Assembly (NCBI RefSeq): GCF_963921235.1
Contig: NC_086097.1
Coordinates: 156,738,001-156,802,000, forward strand
Source of the DNA: Mobula hypostoma
Lineage: Eukaryota
DNA length: 64,000 nucleotides
Reading direction: 5' to 3'
Part shown: positions 1 through 64,000 of the stretch, one piece after another
How positions within the stretch are numbered: the stretch's first letter is position 1
Layout: each line of letters begins with the position of its first letter
Position numbers and translations under genes: made by a program
The notes under the pieces: model-generated
What the model was told of the DNA's origin: nothing
Databases searched by the model: none
What the model saw: only the letters and a program-made list of their open reading frames with translations

Positions 1-749
1 ACATGATTAAACTTCAATCTCGCTTTGTTTTCTATCCTGTATATATATTCATCTCCTTCTGCAGATGATATTCATCCTAAACTGTCTGAAATAACAGACT
101 GCAATGCATAAATAAACAGTTTATCATTGGCATTAAAATAGAACCAGTTGGAAAATAGATCCAAGACCACGATGCTTCACGTTGCAGCACAGCAGGGGTG
201 CCTTCAATATATCAGCCAAAACATACATCTTTATATTCTCGCTGCATTATAAGCTAGTGAACAAGTATAATCTTCCAGCACTCTTCGATTATGCTCATGA
301 TTGGTTCATACCAAACTTTTCCACCAAGGCAGTATGACATGATAACAGTGAGACTAAAAGCAACATAGGGCCAGGAGAAAGCTTTCTGGCTTTCCTGCCA
401 CTAAATTAGATCATGCCTGATCTGTATTTTGACTCCATCTTGTCTGTCTTGTTTCTGCAGCTCTTAGTATCCATTCCTCAGAAGGGTTCTGGAGCAGTAG
501 AAAGAATCACTCATCAGATTTTGCGAGAGAAAATCTATACTGTTGTCACTATCAAGAGAACCCCTGGGGAAGTGGCTTTAGTTCTCTACAAAAAATGCTC
601 TCGTGTAGTTTTGCATGCAGCTTTCTTAGCTTCAGCTGAAGGTGCAGCCTGAGATTTAGACCAACCTGCTGGAACATCTTCTCTGCTCAGCCATGAGGAG
701 TGAAAAAACACACATTTCCTCAGCACATTTTCACACTCAAATATTTAAC

Positions 750-870
750 GTTCAATCCTGACCTCAAGTGCAGTCTGTGTGGAGTTTGCATATTCTTCTG
801 AGCACATTCCATAGATTTCTTTTGGGTGTCAGTTTCCTTTCACATTTCAAAGATTTAGGATTGTTAGATA
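750..870 (+). mobile_element. V-SINE/HE1-like SINE fragment; probable remainder near 1940-1980 and 7910-7995
   Basis: TTCAATCC box-B-like motif followed by GTGTGGAGTTTGCA and a TTTCCT..CACATT..CAAAGA segment typical of the V-domain; a CR1-like 3' tail remnant follows the L1. Confidence 0.5.
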
Positions 871-884
871 TTGATATTGTATTG

Positions 885-1930
885 GGATGCATTTATTACT
901 GTTATGTGTGCAAATATACAGTGAAAAGTGTGTCTTGCATGCCACTTATACAGCACAAATTATTACGCAGTACATTGAGCGAAACCAAGGTAAATCAGTG
1001 ACAATGCAAAATAAAGTGTAAAAGCTACTGAAAAGGTGTTGTGCAGGTAAACAGTAAAGTGCAAGATCGTAACAAGGTGGATCGTAAGGTCAAGGGTTCA
1101 TTTTATTGATACAAGACATCAACATACATTCATGAGTCTGAAAATAGTGGGTTGGAAGCTGTCTTTGAGCCTGGTAGTATGTGCTTTCAGGCTTTTGTAT
1201 CGTCAGCCCAATGGCAGAGGGGAGAAGAGAAAATGGTTCAGGGTGGGTGGGGTCTTTGATTCTGCTGGCTGCTTTAACAAGACAATGAGGAGCTTAGACA
1301 GAGTCCATAGAGGGGAGGCTAATTCCTGTGATGTGCTGAGCTGTGCCCACAACTCTCTGCATTTTCTTGTGGTCATGCGCAGAGTACTGGCATATCAAGA
1401 TGTTATGCATCCAAGCAGAATGCTTTCACTGGTGCATTCATAAAATTGATAAGAGCTGATGAAGATGCTGAATTACTTCAGCCTCTTGAGGAAGTAGAGG
1501 TGTTGGTGAGCTTTCTTGTCCAATACATCAATGTATTTGGACCAGGAAAGACTATTAGTGATGTTCTCAACTAGGAATTTGAAGCTCTCAACCCCCTCAT
1601 CTTCAACATCACTGATGTAGACAAAAATAGGTGAACCGCGACCCCTTTTTGAAATGAATGACAAACTCTTTTGTTTCGTTAATTTTAAGGAAAGTGTCAT
1701 GACACCATCTCCTCTATCTCCTATCTCTCCATATCCTTCCTGTACTCTGACTCATTATTACTTGAGATGGTTATCAACTGCAAACTTGTAGATGGAACTT
1801 GTAGAATCTGGCAACACAGTCTTGAGTGTTCAGTAGGGGGCAGAGAACGCAACTTTGTAGAGCGCCAGTGTTTAGAATAATTGTGGCAGAGATTTTGCTC
1901 CCTGTCCTTACTGTTTAGGTTCTGTTGTTC
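885..1930 (-). mobile_element. Degenerate Rex1/Babar-like LINE, 3' part
   Basis: Minus-strand translation FKFLVENITNSLSWSKYID...KKAHQHLYFLKRLK matches the post-RT region of the better-preserved copy at 25813-26427. Confidence 0.7.
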
Positions 1931-2137
1931 AGAATGTAACTGAGGGTTAGGTTCTGGGGGTATTAATAAGAATGAGGAGCCGGAGACTTCCGGTAGCGCT
2001 CATGGAGTGAAGTCGCGTTCTTGACTCGCTCCATTACCTCTGAGTTTTTTTACTCTATGGTCAGCTATACTTTAATTAACCATTAAGGCATCAATTTTTA
2101 TAATACTTTGAATTAAACTGAATTCTCTGACAATTGG

Positions 2138-3037
2138 ATGATACTTAGATATGCTATGTCTAAGAACGGGAAAAACGGCAAGGATGGTAAACCTTCGGCT
2201 AAACCGAAAGCTACGGATCTCCCTCCGACTGAATCACCGGTGACTTTGAAAGCGATATCGGAGTTAATTCAGAGGGAAATTTCAACCTCTGTTAGGGAGA
2301 TGATTCGTACGGAAATTGCAGGCTTTGTTAAAGATCTGATTCATGCGGAAATCTCAACTAATTTCCAGAAAATTGCCGATTTAATTGATAAGATGCAAAC
2401 ATGTATTGCGGAACATCAGTCGGCTATATCTGATCTTCAAAAATTCGCGCAACAAAGTGAGCTTAAGATGGGGAAAATCGAAGAAACAATTAATGTAATG
2501 AAGAAGAAACTTGACTTTTTGACTTTTAAAAACTCTGACTTGGAATCTAGAATGCGACGGCAGAATTTAAGAATGATCGGCGTGAGAGAAGCCGTTGAAG
2601 CTAACAACCCCATGAAATATTTCTCTCAACTTTTAAAAGATGCATTCCCTACTGTATTTCCTGACCAACCACCGCTACTGGATCGTGTTCACAGAATCCC
2701 ATCATACTCGTCTAGGTTAGATAGACCTAGGCATGTTATTTTACGTTTTCATTACTTTCAAGACAAGGAGAGACTGTTTCGATTCGCTCGATCTAAAGGT
2801 TTCATTGATTTTTCGGATCTTAAGTTCCGATTCGTGGAAGATTTCAGTAAACCAATCTGGGACCAACGGGTCCGTTACAGATCCGTGATGTCGGAATTCT
2901 ATAAGATGGATTTAAGACCAGCGCTGCTGTACCCTGCACGTCTAAGGATTCGCATGTTAGATGGAGCCCTTCGTTTTTTTGATTCTCCATCGGATGCCCA
3001 GAGTTATCTGGATCAACTTTCATCTTCAACATCTTAA
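2138..3037 (+). CDS. L1 ORF1p (coiled coil, RRM, CTD)
   Basis: 299 aa with RRQNLRMIGVRE, LDRVHR, RPRHVILRFHYFQDKE and LYPARLRI motifs; start could be the second ATG at 2156. Confidence 0.93.
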   Translation: MILRYAMSKNGKNGKDGKPSAKPKATDLPPTESPVTLKAISELIQREISTSVREMIRTEIAGFVKDLIHAEISTNFQKIADLIDKMQTCIAEHQSAISDLQKFAQQSELKMGKIEETINVMKKKLDFLTFKNSDLESRMRRQNLRMIGVREAVEANNPMKYFSQLLKDAFPTVFPDQPPLLDRVHRIPSYSSRLDRPRHVILRFHYFQDKERLFRFARSKGFIDFSDLKFRFVEDFSKPIWDQRVRYRSVMSEFYKMDLRPALLYPARLRIRMLDGALRFFDSPSDAQSYLDQLSSSTS

Positions 3038-3759
3038 TTGCCTTTTTTTTAAATTTTCTCCGTTGATCGGAGGCTGTGAATTGGTTGGTTTTAACTTTTC
3101 TGTGCCCTATTTGGGCAGAAAAGTTTACTTTTGATTTCTTAATATGGCTGCTAAACTTTCTTTTTAACTGCGTCATTTCTTTCTTTTCCCAGGGGATTCT
3201 GGGTGGTTACTTCCCTTTTGTCATCTTACGTATTTCCTGTGCGGCCTTAAATTTTGTAGTTTTTTTTAAATTTTATTCTGTTTTGCTTTTTATAATCACT
3301 TTATGTTAATAATCCTATTTTTTTTGTTGCTGTGTCTATTCATGAGTTTGAGGTTTATTGTGGTTTTTTTTAATATATATTTTCCGGCTTTTGTTCTGTT
3401 CTGTGTGTATTCTAATTGAGCTAACTTTTTTTTTACTTATTTTTTTACTGTTTTACAATTAGCTGATCCTTTTCATATTTATACCTTTTTTTTAGGGACC
3501 GTATACCGGAAGTCATGGGGGTAGTTTTAGCGCTTGCTTCTTTCTGGCGGGTCTGCTTTAGATTTTGCCTTGGGGTCTTGGGGTGGGGGGTGGTGGGAGG
3601 GGCTTCACGTTTTAGTTTGTTTTTCTTTGGGCTATATACATTATTGAAGTACTGGTTGCGTCCTTTTCCCCGGTATCTTTTGTATGTTCTGTTTCCTCTC
3701 CGGGTTTGTGGGTCGCGCCTATTGTCAATCCTCCTTGTTGTGGGTTGACTTTAGGATTT

Positions 3760-6700
3760 ATGGAGTCTATTATTAATTTTGTCTCCTGGAATACTAATGG
3801 TCTTAATCATCCTATTAAAAGAAAAAAAGTTTTTAAAGTGTTCCGGAGACTTAAAGCACAAATTTTATTTTTACAAGAGACCCATGTACGGAGGGGGGAC
3901 AGACTACGTTTTTTCAAATTCTGGAAGGAACAACAATTTCATTCGAACTCCAATGCTAAGATTCGAGGCGTCTCTATTTTTATAGATTCCTCAGTTACTT
4001 TTATACAACAGGATATTATCTCTGATCCGAATGGTAGATTTTTATTGGTTAGTGGTTTACTATTTAATAAAAAAGTAGTTTTGGTTAATGTTTATGCTCC
4101 TAATATGGATTGTCCGGAATTTTATAAATCATTGTTTGATCAGTTTCCGAATTTGAACGAGTTTTCATTGATTTGGGGCGGAGATCTTAATACCTGTTTA
4201 TCTCCAGCTTTGGACCGTTCGGCTCCTTTACGGACTTTACCTAATAAATCTGCAAATTTGATTAATTTTTTTCTTTCTGATTCTGGGTCGACGGACATTT
4301 GGCGTTTTCTGCATCCTCAGGAAAAAGATTTTTCCTTTTTTTCACATGTTCATCATTCCTATTCAAGAATTGATTATTTTTTTATTGACTCTCGTCTCAT
4401 TCCTTCAGTGATTAAATGTGATTATGATTCTATAACCATTTCGGATCATGCTCCACTTAAGCTTTCTATTAAAATTATGGCCAATATACCAAACAATAGA
4501 CAATGGCGTTTTAATTCGCTGTTGCTTCAGGACTCGGACTTTGTTAATTTTATGAATGAACAGATTGAGCTTTTTTTTACAATTAACCATACAGAAGATA
4601 TTTCGGTTAACACTCTTTGGGACACTTTTAAAGCCTATATTCGGGGTCAGATTATTTCGTATTCCGTTGCTTTGAGGAAGAAACAGAAGCAGGAGGAGAT
4701 GGCAATTGTGGACAAGATTAAAGAAATTGATAAGAAATATGTTATGGCTCCTTCTGAGGAGCTATACAAACAAAGAACTGAACTTCAAATGGAACACAGT
4801 TTACTACTCTCGTCCTCGATTGTAAACCAATTAAAGAAAACAAGAAGTGATTTTTATGTTCATAGTGATAAAATTGGCAAGCTGCTGGCTAATCAATTGA
4901 AATCTAATTATGTTAAATCTCAAATCAATCAGATTTATAACCAAAATGATCGATTGATATTGGATCATGTGGGGATTAATCAAACCTTTTGTGATTTTTA
5001 TTCTTCTTTATATCAATCAGAGTCTCCTCGAGATTCTAAATATATGAATGATTTTTTAGATAAGTTAGACTTCCCTCAGATTTCACAGGATATGTCTTCT
5101 TTATTAGATACTTCCATTACAATGGATGAGATTAAGAATGTTATTTTTTCTATGAATCTGGGGAAAGCTCCTGGCCCTGATGGGTTTACCGTTGAATTTT
5201 ATAAATGTTTTGCTTCTTTATTGATTCCTTGGCTCTATAAGGTTTTTGAGGCTTCTTTGAAACTTGGTAAACTTCCAGAATCTTTTAATAGAGCATCAAT
5301 TTCTTTAATACTAAAGAAGGATAAAGACCCTGCTCAATGTGCATCTTATAGACCAATATCTTTATTAAATGTTGATTCTAAAGTTTTTTCTAAGTTATTA
5401 GCAAATAGACTAGAAAAAGTACTTCCTTCTATTATTTCGGAAGACCAAACGGGTTTTATTAAAGGTCGTTACTCTTTTTATAATATTCGTACATTGTTAA
5501 ATATCGTTTATACTCCCTCACAAAATGTTCCTGAGTGTGTTATTTCTTTAGATGCCGAGAAAGCTTTTGATAGAGTAGAATGGCCTTATTTATTTAAGGT
5601 GCTTGAAATGTTTAATTTTAGCTTGAAATTTATATCCTGGATTAAACTGTTATATCACTCCCCTGTAGCCTCGGTTCGTACTAACTCTTTAAACTCACCT
5701 TTTTTTCCTCTCTTTCGTGGTACTCGACAAGGCTGTCCTCTTAGTCCCCTATTATTTGATATTGCATTAGAACCTCTTGCAATTGCTATTCGAGAATCTT
5801 CAAATATTACTGGGATAACTCGGGGATTAAAGTCCCATAAATTATCACTCTATGCTGATGATTTACTTTTATATATTTCTAATCCTGAGAGATCTATTCC
5901 TGCTGTTTTAGAGTTATTAGCACAATTTGGTCTTTTCTCAGGTTATAAATTAAATCTTAGTAAGAGTGAACTTTTTCCGATTAATAAACATCTTCCCTTA
6001 TATTATAAATTTCCATTTAAATTGATTAATAATTACCTTTCATATCTTGGGATTAAAATTACTTGTAAACATAAAGATTTATTTAAGACTAACTTTTTAC
6101 CATTAATAGACCATATTACTCAACTTTCATCTAAATGGTTTCCCTTATATTTAACTTTGATTGGTCGTATTAATGCAGTTAAGATGTTTTTTTTGCCAAA
6201 ATTTTTATATGTGTTTCAGGCATTACCAATTTTCGTTCCTAAATCTTTTTTTGATAAAGTCGACTCTAAAATTTCTTCATTTATTTGGCAGAATAAGAAT
6301 CCGAGACTGGGTAAAATACATTTACAGAAAGCTAAGAGAGATGGAGGTTTAGCATTACCTAACTTTAGATTTTATTATTGGGCTATTAATATTCGACATA
6401 TGAAATTTTGGTTACTTGACCGGGACATACTATCTATTCCTAAATGGGTAGCATTGGAATTACAATCTGTTCAGGGTTATACACTTGGTTCTATTTTAGG
6501 TTCATCTCTTCCCTTTGATTCGAAACGCCTTAAGCAGGTCTCTAACCCGATCGTTAAATATGCTTTGCGTATTTGGTTTCAATTCAGAAAATTTTTTGAT
6601 CTTAATCAATTCGGGTTAGCGATTCCTATTTTAGGTAACATATTTTTTCCTCCCTCTTTTACGGATCGCGCTTTTCAAACTTGGAAGACTAAGGGTATTT

Positions 6701-7534
6701 TACGGTTTTTGGATTTATTTTTAGATGGTTCCCTTATGTCTTTTGAACAATTATCTAATAAATATAACTTATCAAGAATACATTTTTTTAGATATTTACA
6801 AGTTAGAAATTTCTTAAGTACTATACTTTCTTCCTTTCCAATGCTTCCTCCTATATATATTTTAGATTCGATAATTAACCTTAATCCATGTCAGAAAGGT
6901 GCATCGGCTATGATTTATAATATTATTATGAAACTTAGGAAAGCTCCATTTGATAAGATTAGGGTAGATTGGGAACAGGAATTGGGGCTTACCATCTCTG
7001 TGGATGATTGGGGGCAGATTTTACAATTAGTTAATACTTCCTCTATTTGTGCTAAATTCCCTAATTCAATTTAAAGTGGTTCATAGAGCACATATGTCCA
7101 AAGATAAGTTAGCGCGTTTTTACACGCATATTAATCCTTTCTGTGATAGATGTTCGGGGCAGATAGCCTCTTTAACTCATATGTTTTGGTCTTGCCCTAC
7201 TTTGGAAACTTTTTGGAGAGATATTTTCAATATTATTTCTAAGGTATTAAATATAGATATCTCTCCTCACCCTATTACTGCTATCTTTGGACTACCTAAA
7301 ATTTCTAGTAATCTTTCCCCTTCAGCGCGTAGAATGATTGCATTTCTTACTTTGATGGCGAAAAGATGTATTTTACAACATTGGAAAGAGCTTAATGCTC
7401 CAACTACCTTTTTTTGGTTTTCTCAGACGATTTTATGTTTGAATCTGGAGAAAATTAGAAGTAACCTTTATGATTTTTCATTTAAATTTGAACAGATTTG
7501 GGGACCTTTTATTCGATATTTTCATTTAATGTAA
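3760..7534 (+). pseudogene. L1 ORF2p (APE endonuclease, RT, C-terminal CCHC) with one frameshift near 7057
   Basis: SWNTNGLN, LQETH, GGDLN, SRIDY, SDH (EN); KAPGPDG, DAEKAFD, GTRQGCPLSP, YADD (RT); CDRC...HMFWSC in the shifted frame. TGT GCT AAA T TCC CTA ATT CAA suggests a 2-bp loss from CAKxSLIQ. Confidence 0.93.
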
Positions 7535-9766
7535 TATTTACCCTTCTTGTTCTTTTTTCACTGTTTTAATGGAGGTCGGGATTGAGGACGTGATTTTAAG
7601 TTTAACTCTGTTTGGTTTCAAGTTAGCCCATTGCTTTGCTTTGCTTTTAGTTAGTTGCACGGTGGGTTTTTTTTTGGGGTTTTTTTTTTTCTTTTTTTTC
7701 CATTGATATATATAAAATCTAGTATACTATTATGTTATCTTGGTTTCTTATGCTTAAATTACATTGTTTGTAGTATTTTCTTTTTGGTATTGTTATCTTT
7801 TGGAATTTTATTATACTTTAACATTGTATTAATGTTTATATGGCTTACCTTTTTTGTATACTTACTCAATAAAAAGATTTAAAAAGAAAGAAAGAAAGAA
7901 TGAGGAGCCAATAGAATGGGATTAGTATGAAAGAGAGCTTAGCAGTTGTCATGGTCTGAATGGATGAAAGGGCCCATTTTTATGTGGTATTGTTTTCTGA
8001 CAGTTGGTCTGGATCAGTAACAAAATACTAGAAACCTTAGATAGAAAATAGGATGGTCTTTGATTTCAACCATTTCTCAATGGAGGTCCAGGGAGCTTCA
8101 TTAGTCCAATATACTTATGAAGAAAATGCCAACTTATTGAACACTTTGAATATAGAGTCTATCCAGTTTAACAGTACTACTGGTTTACCTGAAAATAACT
8201 CTTGAATTGATGGCAATAAAAATGACCGTTTAACTGGTATGAGACAAATTTTCTTTCCATTAATGTATCTTTGCCTCCTTATTTTTCCTTTAAACAATAA
8301 AATTGAATCAGAGAAATACAATATATTTAAAATAGTTTGCTCTGATTTCAATGCATATACTCTAAATATGGCTAATGCAAAGCTACGTTTTTTAGTTTTC
8401 AATTGCCCTTTTAAACTGGCAGCTTAGATAAAATAGTTAGAAAATGTTGAAAGTACTATTTGTGGCTTTTGCCTTCAGATGAGATGAACTCAGCTAACTT
8501 CTTGGTCCTGGCCAATTTGAATCCACTCACATGTGCAATTGGTTGCTATGTGATTGATTGCATTACCATTCTGGTCTATTGAATATTAAATGTCTCCCTT
8601 CCCACACTAGTATCAAAGCATAACACATAGATGCTCTTTAGCCTATCCCATCGATGCAATCTTGCTGGAAAAGATGCTGATATCATCCCACAACCTTGGT
8701 CTTTTCCTAAGGCACTGCAATTTCCTGTTTCAAGTACAATCAACTTTTGACTATCCAGGACAATGGATGAAGGGGAGTGACTTTGCAAATGAGGTAAAGA
8801 CAGAGATAATGCAAAACAGTTTTAAATACAACACAGGGCATAAAAATGTCACAAAATGCTTATGTTGTTGTTTATTAAAATATTTAATCCCAATTGCTTC
8901 ATTGATTTGCTTGTCTTTTAAGTTCAAGTATTGGTCTGTAACAGCTGAATAAATACTTCTCTATCCCAAGAATGTGTTTCATCCAACAACACATTATAAT
9001 ATGTATCATGGTTAGAAAGCAGCTCATAATCTTTCTCAATATTTTCTGCTTCGATATATTGATCTCAGCCCGAGGGCTGCACAATTTCTGCTTGCTATGC
9101 TGCAAAAGTGTCTTCCTCATTCAAGTTGTTGCCACCTCTTAGCTATGAAAAGATGTTTCACTTTGATTCCATGCTCACGGTCAGTGTCACTTTCCTTCAA
9201 ACTCACTTTATAGGTCACATCCAGAATGGTCAGCTACCCTGAAAATGATTCCCGATATTCCCATATCATTGACATGCTTTTGTTACTGTTCTATTTAAAT
9301 CATGCAACTGCTTTGTGGTCCACAGGTTTGATTACTGAGTTCACATTTGATTGTTAAAGGCTTCAGAGAAAGGGTGTTATCCACCAACAGGACAGCTTGT
9401 CTGGTGGGCCTTTTGATCACTTGTATTCCTGGACATGAGGAACAAACTCTTTGTGAAACCACTCTCTGAAAATGCCTTGATCTACCAATACTAATTTCTT
9501 GCTGAATAAATCTACTGTCACATTAGTAGTTTCAATTGTATTCCTTTGTGAATCACACAGAGTTTGAGCTGATTGTATTTTCCCTGCATTTGAGTGCTAA
9601 CCTCTCTTTACTATGCTTGTGTTACTCTGTAAGCATTGCTAATGAAGTCCACTTCATTCTGCGTTACAAGTATCCTCTGGTTGCAATCATTCTTTAGTGA
9701 ATGCAATGTATTCCTTTCAGAATTTACAAACAGATAATATCTTCACTTAACTTCTCCTTTCAGATC

Positions 9767-10228
9767 TCATAACTGTTCTACCAGCCTGTTGTTGCTAGTA
9801 CAATTTTCTATGCAGTGGTGGGCTGGAGCAATGGTATCAACACAGGTGATGCCAACAGGCTCAGTAAACTGATTAGAAAGGCTGACTCTGTTATAGGAGT
9901 CAAACTGGACACACTGGAGGCTGTGGTAAAACAAAAGACCCAGTGCAAAATCCTGACAATTCTGGGCAATATTTCTCACCATCTGCATGCCAACTTAGCT
10001 AAACAGAAGACCTCTTTTAGTAATAGACTAAGACAACTGTGCTGCTCCACAGAGCGCTATATGAGGTTATTCTTCCCGTTGACCATTAATTTCTATAATG
10101 AGTCAACCTATAGCCAGGGAAGTAATGACCCCCACTCCCTTCTGTTAGACTATTTGAGGTAATTTACTTTTAAAAAAATTCTTACTTCTCTTCTAATATT
10201 TGTATACCTGTGCACTTGCAATACTACT
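9767..10228 (+). mobile_element. Rex1/Babar-like LINE 3' fragment, split by a CR1; resumes 12565-12634 with a (TATC)n tail
   Basis: Colinear with the uninterrupted copy at 26731-27254. Confidence 0.75.
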
Positions 10229-12564
10229 AGAACCAACTAGAGAGCAGGCTATTCTAGACTGGGTTTTGAGCAATGAGGAAGGGTTAATTAGCAATCTTGT
10301 CGTGAGAGGCCCCTTGGGTAAGAGTGACCATAACATGGTGGAATTCTTCATTAAGATGGAGGGTGACATAGTTAATTCAGAAACAAAGGTTCTGAACTTA
10401 AAGAGGGGTAACTTTGAAGGTATGAGACATGAATTAGCTAAGATAGACTGGCAAATGACACTTAAAGGATTGACGGTGGATATGCAATGGCAAGCATTTA
10501 AGGATTGCATGGATGAACTACAACAATTGTTCATCCCAGTTTGGCAAAAGAATAAATCAAGGAGGGTAGTGCACCCGTGGCTGACAAGAGAAATTAGGGA
10601 TAGTATCAATTCCAAAGAAGAAGCATACGAATTAGCCAGAAAAAGTGGCTCCCCTGAGGACTGGGAGAAATTCAGAGTTCAGCAGAGGAGGACAAAGGGC
10701 TTAATTAGGAAGGGGAAAAAAGATTATGAGAGAAAACTGGCAGGGAACATAAAAACTGACTGTAAAAGCTTTTATAGATATGTAAAAAGGAAAAGACTGG
10801 TAAAGGCAAATATAGGTCCCCTACAGACAGAAACAGGTGAATTGATTATGGGGAGCAAGGACATGGCAGACCAATTGAACAATTACTTTGGTTTTGTCTT
10901 CACTAAGGAGGACATAAATAATCTTCCAGAAATAGTAGGGGACAGGGGGTCCAGTGAGATGGAGGAACTGAGCGAAATACATGTTAGTAGGGAAGTGGTG
11001 TTGGGTAAATTGAAGGGATTGAAGGCAGATAAATCCCCAGGGCCAGATGGTCTGCATTCTAGAGTGCTTAAGGAAGTAGCCCAAGAAATAGTGGATGCAT
11101 TAGTGATAATTTTTCAAAACTCGTAACCTCACTTTTTAAAAAAGGAGGGAGAGAGAAACCGGGGAATTATAGACTGGTTAGCCTAACGTCAGTGGTGGGG
11201 AAACTGCTGGAGTCAGTTATCAAAGATGTGATAACAGCACATTTGGAAAGCGGTGAAATCATCGGACAAAGTCAGCATGGATTTGTGAAAGGAAAATCAT
11301 GTCTGACGAATCTCATAGAATTTTTTGAGGATGTAACGAGTAGAGTGGATAGGGGAGAACCAGTGGATGTGGTATATTTGGATTTTCAAAAGGCTTTTGA
11401 CAAGGTCCCACACAGGAGATTAGTGTGCAAACTTAAAGCACACGGTATTGGGGGTAAGGTATTGATGTGGATAGAGAATTGGTTAGCAGACAGGAAGCAA
11501 AGAGTGGGAATAAACGGGACCTTTTCAGAATGGCAGGCAGTGACTAGTGGGGTACCGCAAGGCTCAGTGCTGGGACCCCAGTTGTTTACAATATATATTA
11601 ATGACTTGGATGAGGGAATTAAATGCAGCATCTGCAAGTTTGCGGATGACACGAAGCTGGGCGGCAGTGTTAGCTGTGAGGAGGATGCTAAGAGGATGCA
11701 GGGTGACTTGGATAAGTTGGGTGAGTGCGCAAATTCATGGCAGATGCAATTTAATGTGGATAAATGTGAAGTTATCCACTTTGGTGGCAAAAATAGGAAA
11801 ACAGATTATTATCTGAATGGTGGCCGATTAGGAAAAAGGGAGGTGCAATGAGACCTGGGTGTCATTATACATCAGTCATTGAAAGTGGGCATGCAGGTAC
11901 AGCAGGCGGTGAAAAAGGCGAATGGTATGCTGGCATTTATAGCGAGAGGATTCGAGTACAGGAGCAGGGAGGTACTACTGCAGTTGTACAAGGCCTTGGT
12001 GAGACCACACCTGGAGTATTGTGTGCATTTTTGGTCCCCTAATCTGAGGAAAGACATCCTTGCCATAGAGGGAGTACAAAGAAGGTTCACCAGATTGATT
12101 CCTGGGATGGCAGGACTTTCATATGAAGAAAGACTGGATGAACTGGGCTTGTACTCGTTGGAATTTAGAAGATTGAGGGGGGATCTGATTGAAACGTATA
12201 AAATCCTAAAGGGATTGGACAGGCTAGATGCAGGAAGATTGTTCCCAATGTTGGGGAAGTCCAGAACGAGGGGTCACAGTTTGAGGATAAAGGGGAAGCC
12301 TTTTAGGACCGAGATTAGGAAAAACTAAGAGAGTGGTGAATCTGTGGAATTCTCTGCCACGGGAAACAGTTGAGGCCAGTTCATTGGCTATATTTAAGAG
12401 GGAGTTAGATATGGCCCTTGTGGCTATGGGGATCAGGGGGTATGGAGGGAAGGCTGGTGCAGGGTTCTGAGTTGGATGATCAGCCATGATCATAATAAAT
12501 CGTGGTGCAGGCTCGAAGGGCCGAATGACCTACTCCTGCACCTATTTTCTATGTTTCTATGTTT
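10229..12564 (+). mobile_element. 5'-truncated CR1 LINE, same subfamily as 34445-38660
   Basis: KSPGPDG, YLDFQKAFD, SGVPQGSVLGP, FADD; 43-bp deletion at 11124, CGA>TGA at 11849, small deletion near 12326; (TTCTATGT)n tail; possible TSD TACT. Confidence 0.95.
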
Positions 12565-12601
12565 TACTCTGATACTGCAATTTCATCTAGGATCAATAAA
12601 G

Positions 12602-12634
<33 letters not shown>

Positions 12635-12995
12635 CTTTAATCGTCACCCATCCCGGCAAAGTACTAAAGTGTGCCCATTCCCAGAAATTCTTGGCCTATT
12701 TAGCAGTAAGGATCTAGAAGCTGAAGAACCTTCACCTGTAATGCCAGAATAATTAACCCATTCTAGTATTTTGTTCAAATCCTCCAAAAATGCCTCTCTC
12801 GCCAATTTTTGAATCAATGCACTACTTAAAGAAAGAGAGAACCATTTAAGAAACCATTGATAATTTCACTGGAAATTCTCCGGATGTTCTGGTGGAAACT
12901 GTGGAGATTATTTGGTGATCTCCAGTAAATTTTCCAGATATTTACTACAAATTCTCTTGAGAATTCCTTGGATGTTCTATGGATGGTTCCAGAAG

Positions 12996-14160
12996 TTAAT
13001 TGGTTTATTATAGCCACATGTACTGAGATACAGTAAAAAAGTTTATTCTGGAGGACACCTGGACTGATCATTCCATACTTGAGTGTATCAAGATAGTACG
13101 AATGGAAAAATAATAACAGAAGGCTGAATATAGCAATAAAGTTGCAGAGAAAGTGTAATGCATGTGGACGATAAGTGGCAAGGCACATGAAGTGGTGACT
13201 AAGTGATCAAAAGTTCACCTTTACTGTACAAGAGATCTATTTAAAAGTCTTATTACAGTCTGATACAAGCTGGCCTTAAGCCTTCTGGTGAACGCAGCAG
13301 GCCAGGCAGCATCTCTAGGTGGAGGTGCAGTCGACGTTTCAGGCCGAGACCCTTCAAAGTCCTGACGAAGGCTCTCGGCCTGAAACGTCGACTGTACCTT
13401 CCCCTGAGATGCTGCCTGGCCTGCTGCGTTCACCAACAACTTTGATGTCTGTTGCTTGAATTTCCAGCATCTGCAGAATTCCTGTTGCTTAAGCCTTCTG
13501 GTATGTGTTTGCAATCTTTTGTATCTTCTGCCCGACAGATGGAGGAGGAATGGTAATGACTGTGGTGGGTATGTTCTTTGATTGTATCAAAGTCAATGGA
13601 AAGTCAGGTGTACTTGTGATAGACTGGGCTATGTTCATAATATCTGAACTTTCATACAATTTTAGGCAGAGGCATTGTCATAGCAAGCTGTGATACGTCT
13701 GGATAGGATACTTTCTATGGACATTTGTAAAGATTGGTGAAAATCTTTGGGGACCTGCCAAATTTCCTGTGCCTCCTGAGTACTGGTGTGATTCTTGGCT
13801 ATTTTATCTATATGGTTGGATCAGGACAATTTATTGGCAATACTTACACCTAGGAACTCTAAGTTCTCAACCTCTCTACCTCAGCACCATTAATACAGGC
13901 AAGGATGTGTACACATCCTTGTTTCCTGAAGTCAATCACTAGCTCTTTTATTGACATTAAGAGAGAGGTTGTTGTATTGACAATATGCCACTAGATTTCC
14001 TATCTCTTTTGTAAACACTTTGTCATTGTTTGAGATCCAGCTCACTACAATGCTATCATCTTCACACTTGTTAATAGATTTAGAGCAGAATCTGTCCTTA
14101 CAGCCATGAGTTTAGGGAACAAGTAGACAAGCAAGCAACCTTTTGGAGTTCCACTGCAAG
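12996..14160 (-). mobile_element. Degenerate Rex1/Babar-like LINE 3' part
   Basis: Colinear by eye with the 885-1930 remnant. Confidence 0.6.
13285..13487. mobile_element. Penelope-derived inverted-arm mini-insertion with hammerhead motif (13358-13393, +)
   Basis: Inverted arms; TSD CTTAAGCCTTCTGGT at 13275-13289 and 13488-13502. Confidence 0.88.
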
Positions 14161-15129
14161 TTTACTGTGAGAAATATGGGGATTCTCTGAGGTTTCCTGG
14201 AAGTAGCCAGCACTTTTTCGTAGTCTTCTTTGAATATTTTCTGCAATTTCTTTGAAAGTTCCCTAGTGGTTTCCATGATATTGACTGAAAATTCCCTGTT
14301 TGCCTAAAGGTTCCCGAAAATTCTCTGCAAGCCCATTTGGAGTTTCCTTGGAGTTTTCTTCTGATGTTTACTGGCAAATACTTAGAAGTTCCCAGGGTAT
14401 ACATTGAAAATTGCTGAGAAATTCTCTGAAGGTTCTCAAAAGTTCCCTGAAGGCTTACTAGATGTTCTTTGGGGATCTGCTGGAAATTTCCTGAAAAGTT
14501 CTTTGGAGGCTCTGTGATGGTTTACAGAATTTTTTTTTGAAGGCTCTGTAAATATCCATGAAGGCTTCTGAAAATACACAACAAGGTCTTTATAAGTTCT
14601 TGAGTGGTTAGCCAGGGTTCATTTGAAGGTTCTCTTGACATTCATTGGTAGATACCTGGAGGTTTTCTGGTACTTTCAATATGTTTTCTGAATGACCTTT
14701 TGTGATTTATACAATGTTTTCATGAGGTCTTTGGAAATTTTCCATAGCAATTTTTTAAAAGTACCATAGATGTTCTTTCAAGAAAGTTCCTGGTTAAGGA
14801 TTCTCTGATAAATTTCTTGAGGCTCTCTGACAGCTCTTTGGAAGCTCCATTGAGGTTTCATGGAGATAGATCCTGAACATTTTCTGGAAGTTTTATGGCA
14901 GCAAACCTTTAAATTGAAATTAATATGGACTTTATAAATCTCAAAGTATGACTTTCACAGCAATCAGCTCAGAATTTTCAACAGACTGCAAAACCTTTGG
15001 AAATTTCCATAGTAATCCCAATAAATGACCTTTGAGAGCCCTTTTTAATGGGCAATAAAGAGTGAAACAAATTGTTACTAGTCTGGAGTCACAGATTGAT
15101 GCAATCCCTAAGAAGATGTGCTGGCATGG

Positions 15130-15720
15130 ATATTTTCTTGGAGATTTGAGGAGATTTGGTATGTCTCTAAATATTCTTAAACTTAAACAGACGTAATTTT
15201 GAAAATATTCTGACGGGTTTCATCATGGCCTGGTATGCAATTCCAACTGCAGGACACTGCAGAGTGATGGACACAACACAGTACATCATTGGGTCCATCT
15301 CTCCCCAGCATCACAAGTACCTACAATACATTAAGAAGGCATTATCCCTACCATCCAGTTCTTGCCATTTTCTCATTGCTACAGTCAGGCAGGAGATACA
15401 GAAGCCTGAAGGCCTGCACCACCAGGAAGAGCTACTTTCTTATAGCTGTCAGATTCTTGCACTAACCTGTACAGCCGAACCCTTCTTCAGCAATGGAATA
15501 CTACAGACCACCTATTGCACTACATTGAATGGGTCTCAGATTTTTTACACTGTTATTTTGCACAGTCATTTTTTTATCTCCTCTGTCTTGTATATAATTT
15601 GTATAATTTAACCTACATTCTGTTTTGTCTGATTCTACATTCCAGCCATGCTCCTGCAAGCAAGTTTTTCATTGTACACATACCTCACATGACAATGAAC
15701 TTGACTTGATTTGACTTGAC
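15130..15720 (+). mobile_element. Degenerate Rex1/Babar-like 3' end with (ACTTG)n tail
   Basis: ILTGFIMAWY-like translation; tail at 15699-15720. Confidence 0.6.
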
Positions 15721-15925
15721 CAGCCTGAATAAACCTGCAGATCTCCTCTCCTAAATGACGTTAATGAAACAAAAGAATCCTTATGGCCAGTTGGTATTTG
15801 TGTGATTGCCATCTTCCAAACTACTCCTTGGCTGGAATAGTATTCAAAATTAGGCTTCTTGATTATTTGTACAACTTTCTTCTGTATTGTAGTCCCAGAT
15901 TACCAATATTTCTTCTCGTACTACC

Positions 15926-16599
15926 TTAAATAAAGCGTGTGCGGCCACTTCGGTGGTGATGTCTGTTATCTGTCAAGTAGGGGACCATGCACAATCCTGA
16001 TTTGATGGAGACAGACGTGAGAGTATGGAGGAACATCTGGAGAAACTTCTGAAATGCCCGCTTCACTGTCGCTGCTACTGTGTGGTAATCGGAATCTCCG
16101 GAGCAGAAGGCCCCGAAATCCTTGGCTTTGCGTGTTTCAGCGGCCGGGGCGAGGTCGAAGGTGCTCGGTAGAGGATGGCGCTCAGGAGGCTGTATCGGAG
16201 AGGCTGGTCGGAAGCTCAAAGTTTTCGGACGGATGGACTCTGTGTTGGCTGTGGTCGGTTGTTTCCAAGGCATCGGCAAGTTGACGGTACCTGGAGGTTT
16301 ATGGCAGGGAGTTTCTCCCTTTTGCCGCCTGCTATTGGGGACTCGGAAGTCGATCGACTCGGGGACTTTTGAGACTTTATTTACTGTGCCCATGGTTTGT
16401 TCTTCATCAAATGATGGTATTGCTTTGCACTGCTCTAACTATATGTTATAATTATGTGGTTCTGTCAGTGTTAGTCTTTGGTTTGTCCTGTTTTCTGTGA
16501 TATCGCTCTGGAGAAACATTGTAGCATTTCTTAATGCATGTATGCATTTCTAAATGACAATAAAAGAGGACTGAGTGTTCTCATAATCTCAAAAAAAAA
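15926..16599 (+). mobile_element. CpG-rich retroposed segment, probably a LINE 3'UTR or non-autonomous element; family unassigned
   Basis: Abrupt GC/CpG rise; ends in ATGACAATAAAA...CATAATCTC-A9, resembling the ATGACAATAAAA before the tail at 26682. Confidence 0.5.
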
Positions 16600-17029
16600 T
16601 CTTCCTATTGAGTTATGTCTGATACTCAACAACAGGTTCAAAAATTTAAAAAATATCAAGCCATTGTACAAATTTGGTATTCATGCCATTTCACTGAGTA
16701 TTTCTAAATGAAGTCTATACATTGCCTATATGGATTTTTTATTTGTTGTCCATAGAAAATGACCTATTTTTTCACATCTACATTTAATTATACAGTTCTG
16801 TGTTACTTTTGCATTTTCTTTTTAATTGGCTTCTTCAAGTTTTCTCGTCATTGCATCATTGATGGCTCATGTCATCATGTCAGAGGACAGTAGTGTTCCA
16901 ACTGCATGTCAGAGACATGAAATCAAAAATATTGGTGTACATGCTCATGAAGTATGAAGCAAATATAACATTGTTATTTGGTTCACTTAAGATCAAGTCC
17001 ATGGCCACTTTCTTGGGTAGACTAAAAGA

Positions 17030-18035
17030 TCTGCACTCAGCCCATCTTCCTGCCGCCTTAACAGTGATAGAGTTCCTCTTGTCCTTACCTACCACCCCAT
17101 GAGCTTCCATATCTAACACATCATTCTCCTCAACTTCCACTATCTTCATGGGATCCTGCCACCAAACACCATCTTCATCAATCCCTCTGCTCCATCACCC
17201 TCTGCTTTCCTTATGGAACGCTCCCTCTGTCATTCGCTTGTCTATTCATCCTTCCCCAGTAATCTCCCTGCTGGCACATATCCCTACAAGTGATAGAAAT
17301 GCTGCAACTTCCTTCTCCATCCCCTCCATTCAGGGCCCTCAATACTTCATATCTGAATATGTTGGGATCGTCTATTATATCCAGTGCTCCCAGTGCAGCC
17401 TCCTCTACACTGGTGAGACGCGTCATAATTTAGGAGACTGCTTTGTCAAGAATCTCCAGTTCATCCACCAGAGTGGAATTTTCACAGGGGGCAGCCATTT
17501 TAATTCCTCTCCCCATTCCTATTCTGACATGTCAGTCCATGGCCTCCGCTTTTTGCCATGATGAGGCCACTCTCAGGACAGAGCAGCAACTTCTTATATT
17601 CTGTCTAGGTAGCCTCCCACTTGACGGCATGAACATCAATTACTCCTTCTGTGTTTTTTTCCCTCATTTTTTTCTTTCTCAGATTTTTTGGTTTGATTTT
17701 CCTTTCCCCTTCCCTCTTCTTCTATTCCAAATTCTAGCCTCTTACATCTTCTCCTCACTTGCCGATCACCTCTCCTGATGCCCTTCCTCCCTTTTCTTCC
17801 TTGGTTTACTTTCCTCTCCTATCATATTCCTTCTTTTCCAACCCTTTACCTTTCCCACCCACCTGGTTTCACCTATCACCTTCTAGCTGGCTATCCTTCC
17901 CCTCGCCCTGCATTTTTGTTACAGTGTTTTCCCCTTTCCTTTCCAGTCCTGATGAAAGATTGTGGCCCAAAACGTTTATTCATTTCCATAGATGTTGTCT
18001 GACATGGTGAATTCCTCAGCATTTTGTGTGTGCTG
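17030..18035 (+). mobile_element. Degenerate Penelope-like element 3' part (GIY-YIG, pyrimidine tract, 3' repeat with decayed hammerhead)
   Basis: DRVPLVLTYHP at 17066; IVYYIQCSQCSLLYTGETRHNLGDCF; CAGTCCTGATGA...CCCAAAACGTT at 17944-17976; 3' end homologous to the arms of the mini-insertions. Confidence 0.85.
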
Positions 18036-18857
18036 TTCTGAAAGATCCTATGATGTTATTTTGAAGAGAAACAGAAGAATTATCTTCAGCCCTCTGACCA
18101 AAAATATTTATTCCTTAATTAACACCAGTAAAACAGATCATTTATCCATCTCATTTCATTGTTGATTAGTATTTTAGGAGAATATATTTCCCTGCAATTC
18201 ACCCACTCACTGTTTTAAATATTTCCATTGCTCTTTTATCATTTATTGTCAAAATTTTCTTTTCTTTTTCTGCTTCTACTCCAATGCCCTGAAAATTAGT
18301 TCTTTGCATGTTGGTTGTTTGTCGCTTTTTATTTTTGAGTAGTTTTTTATTGATTCTACTGTGAATGCCTGCATGAAAATGCATCTTAAGGTCATATATG
18401 GTGACATCTGTGGTATGTACTTGGATAATAAATTTACTTTGAACCTTTGACGTTGACTTGCATTTGTCTTTCCCTGTCATTTTCAGTGTACTAGGCGGTC
18501 TGATTTGTTCACCTTTATGTGCTCTCTTTCATGTCCCATTTATCCAGCAGTTATACTATTTTATACAGTATGTGCTGGATAATAAAGTATCAGTAATGAT
18601 TTAATGCACAGTATAATATTCATTCCCAGATCATATTCCCTATCAGTTGTAGTTACCATGGAAGGTAGTTGATAACTGTTATCTATTATTTGAAAATCTG
18701 TACTCATTACATAGATTTGTCTTCATCTTTTTCTTCCATGTATTTTCCACAATTAAGTAGTATGCAAAATGCCGTGTTGAAATCATTGATTCTTTTTGAC
18801 CCCTTCCCCTTATACATGCTTTTTAATATTTTGATCATAAAGGTACAATAACAACAC

Positions 18858-19200
18858 AACTCCGGGGATCGTCACCTTGTTGTGATGGAGAGCTTGTGAA
18901 CTCCTGAGGTCTCAAGAGCAATTCCATTTGGAGTTTGACCTTCCGGTTCCTAGCTCCTGGTAGCATCGCCCATGGTGGTAAGGTCGATGTTCCAGACAAT
19001 GAGTGATCCAACCACAACCTCAGCTGTGGAGCTGGCAGAAGATGGTGACACATAAAAACAGCATTGAAGGTGGAGGAAGGCTGTGGCAGTGAAGGGTCCA
19101 CAGTTATCCTGCATTTCACGCCTTGGGACTCTGACCCTCATCTGTCAAGGACAATGTGTTGGCTGCCCATGCACAGGTGTTTTTTCATTAAGGGAATCCA
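18858..19200 (+). mobile_element. RTE-clade (Expander/Rex3-like) 5'UTR remnant
   Basis: GTCACCTTGTTGTGATGGAGAGCTTGTG and CCTGGTAGCATCGCCCATGG resemble RTE 5' ends as I recall them; no coding support. Confidence 0.4.
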
Positions 19201-20109
19201 CCCTAACATCCCTGATATGTGGATCCTGTATCAGATTCTACAGCCAGATTGAGAACCCACCAATAGACAACCCCTTAGGAGAACATTATACTTGACTCGC
19301 CTGAACGCATTCTACTATAATAACAATCAAATTTAAGAAAGCAAAATGTGAAACACTTTTTCTTCCCTTTCAGCTATCAACAAACATAATAGCTTATTTT
19401 TATTCTTTGTAGTTTCAGAATCCAGATATTGACTTAAGAGGTGTCAGACTGCTTCTAACGGGTATGAAATCTACAAAATGTTAGTGTCTTGAATGCTTTG
19501 ATGGATTTTTAAGGTAGTAAAATCTACAGGGAGGTGAAGAGTGTCAGATCATAAGGTGCAACTAGAGGCACGTCATCAAAAAGCTCTTTATATTTCAGAG
19601 CAAAAAAATAGAAGTCAATGAAAACTTTGATATAGTGCCAATGCAATGCTTGGAAAAAAGACAGTACTGTTTGTGCACATTTTTATGCCAAGTAAATGAA
19701 ACGGGGTGGGGATTATCAACAATAGTTGAATGGGCTTCAGCAGAATAGTGGATAAGTTACTGAACTAAAATCGATAGGCCTGGACTGTTGATAATATATT
19801 TATTGTGATAGGTATGGAATTCAAAACCATGTAATTAAGTAAATCTGCAATTTAAAAAAAATCTGTTATCAATAATGGTGGTCATGAGACTATTGAATTC
19901 CTATCAAAAACTTACCTGTATCACCAATGCCCCTTTCAAGAAGGAACTATGTAGTGCTTACCTAATCTGATTTATATGTGATTAGGCAGTGATGTAGTCG
20001 GCTCTTAAATGGCCTAGCAAACCACTATTCTAAAGGCACATAGGCATATGAAACAAATGCTGACCTTTGTAGCTACAGCCTCAGCTCCTTACAAATTCTA
20101 TAAGTGTCT

Positions 20110-20645
20110 TAGATGAAGGCAGCAGAGGTATAATTGACAAAATTGCTGATAAAGCAAAAGTGGGCGGAAGAGTAAATTGTGAAGGCTATGTTAGACAGCA
20201 ACAAAATAGAGCTGGGCTAAGTAAGTGAGCTAAGACATTGGAAATGGAGTATAATGTTTGAAACTGTGGAGTTGTTCTCTTTGGCAGGATAGAAATGATA
20301 AAATATTATCTAAACGGTATGAGATTAAAAGCTCTGAGATGTAGAGGGATCTAAGTTCATACTCCTGTATGAATCACAAAAAGATCATATGCAGAATCAG
20401 CAAGTAATTGGAAAGAGTTAACAGAAATTTATTGTTTATGGTCAGGGAATAGAATATAAATCTAGAGAGATCATGTTTTCATTAAATCTATGGGTTACCT
20501 TTTTTTTAAAAAAGGAGTTAACATTTAAAATAGAGGTAAGGCAATTTTTTTTAGAGTAATGAGTATTTAGTACTTCCTGCTTCAAAGGATGATGGAAGTA
20601 GAGTTTTTGACAGATGTTTGAAGTGTAAGGGATGAAATAGTTAAC
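20110..20645 (+). mobile_element. Old CR1 fragment
   Basis: Decayed KFADD...MEYNV.KCEV.HFG region and CR1-type 3' sequence. Confidence 0.55.
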
Positions 20646-20659
20646 GTAGAGAAATGAGA

Positions 20660-20780
20660 CGCGAGACTGCAATGCTGGAAATCAGGAGTAACACACAAAA
20701 ACGCTGGAGGAATTTGACAGATCAGGCAGCATCTGTTGAGTGAAGTGAACAGTCGATGATTTAGGCTGAGAATCTTCATT
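20660..20780 (-). mobile_element. Old single-arm Penelope 3'-end insertion
   Basis: GCTGGAAATC...ACACAAAAACGCTGGAGGAA...CAGGCAGCATCT...CAGTCGATG, homologous to the younger arms. Confidence 0.65.
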
Positions 20781-21439
20781 GTGTTTACAGTCTTACAATA
20801 ACTATTATAAATATTAGAACTTTATAAATAGATTTGTGCCAAGCACTCAGTGAAGAGTGCACTCAGATTCAATTTCAAGTTGTTGATGCTGAAGGTTGAA
20901 GCCCATAGGTCGATCAGAGGGGAAAGCCCAATAGCTGAAATCTGGAGACTGGAGGCCAGGAAGCCTAACCTGGAGTTGGAAGACCGTCTATGTGTGCGGG
21001 TGGGTGGGAAGGAGGAAAGGGGCTTGTTTTACTGTTATTGTTTTGTTGCTTGTTGTTTTCTGCTTTATTGTGTTTTGTATTGTTCTGCCAAGCATTGTGG
21101 GCATGTTATGTAGGCACTGGAAGTGCAGCAGCATTTGTGGATGTCAGATGATATGTTTTGAAATCCTCCCAGACCTGATGTACACATCAGTATTTGTAGA
21201 ACAATGAATAAACATAAATCGACAAGGACACATTCTTTTTCCTTTAAAAATCATAATGTTCATAATTTATAAATCAATAACAATCACTGCTCAAAATTAT
21301 TATGGCACACAAGAAAAAAAAATGAAGTTTATCTCTAATTTGGGCTCATTCTCAATAAAGGTTCACCACCCCTGGAATGAGTAAGTTAAGCTTTTTATTT
21401 CTATGAATATTGCCTGACTTGTTTATTTTTATCCATCTC

Positions 21440-21750
21440 TACAATAGACTGCTTGCATTTCTTCCAGTATATTGCATGCAATGTGGGATATGGGGCCTCC
21501 TCGGCACTAGATGAACCAAACATAGATTAGGAGCTCATTTTCTGAAGCACCTGCACTGAATCTGGAGGATTAGCCCTGAACGTCCAATTGCGACCGTTTT
21601 CATTCAGCATCTGGTTCCCACTCTGACCCCTTTGTTGGTGACCTCTAGCACTGATACAATGAGTCCCAGTGTTAGTTTAGGAAACAACCCCTCTGGTATT
21701 TGGGCAGGTTGAAACCTGAAGGACTCAATAATGAATTCTCCAACTTCTGA
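21440..21750 (+). mobile_element. Old Penelope GIY-YIG fragment
   Basis: YCMQC..GLL...TKHRLGAHFLKHL and GLNNEFSNF-like end, colinear with 17360-17650. Confidence 0.55.
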
Positions 21751-22631
21751 TGATTTGCTTTTTTTCTTTCTGAATGTATTAGGGTTGCTAAACTGCATTA
21801 AGAACAACCCTTCCCTTGATTAATCATAAGTTTGCTTAGGTGGTTTTCAGCCCCTGAGCTGGGCTAAATCTTCAAATGGTCAGAGCCATTAAGAGTGATA
21901 CGACACCACTATTCTTGCGGAATTTGGAATAAATCAGTATGTTGAGCAGAATTGGTGGGCTGAGAATAATGTTGATGCTTCAGAGTGCACCCTGCTTTAA
22001 GCCTCCTCTTTTTATTCCGTTTTACAAGAATTGTTACAAACTCTTCAACTCCGGTGATCTCTTGGCTGTTATGCAAAAAGTATGCAGCTGTTTCCAATTA
22101 CATGTAAATACTCAAAATGTGATGCCTACTAATGCAGCCAGGGCCCCAGCTGTACAAAGCCATCACACAAACACAGGAGCCTAACCATTTAAACAGTTGG
22201 CCTTTCTTTATACCCAGTGTAGATGGTGGGTTCCAATCTCAATGCAAATATACCTCAGTCAATAGGGAATTGTAATCACTGTGATGTGCATATTTTAGGC
22301 ATTATCCAGTGAATATTATGAGGTAGATTTAAATGGGAAGATGAGGAATATTAAGCCAAATGATTTTATTTGTGCAAAGTTCCACAAAGACTGGAAGGTA
22401 TTGTGCCCATTTCATTATTTAGTGATAAACTCATAAATCAGTGGTTACAAATAATATTGTACCAAAAGAAAACACTTACAATAATTCCAAGAAGAATATC
22501 AACATAAGGAATCAAAAAGTAGCAGCAAAAAATGTTCTCTCTCTGGATTTTAATAGGTGCTCTGCAGTTCATTGAGATCATGAATGATCTTGCATTCAGA
22601 TCCATTTTCCTTCACTGTCTTCATATTCCTT

Positions 22632-24500
22632 GAATCAGAATCAGGTTTAATATCACCAGAGAAAAACACACTAAATGCTGGAGGAACTCAGCAGGCTATG
22701 AAGCATCTATGGAAAAGAGTACAGTCAACGTTTCAGGCTGAGAGAGTCTTGCCAAAGGGTCTCAGTCTGAAACGTCGACTGTTTGCTCTTTTCCATAGAT
22801 GCTGCCTGGCCTGCTGAGTTCCTCCAGCATTTTGTGTGTGTGTTGCTTGGATTTCTGGCATCTGCAGATTTTCTCTTATTTTTAATATCACCGGCATATG
22901 TCATGAAATTTGCTAATTTAGTGCAGCAGTACAATGAAATACATGATAATATAGAAAAATAAATAAGTAAATTACAATAAGTGCATATGTATATTAAAGA
23001 GTTAAGATAAAAATAGTAGTGCAAAAACAGAAATAAATTTTAAAAAGTGAAGTATTGTCCATTGTGCCACTGTCCATTTAGAAATCAGATGGCAGAAGGG
23101 AAGAAGCTGTTTCTGAATCACTGAGTGTGTGCCATCAGGCTTCTGTACCACCTACCCGATGGGAACAATGAGCGTCCTTAATAATGGATGCTGCCTTTCT
23201 GAGGCACCGCTTAGCTTTTTTCGATTTTGTGCAGTAGCAACCCCCCCCATACCAAACAGTGATGCAGCCTGAATGAATGCTCTCTGTAGTTTTCAAGTGT
23301 TTTAAGTATCAAAACTAAATCTCCTCAAACTTCTGATGAAATATAGCTGCTGTCTTGCCTTATTTATAGCTGCATTGATATGTTGGGACCAGGTTAGGTC
23401 CTCAGAGATATTGTCGCCAAGGAACTTGAAATTGCTCACTCTCTCCATTTCTAATCCCTTTATGAGTATAGGTTTGTGATTCCTCATTTGACCCTTCCTA
23501 AAGTCCACAATCAGCTCTTTGGTCTTACTGAAGCTGAGTGCAAGGTTGTTGCCACAACACTACACAACTAGCTGGTATATCGCACTCCTGTACACCCTCC
23601 CTGCTCCATCTGAAATTCTACCAACAATGGTTGTATCATCTGCAAATTTATAGATGACATTTGAGCTATACCTAGCCACACCGTCATGGGTAAAGGGAGA
23701 GTAGAGCAGTGGGCTAAGCACACACCCCTGAGGTGCACCAGTGTTGGTCATCAGCAAGGAGGAGATGCTATTACCAATTCACACAGATTGTGGTCTTCCG
23801 GTTAGGAAGTCAAAGATCCATTTGTAGGGGGAGGTACAGAGTCCCCGGTTCTGTGGCTTTTTAATCAGGACTGTAGGAATGATGGTGTTACGTACTGAGC
23901 TATAGTTAATGGACAGGTTCCTGACATAAGTGTCTGTATTGTCCAGGCAATCTAAAGCCCTGTGAAGAGTCATTGAGATTGTATCTGCCATAGACCTAGT
24001 TGCTGTCTTTGTTGCTATGAGGCAGGAATTGATTCTAGCCATAACCAGTCTCTCAAAGCATTTCATCACCATAGATGTGAGTGTAACTAGACGGTAGTCA
24101 TTAAGGCAGCTCACACTACTACTCCTATTAGAAATTGATATAATTGTTGCCCTTTTGAAGCAGGTGAGAATTTTTGATCTTAGCAGTGAAAGATTGAAAA
24201 TGTCTTTGAATACACGCACCAATTGGTTTGAACAAGGTTTCAGAGCCTTACCAGGTACTCCACCAGGGCCTGCCGCCTTGCAAGGGTTCAATCTCCTGAA
24301 AGAAAGCGTAACATCAGCTTCTGAGACAGAGGTCAAAGGGTCACTGGGTGCAGAAGGGAACCTCAGAGCTGTAGTTGTATTCTCCTTTTCAAATCAAGTA
24401 CACAGTAAAAGGCTTTGAACTCATCTGGTAGTGAAGCACCACTGCCATTCATGGTGTTGGGTTTTGCTTTATAGAAAGTAATGTCCTTCATACCCAGACA
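22632..24500 (-). mobile_element. Rex1/Babar-like LINE RT fragment with (CTGATT)n tail
   Basis: KAAGPGG, LNDYRLVTLTSMVMKCFERLV, TGAPQGCVLSPLLY, KFADDTTIVG; frameshifted. Confidence 0.85.
22658..22880. mobile_element. Penelope-derived inverted-arm mini-insertion (GGAGGAACTCAGC subfamily)
   Basis: TSD TTTAATATCACC at 22646-22657 and 22881-22892. Confidence 0.85.
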
Positions 24501-25119
24501 TATATTAATCTCTCTTTTTGAACTAAGTAAATGACTGAGCCTCCACAGACTCAAGGATAAAAGTTTTCCAAACATTCACTACCTGAAATGTGCGAACAAT
24601 TCTCCTCGTCTCCTGGTAAGACATTGTTTCTGAATACCCATAATCATGAAACTATGGTCCATGGTTCTAGACTCTTCAGTCAGAGGAAGCAACATCCCTG
24701 CACCTACTCTGTTCAGACCTGTCAGAATTTTATAGCTGTCAATGAGGTTGATACAATAACAAATTATTAAGGTTCATGATACGCTGGCCTTTATTGTAAC
24801 AAGATATGAGTACAATGGATAAAATCCCATTCCCAAATCAAATGGATCCAGAGAATGTATACAGTATACAACCTGAAATTCTTACTCTTTGCAGACACCC
24901 ATGAAAAACAGAACCCAAACACAATGAATGATAGAAAAATGTTAGAACCCCAAAACCGCCTCTCCCCCTTCCCACAAGCAAGCATCAACGCATTGAACTC
25001 CCCTCCCCACATTTGTTTCAGCAAATTGCGTCAGTGGCCACACCCACCAAGCAATAGCAAAGCATCCAAAGAGCAACCATGATCTGTAGTCAACAAAAAC
25101 TATTGTTTACCCAACTGTA

Positions 25120-25333
25120 AGCACGAGGAATTCTGCAGATGCTGGAAATTCAAGTAACACACATCAAAGTTGCTGGTGAATGCAGCAGGCCAGGCAGCAT
25201 CTCTAGGAAGAGGTACAGTCGATGTTTCGGGCCGAGACCCTGACGAAGGGTCTCAGCCTGAAACGTTGACTGTACCATTTCCTAGAGATGCTGCCTGGCC
25301 TGCTGCATTCACCAGCAACTTTGATGTGTGTTG
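25120..25333. mobile_element. Penelope-derived inverted-arm mini-insertion
   Basis: TSD TTGTTTACCCAACTGTA at 25103-25119 and 25331-25347. Confidence 0.9.
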
Positions 25334-25349
25334 TTTACCCAACTGTATT

Positions 25350-27254
25350 TGCTCCCTCCCTGTTTACCCTGTATACCTCGGATGTTAGATACAACACTGA
25401 GTCATGTCATCTGCAGAAATTCTCTGATGTCTCAGCAATAGTTGTGCATATAAGGGGAGGACGGGAGGATGAATACAGGGCCCTGTAGGAGGACTTTGTT
25501 GAAAGATGCAAGCCGAATCATCAGCAGCTCAGCATTAGTTAGACGAAGGAGATGGTGATGGAGTTTAGTAAAATGAAGCCTGTATTGCTCCTGGTACTAT
25601 TGATGATGATGACGATGTGGATATGGTGAGGACCTACAAGCTCCTGGGGGTGAACCTGGATGACAGACTTGAGTGTCGTACCAACGCAATGGCTGTGTAC
25701 AAGAAGGGCCAGCGTCACATCTACTTCCTGAGGAGACATCAACAAGTTCGCCGATGACACGGCCGTGGTGGGTCTCATCAGCAAGAATGATGAGTCAACA
25801 TACAGAGAGTAGGTGCAGCGGCTAACGGACTGGTGCAGAGCCAACAATCTGTCTCTGAAGGTAAACAAAGCAAAAGAGATGGTTGTTGACTTCAGGAGGA
25901 CACAGGGCGACCACTGTCTGCGGAACATCGACGACTCCTCCGTAGAGATCGTTAAGAGCACCAAATTTCTTGGTGTTCACCTGGCAGATAATCTCACCTG
26001 GTCCCTCAACACCAGCTCCATAGCAAAGAAAGCCCAGCAGCGTCTCTACTTTCTGCGAAGGCTGAGAAAAGTCCATCTCCCACCACTCCCCATCCTCACC
26101 ACATTCTGCAGAGGTTGTATTGAGAGCATCCTGAGCAGCTGCATCACTGCCTGGTTTGGAAATTGCACCATCTTGGATCACAAGACCCTGCAGCGGATAG
26201 TGAGGTCAGCTGAGAAGATCATCGGGGTCTCTCTTCCTGCCATCAATGACATTTACACTACATGCTGCATCCGCAAAGCAAACAGCATTATGAAGGACCA
26301 CATGCACCCCTCATACAAACTCTTCTCCCTCCTGCCATCTGGTAAAAAGCACCAAAGCATTTGGTCTCTCACGACCAGACTATGTAGCAGTTTCTTCCCC
26401 CAAGCCATCAGACTCCTCAATACCTAGAGCTTAGCTTGACACCAACCTACTATACCCTCTACTGTGCCTGCTGTCTTGTTTATTATTTATTATTATTTAT
26501 TGTAATGCCTGCACTGTTTTGTGCACTTTATGCAGTCCTGGATAGGTCTGTAGTCTAGCGTAGTTTTTGTGTTTTTTTCTTACGTAGTTCAGTGTAGTTT
26601 TTGTATTGTTTCATGTAGCACCATGGTCCTGGAAAACGTTGTCTCATTTTTACTATGTTCTGTACCAGCAGTTATGGTGAAATGACAATAAAAAGTGACT
26701 TGACTTGACTTGACTTGACTTGACTTGACTGAGGTTCTTTGGAGTATGCAGGCCTCTCCTTCACATGTTCTACCAGTCTGTTGTCACCAGTACAGTCTTC
26801 TATGCATTGGTGTGCTGGAGCAATGGCATCAACACGGGTGATTGCAACAGGTTCAATTAACTGATTCGAAGGGCTGACTCTGTTATCAGAGTCAAACTGG
26901 ACACACTGGAGGCTGTGGTAGAACAAAAGACCCTACGGAAAATCCTGGCAGTTCTGGACAATATTTCTCACCCTCTGCATGCCACCTTGACTGAACAGAG
27001 GAGCACTTCTAGTAATAGACTGTGCTGTTTCAGAGAGCAGTATATGAGGTCATTCTTACCCTCGGCCATTAGGCTCTATAGTGAATCAAACTATAGCCGG
27101 TGAAGTGATGACCCCCTGCTTGTTAGACTGTTTGAGGTAAGTTATTTTTTATTCTTTCTACTTCTTTTCTAATATTTATACCTGTGCACTTGTAATGCTA
27201 CTGTGTCACTGTAATTTCCTTTGGGATCAATAAAGTATCTATCTATCTATCTAT
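25350..27254 (+). mobile_element. Rex1/Babar-like LINE with (TATC)n tail, interrupted at 25738-26729
   Basis: LFTLYTSDVRYNTESCHLQKFSD; the host sequence CTTCCTGAGGAGAC/TGAGGTTCTTT rejoins across the insert. Confidence 0.75.
25738..26729 (+). mobile_element. Younger Rex1/Babar-like LINE 3' part with (GACTT)n tail
   Basis: [52 protein letters not shown]. Confidence 0.88.
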
Positions 27255-27445
27255 TTAATATTAGCCTAATCACAGTACAATTTACAATGAACAATTGACC
27301 TGCTAATCAGCACGTCTTTGGACTGTGGGAGAAAACAGAGCACATGGAGGCAAACAACACGGTTCACAGGGAGAACATATGAACTCCTTACAGATGACAC
27401 TAAAATTGAACTCTGAGTTTGATGCCCCTAACATTAATAGTGTAG
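27255..27445 (-). mobile_element. V-SINE-like fragment
   Basis: Reverse complement has GTAAGGAGTTCATATGTTCTCCCTGTGA and TTTCTCCCACAGTCCAAAGAC. Confidence 0.6.
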
Positions 27446-27654
27446 TCATGATTTTATTTTTTATCCTTATTCAATGCTTCCAATATCCCAGTGTCTTATT
27501 TGACCACAGTTCTTTTATTAATTTGAATATTTTCTCATGTTCAGTTGTAACATTACAAATTAATTTGCATAATCAAAATATTTACTAGTTTGGTACAACG
27601 CTCATACCAAATCTTTACTGAAGCCAATGTTCAGAAACAGATGTAAAAATATAG

Positions 27655-28462
27655 CTGTGTACATACATCTGTTGATGCTTTTGGACACATCTTCAGTGAT
27701 GTTCCTGGAATCATCGGGTTATTTCGGGTCTTTCAACATCATACAACCTCCTCCAGGTGACCCAGCCGAGTCTGATCAGACCCCAGCTTGTGTCCAGATG
27801 GCTAGCTACTTATGGCTCCATGGCTCCCCTCTTTTGAGCCACAGCCATCTTGAGGCCCTCTCTGCCGCATCGGTGGTACTGCGGATGGCCCTCCTCTTCT
27901 CTTCTCCCTCAATGCCCAAAATGCTGAAGGCTCTAACTAAAGAATGGGCTACGAATCCCCTACAACCAGCCTCCATTGGGAGACACCTCACTCTCCATCC
28001 AGCCTGCTGACAGTTGCTGACCAGTCCTGCGTACTTGGAGAGCTTCCTTTCAAAGGCCTCTTCCAAGCTATCTTCCCATGGGACTGTCAGCTCCAGCAGC
28101 ACCACTTGCTTAGTAGACTCAGACACTAGGACAATGTCTGGTCGCAGGGTGGTGGCTGCGATATGGTTGGAGAACTTCAGCTGTCCTTCGAGGTCCACCA
28201 ACAGCTGCCAGTCCCTTGCAGAGGTCAGGATGCCTGTAGATGTTCTTTTGGCGGGTATTGGCTGCTCCCCAGCTCTGACAAAGGCAATGGTCTGCTTGGA
28301 GGGTCGGGACTGCTTTGCCCACCCAACTCCTGCGCTGACGGCTTCAGCGATGGCCTTCATGACCTGATCATGCCTCCACCTGTACCATCCCTCCCCAAGT
28401 GCCCTTGCACAGCCGCTGAGGATGTGCTCCAGGGTTCCTCGCTTGGAGAACAGTGGTCACGC
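27655..28462 (-). mobile_element. 5'-truncated Hero-like (R2 superfamily) LINE with restriction-like endonuclease
   Basis: C..LEHILSGC, WRHDQV, RPD(x)11ELTVPWE, RKLSKY; TSD AAAAATATAG at 27645-27654 and 28463-28472. Confidence 0.88.
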
Positions 28463-28875
28463 AAAAATATAGAGATATAGAAAGTAGGAGAAGATGCAGG
28501 CTATTTAGTCCTTCAAACCTGCTTTTCCATTTAATTTGATCACAGTGATCCATCCAAATTCACTTGTTTAGATTCATATTTAGATTAGGTTCCTGCTTTC
28601 TCACCACCCCCTTTGATCACATCAGCCACTTGATGGACTTGATTTCACTTATATTCTATAATAAAGAATCCCACAGGCTCAACCCTCCCTCAGTGAAGAA
28701 ATTTCTCTTCCTGTCAGGTCTATCTTATATCAGGAGACTGTGATTCCTCGTCCAGATTTTCCTACCAGTGGGACAATTTTTCCTGTATCTTGCCATCCAT
28801 CCATGTCAGGAGTTTATGTTTCAGTGGGATTTTCTTTCATTTTTCTCCGATGTAAGCCAAACATAAACCAAATTG

Positions 28876-31290
28876 GTTGGTACTGGACCCCAGGATAGGG
28901 AGTTTGTAGAGTGACTACGGGATGCATTTTTGGAGCAGCTTGTATGAGAGCCGACCAGGGATAAGGCTATTCTGGATTTAGTGTTGAGCAATGAACAGGA
29001 TTTGATAAGTGATCTTGAAGTAAAGGAGCCATTAGGAGGTAGTGACCATAATATGACAAGTTTTTATCTGCAAGTTGAGAGGGATAAGGGCAGATCAGAA
29101 GTGTTAGTATTGCAGTTGAACAAAGGAGACTATGGAGCCATGAGGGAGGAGCTGGCCAAAGTTGACTGGTTGGATATCCTAGCAGAAAAGACAGTGGAAC
29201 AGCAATGGCAGGTATTCTTGGGAATAATGCACAAGGTGCAGAATCAATTCATCCCCCGGAGAAGGAAGGATTCAAAGGGGGGGAAAGTGGCCACAAAGGA
29301 AGTCAGAGATAGCATAGCATTAAAAAAGAAGTATAACAGAGCTAAGGTGAGTGGGAAGACGGATGATTGGGAAATTTTTAAGGAGCAACAGAACTTAACT
29401 AAAAAGGCAATACGGGGAGAAAAAATGAGGTATGAACGCAAGCTAGCTAGGAATATAAAGGAGGATAGCAAAAGTTTTTTTAGGTATGTGAAGAGAAGGA
29501 AGATAGTTAAGAACAATGCTGGGCCCTTGAAGAATGAATTGGGAGAAATTGTTATGGGAAACAGAGAAATGGCAGACGAATTTAATAAGTATTTTGAATC
29601 TGTCTTCACTAGGGAAGACACAAGCAATCTCCCAGATGTATGGATGGGCCAAGGACATAGGGTAACAGAGGAACTGAAACGGATTGACATTAGGAAGGAA
29701 ACGGTGATGAGTAGACTGATGGGACTGAAGGCTAACAAATCCCCAGGTCCAGATGATCTGCATCCTAGGGTACTAAAGGAGGTGGCTCTGGAAATTGCGG
29801 ATGCATTGGTGATCATTTTCCAATGTTCCTTAGATTCAGGATCAGTTCCTGAGGATTGGCGAATGGCTAATGTTATCCCACTTTTTAAGAAAGGAGGGAG
29901 GGAGAAAACAGAGAACTTTCGCCCTGTTAGCCTAATATCAGTAGTGGGGAAGATGCTAGAGTCCATTATTAAAGATGAAATAGTGGCATATCTTGATAGC
30001 AGTGATAAGATTGGGCCGAGCCAGCATGGATTTACCAAGGGCAAATCATGCTTGACTAATCTATTGGAGTTTTTCGAGGATGTAACCAGGACGATAGACG
30101 CGGGAGATCCAGTGGATGTGGTGTACCTTGACTTTCAGAAGGCATTTGATAAGGTACCACATAGGAGATCGGTGGGTAAAATCAGAGCTCATGGCATTGG
30201 GGGGAGGATATTGACATGGATAGAAAACTGGTTGGCAGATAGAAAGCAAAGGGTAGCAGTGAATGGGTGTTTCTCAGAATGACAGGTGGTGACTAGTGGG
30301 GTGCCACAGCTGTTTACGATTTACGTCAATGATTTAGAGGAAGGCATTGTGAATAACATCAGCAAGTTTGCTGATGATACTAAGCTGGGTGGCAGTGTGA
30401 CATGTGATGAGGATGTTAGGAGAAATCAAGGTGACTTGGATAGGCTGGGTGAGTGGGCAGAAACTTGGCAGATGGCATTTAATGTGAATAAGTGTGAGGT
30501 TATTCACTTTGGGAGCAAGAACAGGAAGGCAGATTATCATCTGAAAGGTGTGGAGTTAGGTAAGGGAGAAATACAAAGAGATCTAGGAGTACTTGTTCAT
30601 CAGTCTCTGAAGGTGAATGAGCGAGTGTAGCAGGCAGTGAAGAAGGCTAATGGAATGTTGGCCTTTATTACAAAGGGAATTGAGTACAAAAGCAAGGAAA
30701 TCCTTTTGCATTTGTACAGGGCCCTGGTGAGACCACACCTGGAGTATTGTGTGCAGATTTGGTCTCCAGGGTTAAGGAAGGGCATCCTGGCTGTGGAGGA
30801 GGTGCAGCGTAGGTTCACTAGGTTATTTCCTGGGATGTCCGGACTGTCTTACACAGAGAGGTTAGAGAGACTGGGCTTGTACACGCTGGAATTAAGGAGA
30901 TTGAAGGGGGATCTGATTGAGACATATAAGATTATTAAAGGATTGGACAAGATAGAGGCAGGAAATGCGTTCCAGATGCTGGGAGAGTCCAGTACCGGAG
31001 GGTATGGTTTAAGAATAAGGGGTAGGTCATTTAGGACAGAGTTGAGGAGGAACTTCTTCTCCCAGAGAGTTGTGGAGGTGTGGAATGTGCTGCCTCAGAA
31101 GGCAGTGGAGGCCAATTCTCTGGATGCTTTCAAGAAGGAGCTAGATAGGTATCTTATGGATAGGGGAATCAAGGGTTATGGGGACAAGGCAGGAACCGGG
31201 TATTGATAGTAGATGATCAGCCATGATCTCAGAATGGCGGTGCAGGCTCGAAGGGCCGAATGGTCTACTTCTGCACCTATTGTCTATTGT
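28876..31290 (+). mobile_element. 5'-truncated CR1 LINE, second subfamily
   Basis: LGGSDHN, KSPGPDD, YLDFQKAFD, FADD; in-frame stops; (CTATTGT)n tail; TSD CAAATTG at 28869-28875 and 31291-31297. Confidence 0.95.
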
Positions 31291-31994
31291 CAAATTGTCC
31301 CAATATCTCATTATGAATCACTGCTGTCACCTTACGAATCAGTCCAGTAAACCTTTGCTACAGTTTCTTCATGGTATGAACACCCTTCCTCAGATAAAGA
31401 TACCAAGACTGTACACGTGAATAAGAATCAGATTTATAATCATTGCCACGTATTGCAAACTTCGCTGCTTTGTGACAGCAATGTAGCGCAAAACATAAAA
31501 TATCACTGTAAGGTACAATAAATAAATAAATAAATAGTGTGAAAGAGGAATAGTGATGCAGTGTTTATGGATTCATGGACCAAGCAAAAATCTGATGGCA
31601 GATGGAAGAAGTTGTTCAAAAAAAATTGCATGTTGGTCTACAAGCATTTATACCTCTTCCCTGATGGTAGTTAGTTGCTCTTATATCTTATATTTGGGTC
31701 ACACAGCAGCCTTCCTTCTAATCTGTCACTATTCAGATAATAATCCACCCTTAGACCACAGTGGAGAAACACAATACACTGCATTTGCCCACTCAGTCAA
31801 CATATCCAGAAATACTACAGAACATTTCTGCATCCATGTCAAAGCTCACGCATTAGCCAACTTCGTGTTTCGTACAAAGTTGGAAATTTTATATTTATTT
31901 CTGTCCTGTGAATCACTAAGTTTTACCTTGGATGGCTGAGGATCAAGCACTGAATGCTGAATGCAGCTTGGAAAAGGACCTGTTTATTCCTACA

Positions 31995-32222
31995 AACAAC
32001 AGGAATTCTGCAGATGCTGGAAATTCAAGCAACACACATCAAAGTTGCTGGTGAACGCAGCAGGCCAGGCAGCATCTCTAGGAAGAGGTACAGTTGACGT
32101 TTCAGGCCGAGACCCTTCATCAGGACACTGAGTCCTGACGAAGGGTCTCGGCCTGAAACGTCGACTGTACCTCTTCCTAGAGATGCTGCCTGGCCTGCTG
32201 TGTTCACCAGCAACTTTGATGT
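31995..32222. mobile_element. Penelope-derived inverted-arm mini-insertion with hammerhead motifs on both strands
   Basis: TSD TGTTTATTCCTACA at 31981-31994 and 32220-32233. Confidence 0.9.
32131..32166 (+). ncRNA. Minimal type I hammerhead ribozyme motif (representative copy)
   Basis: AGTC-CTGACGA-AGG gtctcgg CCT-GAAAC-GTC/GACT: stem I AGTC:GACT, core CUGANGA, stem II, GAAA, loopless palindromic stem III (ACGT), predicted GUC cleavage after 32162. Confidence 0.8.
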
Positions 32223-32528
32223 TTATTCCTACACTTGATTTCTTGTCTTCTAACATATTCTCTATCCATGACAGTCCATTAGCCCACAATCCAACATCTT
32301 TTAATTTTGAATATTATTTTCTAAATTAGGATTTTATTGCAAGTCTTTTAAATATTCAAAAGCACCATCTCCATTGAGGTTCACACCCATTCTTTCCTAC
32401 CAGTTCCAGTAAATCTGTCAATCATAATTTCTTTCCTATAAATCAATGCTGATCTTGACTGACTCTATCATTATTTTCTAAGTACTCTGAGTTGTAACTT
32501 TAATTACAGACTCTAGCAATATAAGGCT

Positions 32529-32774
32529 AACAAGGGGGATGTCAGAGGTAAGTTTTTCACACAGAGAATGGTGGGTGCGTGGAATGCACTGCCAGCAACG
32601 GTGGTAGAGGCAGATACACTAGGTGGTTTTACGAGACTCTTATGTACATGGAGCTTAGAAAAATAGAGGGCTATGCGTTAGGAAAATCCTGGGCAATTTC
32701 TAGAGTAGATCATATGGCCGGCAAAACATTGTGGGCCGAAGGGCCTGTAATGTGCTGTAGATTTCTATGTTCTA
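32529..32774 (+). mobile_element. Short CR1 3' end
   Basis: FFTQRMVGAWNALP, GGGCCGAAGGGCCTG, TTCTATGTTCTA tail. Confidence 0.85.
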
Positions 32775-32859
32775 ACTGGTCTATGACTCCCTGTTTTATC
32801 TCTCCCTCCTTTTTACTTAAACAGTGGGGATAGTTAGCGACACTATAACCTGTAGGAGC

Positions 32860-33056
32860 TTTTTAAATATTATTTCTGTTTTGCACTATTTTAATCTAAC
32901 TATTTAATATACACATATATACTTACTGCAATAGTTTTACTTATTTACTTTTTTCTTTCTATACTATCATGTATTGCATTATACTGCTGCCAGGTTAACA
33001 AATTTCATGACACATGCCGGTGATAACAAACCTGATTCTGATTCTGATTCTGATTC
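32860..33056 (+). mobile_element. Rex1/Babar-like 3'UTR with (CTGATT)n tail
   Basis: Same 3'UTR as 42020-42200. Confidence 0.75.
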
Positions 33057-33219
33057 CAATAGGGAATCCAGAGGATGCTTGAGACTGACTGGCAATGCAT
33101 CTACTTACTTAAGAATTATGGAATCTAGATCATAGGCCCCTGGGAATTTTTCAGCCTTTGAGCTCTTCAGTTGTCCTAACACCATTTCCCTATTAATACT
33201 AACTTCTTTTTTACTGTTA

Positions 33220-33499
33220 GACTTCGGCCACATTCCACCGAGATACAACACGGGAGGTCGTTCCCACCTGTGGCTATCGAACGTGCAGCTCCTCCCGTGG
33301 AGGGTCAGACACCCTGAGCCAATAGACTGGTCCTGGACTTATTTTCTATCTGGCATAGTTTGCATTTTGTTGTTTGATTGTTTGTGGTTTTTGTATTGCT
33401 ATATTTACGCTCTATTCTTGGTTGGTGCGGCTGTAACGAAACCAAATTTCCCTCGGGATTAATAAAGTATATCTATCTATCAATCTATCTATCTATCTA
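33220..33499 (+). mobile_element. LINE 3' end with (TATC)n tail
   Basis: RRSFPPVAI-like end of ORF; GGGATTAATAAAGTATATCTATC. Confidence 0.65.
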
Positions 33500-34444
33500 G
33501 TTCCTTCCTCCTATTATCCTAGGTTCCCAAATGTTACTGGGAGACTATTTGTACAGTTGACCTGTCATGTCTTTGTTCGCCTTGTTTCTGGCTGCTAGGG
33601 GTCTACATTGTTCTTCACCAATCTCTCTCCCTTTATACATCTATGGAAGTTTTTACAGTCGGTTTTTCTGTCATTGGTAATTGGTTTGGTATTTCCGCGT
33701 ATACTAATGCACAGTGAAAAGCCTTGTTTTATATATCATACACACTGATCGGTACAGCAAGGTGTTACAAGGGAAACACAATAGAAGTTACAGAGAAAGT
33801 ACAGTGTAGGCAGACTAAAACGGGCAAAGCCACAATAAGGTCGATTGTATGGTCAACAATCCATCTTATACTACAGGACTGTTCAATACTCATTTAAAAG
33901 TGGGAGAGGAGCTGTCATTGTGCTCAGAATATGTTCTTTCAGACTTTTATATCTTCTGCCAAATGAGAGGAATGAGAAGAGAGAATATTCAGGGTTTGTG
34001 TAGTCTTTGATTTTGTTAGCTACTTTTCCAAGATGGTGAATAGTGTAGATGGAGTCCATGAAGGACAGATTGTTTTCTGCAAGCTTACTCACATTATCTA
34101 ATTTTCCTCCATTTTAATTATTGCTTGGTCATCCTTTGTGAATTTTTCAATGTTTCAGTGTCCTTGGTTTGTTGCTCTCTCTCTCTCTGTCTCTCTCTCT
34201 CTCTCTCCGATTAACTTATGCGTCTCCTTAACATTTAACACTGATAACAAATGTACTTTGACTTTGAACACTTTTTCTAATTTCACTTGTTGATTGCTCA
34301 GTGCTGCCCTCCGGTGTTCACTCAGTAGAGGTACTACCTCGACCAGGACTACTCAGGGTCCTGAGCGATATTATTGTTTTCCTCTCTCTTTGTGATAGTT
34401 TTTCTGAAATTGTAGCCATATGTGTTGTTTTGTGCAAAGTGCTG

Positions 34445-35539
34445 TGGACGTCTACATCTGCACCAAGTGCATTGAGATGCAGCTCTTAAGGGACCGCGTT
34501 AGGGAACTGGAGCTGCAGCTCGATGACCTTCGTCTGGTCAGGGAGAGTGGGGAATTGATAGAGAGGAGTTGCAGGCAGGTGGTCACGCCGGGGCCACGGG
34601 AGGCAGACAAGTGGGTCACGGTTAGGAGGGGGAAGGGGAAGAGTCAGGTAATAGGGAGTACCCCGGTGGCTGTGCCCCTTAACAATAGGTACTCCTGTTT
34701 GAGTACTGTTGGGGGGGACAGCTTACCCGGGGGAAGCGACAGTGGCCTTGCCTCCGGCACAGAGTCTGGCCCTGTAGCTCAGAAGGGTAGGGCAAGGAAG
34801 AGGAGGGCAGTTGTGAGAGGGGACTCGATAGTAAGGGACATACATCAAAGTTGCTGGTGAACGCAGCAGGTCAAGCAGCATCTATAGGAAGAGGTGCAGT
34901 CGACATTTCAGGCCGAGACCCTTCGTCAGGACTTACGAAGGGTCTCAGCCTGAAACGTCGACTGCGCCTCTTCCTATAGATGCTGCTTGGCCTGCTGCGT
35001 TCACCAGCAAGTTTGATGTATGTTGCTTGAATTTCCAGCATCTGCAGAATTCGATAGTAAGGGGGTCAGATAGGCGATTCTGTGGACGCAGTCCAGAGAC
35101 CCGGATGGTAGTTTGCCTCCCTGGTGCCAGGGTCCAGGATATTTCTGATTGTGTCCAAGATATCCTGAAGTGGGAGGGTGAGGAGCCAGAGGTCGTGGTA
35201 CATATAGGTACCAATGACATAGGTAGGAAAAGGGATGAGGTCCTGAAAGGAGAATATAAGGAGCTAGGAAGGGAGTTGAGAAAAAGGACCGCAAAGGTAG
35301 TAATCTCGGGATTACTGCCTGTGCCACGCGACAGTGAGAGTAGGAATGCGATGAGGTGGAGGATAAATGCGTGGCTGAGGGATTGGAGCAGGGGGCAGGG
35401 ATTCAAGTTTTTGGATCATTGGGACCTCTTTTGGCGCAGGCGTGACCTGTACAAAAAGGATGGGTTACACTTGAATCCTAGGGGGACCAATATCCTGGCA
35501 GGGAGATTAGCAGGGTCTACTGAGGTGACTTTAAACTAG
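34445..35539 (+). pseudogene. CR1 ORF1p: zinc finger/leucine zipper and SGNH esterase; 5'-truncated and interrupted
   Basis: YICTKC.EMQLLRDRVRELELQLDDL; GDS, VHIGTNDI and DGLHLN esterase blocks. Confidence 0.9.
34838..35050. mobile_element. Penelope-derived inverted-arm mini-insertion inside CR1 ORF1
   Basis: TSD TCGATAGTAAGGG at 34825-34837 and 35051-35063. Confidence 0.92.
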
Positions 35540-35735
35540 AATGGTTGGGGGGTGGGAATCAAATTAAAGAGGCTAGGCGTGAGGAGGTTAGTTCACAACA
35601 GGGGGATGGGAACCAGTGCAGAGAGACAGAGGGGTGTAAAGTGAGGGTAGAAGCAAAAAGTACAAAGGAGAGAAGTAAAAGTGGCAGGCCGACAAATCCA
35701 GGGCAAGCATTAAAAAGGGCCACTTTTCAACATAA

Positions 35736-38560
35736 TTGTATAAGGCTAAGAGTGTTGTAAAAGAGCGCCTGAAGGCTTTGTGTGTCAATGCAAGGAGCAT
35801 TCGTAATAAGGTGGATGAATTGAAAGTGCAGATTGTTATTAATGATTATGATATAGTTGGGAACACAGAGGCATGGCTCCAGTGTGACCAGGGATGGGAG
35901 CTCAACGTTCAGGGATATTCAATATTCAGGAGGGATAGATATGAAGGAAGGGGAGGTGGGGTGGCGTTGCTGGTTAAAGGAGAGATTAACGCAATAGAAA
36001 GGAAGGACATAAGCCGGGAAGATGTGGAATCGATATGGGTAGAGCTGCGTAACACTAAGGGGCAGAAGACGCTGGTGGGAGTTGTGTACAGGCCACCTAA
36101 CAGTAGTAGTGAGGTCGGAGATGGTATTAAACAGGAAATTAGAAATATGTGCAATAAAGGAACAGCAGTTATAATGGGTGACTTCAATCTACATGTAGAT
36201 TGGGTGAACCAAATTGGTAAAGGTGCTGAGGAAGAGGATTTCTTGGAATGTATGCGGGATGGTTTTTTGAACCAACTAGAGAGCAGGCTATTCTGGACTG
36301 GGTTTTGAGCAATGAGGAAGGGTTAATTAGCGATCTTGTCGTGAGAGGCCCCTTGGGTAAGAGTGACCATAATATGGTGGAATTCTTCATTAAGACGGAG
36401 AGTGACATAGTTAATTCAGAAACAAAGGTTCTGAACTTAAAGAGGGGTAACTTTGAAGGTATGAGACGTGAATTAGCTAAGATAGACTGGCAAATGACAC
36501 TTAAAGGATTGATGGTGGATATGCAATGGCAAGCATTTAAAGGTTGCATAGATGAACTACAACAATTGTTCATCCCAGTTTGGCAAAAGAATAAATCAAG
36601 GAAGGTAGTGCACCTGTGGCTGACAAGAGAAATTAGGGATAGTATCAATTCCAAAGAAGAAGCATACAAATTAGCCAGAGAAAGTGGCTCACCTGAGGAC
36701 TGGGAGAAATTCAGAGTTCAGCAGAGGAGGACAAAGGGCTTAATTAGGAAGGGGATAAAAGATTATGAGAGAAAACTGGCAGGGAACATAAAAACTGACT
36801 GTAAAAGCTTTTATAGATATGTAAAAAGGAAAAGACTGGTAAAGACAAATGTAGGTCCCCTGCAGACAGAAACAGGTGAATTGATTATGGGGAGCAAGGA
36901 CATGGCAGACCAATTGAATAATTACTTTGGTTCTGTCTTCACTAAGGAGGACATAAATAATCTTCCAGAAATAGTAGGGGACAGAGGGTCCAGTGAGATG
37001 GAGGTACTAAGCGAAATACATGTTAGTAGGGAAGTGGTGTTAGGTAAATTGAAGGGATTGAAGGCAGATAAATCCCCAGGGCCAGATGGTCTGCATTCTG
37101 GAGTGCTTAAGGAAGTAGCCCAAGAAATAGTGGATGCATTAGTGATAATTTTTCAAAACTCGTTAGATTCTGGACTAGTTCCTGAGGATTGGAGGGTGGC
37201 TAATGTAACTCCACTTTTTAAAAAAGGAGGGAGAGAGAAACCGGGGAATTATAGACCGGTTAGCCTAACGTCGGTGGTGGGGAAACTGCTGGAGTCAGTT
37301 ATCAAAGATGTGATAACAGCACATTTGGAAAGCGGTGAAATGATCGGACAAAGTCAGCATGGATTTGTGAAAGGAAAATCATGTCTGACGAATCTCATAG
37401 AATTTTTTGAGGATGTAACTAGTAGAGTGGATAGGGGAGAACCAGTGGATGTGGTATATTTGGATTTTCAAAAGGCTTTTGACAAGGTCCCACACAGGAG
37501 ATTAGTGTGCAAACTTAAAGCACACGGTATTGGGGGTAAGGTATTGGTGTGGGTGGAGAATTGGTTAGCAGACAGGAAGCAAAGAGTGGGAATAAACGGG
37601 ACCTTTTCAGAATGGCAGGCGGTGACTAGTGGGGTACCGCAAGGCTCAGTGCTGGGACCCCAGTTGTTTACAATATATATTAATGACTTGGATGAGGGAA
37701 TTAAATGCAGCATCTCCAAGTTTGCGGATGATATGAAGCTGGGTGGCAGTGTTAGCTGTGAGGAGGATGCTAAGAGGATGCAGGGTGACTTGGATAGGTT
37801 GGGTGAGTGGGCAAATTCATGGCAGATGCAATTTAATGTGGATAAATGTGAAGTTATCCACTTTGGTGGCAAAAATGGGAAAACAGATTATTATCTGAAT
37901 GGTGGTCGATTAGGAAAAGGGGAGGTGCAACGAGACCTGGGTGTCATTATACACCAGTCATTGAAAGTGGGCATGCAGGTACAGCAGGCGGTGAAAAAGG
38001 CGAATGGTATGCTGGCATTTATAGCGAGAGGATTGGAGTACAGGAGCAGGGAGGTACTACTGCAGTTGTACAAGGCCTTGGTGAGACCACACCCGGAGTA
38101 TTGTGTGCAGTTTTGGTCCCCTAATCTGAGGAAAGACATCCTTGCCATAGAGGGAGTACGAAGAAGGTTCACCAGATTGATTCCTGGGATGGCAGGACTT
38201 TCATATGAAGAAAGACTGGATGAACTGGGCTTGTACTCGTTGGAATTTAGAAGATTGAGGGGGAATCTGATTGAAACGTATAAAATCCTAAAGGGATTGG
38301 ACAGGTTAGATGCAGGAAGATTGTTCCCGATGTTGGGGAAGTCCAGAACGAGGGGCCACAGTTTGAGGATAGGGGGGAAGCCTTTTAGGACCGAGATTAG
38401 GAAAAACTTCTTCACACAGAGATTGGTGAATCTGTGGAATTCTCTGCCACAGGAAACAGTTGGGGCCAGTTCATTGGCTATATTTAAGAGGGAGTTAGAT
38501 ATGGCCCTTGTGGCTACGGGGGTCAGGGGGTATGGAGGGAAGGCTGGGGCGGAGTTCTGA
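35736..38560 (+). pseudogene. CR1 ORF2p (APE EN and RT), frameshifted near 36270 and probably also near 35740
   Basis: NARSIRNK, GGGVALLV, VYRPP, GDFN, SDHN, FADD, WNSLP. Confidence 0.92.
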
Positions 38561-38986
38561 GTTGGATTATCAGCCATGATCATTATAAATGGCGGTGCAG
38601 GCTCGAAGGGCCGAATGGCCTGCTCCTGCACCTATTTTCTATGTTTCTATGCTTCTATGTACTGTTGGTAAAGACTTTTGCACCTTGGCCCCAGAAAGAA
38701 AGCTTGTTTTGTTTGGCTATATTCAGATATGGTTGAATCATAATTAAACTTGAACCTTGAAATTTGAACTTGTAATTTGGTTGAATTGAAGTAACATTCC
38801 TGTTCATTGTGGCAGAGAGGAATAAACAATTGTAGATCACCAACACATTGCTTATATGTTTGCCATTGATAATCTGCCATCAAACTTGTAAGTAAATGTT
38901 CCGTACTTTATCATAGCTACATTAGTCTCCTACCAAGATGGCTTCCTTCATTTCAATTTAGGACCCTCGTCTCCGAATGGAGAAAT

Positions 38987-39253
38987 TCAACAGTGAGTAT
39001 TGGTATCTAAGTTTCTGCTCTTCAAAACTTCCCTGGGAAGATTCAGGCAGTTCCAGATGGAGCAGTTACTGCGGTAACTGTCAGGTATATCAGGAGTCCT
39101 GAGCAAGTTATTGCTGCTGTCATTTTGACAGCTCTCTGAAGTTGGATTCCTCATGGAATGTAGCAGAGCTGTGCACTCTTCCTGCAACTCCGTGACGAAA
39201 CCTCTCCACTGGACTGTTTCAGTCAATCCATTCTCTTCAATGGGAATAAATAC
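38987..39253 (-). CDS. Candidate terminal coding exon of an unidentified host gene
   Basis: Non-repeat sequence; acceptor CTTTTTGTTTCTTTCAG; only phase 0 is open (88 aa to TGA); no homologue recognised. Confidence 0.3.
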   Translation of the reverse strand, partial: VFIPIEENGLTETVQWRGFVTELQEECTALLHSMRNPTSESCQNDSSNNLLRTPDIPDSYRSNCSIWNCLNLPREVLKSRNLDTNTHC

Positions 39254-41686
39254 CTGAAAGAAACAAAAAGTTTCAGATGATGGACATTTCACTGATTTTT
39301 CAGACGTATCTAATTATTCCATGGTTTTATATCTTTTTGGTATATTTTATGTTACTTAACAGCTGTTCGGGGAAATGCCTTAACTGGATAGCAAAGCATC
39401 TTTATGAGATAGTTGAAGTTAATATTTCAGCACAGACCAGATGGGTCAAAGAGCCTCTTTCTGTGCTGTGGTGTTCTATGACTCAATGACTCTATAATAC
39501 AGATTTAAGACTATTTTAACACTAACTTGTTAGCCACCTACATTTCTGACGCAGACTACCGAACACATGAATACATATTCTGTTGCTCAAGCTGCTTATG
39601 ACACCCACAACCTTCAGATGGTCTTTTAATTTTATTTGGCAGTGCTACACCTTATGCACAATAAGCACCATATTTCCTTACAGGTTCACTGGTAACAAAA
39701 TTTGACAGCGCATATAAGAAATTACAAGTGAGTACCTAAGGCTCTCATCAAAGTGAAGTTCAAGCAAGAGGCCATCTGATGTCCCCACATAAGCTGTTGA
39801 GAAATATAATTTTAAAGATTTATCCATTACAAGTCATCTGAGTCTAAAATAATATTTCCATGCAGCTCTCTGAATTTAACAAATTAATATGTTTTGCAAA
39901 CATTCATGTATTCTGAAAATGAACGAAAGATATACAATTGCACTCTAGGATTCTATTATCATGGCATTTGTACCTAGAGACCTGCCGTAGATTTTTCAGC
40001 TTTTTGCCTGAAATGCTTTTTTTCCAATAAAAAAGGGATTATTGGATTCAAAAAGAAAGGGACATTTTGCACTGCACCATATTTACTTCGTTGCTAGGAC
40101 TGTCTTTTCAATTCAAGTGAAGTATCCCCATGGTCTGGTTTTCGGAGCTGAGCCTGGGAAGATCGCAACAAAATAAAGAGACAGTTTTTGCATTGCAGAT
40201 GATTTATAGAGTGCAGTGTAGTGGAATGTAATTATCAATGCTGCATTTATTCCTAATATTCTTCATTAGTGATCTGCCTCTTTACAATCATGCAGGTGCT
40301 TGTGGACAAAGGACATGGTAAGGGAACCAGATAGGATTTAACCTATGATATTAGAATATAAGAAACATTCAATGAATATTGGATGCAGAAAAATCTAATA
40401 AACTGAAAGCTTATCTCATGAATTTTAGCACGTTTTCGTTAGGGCTTTTGGTTACTATTGAAGTGAGCAAATTTAAAATCAGAGCTTGAGGGGAGGGTGT
40501 CACATAATTACTTACGCATTGCTCCTTCTATTTTGTCACCAGGCACTGCAGTTAATGATTGTATTCTATATGGCTGAGCTCTGGAGATGCGCAAGGTTCA
40601 CAAGGTCGACTTTAGAATCTATGAGTAATACATTGGTGAAAGCATTCTGCACATGAACAAATAATTATAATCTGTGCAATTAATGTGCAAGCAATACCAA
40701 CTGTTACATCATCTGATGTACAGCTCTTTAGTGACCAGAACACGAATTTACACTGATGGATTGGCTGCCATGCAGTTCATATCCATAGATGTGAAATATG
40801 AAGGCTCAAGAGACTGCAGGTGCTGGAATCAGGAGTAATGCAGGGTTTCAACCCAACATGTAGACAGTTCCCAACTCCCCATAGATGCTGTTCAACCTGC
40901 TGAGCTCCTCCAGCAGACTGTTTGTTGCTATGTGAACCAAGAATTATTTTGTGCTAAGGCCTCAGCCCAGAGATAATGAGAACACCATCTAGATTTCCCC
41001 TCCAGTCAACTTCTGTAAGACTATAAAAATATTATTTCACTTTCCGTCTAGAGATACAGCACAGTTACAGGATGTTCAAAACAGCAGCAGGTTTAGGACA
41101 ATGGGCTCTTGAGTCTGATCCACCACTAAGTAAAATCATGGCGAATACAATTAAGGCCTTGTCTCTACTATCCTGTACCCCTTGATTTCTTTATAGTTCA
41201 AATGTTTGACTGTATCTGCATTGAATATATTCAATGTTTCCACTTTCTGAGATGGAGAATTCCAACAATTTATAAACCTGTGAGACAAGAAATTGCATTA
41301 TCAATGGTGTGACCTTTGGATTAGAAGAGCTATAATTCAATTTTGCTGAGCAGTTGTCATGACTGAACATTTAAAATATCAGTTGGACTACTTCACTCCT
41401 ACATTCAAATGATATGTAAGGTTTATAATATATACTGTTTGGCTTCCAATTTGCATGTTGCAACTGTATGCTGGTTTCCAGTGATTTATGTACAAGCTCA
41501 CTTAAGTCCTTTTCAACATCATGATTATCCACTATTTTTAAAAAATGCACAATAAAGTTGATAACCTTTTATTTGAGTGTTCTCACTCATTCACATTACC
41601 TATGTACCCAAATTCCACTCAATCATCATTGTACGCACTCAGTTGATCAAGGTCGTGCATAGATATTGTGTCCTACCGTGGAGAGT

Positions 41687-42200
41687 ATTCTGACAGGCTG
41701 CATCACTGTCTGGTATGGAGGGGCAACTGCACAGGACCGAAAGAAGCTGCAGATGGTTGGAAATCTAGTCAGCTCCACCTTGGGTACTAGCCTACAAAGT
41801 ACCCAGGACATCTTTAGGGAGCGGTGTCTTAGAAAGGCAGCGTCCATTGTTAAAGACCTGCAGCACCCAGAGCATGCACTTTTCTCACTGTTACCATCAG
41901 GCTGGAGGTACAGAAGCCTGAAGGCACACACTCAGTGATTCAGGAACAGCTTCTTCCCCTCTGCCATCTGATTCCTAAATGGACATTGAATCTTTGGACA
42001 CGATCTCACTTTTTCTAATATACAGTATTTCTGTTTTTGCACATTTTTTAATCTATTCAATATATGCAATTGATTTGCTTGTTTCTTTATTATGTGTTTT
42101 TTTTTTCTCTGCTAGATTATGTATTGCATTGAACTGCTGCTAAGTTAACAAATTTCACGTCACATGCCAGTGATAAAAAACCTGATTCTGATTCTGATTC
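41687..42200 (+). mobile_element. Rex1/Babar-like 3' end with (CTGATT)n tail
   Basis: ESILTGCITVWYG...LFSLLPSGWRYRS. Confidence 0.85.
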
Positions 42201-42622
42201 TGTGCAAGCCAGGGCAGTATGATCTGGAGAGAAAGCTGTTGGCCATGGAACAGACTCCCCCCACCCACCACCACATGCAGTTGATGAATCCAAAGGAACG
42301 GCAGAGACCAATACCAGTAAAGTTGCAGGAGGTGCCAGTCAGCATTAAACTCAATGTAGGGCTGCCTTAAGGACTCCAGCTGCAGATTTTTTCCTCGGGG
42401 TTTATTCCTGAGGCCTTCCCATGGCTGGGTTTAGTCACAAGGCAGCAGAGGTTTGAGATTTGTTTTCCTTCTCCTAGATGAGCTGCCAACCATGGCTGAC
42501 GCAAGCCCGATCTGTCTGAAATGATTGGTTTTAAGGCACTAGTAACCTGCCTTTGACCCTTATCCTGTCAGTGGAAGTTGTTCTGCCAGGCTTAGTACCT
42601 GAGTAACACATGAAGGAGCTGG
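42201..42622 (-). mobile_element. Non-coding RTE-5'UTR-like repeat, same family as 56045-56552
   Basis: Colinear reverse-complement similarity, including shared CTAGGAGAAGGAAAAC. Confidence 0.6.
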
Positions 42623-42661
42623 TTAACAACATCAGCAAACTTGATTCCCCTACCCCACTCA

Positions 42662-42794
42662 GAAACAAGAGAAAATCTTCAGATGCTGGAAATCCAAGCA
42701 ACACACACAAAATGCTGGAGGAACTCAGCAGGCCAGGCAGCATTATGGAAAAAAGTACAGTCAACGTTTTGGGCCGAGACCCTTCGGCAGGACT
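42662..42794 (-). mobile_element. Single-arm Penelope 3'-end insertion ending at the hammerhead stem I
   Basis: Ends GGGCCGAGACCCTTCGGCAGGACT; no TSD found. Confidence 0.8.
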
Positions 42795-43744
42795 TTGCTG
42801 ATATAAATGGTAAACAACTGGGTCCCAAACAAAAGTGAAAATGATACACCTCTAGTCCCAGATTATCAATCTGGAAGTGATCAGTTTATACACATTCATT
42901 GCTTTTTGTCTATTAAACTATCAATCAGTATCAATTTTCAATGTTTAACTGCCTCCTAAAAAGTTAATTACATTAATTCACTGATTTCCATTTACCTATT
43001 CTATTTTGTCACAAGCATAATCCATTGTCACAAAAAATCCAGTAGATTAGTGAATGATAACTTTCCTTTCGTAAATCCATGCTCTGTCCTTTCAAATTGA
43101 CCCATTTATAGTGACTCACTGTTGTCAGTTTGTCAGCCAGTCCCTTATTCAAGCTACTATATTATTATTCACAAACCCATATGTTCTTTCCGTGAAATGG
43201 TAATGTTGTATTTGGCAGCTTATTGAATGAGCTTTAGAAATTCATATATGTTATTTGTTCTCCTTTATCTATCCTGTTTGTTATATCCTTAGCAAACTTC
43301 AGGAAATTTATCAATTTCCGTTGAATAAAGCCATATTGGCTCTTCTGGTTTTATAATTTTCTAGATTTCCTGTCATTACCTTCGTAGTATTAGATTCTAG
43401 ATTTTTTTCCAAACTAGATACTTGGCTAACTAGCCTTTGTTCTTGCCTCTTGTCTCTCTCCTTCATGGATGCTGGTTTATATTTATACTTTTTCAATCCA
43501 CTGGAACTTCTCCATAATCCAGGAAAACTTGGTAGATTAGAACCAATGTATCTACTATCTCTGCAGCCAATTTAACATGCAGGCTGAGGGGGCCAGAGGA
43601 AATCAGGCTCTAGTTTAATTACTTTTGAACTTAGACTTCACAATTTAGCTCGTACGTGATACTTGCCCCTCATTGTCTACCTGCACTGTCCTTTCTCTGT
43701 AACTCGAGCACAATATTCTGCTTTCTGCTTTGTGCTGCCTCGAT

Positions 43745-44140
43745 ACAGAACATAGAAATCTACAGCACATTGCAGGCACTTCGGCCCACAGTGTTGTGCT
43801 GACCATGTAACCTACTCTAGAAACTGCCTAGAATTACCCTACCGCATAGCCCTCTATTTTTCTAAGCATATACCTATGTAAGAGTCTTTTAAAAGACCCT
43901 ATTGTATCCGTCTCCACCACCATTGCCAGCAGTGCATTCTATGCACCCATCAATCTCTGTGTGAAAAACTTACCCCTAACATCCACCCCCCCACCCCGTA
44001 CCTACTTTCAAGCACCTTAAAACTATGCCCCTCCACATTAGCCTTTTCAGCCCTGGGAAAAAGCCTCTGGCTATCCACACAATTAATGCCTCAAATCATC
44101 TTATGCACCTCTATCAGGTCACCTCTCGCCTTCCTTTGCT
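43745..44140 (-). mobile_element. CR1 3' end
   Basis: Reverse complement of the 32529-32774 subfamily 3' end. Confidence 0.8.
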
Positions 44141-45010
44141 CTGTGTCTTCCATCATGAAACTGATTTAAAGAAATATCTAGGATCTCTGCTGTTTCTTTA
44201 TCTATCTTTATTAATTTTTCAATTTCGTCATCCAAAAAACATTGTTTATTTTATTTAATTCTGTCCTTTTTTTATAGGACATAGGAGTAGAGTTGGGCCA
44301 TTCAGCTCAAGGAGTCTGCTAAAGAAGCTGTTATGATTTTTACTGGATGGAGTTACTCCTTATGACAAGATCCTGTTTACCTGAGTGCCAAAAACCTTTG
44401 GCTTTTCCCCTTAAGAATGCCAAGGTGGACAGACATTGTAACTCAGAACTTCTTGATGGCTTGACTATTGCAGACACCCTTCTTCTTTAATTTTTTTCCT
44501 GACTTTATGTGCAGTCATATTTTTATTCTTCTGCTACGTTTTTGATCATTTCATTCAATATATATTTTAACTGCTACAATGTTTGATAAGTTCCATCACT
44601 TGTAAAAGTTAAGATGCACTTTGGAGCAGAATTCCTTTTCCAAAGTTACCTATTTCCATTGATTTCCTTTAACAGAGAAAAGATATTAATATAAAATGCA
44701 CTGTTACTATTGAATATCTAATTTTAGTTTACTGCCAAGGTTAATTTTATGAATCCAAAACTTCTTTGTTCAGTTTAAGAAATTATACTATATATACAGT
44801 ACTAGATTATTTACTATATCTGGCACAGAATGTTTGTGGACTTTCTTCCCAACTCAAGTTAATAGTTGGAATAAGTGAACAACTGAGATCATGTGCAGAT
44901 ATAGATTTCTAAATTAAATGTTAGTAACATTATGCCTATCAAAACTTCCCTTTGAAACAAGATATTTAAAAAAAGGTAAGAACACCATCTTTTGTTTTGT
45001 TTTGTTAGAT

Positions 45011-46216
45011 CAGCAGTCCCCAAACACCGGGCCACGGACCGGTACTGGGCCGCAAAGCATGCGCTACCGGGCCACGAGGAAGCGATATGATTTGGCGATA
45101 TGAGTCAGCTGCACCTTACTTCATTCCCTGTCACGGCCACTGTTGAGCCATTATGCATGCTAGGTCAATACCCGCGCATCATCCATTTCAGCGCGGGAGG
45201 GAGATCAACTCCTCAAGTTTGTAAATGACGGCGGGCTGGAAAGTATGTTTGACATAACATCTCTGTCGGCATTCTGGATCAAAGTCAAGGCTAAAAATCC
45301 TGAGATAGCCACGAAAGCACTGAAAACGTTGCTTCCATTTCCAACATATCACTGCAGTGAATGCAACGAAAACTAAATTGCGGAATAGACTGGACATAAG
45401 GAACCTCGTTCGACTATCGCTGTCTCCCGTCACCCTTCAATAGGACTGTGTTGTTGCAGGGAAACAAGCCCAGGGCTCCCACTGATTCAGTGATATTGGT
45501 GTGTTGCAATGATTTTATATGTTCATACGGGGAAAATATGTGCTGCGTGTTTAATATCCAAACATTACTTAAAATGTTACGATGCTATTGACTCATATAA
45601 CCATATAACAATTACAGCATGGAAACAGGCGATCTCTCCCCTTCTAGTCCGTGCCGAACGCTACTCACACCTAGTCCCACCGACCTGCACTCAGCCCATA
45701 ACCCTCCATTTCTTTTCTGTCCATATACCTATCCAATTTTTCTTTAAATGATAATATTGAACCTGCCTCTACCACTTCTACTGGAAGTTCGTTCAACACT
45801 TACTTCAAGCTCTCCTGTCCTCCCCGATAATTGACTTATCACCATATTCATGCGAGGAAAATATGCGCTGTGTGTTTAATATTAAATTCGTTAGATAAAC
45901 CCTTTTAGAAAGGAAATTGAGTGTTTTGTCCACTTATCACCGATATTCCAGTCGTGATTAACAAGCCCTCCGCCCCCCTGAACAGAATCGCCAAAAACAA
46001 TTTGTAGAAAAAAATCGTACACGCATGCGCACTGGTGCCCACGCAAGGCTTCATGGTCATTGTAGTCTTTCTCGGGGTAAACCCCAGGTATTTGACTGCT
46101 ACTCTTGTCCGTTGGCAACCCTACCACCACCACCCGCCCCCCAACCCCCTGGTCGGCCGGTCGGCAAGAATATTGTCAATATGAAACCGCAGTGCGAAAA
46201 AGGTTGGGGACCCCTG
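45011..46216 (+). mobile_element. Non-autonomous hAT (Charlie/Buster-like) DNA transposon
   Basis: TIRs CAGCAGTCCCCAA and TTGGGGACCCCTG; 8-bp TSD TGTTAGAT at 45003-45010 and 46217-46224; remnant SLSAFWIKVKAKNPEIATKALKTLLPFPT and TKLRNRLD of the hAT dimerisation domain. Confidence 0.93.
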
Positions 46217-48382
46217 TGTTAGATGATACAGTATTTCTGCCATGATCTTACTGAATGGCAGAATGGACTGAAGAGGCCATTTAGCCTTTTCTTGCTCCTG
46301 TTTCTTTTGTTCACATTTTCTTTGACACTGCATGACATTGAGCTCGTTGATCATGAGAAGGCATACAAAAACTCTTGGTGTTTTTCAGTGATTCTATAGA
46401 TTTAAGCAACACTTGCAAGAGCAACAGGCAGTTGTTACCTCAAGCCATGTGTCAGCTATGACTCAATATGTTGTTCTTGTTTTTGAGTCAGAAGGTTTTG
46501 GATTCAACTCACAATTCAAAAAATTCTAAGTATTAAAAAATAGACTCTGGGGGAATATCAAAGAGTGCCACACAATTTGAGATGCAAGACTCAGTGATGT
46601 TCAGTCAGGTTAGAGCTGCAAGTTACATTATATTCTAGATTATTTACCATATCTGGCACTTGGAAATGACAATCTAGATTTCCATGAAGGTCTTTAAGTA
46701 ATTAGAGGGTTGAGATGCAAGGAGTTTGATGAGAGGCTGGGGCAAGATTATGAAGGGGATTGAAAATTGACATGATGGGTTGAGTTGAAGAATGTATAGA
46801 TAAATGTGGCACTTACCTTAATGAGGTTCCCCAGAGCAGCAATGTGCAATGAAAGGTTCTCCTTAGTGTGACCAACAATAGTTGCTTCCAAGATAGTAGG
46901 GGCTAAATCCTGCTTTAATGCACCAAAGGAGTGTTGTGTGGGAAATTAAATCTTTTGATATGCATCTGACACCTGTGTCTCCTCAGACAGGTAAGACACA
47001 TGCCAAGAAATTAAAATTTCGGGAACCTGGAAATGGATGCTATCATGTTTCACCTTAAGAAAGTTGTGACAATACTTGATACAGCAAAGGCTATGAGCGC
47101 TGACAACATCTACAGTATAGTAGTGAAGTTCAGTGATATCTCTAGCCAAGATGTTCCTGAACAGTTACAATATTTGCATCCAGCTGACAAAGTGGAAAAT
47201 GGCTCAGGTTGATCCTGTTCAAAAAGAACTGGACAAACACAGACCCACCACTCAATTAGTTCACTGTCAATCATAATTGATGTGGTGGAAGTCTTATCAT
47301 GATGCTATCAAGAAACATTCACTCATAAATAATCTGCTGTGCTTTGATCAGTTTAGATATTGTCGGAATGATTCAGTGCCTTGGTTATCACTACTCCAGT
47401 CTAGAGGTGATTCAGTTTCAGATTAATTTATCACATGTATATTGAAACGTACAGTGAAATGTGTAGTTCATGTTAACAACCAATTAAACCTAAGGATACG
47501 CTGGGACAACCCACAAGTATTTCCTCACATTTCAACACCTACATAGCATCCCCACAATGTTTGGCAGAACAGCAACAGCAAACAAGCTCCTTTCCTCCAT
47601 GTCCACCCTCCCCCCATGCATTAACTCACACAGATGGACAGGCCTACAATCCCCAGACACACCGCCTCAGAGTCCTTGGCCTCAGACTCTCAAACATTGT
47701 GCCCGGACTCTTGGTTTTCAACGTTTGGGCTTTGACTTCCAGGCTCATCAACTTTGGTCTTTGACCTCACCATTTATGGACTTTTTACCTCTGGTGAAGT
47801 AAGAACAACTATTTCTGAAATTAAGCCATCTTAGGCCTGAATGTGATGTTGAGAAGCCCTGTAAAACTAAACACAATGAAGATCAAGCGCAATCGACCGT
47901 GAATGTTAGACCTATTCCTTACAGAATAGAATGTGGTTGTTGCTTTTCAGAGGTCAGTCATCACAGCCTCATGACATCATTGCAGGACTTGCTCAGTGTC
48001 TTATACCCAACCATCTTCAATTCCTTCATAAGTGACCTTCTATCCCTGGTAAATTCAAAAGTAGGGATGTTTACTGAAAATTGCAGAATGTTCTGGGGTT
48101 GGTGAGATCAGCACAAACTGATGGGTGACACCATCACAGGACCAAAGATGCAGAGATATTCCAGTCGGATTTGAACAGGTTGAATGAGTATGCAAATGGC
48201 AGATGCGTCATAATATGGTGGCAAAAGTAGGAAGTTAAATAGTTACCTGAACAGCAATAGATTAGGAAAAGGGGAAGTACATCAAGACTTTTTTCATTAG
48301 TTGGTGAAAGTAAGTGTGCAAGTGAAACAAAAGGAATTGTGCTTTGGAACAGGAATATCTTACTGCATTTGTACGAGCCCTT

Positions 48383-49045
48383 GTGGCGTCACAGGTAGAC
48401 AGGGTTGCAAAGAAGGCTTTTGGCATCCTGGCATTCATAAATCAAAGTATTGAGTATAGGAGTTGGGATGTTATAGTGAGGTTGTATAAGACATTGGTGA
48501 GGCCAAATTTAGAGTATTATGTGCAGTTCTGGTCACCTAACTATAGGAAGGATATCAGTAAGATTGAAAGAGTGCAGAGAAGGTTTACTAGGATGTTGCC
48601 GGGTCTTCAGGAGTTGAGTTACAGGGAAAGATTGAACAAGTTAGGACTTTATTCCTTGCAGCATAGAAGAATGAGGGGGGATTTGATAGACGTTTACAAA
48701 ATTTTGAGGGGTACAGACAGAGTAATTGCGAGTAGGCTCTTTCCACTTGGATTAGGAGAGACAAATATGAGAGGACATGGCTTTAAGGTGAAAGGGGAAA
48801 GGTTTAGCTGGAACTTCACTCAGAGAGTGGTGGGAGTGTGGAACGAGCTGCCATCTGACATGGTAAATATGGGCTCACTCTTCAGTTTTAAGAATAAATT
48901 GGATAGATACATGGATGGAAGAGGTCTGGAGGATTATGGGCTAGGTGCAGGTCAATGGGACTAGCAGAATAAAGTTTTGGCACAGACTAGAAGGGCCGAA
49001 TGGCCTATTTTCTGTGCTGTAGTGTTCTATGGTTCTATGGTTCTA
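48383..49045 (+). mobile_element. CR1 3' fragment nested in an older CR1 (about 48130-49520)
   Basis: LYKTLVRPNLEYYVQFWSP, RMRGDLI, (TTCTATGG)n tail. Confidence 0.88.
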
Positions 49046-50691
49046 AACCACATCTTGTGAGCTGTGAGGTGGTTTAATCTCGTTATCTGAGCAGAAATGT
49101 TCTTGCAATGATGAAGAGCAGCAAAGCCTAGGCAGGGCTAAAAAATACAGAGATATTTGAATGATTGAGCTTACCTTTAACAGAGCTCAGCTGAATGTTG
49201 ATGGCATCAATGAATCCTGACGCAGAGAGATGTTCCCAGTGGTTGAGAGATTCAGAAACTGAAGGTCACACCCTAAAACCGTGGGCCTGAGTTGAGGAGA
49301 AATTTCTTCACTGAAAGACTGATCCTTTACCACAGAAAGCACTTGATGCCAAATCACTAAATCTTTTCAAGAAGAAGTTAAATGCAGTTCTAAAATCTAA
49401 AGTATTAAAGTAGCATGTGGAGAAAGAAGGAAATGAGCACTGAATTTGAATAATCAATCACAATCATGTTAAATGTTACAATAGGCTGAAAGCGCGGAAT
49501 GCAGTCCTCCTGCTCTAAAATTTCTCTGCTGAACTCCATTGACAAGTTTGCAGTAAATGAAACCGAACATGTTTGTATAATGCAAGTGTTAGACAGCATT
49601 CAAGCATGGCCTGGTGAGTAACAAATATAATTTATAAAATGTATGGTCATCTTCAACAAGAGAGTGAATAAACATCTGTTTGTAATTGTCAGTACGGTTT
49701 CTACCTCTGATTTCCTAAACTTCATCCTTATCTGGTTCACCACTTACTCACCAGAAAGTCACCTGTACCAACCAAGTACTGCAACTATATGAGTAGGTCA
49801 GAAATTGGATACTCTACACCAAATGGCTTACTTCTTACATTCAAAATCCATTCCATCGTTTACAAACCACAAGACAAAAAAAGTGATGGATTTTTTTCCA
49901 CTCAGCTGGATACGTACCAATTGATCCATAGACAGGAAGCTGACAACATCCAGGACACAGCAAGCTGTTCAATTAGTATCCCACCCACCACCTGAATTCT
50001 CTATATCACTATCACAGAGTGATTGTAGTATCTACCAGAACACAGAACATAGAACAGTACAGCAAAGGAACAGACCATTAAACCCATAGTGTTGTCATAG
50101 AATCATAGGGTCATAATAGAGTACTACAGCACTAAAACTGTCTAATGAGTCTATGGCAACCTGGTCTTCTGCCTGGACCCATCAATGCCAAACTAATTAT
50201 AAATAGTTAGTTATAAATAGCTATCTAAACCAATTCTTCAGCCTGCACAGTGTCAATATTCCTCTATTCTTTGCACATTCATATGCTTATCTGAGGGTCG
50301 TTAGATACTATCTACAATATATTCTCCTAGATTATTCCAATGTCATCTTCCAAGCACCATTAAGAAGAAAAAAACCAATAGGTCGTCACTTTACCCTAAA
50401 GACAAAACTGAAGTCAGTTGTTGTTAGAACCTCACATATGAACTTATAACATATCCCTTATCAACATCACAGGTGCAGAGTATCACAGATCCATTCATTA
50501 TTTATGAAGAAGAATGTAGTTGAGTCTCTTTTCCAGGAGCAGCAAGGTATTTAATTCGGACGTTATTGTCAATGATTTAGTATATAGCAAAAACATGTTA
50601 TAAATGTTGCATCATTTGTATTCATTGAAATCCCACATTCTGATTTGATACTTATATTAAATTTACAAATTACTTAAAAACTACTAGTATT

Positions 50692-51530
50692 TTAAGATGT
50701 TTGCTGGCCTGGGCTAGCATCAGTGGCATCAGCAGTTGGTCTGCTACCTGCCCTCAGGGGAAGGAGAGATAAGGAACAATGGAGCAGCGTCTGGAGATGT
50801 GTAATGAAGGGACGGGGGAGAGAGAGCTGTCTGGAGCGGCTCCCCCCTTTGAACCCTGAACTGTTTGAAGTGATGGACAGGCGATACCCCAGCAGGGGGA
50901 TAAAAAGGGACAGGTTCGCTAAGACAGGGACACACGCCACCCGAGGTAACGAGACCCTGGAAGCGGTGCGCCTCTCACGAGTGGGTGAGAAGCATCAGAC
51001 AACGGCCAGGGTGGAAAGGTACGATCAGCGGGAACCCGGTGTGTGTCCGCCCTTGCCTGGGTGCCGGGTTCACTGCAGAGGATCGACCGCATCTGGAGGA
51101 GGGGTCACAGTCGGTGACCTCAGGTGACATCACCAAGGACCCGCCCAAAAGCTGTTTGTGAGCCATCTCGCTGGTCTGTGAGTGAAGCCGTGTTCTGAAT
51201 GATCAGTTGTTCCTATTCTATGTCTCTCTTCCCCCACCTTGTCCATCGCCATGGCAACGATTACTGCGAACTGAACTACTAACTGGACTGAACTTTGAGT
51301 CATTTTGAAATTGGTCATTTACCCCTAGACAACGATAGAGCTTGATTGATGCTGTTATCTTAATTCTGTGCACATGTGCGTTTATCATCGCTGAACTGTT
51401 GCATTTATTATCCTTTCGATTAATGTGTTGCTTGTTTCTTTAATAAAACTTTCTTAGTTCTAGTACTCCAGACTCCAACTGAGTGATCCATTTCTGCTGG
51501 TTTGGCAACCCAGTTACGGGGTACGTAACA
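50692..51530 (+). repeat. 5' LTR, lacking the first 22 bp
   Basis: Matches 54710-55547 with about 7 differences seen by eye; ends CGTAACA. Confidence 0.95.
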
Positions 51531-51534
51531 TAAG

Positions 51535-51560
51535 TGGGGTTCTCGTCCGCGATTTTGAAC
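51535..51560 (+). promoter_or_regulatory. Primer-binding site, imperfect tRNA-Pro complement
   Basis: TGGGGTTCTCGTCCGCGATTTTGAAC versus the canonical TGGGGGCTCGTCCGGGAT. Confidence 0.75.
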
Positions 51561-51629
51561 GCTAAATTTGGGACGGAGTAAATTGATTGGGTTAAAATTC
51601 CCGAAAGAAAGAAAAGACAAACAGCAGAA

Positions 51630-54032
51630 ATGGAGGTTGAGGAATTTATAAAGGCGCCGACCTTGGAGGCATTAGAGGATGCCAGGAAATCGGAATTGAT
51701 AGCTGTGGCCAAACGGGTGAATCGTGCTAAGGTGAAGTCGACAATGAGGAGAGAGGAGATACACAGAGCTATTGTAGAGCACTATGTATCTAAAGGTGTG
51801 TTTCCCCAAGGTGAGCTGGGGGAGGTGTCTATTGAAAAACCTGCTGGAGACGCGGTACAGGTACAGCTTGAAAAACTGAGACTCGAGCACGAGTTCCGGG
51901 TACGGCAGTTAGAACACGAAGAGAAAGAGAGAGAGTTAGAAAGGCGGGAGAGAGAGAAAGAGTTAGAAAGGCGGGAGAAAGAGAGAGAGTTAGAAAGGCG
52001 GGAGAAAGAGAAAGAGGTAGAAAGGCAAGAGAGAGAAAGACAGTTGGAGAGAGAGGAGAAACAGAGGGAAAGGGAATTTGAGCTGGAGAAGTTAAAGATA
52101 AGGGCCGAGCAGGGGCTCGTGCCGAACCAAGGTGGAGGGTTCCGGGCGACCCAGGAGGTTAGGCTGGTTCCCCCATTTGACGATACCAATGTGGATCGGT
52201 ACTTTCTCCATTTCGAAAAGGTGGCTATAAGTCAGGACTGGCCGAGGGATAAGTGGGTTGTTTTACTTCAGAGTGTACTGAAAGGGAAGGCCCAAGAAGC
52301 TTACTCAGCTTTGTCCGCGGAAGATGCCCAGAAGTATGAGGTGGTGAAAGAGGCCATCCTCAGGATTTATGAGTTGGTCCCGGAGGCATACCGGCAGAGG
52401 TTCCGGAATGCGAGGAAGCGGTGGGACCGCACGTATTTGGAGTTTGCTCGTGAGATGCAAACATATTGTGAGCGTTGGTGCGCCTCTAAGGGGGTAGAGG
52501 GGGATTATGACAGACTGCTACAACTGATTCTGATTGAGCAGTTTAAAGGTTGTGTCCCTGAGGGTATGAGACCCTACCTCGATGAGAAAGAGGCAGCCAC
52601 GTTAGCCGCAACTGCTAAGTTAGCGGATGAGTATGCGTTGACGCATAAAATGAAGTTTGCCCCGAGTAAAGGCTACCAGAAGGGTAGTCAGGACGGCGGG
52701 GAGAGTCCGCCGGAAAAGTCAGAAAGTAAGCCGGGGACTAGTGAAAAGGATAAGGTAGACCGGGAGCAGTCTGGTAGGAAGTCTCCTGGGGTCGTCTGTT
52801 ATAATTGTGGGAAAGTCGGACACTTTGCGTCCAGGTGCTTTGCCCCAAGGAAGGAGACGGGGAAAGGAAAAGCGGAAATTTTGAATGGCTGTATCGAGCT
52901 GTTAAGCGAACCGCTAGGGAAGGACAGGTCTGAAAAAGTCCAGGAAGGGCGCGAGAGGTTTATCTCGGCTGGACTGGTGTCAGTGAAAAAGAGGTTAAAA
53001 CCAGTTCCAGTGCGGATCTGGAGAGACACGGGAGCGTGTCAGTCACTAATACTGAAGAGTGTATTAGAGTTTAGCTCAGAGACCCAGACTAGGGAGGTAG
53101 AGGTCAAAGGTGTTGGGGAAGGGACAGAGTCAGTCCCTTTGCACCAGATACATTTACAGAGCAACCTGGTCTCTGGACTAGTCACGATCGGGGTGAGGTC
53201 CGAATTACCGATGAAAGACGTGGAAGTCTTGCTCGGTAATGACATCGCCGGAGGAATCGTGTTCCCAGTCGTGAGATTGACGGGTCAGCCTGCCAGCATG
53301 GAGGCCCCGCCCGCGATGGTGAATTTGGCTGAAACATTTCTGCCAACCTTGTATGAGACAGGGTGTAGTGAGATAAGAGGTAGTGAGGGAGCTGGGACGG
53401 ACGTAGCAGTAGCCAGGAAAGAATTTGTGCAGACGCAGGAGCGAGACGAAGGGCTGATGGTTTTTGCCGAGACCGCTCTCTCTGACACAGCCTTGACAAG
53501 CTATTGTGCGGATGAGGAAGTGCTAAGGAAGAAAGGGAAATCAAGTACAGCATCCGCCGACGAGGAGTGGGGGGTGGTGCAAAAGAGTTATGGGGATGAG
53601 GTTTTTAAAATGGCCCACGAGGTACCCCCCGGTGGACATCTTGCGGTGCTGGAGGAAACAGTTGGTGGAATCATGAAAGAGATTTACCGGCTGCCCAGGG
53701 GGAAGAATGTTATTGATCATGACCGACGCGAACTGAGACGGTCACCGGCTTTTGATATGCTAACAAACCTAGTCGGTGTTAGCGTGGAAATCAATGAAGC
53801 TAGGGGCCCCTTGATAAGAGGAAAAAACCATTTTGAAAAGATTAGGATGGGATCGGTCAGATGGGAGAAGGCTATTGTTTTGGCCAGGTCTACTGATAAG
53901 GTCTCTCCCTTAATCCCCGAACAAAGCGAATCTTTAGAAGGAGTAATTAAACGACTCGCACCTATGTGTTTGATTGTCCCGAGGAAATGCAAAGAACTGG
54001 GACGTTGGGTTATGTCTGTTACAATAGGGTAG
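51630..54032 (+). CDS. Gag (E/R coiled coil, SCAN domain, CCHC knuckle), aspartic protease and vestigial pol
   Basis: 800 aa; PEAYRQRFR...LILIEQF...ADEY (SCAN), CYNCGKVGHFASRC, RDTGA, AHEVPPGGH (first half of the integrase HHCC). Confidence 0.88.
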   Translation: MEVEEFIKAPTLEALEDARKSELIAVAKRVNRAKVKSTMRREEIHRAIVEHYVSKGVFPQGELGEVSIEKPAGDAVQVQLEKLRLEHEFRVRQLEHEEKERELERREREKELERREKERELERREKEKEVERQERERQLEREEKQREREFELEKLKIRAEQGLVPNQGGGFRATQEVRLVPPFDDTNVDRYFLHFEKVAISQDWPRDKWVVLLQSVLKGKAQEAYSALSAEDAQKYEVVKEAILRIYELVPEAYRQRFRNARKRWDRTYLEFAREMQTYCERWCASKGVEGDYDRLLQLILIEQFKGCVPEGMRPYLDEKEAATLAATAKLADEYALTHKMKFAPSKGYQKGSQDGGESPPEKSESKPGTSEKDKVDREQSGRKSPGVVCYNCGKVGHFASRCFAPRKETGKGKAEILNGCIELLSEPLGKDRSEKVQEGRERFISAGLVSVKKRLKPVPVRIWRDTGACQSLILKSVLEFSSETQTREVEVKGVGEGTESVPLHQIHLQSNLVSGLVTIGVRSELPMKDVEVLLGNDIAGGIVFPVVRLTGQPASMEAPPAMVNLAETFLPTLYETGCSEIRGSEGAGTDVAVARKEFVQTQERDEGLMVFAETALSDTALTSYCADEEVLRKKGKSSTASADEEWGVVQKSYGDEVFKMAHEVPPGGHLAVLEETVGGIMKEIYRLPRGKNVIDHDRRELRRSPAFDMLTNLVGVSVEINEARGPLIRGKNHFEKIRMGSVRWEKAIVLARSTDKVSPLIPEQSESLEGVIKRLAPMCLIVPRKCKELGRWVMSVTIG
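51933..52040 (+). repeat. Four 27-bp coding tandem repeats (ELERREREK-like)
   Basis: GAGTTAGAAAGGCGGGAGA... unit repeated. Confidence 0.85.
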
Positions 54033-54567
54033 CCCAGTAAAGAACACTCATATATATTGAGTAATTCAGTGACTAAAGGGCTGATGACCACAGAGGTGTG
54101 TATTGGCAATTTAATACGGCTGTCTGAAGCCAGTTTGATAGTGAACCTTGAAAAAAATGAATTCGGCCACACGAGGGTCACCTACCTGGGAATTGTGGTG
54201 ACACAGGGGCAGCTGGCAGTGATGCAAGCTGCAGTGCAGGCTATCGCTGACCTCCCAACCCCGACAGACAAGAGAGCCCTCAGAAGGCTCTTGGAGATGG
54301 TGGGGTACTGCAGGAAGTTTTGCAATAACTCTGCGGTCAATACCCGTCCCCCTCCTACTAAGCCCTTGCGAAAGAAAATTGAGTCGGAATGGGACGACCC
54401 TTGTTGTTGTGGTCCGGGACAAAACCAAATGAGAGGTTACATTGGTCGCAATTCATCAGTGTTTTTGGCCACTATGAAGTTTGCTGAGTTGGAGCCTGGT
54501 CTAAGGGATTATTAATAACACGTGTAAAAGGAACAGAAAATGTGATGACTGTCTGTCAAGGTGTTGA
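54033..54567 (+). pseudogene. RT and RNase H remnants
   Basis: LIVNLEKNEFGHTRVTYLG, PTPTDKRALRRLLEMVGYCRKF, VKGTENV..DCLSR; no YxDD. Confidence 0.8.
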
Positions 54568-54675
54568 CAGCTTCAAATTCTCTGTATTAGCTAAATAACT
54601 GTTAAAGATGTATATTGTGTATGTATCAGATAATGTAGTCATGTTTGTAATTTTTACCTCCCGGTAAAAATCCTT

Positions 54676-54687
54676 AAAGGGGGGAAG
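54676..54687 (+). promoter_or_regulatory. Polypurine tract
   Basis: AAAGGGGGGAAG directly before the TG of the 3' LTR. Confidence 0.88.
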
Positions 54688-55547
54688 TGTGACGAGAATA
54701 CACATAAAATTAAGATGTTTGCTGGCCTGGGCTAGCATCAGTGGCATCAGCAGTTGGTCTGCTACCTGCCCTCAGGGGAAGGAGAGATAAGGAACAATGG
54801 AGCAGCGTCTGGAGATGTGTAATGAAGGGATGTGGGAGAGAGAGCTGTCTGGAGCGGCTCCCCCCTTTGAACCCTGAACTGTTTGAAGTGATGGACAGGC
54901 GATACCCCAGCAGGGGATAAAAAGGGACAGGTTCGCTAAGACAGGGACACACGCCACCCGAGGTAACGAGACCCTGGAAGCGGTGCGCCTCTCACGAGTG
55001 GGTGAGAAGCATCAGACAACGACAAGGGTGGAAAGGTACGATCAGCGGGAACCCGGTGTGTGTCCGCCCTTGCCTGGGTGCCGGGTTCACTGCAGAGGAT
55101 CGACCACATCTGGAGGAGGGGTCACAGTCGGTGACCTCAGGTGACATCACCAAGGACCCGCCCAAAAGCTGTTTGTGAGCCATCCCGCTGGTCTGTGAGT
55201 GAAGCCGTGTTCTGAATGATCAGTTGTTCCTATTCTATGTCTCTCTTCCCCCACCTTGTCCATCGCCATGGCAACGATTACTGCGAACTGAACTACTAAC
55301 TGGACTGAACTTTGAGTCATTTTGAAATTGGTCATTTACCCCTAGACAACGATAGAGCTTGATTGATGCTGTTATCTTAATTCTGTGCACATGTGCGTTT
55401 ATCATCGCTGAACTGTTGCATTTATTATCCTTTCGATTAATGTGTTGCTTGTTTCTTTAATAAAACTTTCTTAGTTCTAGTACTCCAGACTCCAACTGAG
55501 TGATCCATTTCTGCTGGTTTGGCAACCCAGTTACGGGGTACGTAACA
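54688..55547 (+). repeat. 3' LTR, 860 bp
   Basis: TGTGACG...CGTAACA termini. Confidence 0.96.
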
Positions 55548-56044
55548 AAAACTACTAGTATTTCTTTTTATATGCCACAGTTTAATGCTGATCCATGAAA
55601 TGGCAGAGAGATGAAAATCTATAGCCCCTTATATGACAGCTCATAAAGTTCTTGCAAACAGCACCATAGACTGTAAACAATGAGTCACAAGTGCTAGCAT
55701 TAACACTGGTGTGGACACCAGAGAGTTATCTGTGAATAAATAAGTGATAATAGCCATTTCCCAACTGTTGTTTATATATATATATATATATATATCTGAA
55801 GTAGATGCTATTACAATCTGGTGATTGTCATGAATAGTGCTCTGAAACTTCTAGGGTAAGTTCAATAATCACAAATGTGTGACGGTTACTAGGTTTTGAT
55901 GAATTGCAGTTGGGAGGAGGTATATGGGGAGGATAAACATTGATATGTGATATACCAGATGAACTGAAAGCCTTCTTTAATTTCTATGTAATTGCATAAA
56001 AAAGTTTCTTAAGCTTGTCAGAGCCAGGGAGTTGTGTGGGTGGG

Positions 56045-56552
56045 GTGCGGGGAATTGTTAGTGGGGATACACTCCTACTACCTATTAAATGCTCCCAACG
56101 GCGTGCATCTCAAATAGCCTCTGACAACCAAGTCCAGCTCCTGGCCTATGCACATGGCTTGTTGAGAAGCCCAGCAGAACCATTTCTACTAACAAGAGAA
56201 GGGGCAAAGGTGGGCTACTAGTAACTTAAAATCAATCACTTTGGCCAGATGGGGCTCATCAGCTGTGGTTGGCAACTCACCTAGGAGAAGGAAAACTCTG
56301 ATCACAAACCTCCACTGGTTTGCGACGTTACCCATTCAGGAGCAAATCCTATGAAAAATCCAGAGTTGGAGTCCCTAATGCAGTCCTATGTTGAATTCAA
56401 TGCTGACTGGCAACCCCTGCAACACCACTAGTGCCAAACTGTATCCATCTCTGCCATTCCTTTGAATTCATCAGTTGTATGGAGAGGGGGGAGCCTTTTG
56501 CATAGGTAACATGTGCTCTCCATATTGTACAGTCTTGGCTTGTGCACTGGCT
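56045..56552 (+). mobile_element. Non-coding RTE-5'UTR-like repeat
   Basis: Second copy at 42201-42622; RTE assignment is from recalled similarity only. Confidence 0.6.
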
Positions 56553-56619
56553 TGAGTATCAGCTGATCGAGATCCCAATGCAAGTCATGACTGTCTTACT
56601 TGCTGTCCACTACATTCCC

Positions 56620-57925
56620 AATCTTGGTTTCATCCACAAATTTACTGATCCAATTAACCACATTATCAGCCAGATTATTGACATAGAAGGGAAGCAACAA
56701 ACCCAGCGGTGCTCCATTCGTCACAGGCCTCCATTCAGAGACGCAACCATCTACTACCATTCTCAGGTTTCTCTTACAAAACCAATGTCTAATGCAATTT
56801 ACTATCTCATCCTAAACGCCAAGTGACTGAACCTTCTTCACCAATTTCCAGTGTGGGACCTTATCAAATGCCTCACGAAAGTTCATGCAGGCAACATCCA
56901 CCGCCTTGCCTTCATCAACTTTCCTGGTAACTTCCTCAAAAATCTCTATAAGATTGGTTAGACATGACCTACCATACACAAAGCCATGCTGACTATCCTT
57001 AATCAGTCATTTCTATCCAGATATATATCTGGTCCCTTAGAAATACTTCCAATAATTTTCCTACTACAGATGTCAGGCTCATCAGCCTATAAATTCCTGT
57101 TTTTTTCCAGAACCTTTTTTAAATGGTGGAAAAACATCGGCTAAACTCCAATCTTCTGGTACCTCATCAGTTGCTAAGAATGATTTAAACATCTGCCAGG
57201 GCCCCGGCAGTTTATGCACTTGCCTCCTGTGGTATCTGAGGGAGCACCTTGTCAGGGCCTGGGATTCATCCACCCTAATTTGCTACAAGACAGCAAACAC
57301 CTTCTCCTGTATTATCTGTATAGAGTCCATGAAGTTGATGTCATTTCATCTTACTTCTGTAGACTCTGGGTACATCTCCTGAGTAAATACCGATGCAAAA
57401 ACTGCATTTAAGATCTGTCCCATCTCTTTTGGCTCCACACATAGATTACCATTCTGATCATCCAGAGGACCAATTTTGCCCCTTGCAATCCTTTTGCTCT
57501 TTTCATATCTGTAGATATGTAGAACCCTTAGGATTCTCTTTCTCCTTGGCTTCTAAGGCAACTTCATGCATTTTTTAGCCATGCTGATTTCTTTCTTAAG
57601 TGTTCTCTTACATTTTTTATACTTCATAAGCACCTTATTTTGTTCCTACCTGCCTATACCTGCAATGCACCTCCTTTTGTTTCTTAACCAGGGCCTCAAT
57701 ATCTCTTGAAAACAAAGGTTCCCTACATCTGTTATCATTACCATTTATTCTAATGGTCAAATACAGGCTTTGTAATCCCAAAATTTCACTTTTGAAGGCC
57801 TTCCACTTATCAAGTACACCTTTGCCAGAAAGCGGCCTGTCCCAATCCACACTTGCCAGATCCTCTCTGTTACCATCAAAATTGGCCTTTCTCCAATTTA
57901 GAATCTGAATCCACGGACCAGGGCT
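56620..57925 (-). mobile_element. Degenerate CR1 ORF2 fragment
   Basis: LATDEVPEDWSLADVFPPFKKG and AFDKVPH-like remnants. Confidence 0.8.
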
Positions 57926-58555
57926 ATTGTAATGTATATTTACTTTGAAACTATTTTTGAGTGATTATATGTTCCTCAATTTACAAATACATATAGTATT
58001 TTGGAAACAAATGTATGCCACTAGTAATGAAGTGTGTAACTACCAAACTGTTTTGAAAAAAAAACATCTGATGCTTTCATCTCATTGCATAACAAAATAT
58101 ATCTGATAATCAGTCTTAAGTGCAAAATAAAATAGAAGCCACAGCATAAATCATGCAACAGATCATGTAAAATCCCAGATTTAATGAGAAATTACTCCAC
58201 GATTCTCAAGAGTGTAATGGAAGATGTGAGAATCTACTTCCTGGATAGCAGCCGACACTGAACCAGAATGAATCAGAACAAAAACAATGGAATTTACCTT
58301 TTGAAACAGAAGTTATTTGAGTAAAATAATAAGAATTCCCTCACCACATTTTTTCTGTTTCCCAAATAAGTTATGAGGCTTGAAAAGTTTAAGAGTTTTA
58401 TGCTGGTAGAGAAGAGAATCAATTGTACTTCAGTTATGTTGATCAGGCTGACAGGTAATATTGACACTTGATCTGAGTAGCAATTATATTAATTTTTTCA
58501 ACTGCAAACAAATTATATTTAAAATGAACATCTTACTCCAGTTTTCCAGCATACT

Positions 58556-59778
58556 TAACTGGTGTTCTGCAGGGGTCGGTGTTGGGACCACTTCTTTTTA
58601 TGCTGTATATAAATAATTCATATGATAGAACACGCAAACACGAAGAATTCTGCAGATGCTGGAAATTCAAGCAACACACATCAAAATTGCTGGTGAACGC
58701 AGCAGGCCAGGCAGCATCTCTAGGAAGAGGTACAGCTTACGTTTCGGGCCGAGACCCTTCATCCCGACAAAGAGTCTCGGCCGGAAACGTCAACTGTACC
58801 TCTTCCTAGTGATGCTGCCTGGCCTGCTGCATTCACCAGCAACTTTGATGTGTGTTATTATATGATAGAATAGATGGCTTTGTTGTCAAGTTTGCAGTTG
58901 ATATGAAGATTAATGGAGTGGTAGGTAGTGTTGAGGAAACAGGTAGGATGCAGAAGGACTTAGACAGATTAGGAGAATGAGCAAGAGAATGGAAAATAAA
59001 ATACAACGTTGGAAAATGCATGGTCATGCACTTTGGTAGTAGAAACAAATGTGCAGTCTATTTTCTAAATGAGGAGAAAATCCAGGAATCTGAGATGCAG
59101 AGGGACTTAGGCATCCTTGTGCAGAACACTCTGAAGGTTAGTCAGTGGTGAAGAAGGCAAATATCATTTCAGCATTCATTTCAAGTGGTCTAGAATACAA
59201 CAGCAAGGATGTGATTCTGAGGCTTTATAAGGCCTCACCTTGAGTATTGTGAACAGTTTTGGGCCCCTCATCTTAATAAAGATGTGCTGGCATTGGAGAT
59301 AGTTCAGAGGAGGTTCACAAGGATAATTCCAGGAATGAACGGGTTACCATACGAGGAACGCTTGATGGCTCCGGGTCTGTACTCGCTCGAATTCAGAAGG
59401 ATGAGGGAGAATCTCATTGAAACCTTTCAAATGTTGAAAGGCGAAGGATGTTTCCCGTGGTAGGAGAGTCTACGGCAAGAGGGCACAGCCTCAGGATAGA
59501 GGGGCACCTTTTCAAAACAGAGATGCAGAGAAATGTCTTTAGCCAAAGGGTGGTGAATTTGTGGAATTTGTTGCCATATGCAGCTCTGGAGGCCAGGTTG
59601 TTGTATTTAAGGTAGATATTGATAGGTTCTTGATTGGCCATGGCATCAAAGGTTACGGGGAGAAGTCCGGGAACTGGAGTTGAGGAGGAGTAAGCAAAAA
59701 AGGATCAGCCATGATTGAATGGCGAAGCAGACTTGATGGGCCAGATGGCCTAATTCTGCTCCTATGTCTTGTGGTCTT
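58556..59778 (+). mobile_element. Degenerate CR1 RT and 3' end
   Basis: GVLQGSVLGPLLFMLYIN, KCMVMHFG, CR1 3'UTR. Confidence 0.85.
58631..58857. mobile_element. Penelope-derived inverted-arm mini-insertion inside CR1 RT
   Basis: TSD ATATGATAGAA at 58620-58630 and 58860-58870. Confidence 0.88.
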
Positions 59779-60009
59779 AACATATTGAGCAGATAAACAT
59801 GGTCTCAAATTTTAAATCAATTTGAGCTCATTTACTGAAATGATAAAAAATTGATTAAAGAAACAGCATAAAAGCATCCATTTCAAAATAATGTAATATA
59901 TAAATATATATAGTATATAGTATTATATGATAATATATAAAGTAATAAAAAGTAAAATGATATATAGCATTTCTTTTGTTTCAATTATTATTCAGATATC
60001 AACTTCTGC

Positions 60010-61567
60010 CTGAGAAGTGACTTAGATACACTCAAATTTGCGTAACAGAGCAACAGGTGCCATTTCATTGGCTATTCACTCAACGCTGGAAAATCTGGAG
60101 AGCAAAGGTGCATACATCAGGATGCTCTTTATCAATTATAGCTCTTCATTCAATACACCCCATCAAAACTAATCAATAAGCTGCTAGGCATTGGCTTCAA
60201 TGCATCCTTGGGCAATTGGATCCTTGATTTTCTCACTTGCAGACCCCAGTCAGTTCAGTTCGGCAACAATATCTCCTCCACAATCTCCATCAGCACAGAT
60301 GCACCACAAGGCCGTGTGCTTAGCGCTTGCTCTGCTCACATTACACTTATGACTGTGTGCCTAAGCATAGCCCCAGTGCCTTATAAATCAATATATACTG
60401 TAGGAGGAAGATTAAAAATCTGGCTGATTGGTGCTATAACAACAATATCTTACTCAATGTAAGCAAGACCAAAGAGCTGATTATTGACGTCAGTAGAGGA
60501 AATAAACCAGAGGTCATAAGCCAGTCCTCATGGGGGGATTAAAGGTGGAGAGGGTCAGCATCTCTAAATTCCTCAGTGTTATTATTTCAGAGGACCTTTC
60601 TGAACCCAGCTCGTAAGTGCAATTAGGAAGAAAGCACAGCAGCACCTCTACTTCCTTACAAATTTTCAAAGATTCAGCATGACATCTAAAACTTTGACAA
60701 ACTTCTGTGGATGCGTAGTGGAGAGTGTATTGACTGGCTGCTTCACAGCCTGGTATGGAAACATCAAATTCCTTGAACAGAATATCCTACACAAAGTAAT
60801 GGATACAGACAAGTCCATCATGGGTAAAGCCCTCCTCAGCATTGAGCACATCTACATGAAACACTGTTGCAGAAAGGAAGCACCCATCTTCAGCGACCCT
60901 CACCATACAGGACACGCTCACGTCTCACTGCTGCCATCAGAAAGAAGGTACAGGAGTCTCAGGACTCACACCACTAGGTTTAAGAATAGCTCCTACTCCT
61001 CAACCATCAGGCTCTGGAACTAAAGTTGATAATATTACTCAAGCAACACACATCAAAGTTGCTGGTGAACGCAGCAGGCCAGGCAGCATCTCTAGGAAGA
61101 GGTACAGTCGACATTTCGGGCCGAGACCCTTCAACAGGAGGGTCCTGACGAAGGGTCTCAGCCCGAAACGTCGACTGTACCTCCCTAGAGATGCTGCCTG
61201 GCCTGCTGTGTTCATCAGCAACTTTGATGTGTGGTGCTTGAATTTCCAGCATCTGCAGAATTCCTCGTATTTACGTTTTTAATATCACTCAACTTCACTT
61301 GTCCAATTACTGAACTATTCCCACAACCTATGGACACATTTTCAAGGATTCTTCATCTCATGTACTTGATACTTATTGCTTATTTCTTTCTTTTTGTATT
61401 TGCACAGTATGTTATTGTTTTTCACACTGGTTGAAAGTTGGTGTGGTTTTTCAATGAATCTGTAAGTTTTTTTTTATGGATTTAATGAGTATGCCCACAA
61501 GAAAATGAATCATGGGGTTGTATATGGTGACATACATGTACTTTGATAATAAATTTACTTTGAACTT
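60010..61567 (+). mobile_element. Degenerate Rex1/Babar-like LINE
   Basis: [35 protein letters not shown]; ends TTTACTTTGAACTT like 18430. Confidence 0.8.
61040..61279. mobile_element. Penelope-derived inverted-arm mini-insertion with hammerhead motif (61142-61175, +)
   Basis: TSD TAATATYACTCAA at 61030-61042 and 61280-61292, one mismatch. Confidence 0.88.
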
Positions 61568-61645
61568 CGTTTAAATTCATGTTACCTGCAATTTATTTTT
61601 CAACTGGTGTTGATACAGAAGGAAAAAAAATCACCTGCAATGTCC

Positions 61646-61742
61646 CAATATACATCAAAGTTGCTGGTGAACGCAGCAGGCCAAGCAGCATCTATAGGAA
61701 GAGGTGCAGTCGACGTTTCAGGCCGAGACCCTTCGTCAGGAC
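61646..61742 (-). mobile_element. Single-arm Penelope 3'-end insertion with intact hammerhead motif (61709-61742)
   Basis: TSD ACCTGCAATGTCC at 61633-61645 and 61741-61753. Confidence 0.88.
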
Positions 61743-62017
61743 CTGCAATGTCCATTTACTTTGCTTCTGTGTTTCTTCAAAAGTAAAGTTAAATTGTAAA
61801 GATGTAGAATGCAGGTCAACATTTTCATTGCAACTGTCATTGCCAATATTGAAATAACTAAAGTAACTGGGCCCAGAACACATGCTCTCTTATGACTCAA
61901 ACATATTGTATTTGCTTGGGCAAAAGGAGAACAGTATGGCCCCTGTCACACACACACTTTCCTGAATTCAGGACAGGAGACTTATTTTTATACAGCTTTG
62001 GCTTGTCAGTTATAGAT

Positions 62018-62175
62018 ATTCAAGCAAGACACATAAAGTGCTGGTGGAACGTAGCAGACCAGACAGCATCCATAGGAAGAAACACAGTCGACGTTTCGGG
62101 CCGAGACCCTGCGTTCCACCAGAATTTTGTGTGTGTTGCTTGAATTTCCAGCATCTGCAGATTTCCTCGTGTTTG
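62018..62175. mobile_element. Penelope-derived asymmetric inverted-arm mini-insertion
   Basis: TSD AGTTATRGATATT at 62008-62020 and 62176-62188, one mismatch. Confidence 0.82.
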
Positions 62176-63628
62176 AGTTATGGATATTGGCCATTTGGTA
62201 AATGGTATATGTTTGAATTCCTTACTTGCAGGATCAATCACCATTCACAATGGAGATATTAAACATCAATAAAAACAAGGTGAAAACAGATGACACTTTG
62301 AAGTTAGCAAAGTAATTGTCCCTTAGTTATTGAGTGTATTTCACATCCTTGCATTATTGCCATCTCATCTGCCTCTGCACCCCACAGAATTCTAAGGGGA
62401 AGCTCTGAGGATTGATGACACACTGCCACAGTCCTTCTCACATCTCTCCCTGCTGTAAGCAGATTTGGCTCTGCTGGTTTCTCTTGTCTGGGTTCAACTA
62501 CACACCATCACAGCATTTTCACCAGGTCTTTAACCCTTGCCTTACTGCAAGTTCCTTAACATCAATATTAAGTAATCCAACTTGAATATTTCTTTATAAA
62601 TATATTGCTGAGAGGAAGAAATAAAGAATTGGTGGGAGGAGAGAAGCATTGTCATTGAATTCTATTCTTAAATTTTACAGAGTCAAGCAAATTCAGAGCA
62701 TAAAATATCCCCTTTTTAATGCAAGAGATGATGATTAAAGTTATTATTAACACAATTGACATACTTGAATCTAAGGAATTTATTGTTTTTAGTATAATTG
62801 TGAACGGTAGAGTTCATTGATATGAATATTGAATTGGCACAGTCCAACTTGTCTACAGCATATATGAATATGAACATTAGTCTTGAGTTTACAATAAAGG
62901 GGAGGCAATTGATGTGTTGTTTAGAAAGATCTGTCCAGTTAGATACCCTCTCTTGGTCCTTCCAGATCTCCTTGTAATTTTTTTACTTTTTAAGAATTTA
63001 TCCAATACTCTTTTGGAAGCTAGTGTAGAATGTATTTCAACCATTCCTTCAATCCTTGCATACAACCCATAACATGAAATATATCCCAACAATTCTCCTC
63101 AGATTTGTTTGACAAATATCTTTAATCTACTTCGTCTGGTTACGGTGGAAGAGACTTTGTTCTTCTTCACTTTATTGTACTTATTAATTTTGAAAACATT
63201 GATGAAATCTCTCCTTAGCCTTGTAAGATAGGGATAGGTCATGAACAAAAAAAACAGCGGCAACCAGTGTTTTATGACTAATACCAAGAGTTTTTTATGT
63301 ACTAATTATAATCATAATTGATGGTAGTTCTCAGACAAATCTTAAGAATGTGTGAATCATGCTTAGCCAAATCATTCAATCCTCAGACAAAGGCCATTCA
63401 ATCATTGGTCCATTTGATTTAATTGCTTCAGTTGTAAAATATACCCTTGCCATTTAAGACCCCCTGAGTCTAACAATTAACAGCTCATGTTAGTTCAGCC
63501 ATTGCTTACTTTTATTTCCCTCGTGTAGATCATTCACATCTATTCTTCTTCCTGTAGATCTCCAGCATTACACATAATTCCATTTTTCCTTCAACTATTA
63601 ATAAAGAAAAAAGTCCTTATCACAGTTC

Positions 63629-63792
63629 TGTCCTGTCCTGTCCATACTGCACCAACCGCCGCCACTGGGCTATAAACTTGCAGGAGCAATGTGTGGTTAA
63701 GTGCCTTACTCAAGGGCACAACATGCTGCCTTGACTGAGGCTCGAACTCGCGACCTTCAGATCACTAGTCCAATGCCTAAACCACTTGACCA
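63629..63792 (-). mobile_element. tRNA-derived SINE
   Basis: Box A TGGTCAAGTGG (63792-63782), box B GTTCGAGCC (63747-63739), non-tRNA body, (GACAG)n tail. Confidence 0.8.
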
Positions 63793-64000
63793 AGGTTAAG
63801 TTGATAGAATCATATCAACATATTAACTGCTATTTCTTCTTTGCTTAACTTATTTAGCCAACATGGACGATAATTTTATGGCTATACAACAAAATAAATC
63901 AAAAAGGGATAAAGGGATTTATTCAGTATTTACAGCTGTTTTTTCAAGTCTCAGAATAATGGTTATCGTTTTTCTTGTCTCTCCGTATGGCTGAATGCCC

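Follow-up and report, generated by a model that had tools for sequence, protein, structure and literature searches.

Paired-arm inserts derived from a Penelope-like terminal repeat in the genome of the ray Mobula hypostoma

Results

A 64-kb window of Mobula hypostoma DNA (the window being the whole stretch that was analysed) contains ten clear inserts of one Penelope-derived family and two old copies. Most are two unequal inverted arms joined head to head and flanked by target-site duplications (TSDs); the arm ends fall in two clusters and the junction is different in every pair. The best explanation, and one that we consider reasonably probable, is that they are terminal-repeat copies devoid of an ORF, primed at two nicks and likely templated by the transcript of an autonomous Penelope-like element (PLE) itself.

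Insert anatomy and target sites

The inserts are 100–245 bases long and occur about once per 5–6 kb; the 12 copies together make up 3.4% of the window. All were found where an earlier, sequence-only reading of this DNA had placed them, the two old ones being recovered by BLAST (20661–20779, E 3e-4) and by a profile (40808–40929, E 1e-9; this copy was absent from the training set). Profile matches to the Penelope-like relic and to 20660 are circular, both being in the training set, and were not counted. The arm statistics rest on 18 arms from the ten inserts only. Arm limits are followed by consensus positions.

13275–13502: insert 1 with TSD copies (13275–13289, 13488–13502), body 13285–13487; short arm 13285–13355 (−), 10–80; long arm 13358–13487 (+), 1–132, intact minimal hammerhead at 13362
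17030–18040 (+): Penelope-like relic, 5′-truncated; broken GIY-YIG frames 17316–17646, pyrimidine-rich 3′ region
17946–18040 (+): terminal arm of the relic, degenerate hammerhead
20661–20779 (−): old single long arm, TSD not found
22646–22894: insert 2, subfamily B, body 22660–22880, 14-bp TSD with 1 mismatch, inside another repeat; short arm 22660–22743 (−), 16 to ~95; long arm 22745–22880 (+), 1–134
25103–25347: insert 3, body 25120–25333, 17-bp TSD; long arm 25120–25241 (−), 12–134; short arm 25239–25333 (+), 4–98
31983–32233: insert 4, body 31994–32222, 12–14 bp TSD; long arm 31994–32126 (−), 2–134; short arm 32131–32222 (+), 1–92, intact hammerhead at 32135
34825–35063: insert 5, subfamily A′, body 34838–35052, 13-bp TSD within a CR1-like ORF; short arm 34838–34933 (−), 1–95, intact hammerhead; long arm 34932–35052 (+), ~8–125
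40808–40929: old two-armed copy; inverted tail piece ~40808–40836 joined to short arm 40837–40929 (+)
42663–42794 (−): insert 6, subfamily B, single long arm, 1–134, no adjacent TSD
58620–58870: insert 7, body 58632–58858, 11–13 bp TSD within a CR1-like RT frame; long arm 58632–58760 (−), ~7–138; short arm 58762–58856 (+), ~5–97
61030–61292: insert 8, body 61039–61279, 13-bp TSD with 1 mismatch; short arm 61039–61139 (−), 3–103; long arm 61142–61279 (+), 2–141, intact hammerhead at 61145
61633–61753 (−): insert 9, subfamily A′, single short arm 61646–61742, 2–98, perfect 13-bp TSD, intact hammerhead
62008–62188: insert 10, subfamily C, body 62018–62175, 13-bp TSD with 1 mismatch; short arm 62018–62110 (−), 13–105; long arm 62109–62175 (+), 68–134

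Eight of the ten inserts consist of two inverted arms that differ in length and meet at their 5′ ends, with single arms at 42663 and 61646; TSDs of 11–17 bp flank all except 42663. Both counts agree with the sequence-only reading. The TSDs are 68% AT, as compared to 59% for the window. Excision of the insert and one TSD from 34838 and from 58632 opens the CR1-like reading frames again, and two paralogues of the repeat interrupted by the insert at 22660 have an empty target site in single copy; the TSDs are therefore genuine. None of the ten inserts reaches upstream of the hammerhead or holds an ORF or ORF fragment between its arms, upstream PLE sequence (3′ UTR) is found on none of the 18 arms, and the window has no head-to-tail array of hammerhead units. 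The arms of a two-armed copy are predicted to pair almost perfectly along one stem (−152 to −196 kcal/mol), and the predicted folds of single arms are no more stable than those of shuffled sequences (z −0.2 to 1.4).

No earlier description of the family in sharks or rays was found in searches of largely open-access papers. Pattern scans for further copies gave 4 and 0 loci in viral contigs, 0 and 66 in metagenomes and 0 in prokaryote genomes; these 70 loci were rejected as chance (arm match ≤28 nt).

Arm ends, starts and junctions

The 3′ ends of the arms are bimodal, with medians at 97 and 134, 37 nt apart. Long arms end at 125–141 (n = 9), and eight of the nine short arms end at 92–105 (P = 1.5e-5 against uniform truncation). 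Each of the eight pairs combines a long arm with a short one (P = 0.004 if the two were chosen independently), and sister arms never differ in subfamily. Long and short arms also occur singly, the short-only insert having a perfect 13-bp TSD. No junction is common to two copies (8/8 differ). At the other end, 17 of the 18 arms start at 1–16, no more than 16 nt from the foot of hammerhead stem I, and no arm starts upstream of position 1. Position 1 has an Inr-like context, and in the relic a pyrimidine tract with AG stands there. In inserts 3, 5, 7 and 10 the short arm begins further upstream than its long partner, and in insert 4 it does so by 1 nt. Short-arm ends often have 1–5 nt in common with the TSD.

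The sequence-only reading had reverse transcription primed on RNA 3′ ends. The arm ends do not support this, as they cluster at two sites, a pattern for which PMC11167929 gives internal RT starts as the cause. A central role for cleavage is not supported by the arm starts, none of the 18 lying at the cleavage product (position 33).

In another DNA set, 60,365 contigs align to one arm. Loose contig ends lie at the tail end, 31993/4 (389 + 279 contigs), and at the 5′ end, 32125/6 (294 + 902); in a run guessed to be RNA there is a cluster at the short end too (32030: 25). The consensus of the loose ends at 32126 is pyrimidine-rich and PLE-like, with 0.41 agreement, and a mixture estimate has roughly one quarter of these contigs running on into PLE-like upstream sequence, so the 5′ boundary is not absolute genome-wide. 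Of the 27 joints listed, from a set with 68 further rows, five lie at 32093–32096, adjoining the cleavage site; some templates may thus have been cleaved, although a private mismatch at 32095 confounds this count.

Penelope origin of the arms

A phmmer search with the relic piece gave 92 matches at E ≤ 0.001, the best (2e-13) being P0002 of the stingray Hypanus sabinus. Full-length RT-EN proteins (P0013 and P0072) are among the matches, and tblastn back to the window gave 17316–17646 (E 1e-25). These matches to PLE proteins bear out the Penelope origin proposed earlier. The Pfam GIY-YIG match on the relic is weak (E 0.16), a word-seeded protein search with the relic piece gave no match, and translated-arm protein searches for upstream contexts gave 1 and 0 matches. 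No PLE-type RT was found upstream of EN in the relic, which is 5′-truncated; P0013 and P0072 match the window at the EN region only. A Cys cluster precedes EN in P0002, and the relic shows only a decayed trace of one; the Neptune-type Cys linker of this best match suggests that the element is likely of a different PLE clade from Poseidon of Anolis carolinensis (PAc).

In BLAST, the terminal arm of the relic matches only the arms at 22781 (83%) and 42794 (75%). The earlier claim that the arms match the 3′ end of the relic holds by direct BLAST for these two; some 35 of the 94 columns in the alignment separate the younger arms from it, so that for most inserts the relic is a related copy rather than the parent. 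It is the sole relic in the window and belongs to a different subfamily from the young arms, all four arm subfamilies being distinct from it. The arms are the pLTR tip of a GIY-YIG (EN+) PLE.

The hammerhead

The sequence also supports a minimal type I hammerhead, a predicted ribozyme, in the arms. The core boxes, stems I and II and the palindromic 15.2–16.2 are present, and 91.6% of the stem cells are paired, as compared to 13–62% when slid. The complete minimal descriptor is matched by five of the 18 arms (expected 0.1, 60 Markov controls). Thus the hammerhead claimed earlier is found in full in five arms; in the other 13 it is truncated or mutated, and none of the 15 Rfam matches at E ≤ 10 is to a hammerhead family, the best scores being sub-threshold miRNA hairpins. 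Excess conservation of core bases finds no support, at low power (4/92 changes in the core and 28/826 downstream). Covariation is likewise lacking, with two-sided changes in none of eight pairs, a low-power comparison as the copies are close and decayed after insertion. Folding of the alignment gave an 8-bp helix (columns 53–60 with 112–119) that lacks two-sided changes; the hammerhead did not emerge from this fold. A double-hammerhead dimer fold was set aside, its estimated energy being less stable than that of an alternative dimer fold.

Discussion

Proposed mechanism and alternatives

In the mechanism that we favour, the RT-endonuclease of an elasmobranch PLE would cut the two strands of the target at nicks some 13 bp from each other. 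Uncleaved RNA of the element would then be copied from both nicks, each of them priming a short cDNA at one of two start sites that lie inside the RNA, 37 nt from one another. Synthesis of the two cDNAs would end by run-off near the foot of hammerhead stem I, and slight trimming and head-to-head end joining would leave, between the TSD copies, a short inverted arm followed by a long arm that bears the tail. We infer dual priming in vivo from the unique junctions (8/8), the short-only insert with its own 13-bp TSD, the exclusion of fold-back (below) and the lizard PLE in vitro, where both strands are nicked and extended, RT starts at two internal sites and cleavage is not needed (PMC11167929); priming by both nicked strands, already part of the sequence-only reading, is thus supported. 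The lizard RT starts bound a tail of about 34 nt at 85–119 from the AUG, as compared to 91–131 here (PMC11167929). An inverted 5′-truncated PLE copy with a tail at one end has also been described (PMC8557442, PMC3846280). Since the lizard enzyme shows no strand difference in start-site use, the strict long-plus-short rule is not explained by PMC11167929. The most likely template would be the autonomous element's own transcript at its 5′ pLTR end, yielding run-off or 'strong-stop' products; if so, most hairpins would not propagate themselves as a lineage but would be dead ends, left behind by one autonomous subfamily after another.

The same dual-nick chemistry might act on a short non-coding RNA from solo arms or minis, mobilised in trans, a source that we hold possible but on the unlikely side. 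Upstream PLE sequence on none of the 18 arms in the window, the high density (12 copies, 3.4% of the window) and four subfamilies distinct from the local relic point this way; pLTRs suffice for trans mobilisation in Adineta (PMC3846280), and non-autonomous PLE derivatives are known (PMC8557442; bioRxiv 10.64898/2026.07.22.740005). However, no junction is inherited (8/8 differ), the hammerhead and start sites of a two-armed copy would lie buried in its stem, the hammerhead cores decay at the background rate, ARAGORN found no Pol III/tRNA head and, in the other DNA, part of the family continues into PLE-like upstream sequence. An independent trans-mobilised family is unproven; run-off copies from autonomous mRNA fit at least as well. 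This alternative is the sequence-only view with its priming sites moved to internal ones, and would be the dispersed, inverted counterpart of non-LTR retrozymes. That no arm reaches the 3′ UTR is predicted by a dedicated mini-RNA as well.

A broader reading is unlikely as a whole. In it, an RT-endonuclease dimer may make two copies of a single RNA, or of two RNAs paired through the ACGU palindrome of the hammerhead, with one subunit fixed to each start site and nick; this would enforce a long arm and a short arm that share their subfamily. The uncleaved motif may serve as 5′ boundary or dimer handle and not as scissors. A trans-mobilised short RNA may have seeded ray genomes with an estimated 10^5–10^6 near-perfect hairpins, and these may be a main source of A-to-I-edited double-stranded RNA.

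Copying into a single cDNA, either from a palindromic master RNA copied once and 5′-truncated or by fold-back self-copying of a long-arm cDNA, with centres deleted later, is quite improbable. It would account for sister arms of one subfamily (8/8) and for the 1–5 nt often common to short-arm end and TSD, and on inspection of the sequence the insert 10 junction could be a deletion from an insert-3-type junction. Yet the short-arm ends are clustered and not random, a short-only insert has a full TSD, and short arms that begin upstream of the long arm (inserts 3, 5, 7 and 10, and 4 by 1 nt) cannot be copies of the long cDNA, which excludes simple fold-back. A MITE (DNA transposon derivative) with captured PLE sequence, although it would give small, palindromic, dispersed, TSD-flanked inserts, is hardly credible given the single-arm copies, the different junctions, the unequal termini and TSDs of 11–17 bp, termini and TSD length both varying where the sequence-only reading had named their fixity as the mark of a MITE. 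The tRNA-related head of a tRNA-derived SINE was not found by ARAGORN (0 genes).

How PLEs come to insert as inverted and tailed copies still counts among the open questions (PMC8557442); the sole in vitro PLE study ends before second-strand synthesis and joining. The ORF-less hairpins are the simplest products of the PLE insertion reaction and look very numerous in rays; counted across a genome, they would put dual priming, the pairing of a long with a short arm and the identity of the source RNA to the test with large numbers. They are easily misfiled as MITEs or, as the Rfam scores illustrate, miRNA precursors, and may form a large pool of edited dsRNA.

Comparison with known systems

In L1 twin priming, both nicks prime RT and leave an inverted 5′ part within one TSD pair, but the two segments come from neighbouring stretches of the RNA that do not overlap. 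The arms described here instead share their sequence and reach back to a common 5′ boundary. Poseidon PAc (PMC11167929) resembles the present family in that its repeat begins with a hammerhead, RT starts at two sites about 55–105 nt downstream of the hammerhead cut site, uncleaved RNA is the template and targets are AT-leaning. A word search of that paper found no discussion of inverted, pLTR-only inserts or of TSDs; its authors saw no strand bias in start-site use.

The metazoan PLE minimal type I hammerheads described in PMC4209133 likewise have CUGANGA, an extra base before stem II, G10.1–C11.1, GAAA and a palindromic ACGU in place of stem III, and most are dispersed as truncated PLEs. The paper also reports Schistosoma hammerhead pairs on opposite strands 100–700 bp apart and a D. 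virilis intron ending at the 5′ end of helix I; we noticed no elasmobranch example in it. The present motifs, predicted from sequence, differ from those it describes in abutting head to head.

Non-LTR retrozymes (bioRxiv 10.64898/2026.07.22.740005), present in one chondrichthyan genome, are likewise non-coding, pLTR-related and PLE-enzyme-dependent, with a type I hammerhead. They are defined as head-to-tail tandems with a ribozyme per unit, whereas the inserts here are dispersed, inverted and TSD-flanked and would be missed by the tandem-based screen of that study.

The closest likeness is to the canonical EN+ PLE insertion unit (PMC3846280 Pen2a_Av; PMC8557442 Fig. 2; PMC2377424 Fig. 1C). In both, an inverted 5′-truncated copy abuts a direct copy, a tail is confined to one of the two ends (37 nt in the present inserts, 31 nt for Pen2a, 30–40 published) and a TSD surrounds the whole unit. 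The present inserts differ in having no ORF or second pLTR between the arms, TSDs of 11–17 bp as compared to 8–10 bp in Adineta, a very high density and strictly one long and one short arm (8/8). They are the published PLE 'inverted copy plus 30–40 nt tail' unit minus the ORF, an anatomy already in print and not a new element class; the new detail is the two-site arm ends, the long-plus-short rule and the arm starts near the foot of stem I.

Insertions and target sites

A family of ORF-less hairpins derived from a Penelope-like element (PLE) is real and abundant in the window. All ten inserts proposed by the sequence-only reading (13285, 22660, 25120, 31994, 34838, 42663, 58632, 61039, 61646, and 62018, numbered 1-10) were recovered by an inverted-repeat scan and by BLAST searches in which the first insert was the query, and are 97-245 bp long (n = 10). 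As claimed, eight of them pair two inverted arms that meet at their 5' ends, each arm being a copy of the tip of the PLE terminal repeat (pLTR). The two old copies were confirmed as well, and the 12 copies total 2179 bp (3.4% of the window).

42663-42794, single-arm insert
61646-61742, single-arm insert
20661-20779, old copy (BLAST with the first insert)
40808-40929, old copy
17030-18040 (+), decayed 5'-truncated PLE (relic), terminal arm at 17946-18040

Direct repeats of 11-17 bp surround nine of the ten inserts, as the earlier reading had it. They are true TSDs, because open CR1-like frames are regained once insert 34838 or 58632 is excised together with one copy of its repeat and because two paralogues of the repeat interrupted by insert 22660 have a single target copy. 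Around the single arm without a TSD (42663-42794) lie a 9-nt inverted match (42631-42639 and 42794-42802) and a direct match of 11 nt (at 42620 and 42808). Identification of the inserts as MITEs or as tandem retrozymes was tried and rejected; they lack the features of the former and the tandem arrangement of the latter. CR1-like LINE copies are located at 10230-12564, 29414-31287, and 36269-38654, and two of these copies are 94.8% alike. Upstream of the third lies a CR1-like first ORF into which insert 5 has integrated. The window also holds a LINE-like element (2117-7531, +; 306-aa first frame, 1152-aa endonuclease/RT stretch) and an LTR-type element (50692-55550; 842-bp direct repeats 99% alike, gag-like 816-aa frame).

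Structure of the arms

Arms are numbered from the A of AGTCC (position 1). Seventeen of the 18 arms start at 1-16 and the remaining one at 68; none starts upstream of 1 or at 33. The 3' ends, which were corrected by hand by a few nucleotides in cases of overlap between arm and TSD, form two groups: nine fall at 125-141 and eight at 92-105, plus one at 80 (n = 18), with medians of 134 for long arms, which carry a tail, and 97 for short arms, which do not. In all eight pairs a long arm is matched with a short one, both from the same subfamily (of four). Sister arms are 3.5-14% divergent; in the young group, sisters (6.5%) and non-sisters (8.9%) diverge about equally, so the copies are neither homogenised nor brand new.

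Positions 1-36 form a minimal type I hammerhead with a predicted cut after 32: stem I (1-4/33-36), CUGANGA, one extra base, stem II (13-16/21-24), GAAA, and a palindromic ACGU. The hammerhead claim stands as far as the motif goes, the complete descriptor fitting 5/18 arms versus 0.1 in controls, with 91.6% of stem cells paired. It does not extend to excess core conservation in young arms (changes 4/92 in the core versus 28/826 downstream), and the covariance-model check was negative, the Rfam search of the window returning no hammerhead. No two-sided (compensatory) stem changes were found in the arm hammerheads. Both subfamily-B arms (22745-22760, 42780-42794) share the core change A6C, described in PMC7151607 as a natural hammerhead variant that favours Mn2+.

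Penelope origin

The relic codes for a broken GIY-YIG domain. Its identity as a GIY-YIG Penelope was borne out by HMMER with 72 residues as query, which gave 92 matches at E<=0.001, the best aligning back onto 17316-17646 (E 1e-25). Among eight matches looked up, six are assigned to stingray, skate, or whale shark; the other two are RT-EN proteins of 816-827 aa. No RT sequence was found in the relic when PLE proteins were matched back to the window. A Cys cluster precedes the endonuclease in the best match, which, on the clade description in PMC3846280, suggests the Neptune clade. The proposed match between the arms and the 3' end of the relic holds for subfamily B (75-83% alike) and is weaker for young arms, which differ from the terminal arm of the relic at about 35/94 columns; the relic is a relative rather than the parent of most inserts. 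A second, older GIY-YIG PLE relic lies at 21455-21735 (+; tblastn E 7e-8), with no terminal arm found after it by the arm profile. The gene model for a coenzyme A synthase of Mobula birostris (database match P0094) opens with a young-arm translation (87% identity), through either exonisation or misannotation; this is a sign that the young-arm subfamily is present in manta rays. Given this match, the window DNA is probably that of a ray.

Arms in sequence runs

In the DNA run X15, which may share its origin with the window DNA and in that case is not independent, 60,365 contigs align to one long arm (that of insert 4). This arm was compared with four runs, and two of them yielded no reads. Loose ends cluster at the arm tail end (389+279 contigs), with AT-rich, unrelated flanks, and at the arm 5' end (294+902 contigs). 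The 5' cluster alone is no proof of a boundary, as the homology of the reference ends there; the consensus beyond it is PLE-like and pyrimidine-rich (0.41 agreement), and roughly one-quarter of its contigs appear, by a mixture estimate, to continue into longer PLE copies. X10, a run guessed to be RNA, has a further cluster at the short-arm end (25 contigs). Among the 27 joints listed of 95, one side falls within 32126-32130 in 12, and five map to 32093-32096, next to the cleavage site, the latter weakened by a private mismatch at 32095. Two X15 contigs link the position of the long end with that of the short end, on opposite strands (31991/32030), possibly a tail-to-tail junction. Extrapolation from window density and summed contig depth, which does not equal copy number, suggests 10^5-10^6 copies per genome.

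Over 31985-32131, A>G/T>C variants are relatively more frequent in X10 than in X15 (median ratio 2.7, n = 12, 6/12 above 1.5), as compared to 0.12 (n = 21) for C>T/G>A, in a comparison of 40 of 48 rows that uses contig depths from different samples and takes X10 as RNA by guess. The highest A>G/T>C frequency sits in a UAG context. These variants hint at A-to-I editing of arm RNA; lizard Penelope is reported as heavily edited (PMC5625713).

Proposed mechanism

We infer a mechanism of five steps. The PLE enzyme would nick each strand, with some 13 bp between the two cuts and 3' overhangs as the result; one nick would prime at a distal RNA site (134-138) and the other at a proximal site (~97); both cDNAs would pass the uncleaved hammerhead and end near position 1; the cDNA 3' ends would be joined with small trims; and failure of one priming would give a single-arm insert. 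In PMC11167929, a lizard PLE nicks and extends both strands in vitro, matching steps 1-3, two internal starts flank a ~34-nt tail, and insertion persists in hammerhead mutants.

Position 1 could mark where transcription starts or where a splice acceptor lies, or it could reflect arrest at stem I. In the relic (17925-17950), the arm boundary follows a pyrimidine tract and CAG, resembling a 3' splice site, and also matches the initiator-type consensus YYANWYY. In D. virilis, an intron ends at the helix I 5' end (PMC4209133), and transcription starts 46 nt before this 75-nt intron (PMC2377424). If an autonomous mRNA starts at position 1, the arms would be run-off copies primed internally on the 5' pLTR, and a separate family would not be needed. 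We tentatively rate this somewhat above a trans-mobilised mini-RNA template constituting such a family. The predicted folding energy of complete hairpins is -152 to -196 kcal/mol. Ribozyme and start sites would be hidden in such a fold, and copies with two arms are therefore likely to be dead ends with either template.

If a palindromic RNA were reverse-transcribed in a single pass, short ends should be scattered and junctions inherited, whereas the short ends are clustered (P 1.5e-5) and the junctions differ in 8/8 pairs, none being inherited. Fold-back, in which the cDNA copies itself to make the second arm, would never place the short arm upstream of the long-arm start and is contradicted by inserts 3, 5, 7, and 10.

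Comparison with known systems

For PLEs in general, the typical product is described as an inverted, 5'-truncated copy carrying a tail of 30-40 bp at one end (PMC8557442 and PMC3846280). PMC4209133 reports hammerheads paired on opposite strands at distances of 100-700 bp, as well as dispersed motifs that stem from truncated PLEs. Tandem retrozymes are known non-autonomous derivatives of pLTRs (bioRxiv 10.64898/2026.07.22.740005). No paper on PLE hairpins without an ORF in a shark or ray came up in the literature searched, to which supplements, Dfam, and Repbase are external, and supplementary alignments of the cited papers may already show such hairpins. The accessible portion of a 2026 ray genome preprint (10.64898/2026.10.27.761883) has 0 matches to 'Penelope' or 'PLE'. 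Published biochemistry already anticipates most of the mechanism. The strict long and short pairing, the uncleaved-ribozyme boundary, and the hint of editing are worth pursuing; the family itself is a minimal, ORF-less variant of the known PLE insertion pattern.

Follow-up and report, generated by a model that had tools for sequence, protein, structure and literature searches.

Gypsy integrases normally insert their elements with TG...CA at the outer ends and a 4-6-bp duplication of the target. In the retroviruses, aberrant integration has been worked out in several systems. Clone C-3 of XMRV, one of 15 sites in the accessible part of that report, carries a 5-bp U3 deletion in the left LTR, a normal other end and a 273-bp duplication (PMC2857682). 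By our own counts from the supplement tables of a study on integrase-impaired HIV, 7 of 67 rows combine an upstream LTR clipped by 3-23 bp (one provirus by the full 23 bp) with a normal downstream LTR and a host duplication; the duplications of this architecture run from 167 bp to 1.6 kb, one being unsized, and none of the 39 host duplications tabulated lies between 11 and 35 bp (PMC5041404). Aberrant integration of HIV-1 under strand-transfer inhibitors or with weak integrase, and of ASLV with a mutated end, is cited in the same source, as far as its accessible text goes. A germ-line precedent comes from HERV-K (HML-2): duplications longer than 10 bp were recorded in 8 of 451 cases, among them one of 13 bp and one of 18 bp, although the authors warn that repeats of such length could stem from rearrangement after the insertion (PMC5488345). 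Without integrase, Tf1 and HIV are reported to insert at 1e-4 to 0.1% of the normal frequency, mostly without duplications (PMC11042837). Among the Ty3/Gypsy retrotransposons, the Gmr1-like elements have the order PR-IN-RT-RH (PMC2582038) and a SCAN domain (PMC4131045).

The window, the whole 64-kb stretch of DNA analysed here, holds a Gypsy element with two LTRs, a primer site and a polypurine tract (Table 1). The 5' LTR aligns to the 3' LTR from LTR nt 23 (50692) to 51530 with six substitutions and one indel; the insertion is probably young, since the LTRs differ by only 7 in 839 nt. No further copy of the LTR was found in the 64-kb window. The first-pass annotation had described a clipped 5' LTR and a 3' LTR ending exactly at CA, and both descriptions hold: the first 22-23 nt are missing against the 3' LTR, and none of the TAAG spacer is retained at the 3' outer end. 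The stretch behind the spacer may resemble a tRNA-Pro primer site. About 840 nt of the 5' LTR are kept, including sequence upstream of a TATA-like motif (LTR nt 230), and the 3' LTR keeps all 83 nt past AATAAA (LTR nt 772-777). Because both of these are retained, the element would derive from finished two-LTR cDNA, as had been proposed, and ordinary mRNA retroposition is ruled out by the LTR structure.

Table 1. Features of the element and its insertion site (positions of the window).
Feature	Position	Strand	Remarks
Left target-duplication copy	50676..50692	.	Starts TT/AAAAA; last T can equally be LTR nt 23
5' LTR without its first 22-23 nt (U3 end)	50692..51530	+	Ends CA
Spacer TAAG (4 nt) and primer-binding-site-like stretch	51531..51556	+	From sequence
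800-codon frame: Gag, protease-like DTG, start of integrase zinc finger, decayed sequence	51630..54032	+	
Remnant, RT end and connection to RNase H	54117..54404	+	P0001 residues 1338-1432, 54%, E 3e-26
Polypurine tract adjoining 3' LTR	54676..54687	+	From sequence
Complete 3' LTR, 860 nt, TG...CA	54688..55547	+	AATAAA at LTR nt 772
Right target-duplication copy	55547..55563	.	First A can equally be last LTR base

The coding region is defective. In the 800-codon frame Pfam recognizes a SCAN-type capsid domain (E 1.1e-12) and zf-CCHC (E 4.3e-6) in Gag, and the protease-like DTG motif was spotted by eye. The frame matches residues 1-749 of the relative P0001, whose Integrase_H2C2 domain lies at 714-770 and integrase core at 792-886, with 37% identity. 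No significant match was obtained to P0001 residues 750-1337 or 1433-1549, which hold the integrase core and most of RT and RNase H; 96 codons of RT and connection are all that is left, and the intact integrase, RT and RNase H of an autonomous Gypsy element are lacking. In the two best full-length relatives scanned the domains run SCAN, integrase, RT, RNase H, and the remnants follow the order of the relatives in 5 of 5 aligned. On its Gag domains and pol order, the element is classified as a predicted non-autonomous Gmr1-like Ty3/Gypsy.

The element is flanked by AAAAACTACTAGTATTT, an exact 17-nt repeat at 50676-50692 and 55547-55563, of which the whole 64-kb window contains no third copy on either strand. 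A single base at either junction, T at 50692 and A at 55547, can be assigned to the repeat or to the LTR, which gives the duplication a length of 15-17 nt and the clip one of 22-23 nt; the 16-17 bp given earlier had taken account of the A only. From local base frequencies, two fixed positions would match exactly over 15 nt by chance with a probability of about 4e-9, and at least 15 nt were common to 2 of 20,000 random pairs of 40-nt windows at the same spacing, with the element itself left in the sampling. The TT/AAAAA site of the first-pass annotation is recovered when the A at 55547 is assigned to the target, and, also as it stated, there is no poly(A) at the 3' end of the element past the four A of the duplication. 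In the window TT/AAAA is expected at 0.15% of positions (192/128,000, two registers) and the relaxed motif at 1.5%. The copy shows an L1-like TT/AAAA site with a duplication of variable length and departs from a canonical integrase insertion, which has TG...CA at both outer ends and 4-6 bp duplicated. The overlap at the clipped 5' junction is 1 nt, which is frequent by chance in A/T-rich DNA.

The clipped 5' junction is crossed by one 677-nt contig (50044-50720) without other letters or gaps in both source-sample runs (X1, X3), which may be the assembly's own data and hence not independent of it. This contig reaches 28 nt into the LTR, and the comparison covers the 5' junction only, so the junctions called for in the first-pass annotation are confirmed in contigs on that side alone; runs X9 (0.07 share) and X10-12 (0.00) were left out. 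The source contigs are unbranched at the junction, and an allele with an intact end is not seen among them, though contigs drop rare variants. In a related organism (B), a 1179-nt contig present in 2 of 2 runs from one sample matches 50044-50692 with 20 other letters and 11 gaps, stops exactly at 50692 and continues into 537 nt unlike the element. Going by this departure of the contig, the site is apparently empty there, presumably with a single repeat copy, as had been expected for an empty allele.

The family is very abundant, with a summed depth in the source runs of about 1e6 on the LTR, 2-5e5 inside and 7-15 on unique flank, figures not convertible to copy number. Its LTR is left at the same CA by 141 contigs in X1 and 132 in X3, which run into mixed flanks (agreement 0.37 and 0.36), and the pooled 3' flanks of other copies give a consensus starting GTAG or CTAG, not an A-run. 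The mixed flanks past CA and this consensus fit integrase as the usual route of the family. The idea of a family-wide system of long duplications thus fares poorly: other copies share the CA end, yet their flank consensus lacks the initial A-run, which argues that such a route is probably not the family's own. There is a weak hint of a target preference for (G/C)TA(G/C), the chance of a G/C plurality per flank position being 0.03-10% depending on the composition assumed; if the preference is real, AAAA is not a favoured integrase site. Insertion at a CTAC/CTAG inside the duplication, which would fit the preference, was set aside, as both ends would need rebuilding; 13% of 17-mers in the window hold a site of this type. 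A loose end at the clip site is absent from the 24 of 1628 rows listed, but so is the one due where the LTR normally starts (54688), and the absence thus carries no weight as to how often the clip recurs. The exact 20-nt LTR-start pattern had no match in viral contigs and one in a metagenome contig, an unrelated chance match in which only 23 nt align; the 27-nt LTR-end pattern had none in prokaryote genomes.

Other elements of the window leave duplications of similar size. An L1 at 1982-7895, with ORF1, endonuclease and RT domains, has a 14-nt duplication at T/AAGA, and palindromic elements have exact 12-17-nt duplications in 6 of 8 cases, the other two being 13 nt with one mismatch. LINE- and Penelope-like elements leave 12-17 nt here, in keeping with the breaks of LINE or Penelope type suggested earlier, and the palindromic elements suggest that such staggered breaks are common in the genome. 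The available parts of PMC4209133 and PMC8557442 give no duplication lengths for Penelope-like elements. Rfam found no family in the window, so that no hammerhead backs the palindromic elements, and Pfam found nothing in a decayed frame at 17103-17561. Six candidate solo LTRs flanked by short duplications were picked up in the window, but 12 block-shuffled controls yielded 1-6 as well, and the candidates were put down to chance.

We give a probability of about one half to a single aberrant insertion in which only the U5 end was joined by integrase, the trimmed U3 end being left to host repair. Reverse transcription would have finished normally in a particle from an autonomous relative. The exact CA end and the loss of the TAAG spacer point to 3' processing and strand transfer, in which integrase would remove the 4 nt between CA and the primer site and join the U5 end of the 3' LTR to the top strand. 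The untransferred U3 end may then have lost 22-23 nt. Before host repair sealed it at a one-base overlap, some 16 nt of the neighbouring host DNA would have been copied, and this copying would yield the long duplication; it may have started from a free 3' end of the host DNA or from the free end of the cDNA, the latter being the published model (PMC5041404). TT/AAAA would be a coincidence of the A/T-rich site. One outer end is exact, the CA of the 3' LTR being that of the family contigs, and the other is truncated beside a host duplication; this one-ended integration is ranked first because the same architecture occurs in 7/67 aberrant HIV and 1/15 XMRV proviruses. The 15-17-bp length, the TT/AAAA site and the LINE-like polarity, with the 3' end against the A-run, speak against it, and polarity and length match LINE-type insertions including the L1 of the window.

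These three features agree with the capture of a finished two-LTR cDNA at a LINE-type staggered break, which we regard as possible and as a serious rival and which the first-pass annotation had put foremost; its two routes remain the leading ones, with their order reversed. L1 endonuclease would make one nick at TT/AAAA in the bottom strand and a second, about 16 nt off, in the top strand, and a cDNA probably already processed by integrase would be end-joined into the 3' overhangs with one-base pairing at each end and its U3 trimmed. The resident L1, the duplications of the palindromic elements and the single shared base at both junctions suit this course, although one-base overlaps arise often by chance in A/T-rich DNA. 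LTR-element cDNA does enter induced breaks in mouse zygotes, but the captures in the accessible part of that study have lost sequence at both ends, and most of them carry neither LTRs nor duplications (PMC4516963), whereas the present copy has an exact U5 end. Insertion without integrase is rare according to PMC11042837, the family flanks do not begin with an A-run, and the literature matches listed, judged by titles and abstract starts, include no two-LTR cDNA that entered an L1 site and is flanked by a duplication. At a single locus, capture and one-ended integration yield the same final sequence. That finished, integrase-processed Gypsy cDNA is repeatedly joined into the staggered nicks of L1 or Penelope-like endonucleases in this genome rich in retroelements, leaving a minority of whole LTR elements with LINE-type signatures, seems to us quite improbable.

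An equally good parse of the sequence is an ordinary integration that duplicated 4-5 bp (AAAA or AAAAC), with a later break at the 5' junction. Before it was rejoined to an LTR shortened by 22-23 nt, the left flank would have been extended by 11-12 nt copied from the right flank or from the empty homologue; the first bases of the repeat would be the short duplication, with the remaining 11-12 nt replacing the LTR start. No failure of integrase is required, but a second event would have to fall within a few bases of the junction of a young insertion, TT/AAAA would still be coincidental, and the unbranched source contigs speak against it as far as they retain variants, so that we hold it to be unlikely. 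Target-primed reverse transcription by L1 of a read-through RNA spanning the whole donor, primed on A past the 3' LTR and truncated just inside the 5' LTR, would account for TT/AAAA, the 15-17-nt duplication and the 5' truncation, all L1 hallmarks, and ERV RNA is mobilised by L1. However, L1-processed ERV copies have the form R-U5...U3-R with poly(A), as far as the accessible text of PMC5016936 shows, and this copy has neither; nearly all of the left U3 and all of the right U5 are kept, and both RNA ends must have coincided with the element ends by chance, which makes this course very improbable. Least probable of all is an assembly artefact or a tandem duplication older than a normal or duplication-free insertion: the contigs span only the 5' junction in runs that are perhaps the assembly's own, and the empty site of organism B is presumed from the point of departure, but the clipped junction stands in an unbranched, error-free contig in 2/2 source runs, the match of organism B ends exactly at 50692 in 2/2 runs, and an older duplication leaves the clip unexplained.

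The event looks like a one-off insertion accident, similar to those described for retroviruses. As such, it would be a clean germ-line fossil of failed concerted integration in Ty3/Gypsy, an event class worked out in retroviruses; such copies exist, and LTR finders that require TG...CA with 4-6 bp would miss them or misplace their bounds. If 10-20-bp duplications at TT/AAAA peaked across the family, LINE endonuclease breaks would be a real entry for whole LTR cDNA. Recurrent capture, if true, would give LTR elements a second route into the genome, one that crosses element classes and of which this copy is an example, and the family is abundant enough for such a census on one assembly.

Compared with Gmr1-like Ty3/Gypsy elements, the copy shares the SCAN-type Gag, the zinc knuckle, the integrase zinc finger directly after protease and then the RT remnant, but lacks the integrase core, most of RT and RNase H, and the left TG, and has 15-17 bp duplicated. 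Like HERV-K (HML-2), it is a germ-line LTR element with a duplication above 10 bp; the 13- and 18-bp cases, in contrast, are solo LTRs with mismatched repeats and an unconfirmed empty site in the accessible text (PMC5488345). With L1-processed ERV pseudogenes of the HERV-W type it has TT/AAAA, a variable-length duplication and 5' truncation in common, whereas those copies, in the part of the source available, lack the left U3 and right U5, both kept here, and carry poly(A), of which there is no tail here (PMC5016936). The joining of retroelement cDNA by host repair through short overlaps would be shared with cDNA capture at double-strand breaks (PMC4516963, PMC11042837, both in part), but the captured cDNAs are fragments, mostly without LTRs or duplications (PMC4516963), and this copy is almost complete and exact at one of its ends. 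The aberrant proviruses of retroviruses come from infected cell lines and not from the germ line, and the 15-17-bp duplication of this copy, at a site with an L1-like motif, falls in a size range (11-35 bp) absent from the 39 HIV duplications. The one-base overlap at its clipped junction may correspond to their short repair overlaps. With those of XMRV, HIV and ASLV this Ty3/Gypsy fossil shares one exact LTR end, a truncated upstream U3 end and an over-long duplication.

The 17-mer AAAAACTACTAGTATTT occurs twice on the forward strand of the window (50676-50692 and 55547-55563) and is absent from its reverse strand, and the LTR element sits between the two copies. Two junction bases, the T at 50692 and the A at 55547, fit host and element alike, which gives a range of 15-17 nt for the duplication and of 22-23 nt for the clip of the 5' LTR. 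The probability that two fixed positions share an exact 15-nt match by chance is about 4e-9. The 5' LTR aligns with the 3' LTR from LTR nucleotide 23 on, with six substitutions and one indel, and no poly(A) was found at the element's 3' end. The duplication, the clipped 5' LTR, the exact CA end and the lack of poly(A) described in the first-pass annotation are all borne out by the sequence.

Coordinates of the retroelement features in the window
Feature	Coordinates	Content
Open frame of the LTR element	51630-54032	SCAN domain and CCHC knuckle
3' LTR	54688-55547	860 nt, TG...CA; polypurine tract directly 5'
L1, near full-length	1982-7895 (wider span 1968-7909)	ORF1 2117-3037; ORF2 3616-7534, in two frames
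Palindromic inserts	13275-13502, 22646-22892, 25103-25347, 31981-32233, 34825-35063, 58620-58872, 61030-61292, 61633-61753	

Nine read runs contain the left flank in part or whole: four come from the source sample, four from one sample of a second, related organism (B), and the ninth has a small share. Assembled contigs of two of the four source runs, which may be the assembly's own data, and of two of the four B runs were compared with 49700-54760, a stretch that ends before the 3' junction. In both source runs, a single 677-nt contig lies on 50044-50720 with 0 differences and 0 gaps and extends, unbranched, 28 nt past the clipped junction. The depth of this contig is close to that of the adjacent flank contig (12.5 vs 15.4 and 6.85 vs 6.82), which suggests that the insertion is present on both chromosomes. 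The two B runs each have a contig of 1179 nt on 50044-50692, with 20 other letters and 11 gaps; its match ends precisely where the left repeat ends, and a further 537 nt of it are unlike the element. This is the pattern expected from an empty orthologous site, and it shows that the repeat sequence was the host's. B's site would presumably carry a single copy of the 17-mer rather than two. The organisms differ by about 3% and the LTRs by 0.8%, which would fit an insertion after the source/B split.

The long relatives of the open frame, among the 120 listed of 315, are Gag-Pol proteins. The best two have the domain order SCAN, integrase, RT, RNase H, which is that given for Gmr1 (PMC2582038), and Gmr elements are described as carrying SCAN (PMC4131045). 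Alignment to five relatives covers Gag, protease and the first part of the integrase zinc finger in the element; beyond that, just 96 residues from the RT-RNase H junction align. The element is non-autonomous. For about 430 nt inside it (53688-54116), none of five full-length relatives gave a significant match; this part is probably a decayed integrase-RT linker. A 27-nt tandem repeat in gag (51921-52066, 5.4 copies) encodes an E/R/K-rich stretch.

The family is not rare: nearly all contigs on 49700-54760 (42,391 and 33,451 in the source runs, 10,342 and 10,932 in B) fall on the element, and depth is high throughout its internal region. In the source runs, 141 and 132 contigs leave the LTR at CA and continue into flanks of mixed sequence (agreement 0.37 and 0.36), and the pooled 3'-flank consensus (at 51530) starts with GTAG or CTAG and is A/T-rich afterwards. 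Therefore, many loci share the CA end, and as a group they do not border on an A-run; the flanks weakly hint that the family prefers a palindromic 4-bp target, (G/C)TA(G/C). Joints of the CA end to an LTR start (51530 to 54688; four and three contigs in the two source runs) may represent LTR tandems in head-to-tail order, junctions of integrated circles or insertions spaced closely together, and were not found for B among 15 listed of 35 joints. The CA end is joined to 54685 in one contig of each source run. About 95 nt (50790-50885) are tandemly duplicated within some family LTRs, in all four runs.

The L1, which served as in-window control, has ORF1 as well as endonuclease and RT domains. 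Its duplication, at T/AAGA, measures 14 nt, and its A-rich tail follows AATAAA. The palindromic inserts (about 11 pieces in the window) are about 210-250 nt long, with one 95-nt half unit, and have variable ends. Among the eight examined, the duplications are exact in six (12-17 nt) and contain one mismatch in two (13 nt); none starts at TT/AAAA. Rfam gave no match for the inserts. One palindromic arm (17945-18035) comes after a decayed frame (17103-17561) in which Pfam finds nothing and which scores 0.93 to an Atlas GIY-YIG cluster, 20% of whose members carry that family. This leads to the suggestion that the inserts are 3' ends, in inverted arrangement, from a Penelope-like element; Penelope-like insertions are described as forming inverted repeats (PMC8557442). 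Two non-LTR machineries of this genome thus typically leave duplications of the length seen at the LTR element, whose TT/AAAA motif is typical of L1; by chance this motif would stand at a junction at 0.15% of positions, a relaxed one at 1.5%. Three further LINE copies (10230-12564, 28948-31287 and 36230-38654), two of them 95% alike, are presumably CR1-like from their ORF2 type.

L1-processed ERV copies are described as R-U5...U3-R plus poly(A) (PMC5016936), whereas the left end of the element lies about 200 nt upstream of a TATA-like motif and its right end 83 nt beyond AATAAA, the putative roles of both motifs being read from the sequence. This structure rules out ordinary mRNA. The template was finished cDNA, as first proposed; a read-through RNA is unlikely. 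The cDNA is expected to reach 4 nt past CA, through the spacer that precedes the primer site; all four nucleotides are absent here, which suggests that integrase probably processed the U5 end. The combination of one exact and one clipped end with a long duplication of host DNA is the pattern of one-ended integration, in which integrase joins the U5 end only and host repair joins the trimmed U3 end. We give this origin a probability of roughly 0.5; the product is observed and the steps are proposals.

Both routes named in the first-pass annotation remain, one-ended integration by the asymmetry of the ends and its leading idea, capture of the cDNA at an L1 nick, by motif, polarity and length alike. 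Capture at breaks is real, but the captured pieces described are truncated and mostly lack LTRs or duplications (PMC4516963), and integrase-free insertion is put at 1e-4 to 0.1% of normal (PMC11042837). When these rates are set against how rarely the motif occurs, the two routes differ, roughly, by no more than a few-fold, with capture the less probable. An identical sequence would result if a normal 4-5-bp insertion had its left junction repaired afterwards with 11-12 templated bases, which is less probable again; an artefact or a prior duplication is unlikely.

The copy, from an abundant and defective Gmr1-like family, is a real aberrant insertion and probably a one-off. In the part of the literature covered by our search, neither such a case for a vertebrate Gypsy element nor a cDNA with two LTRs at an L1 site was found. 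Retroviruses and ERVs already provide examples of long duplications combined with a clipped end. In HIV, integrase can insert one end and host enzymes the other, and aberrant proviruses with a 3-23 bp clip of the upstream LTR, a normal downstream LTR and a duplication make up 7 of 67 by our own count (PMC5041404). Two figures from the same paper count against one-ended integration: host duplications of 11-35 bp in 0 of 39, and aberrant proviruses in 0 of 99 and 0 of 85 for untreated wild-type HIV (PMC5041404). Among HERV-K sites, 8 of 451 have duplications above 10 bp, two of them of 13 and 18 bp (PMC5488345), and the XMRV clone C-3, one of 15, has the same architecture as the element (PMC2857682).
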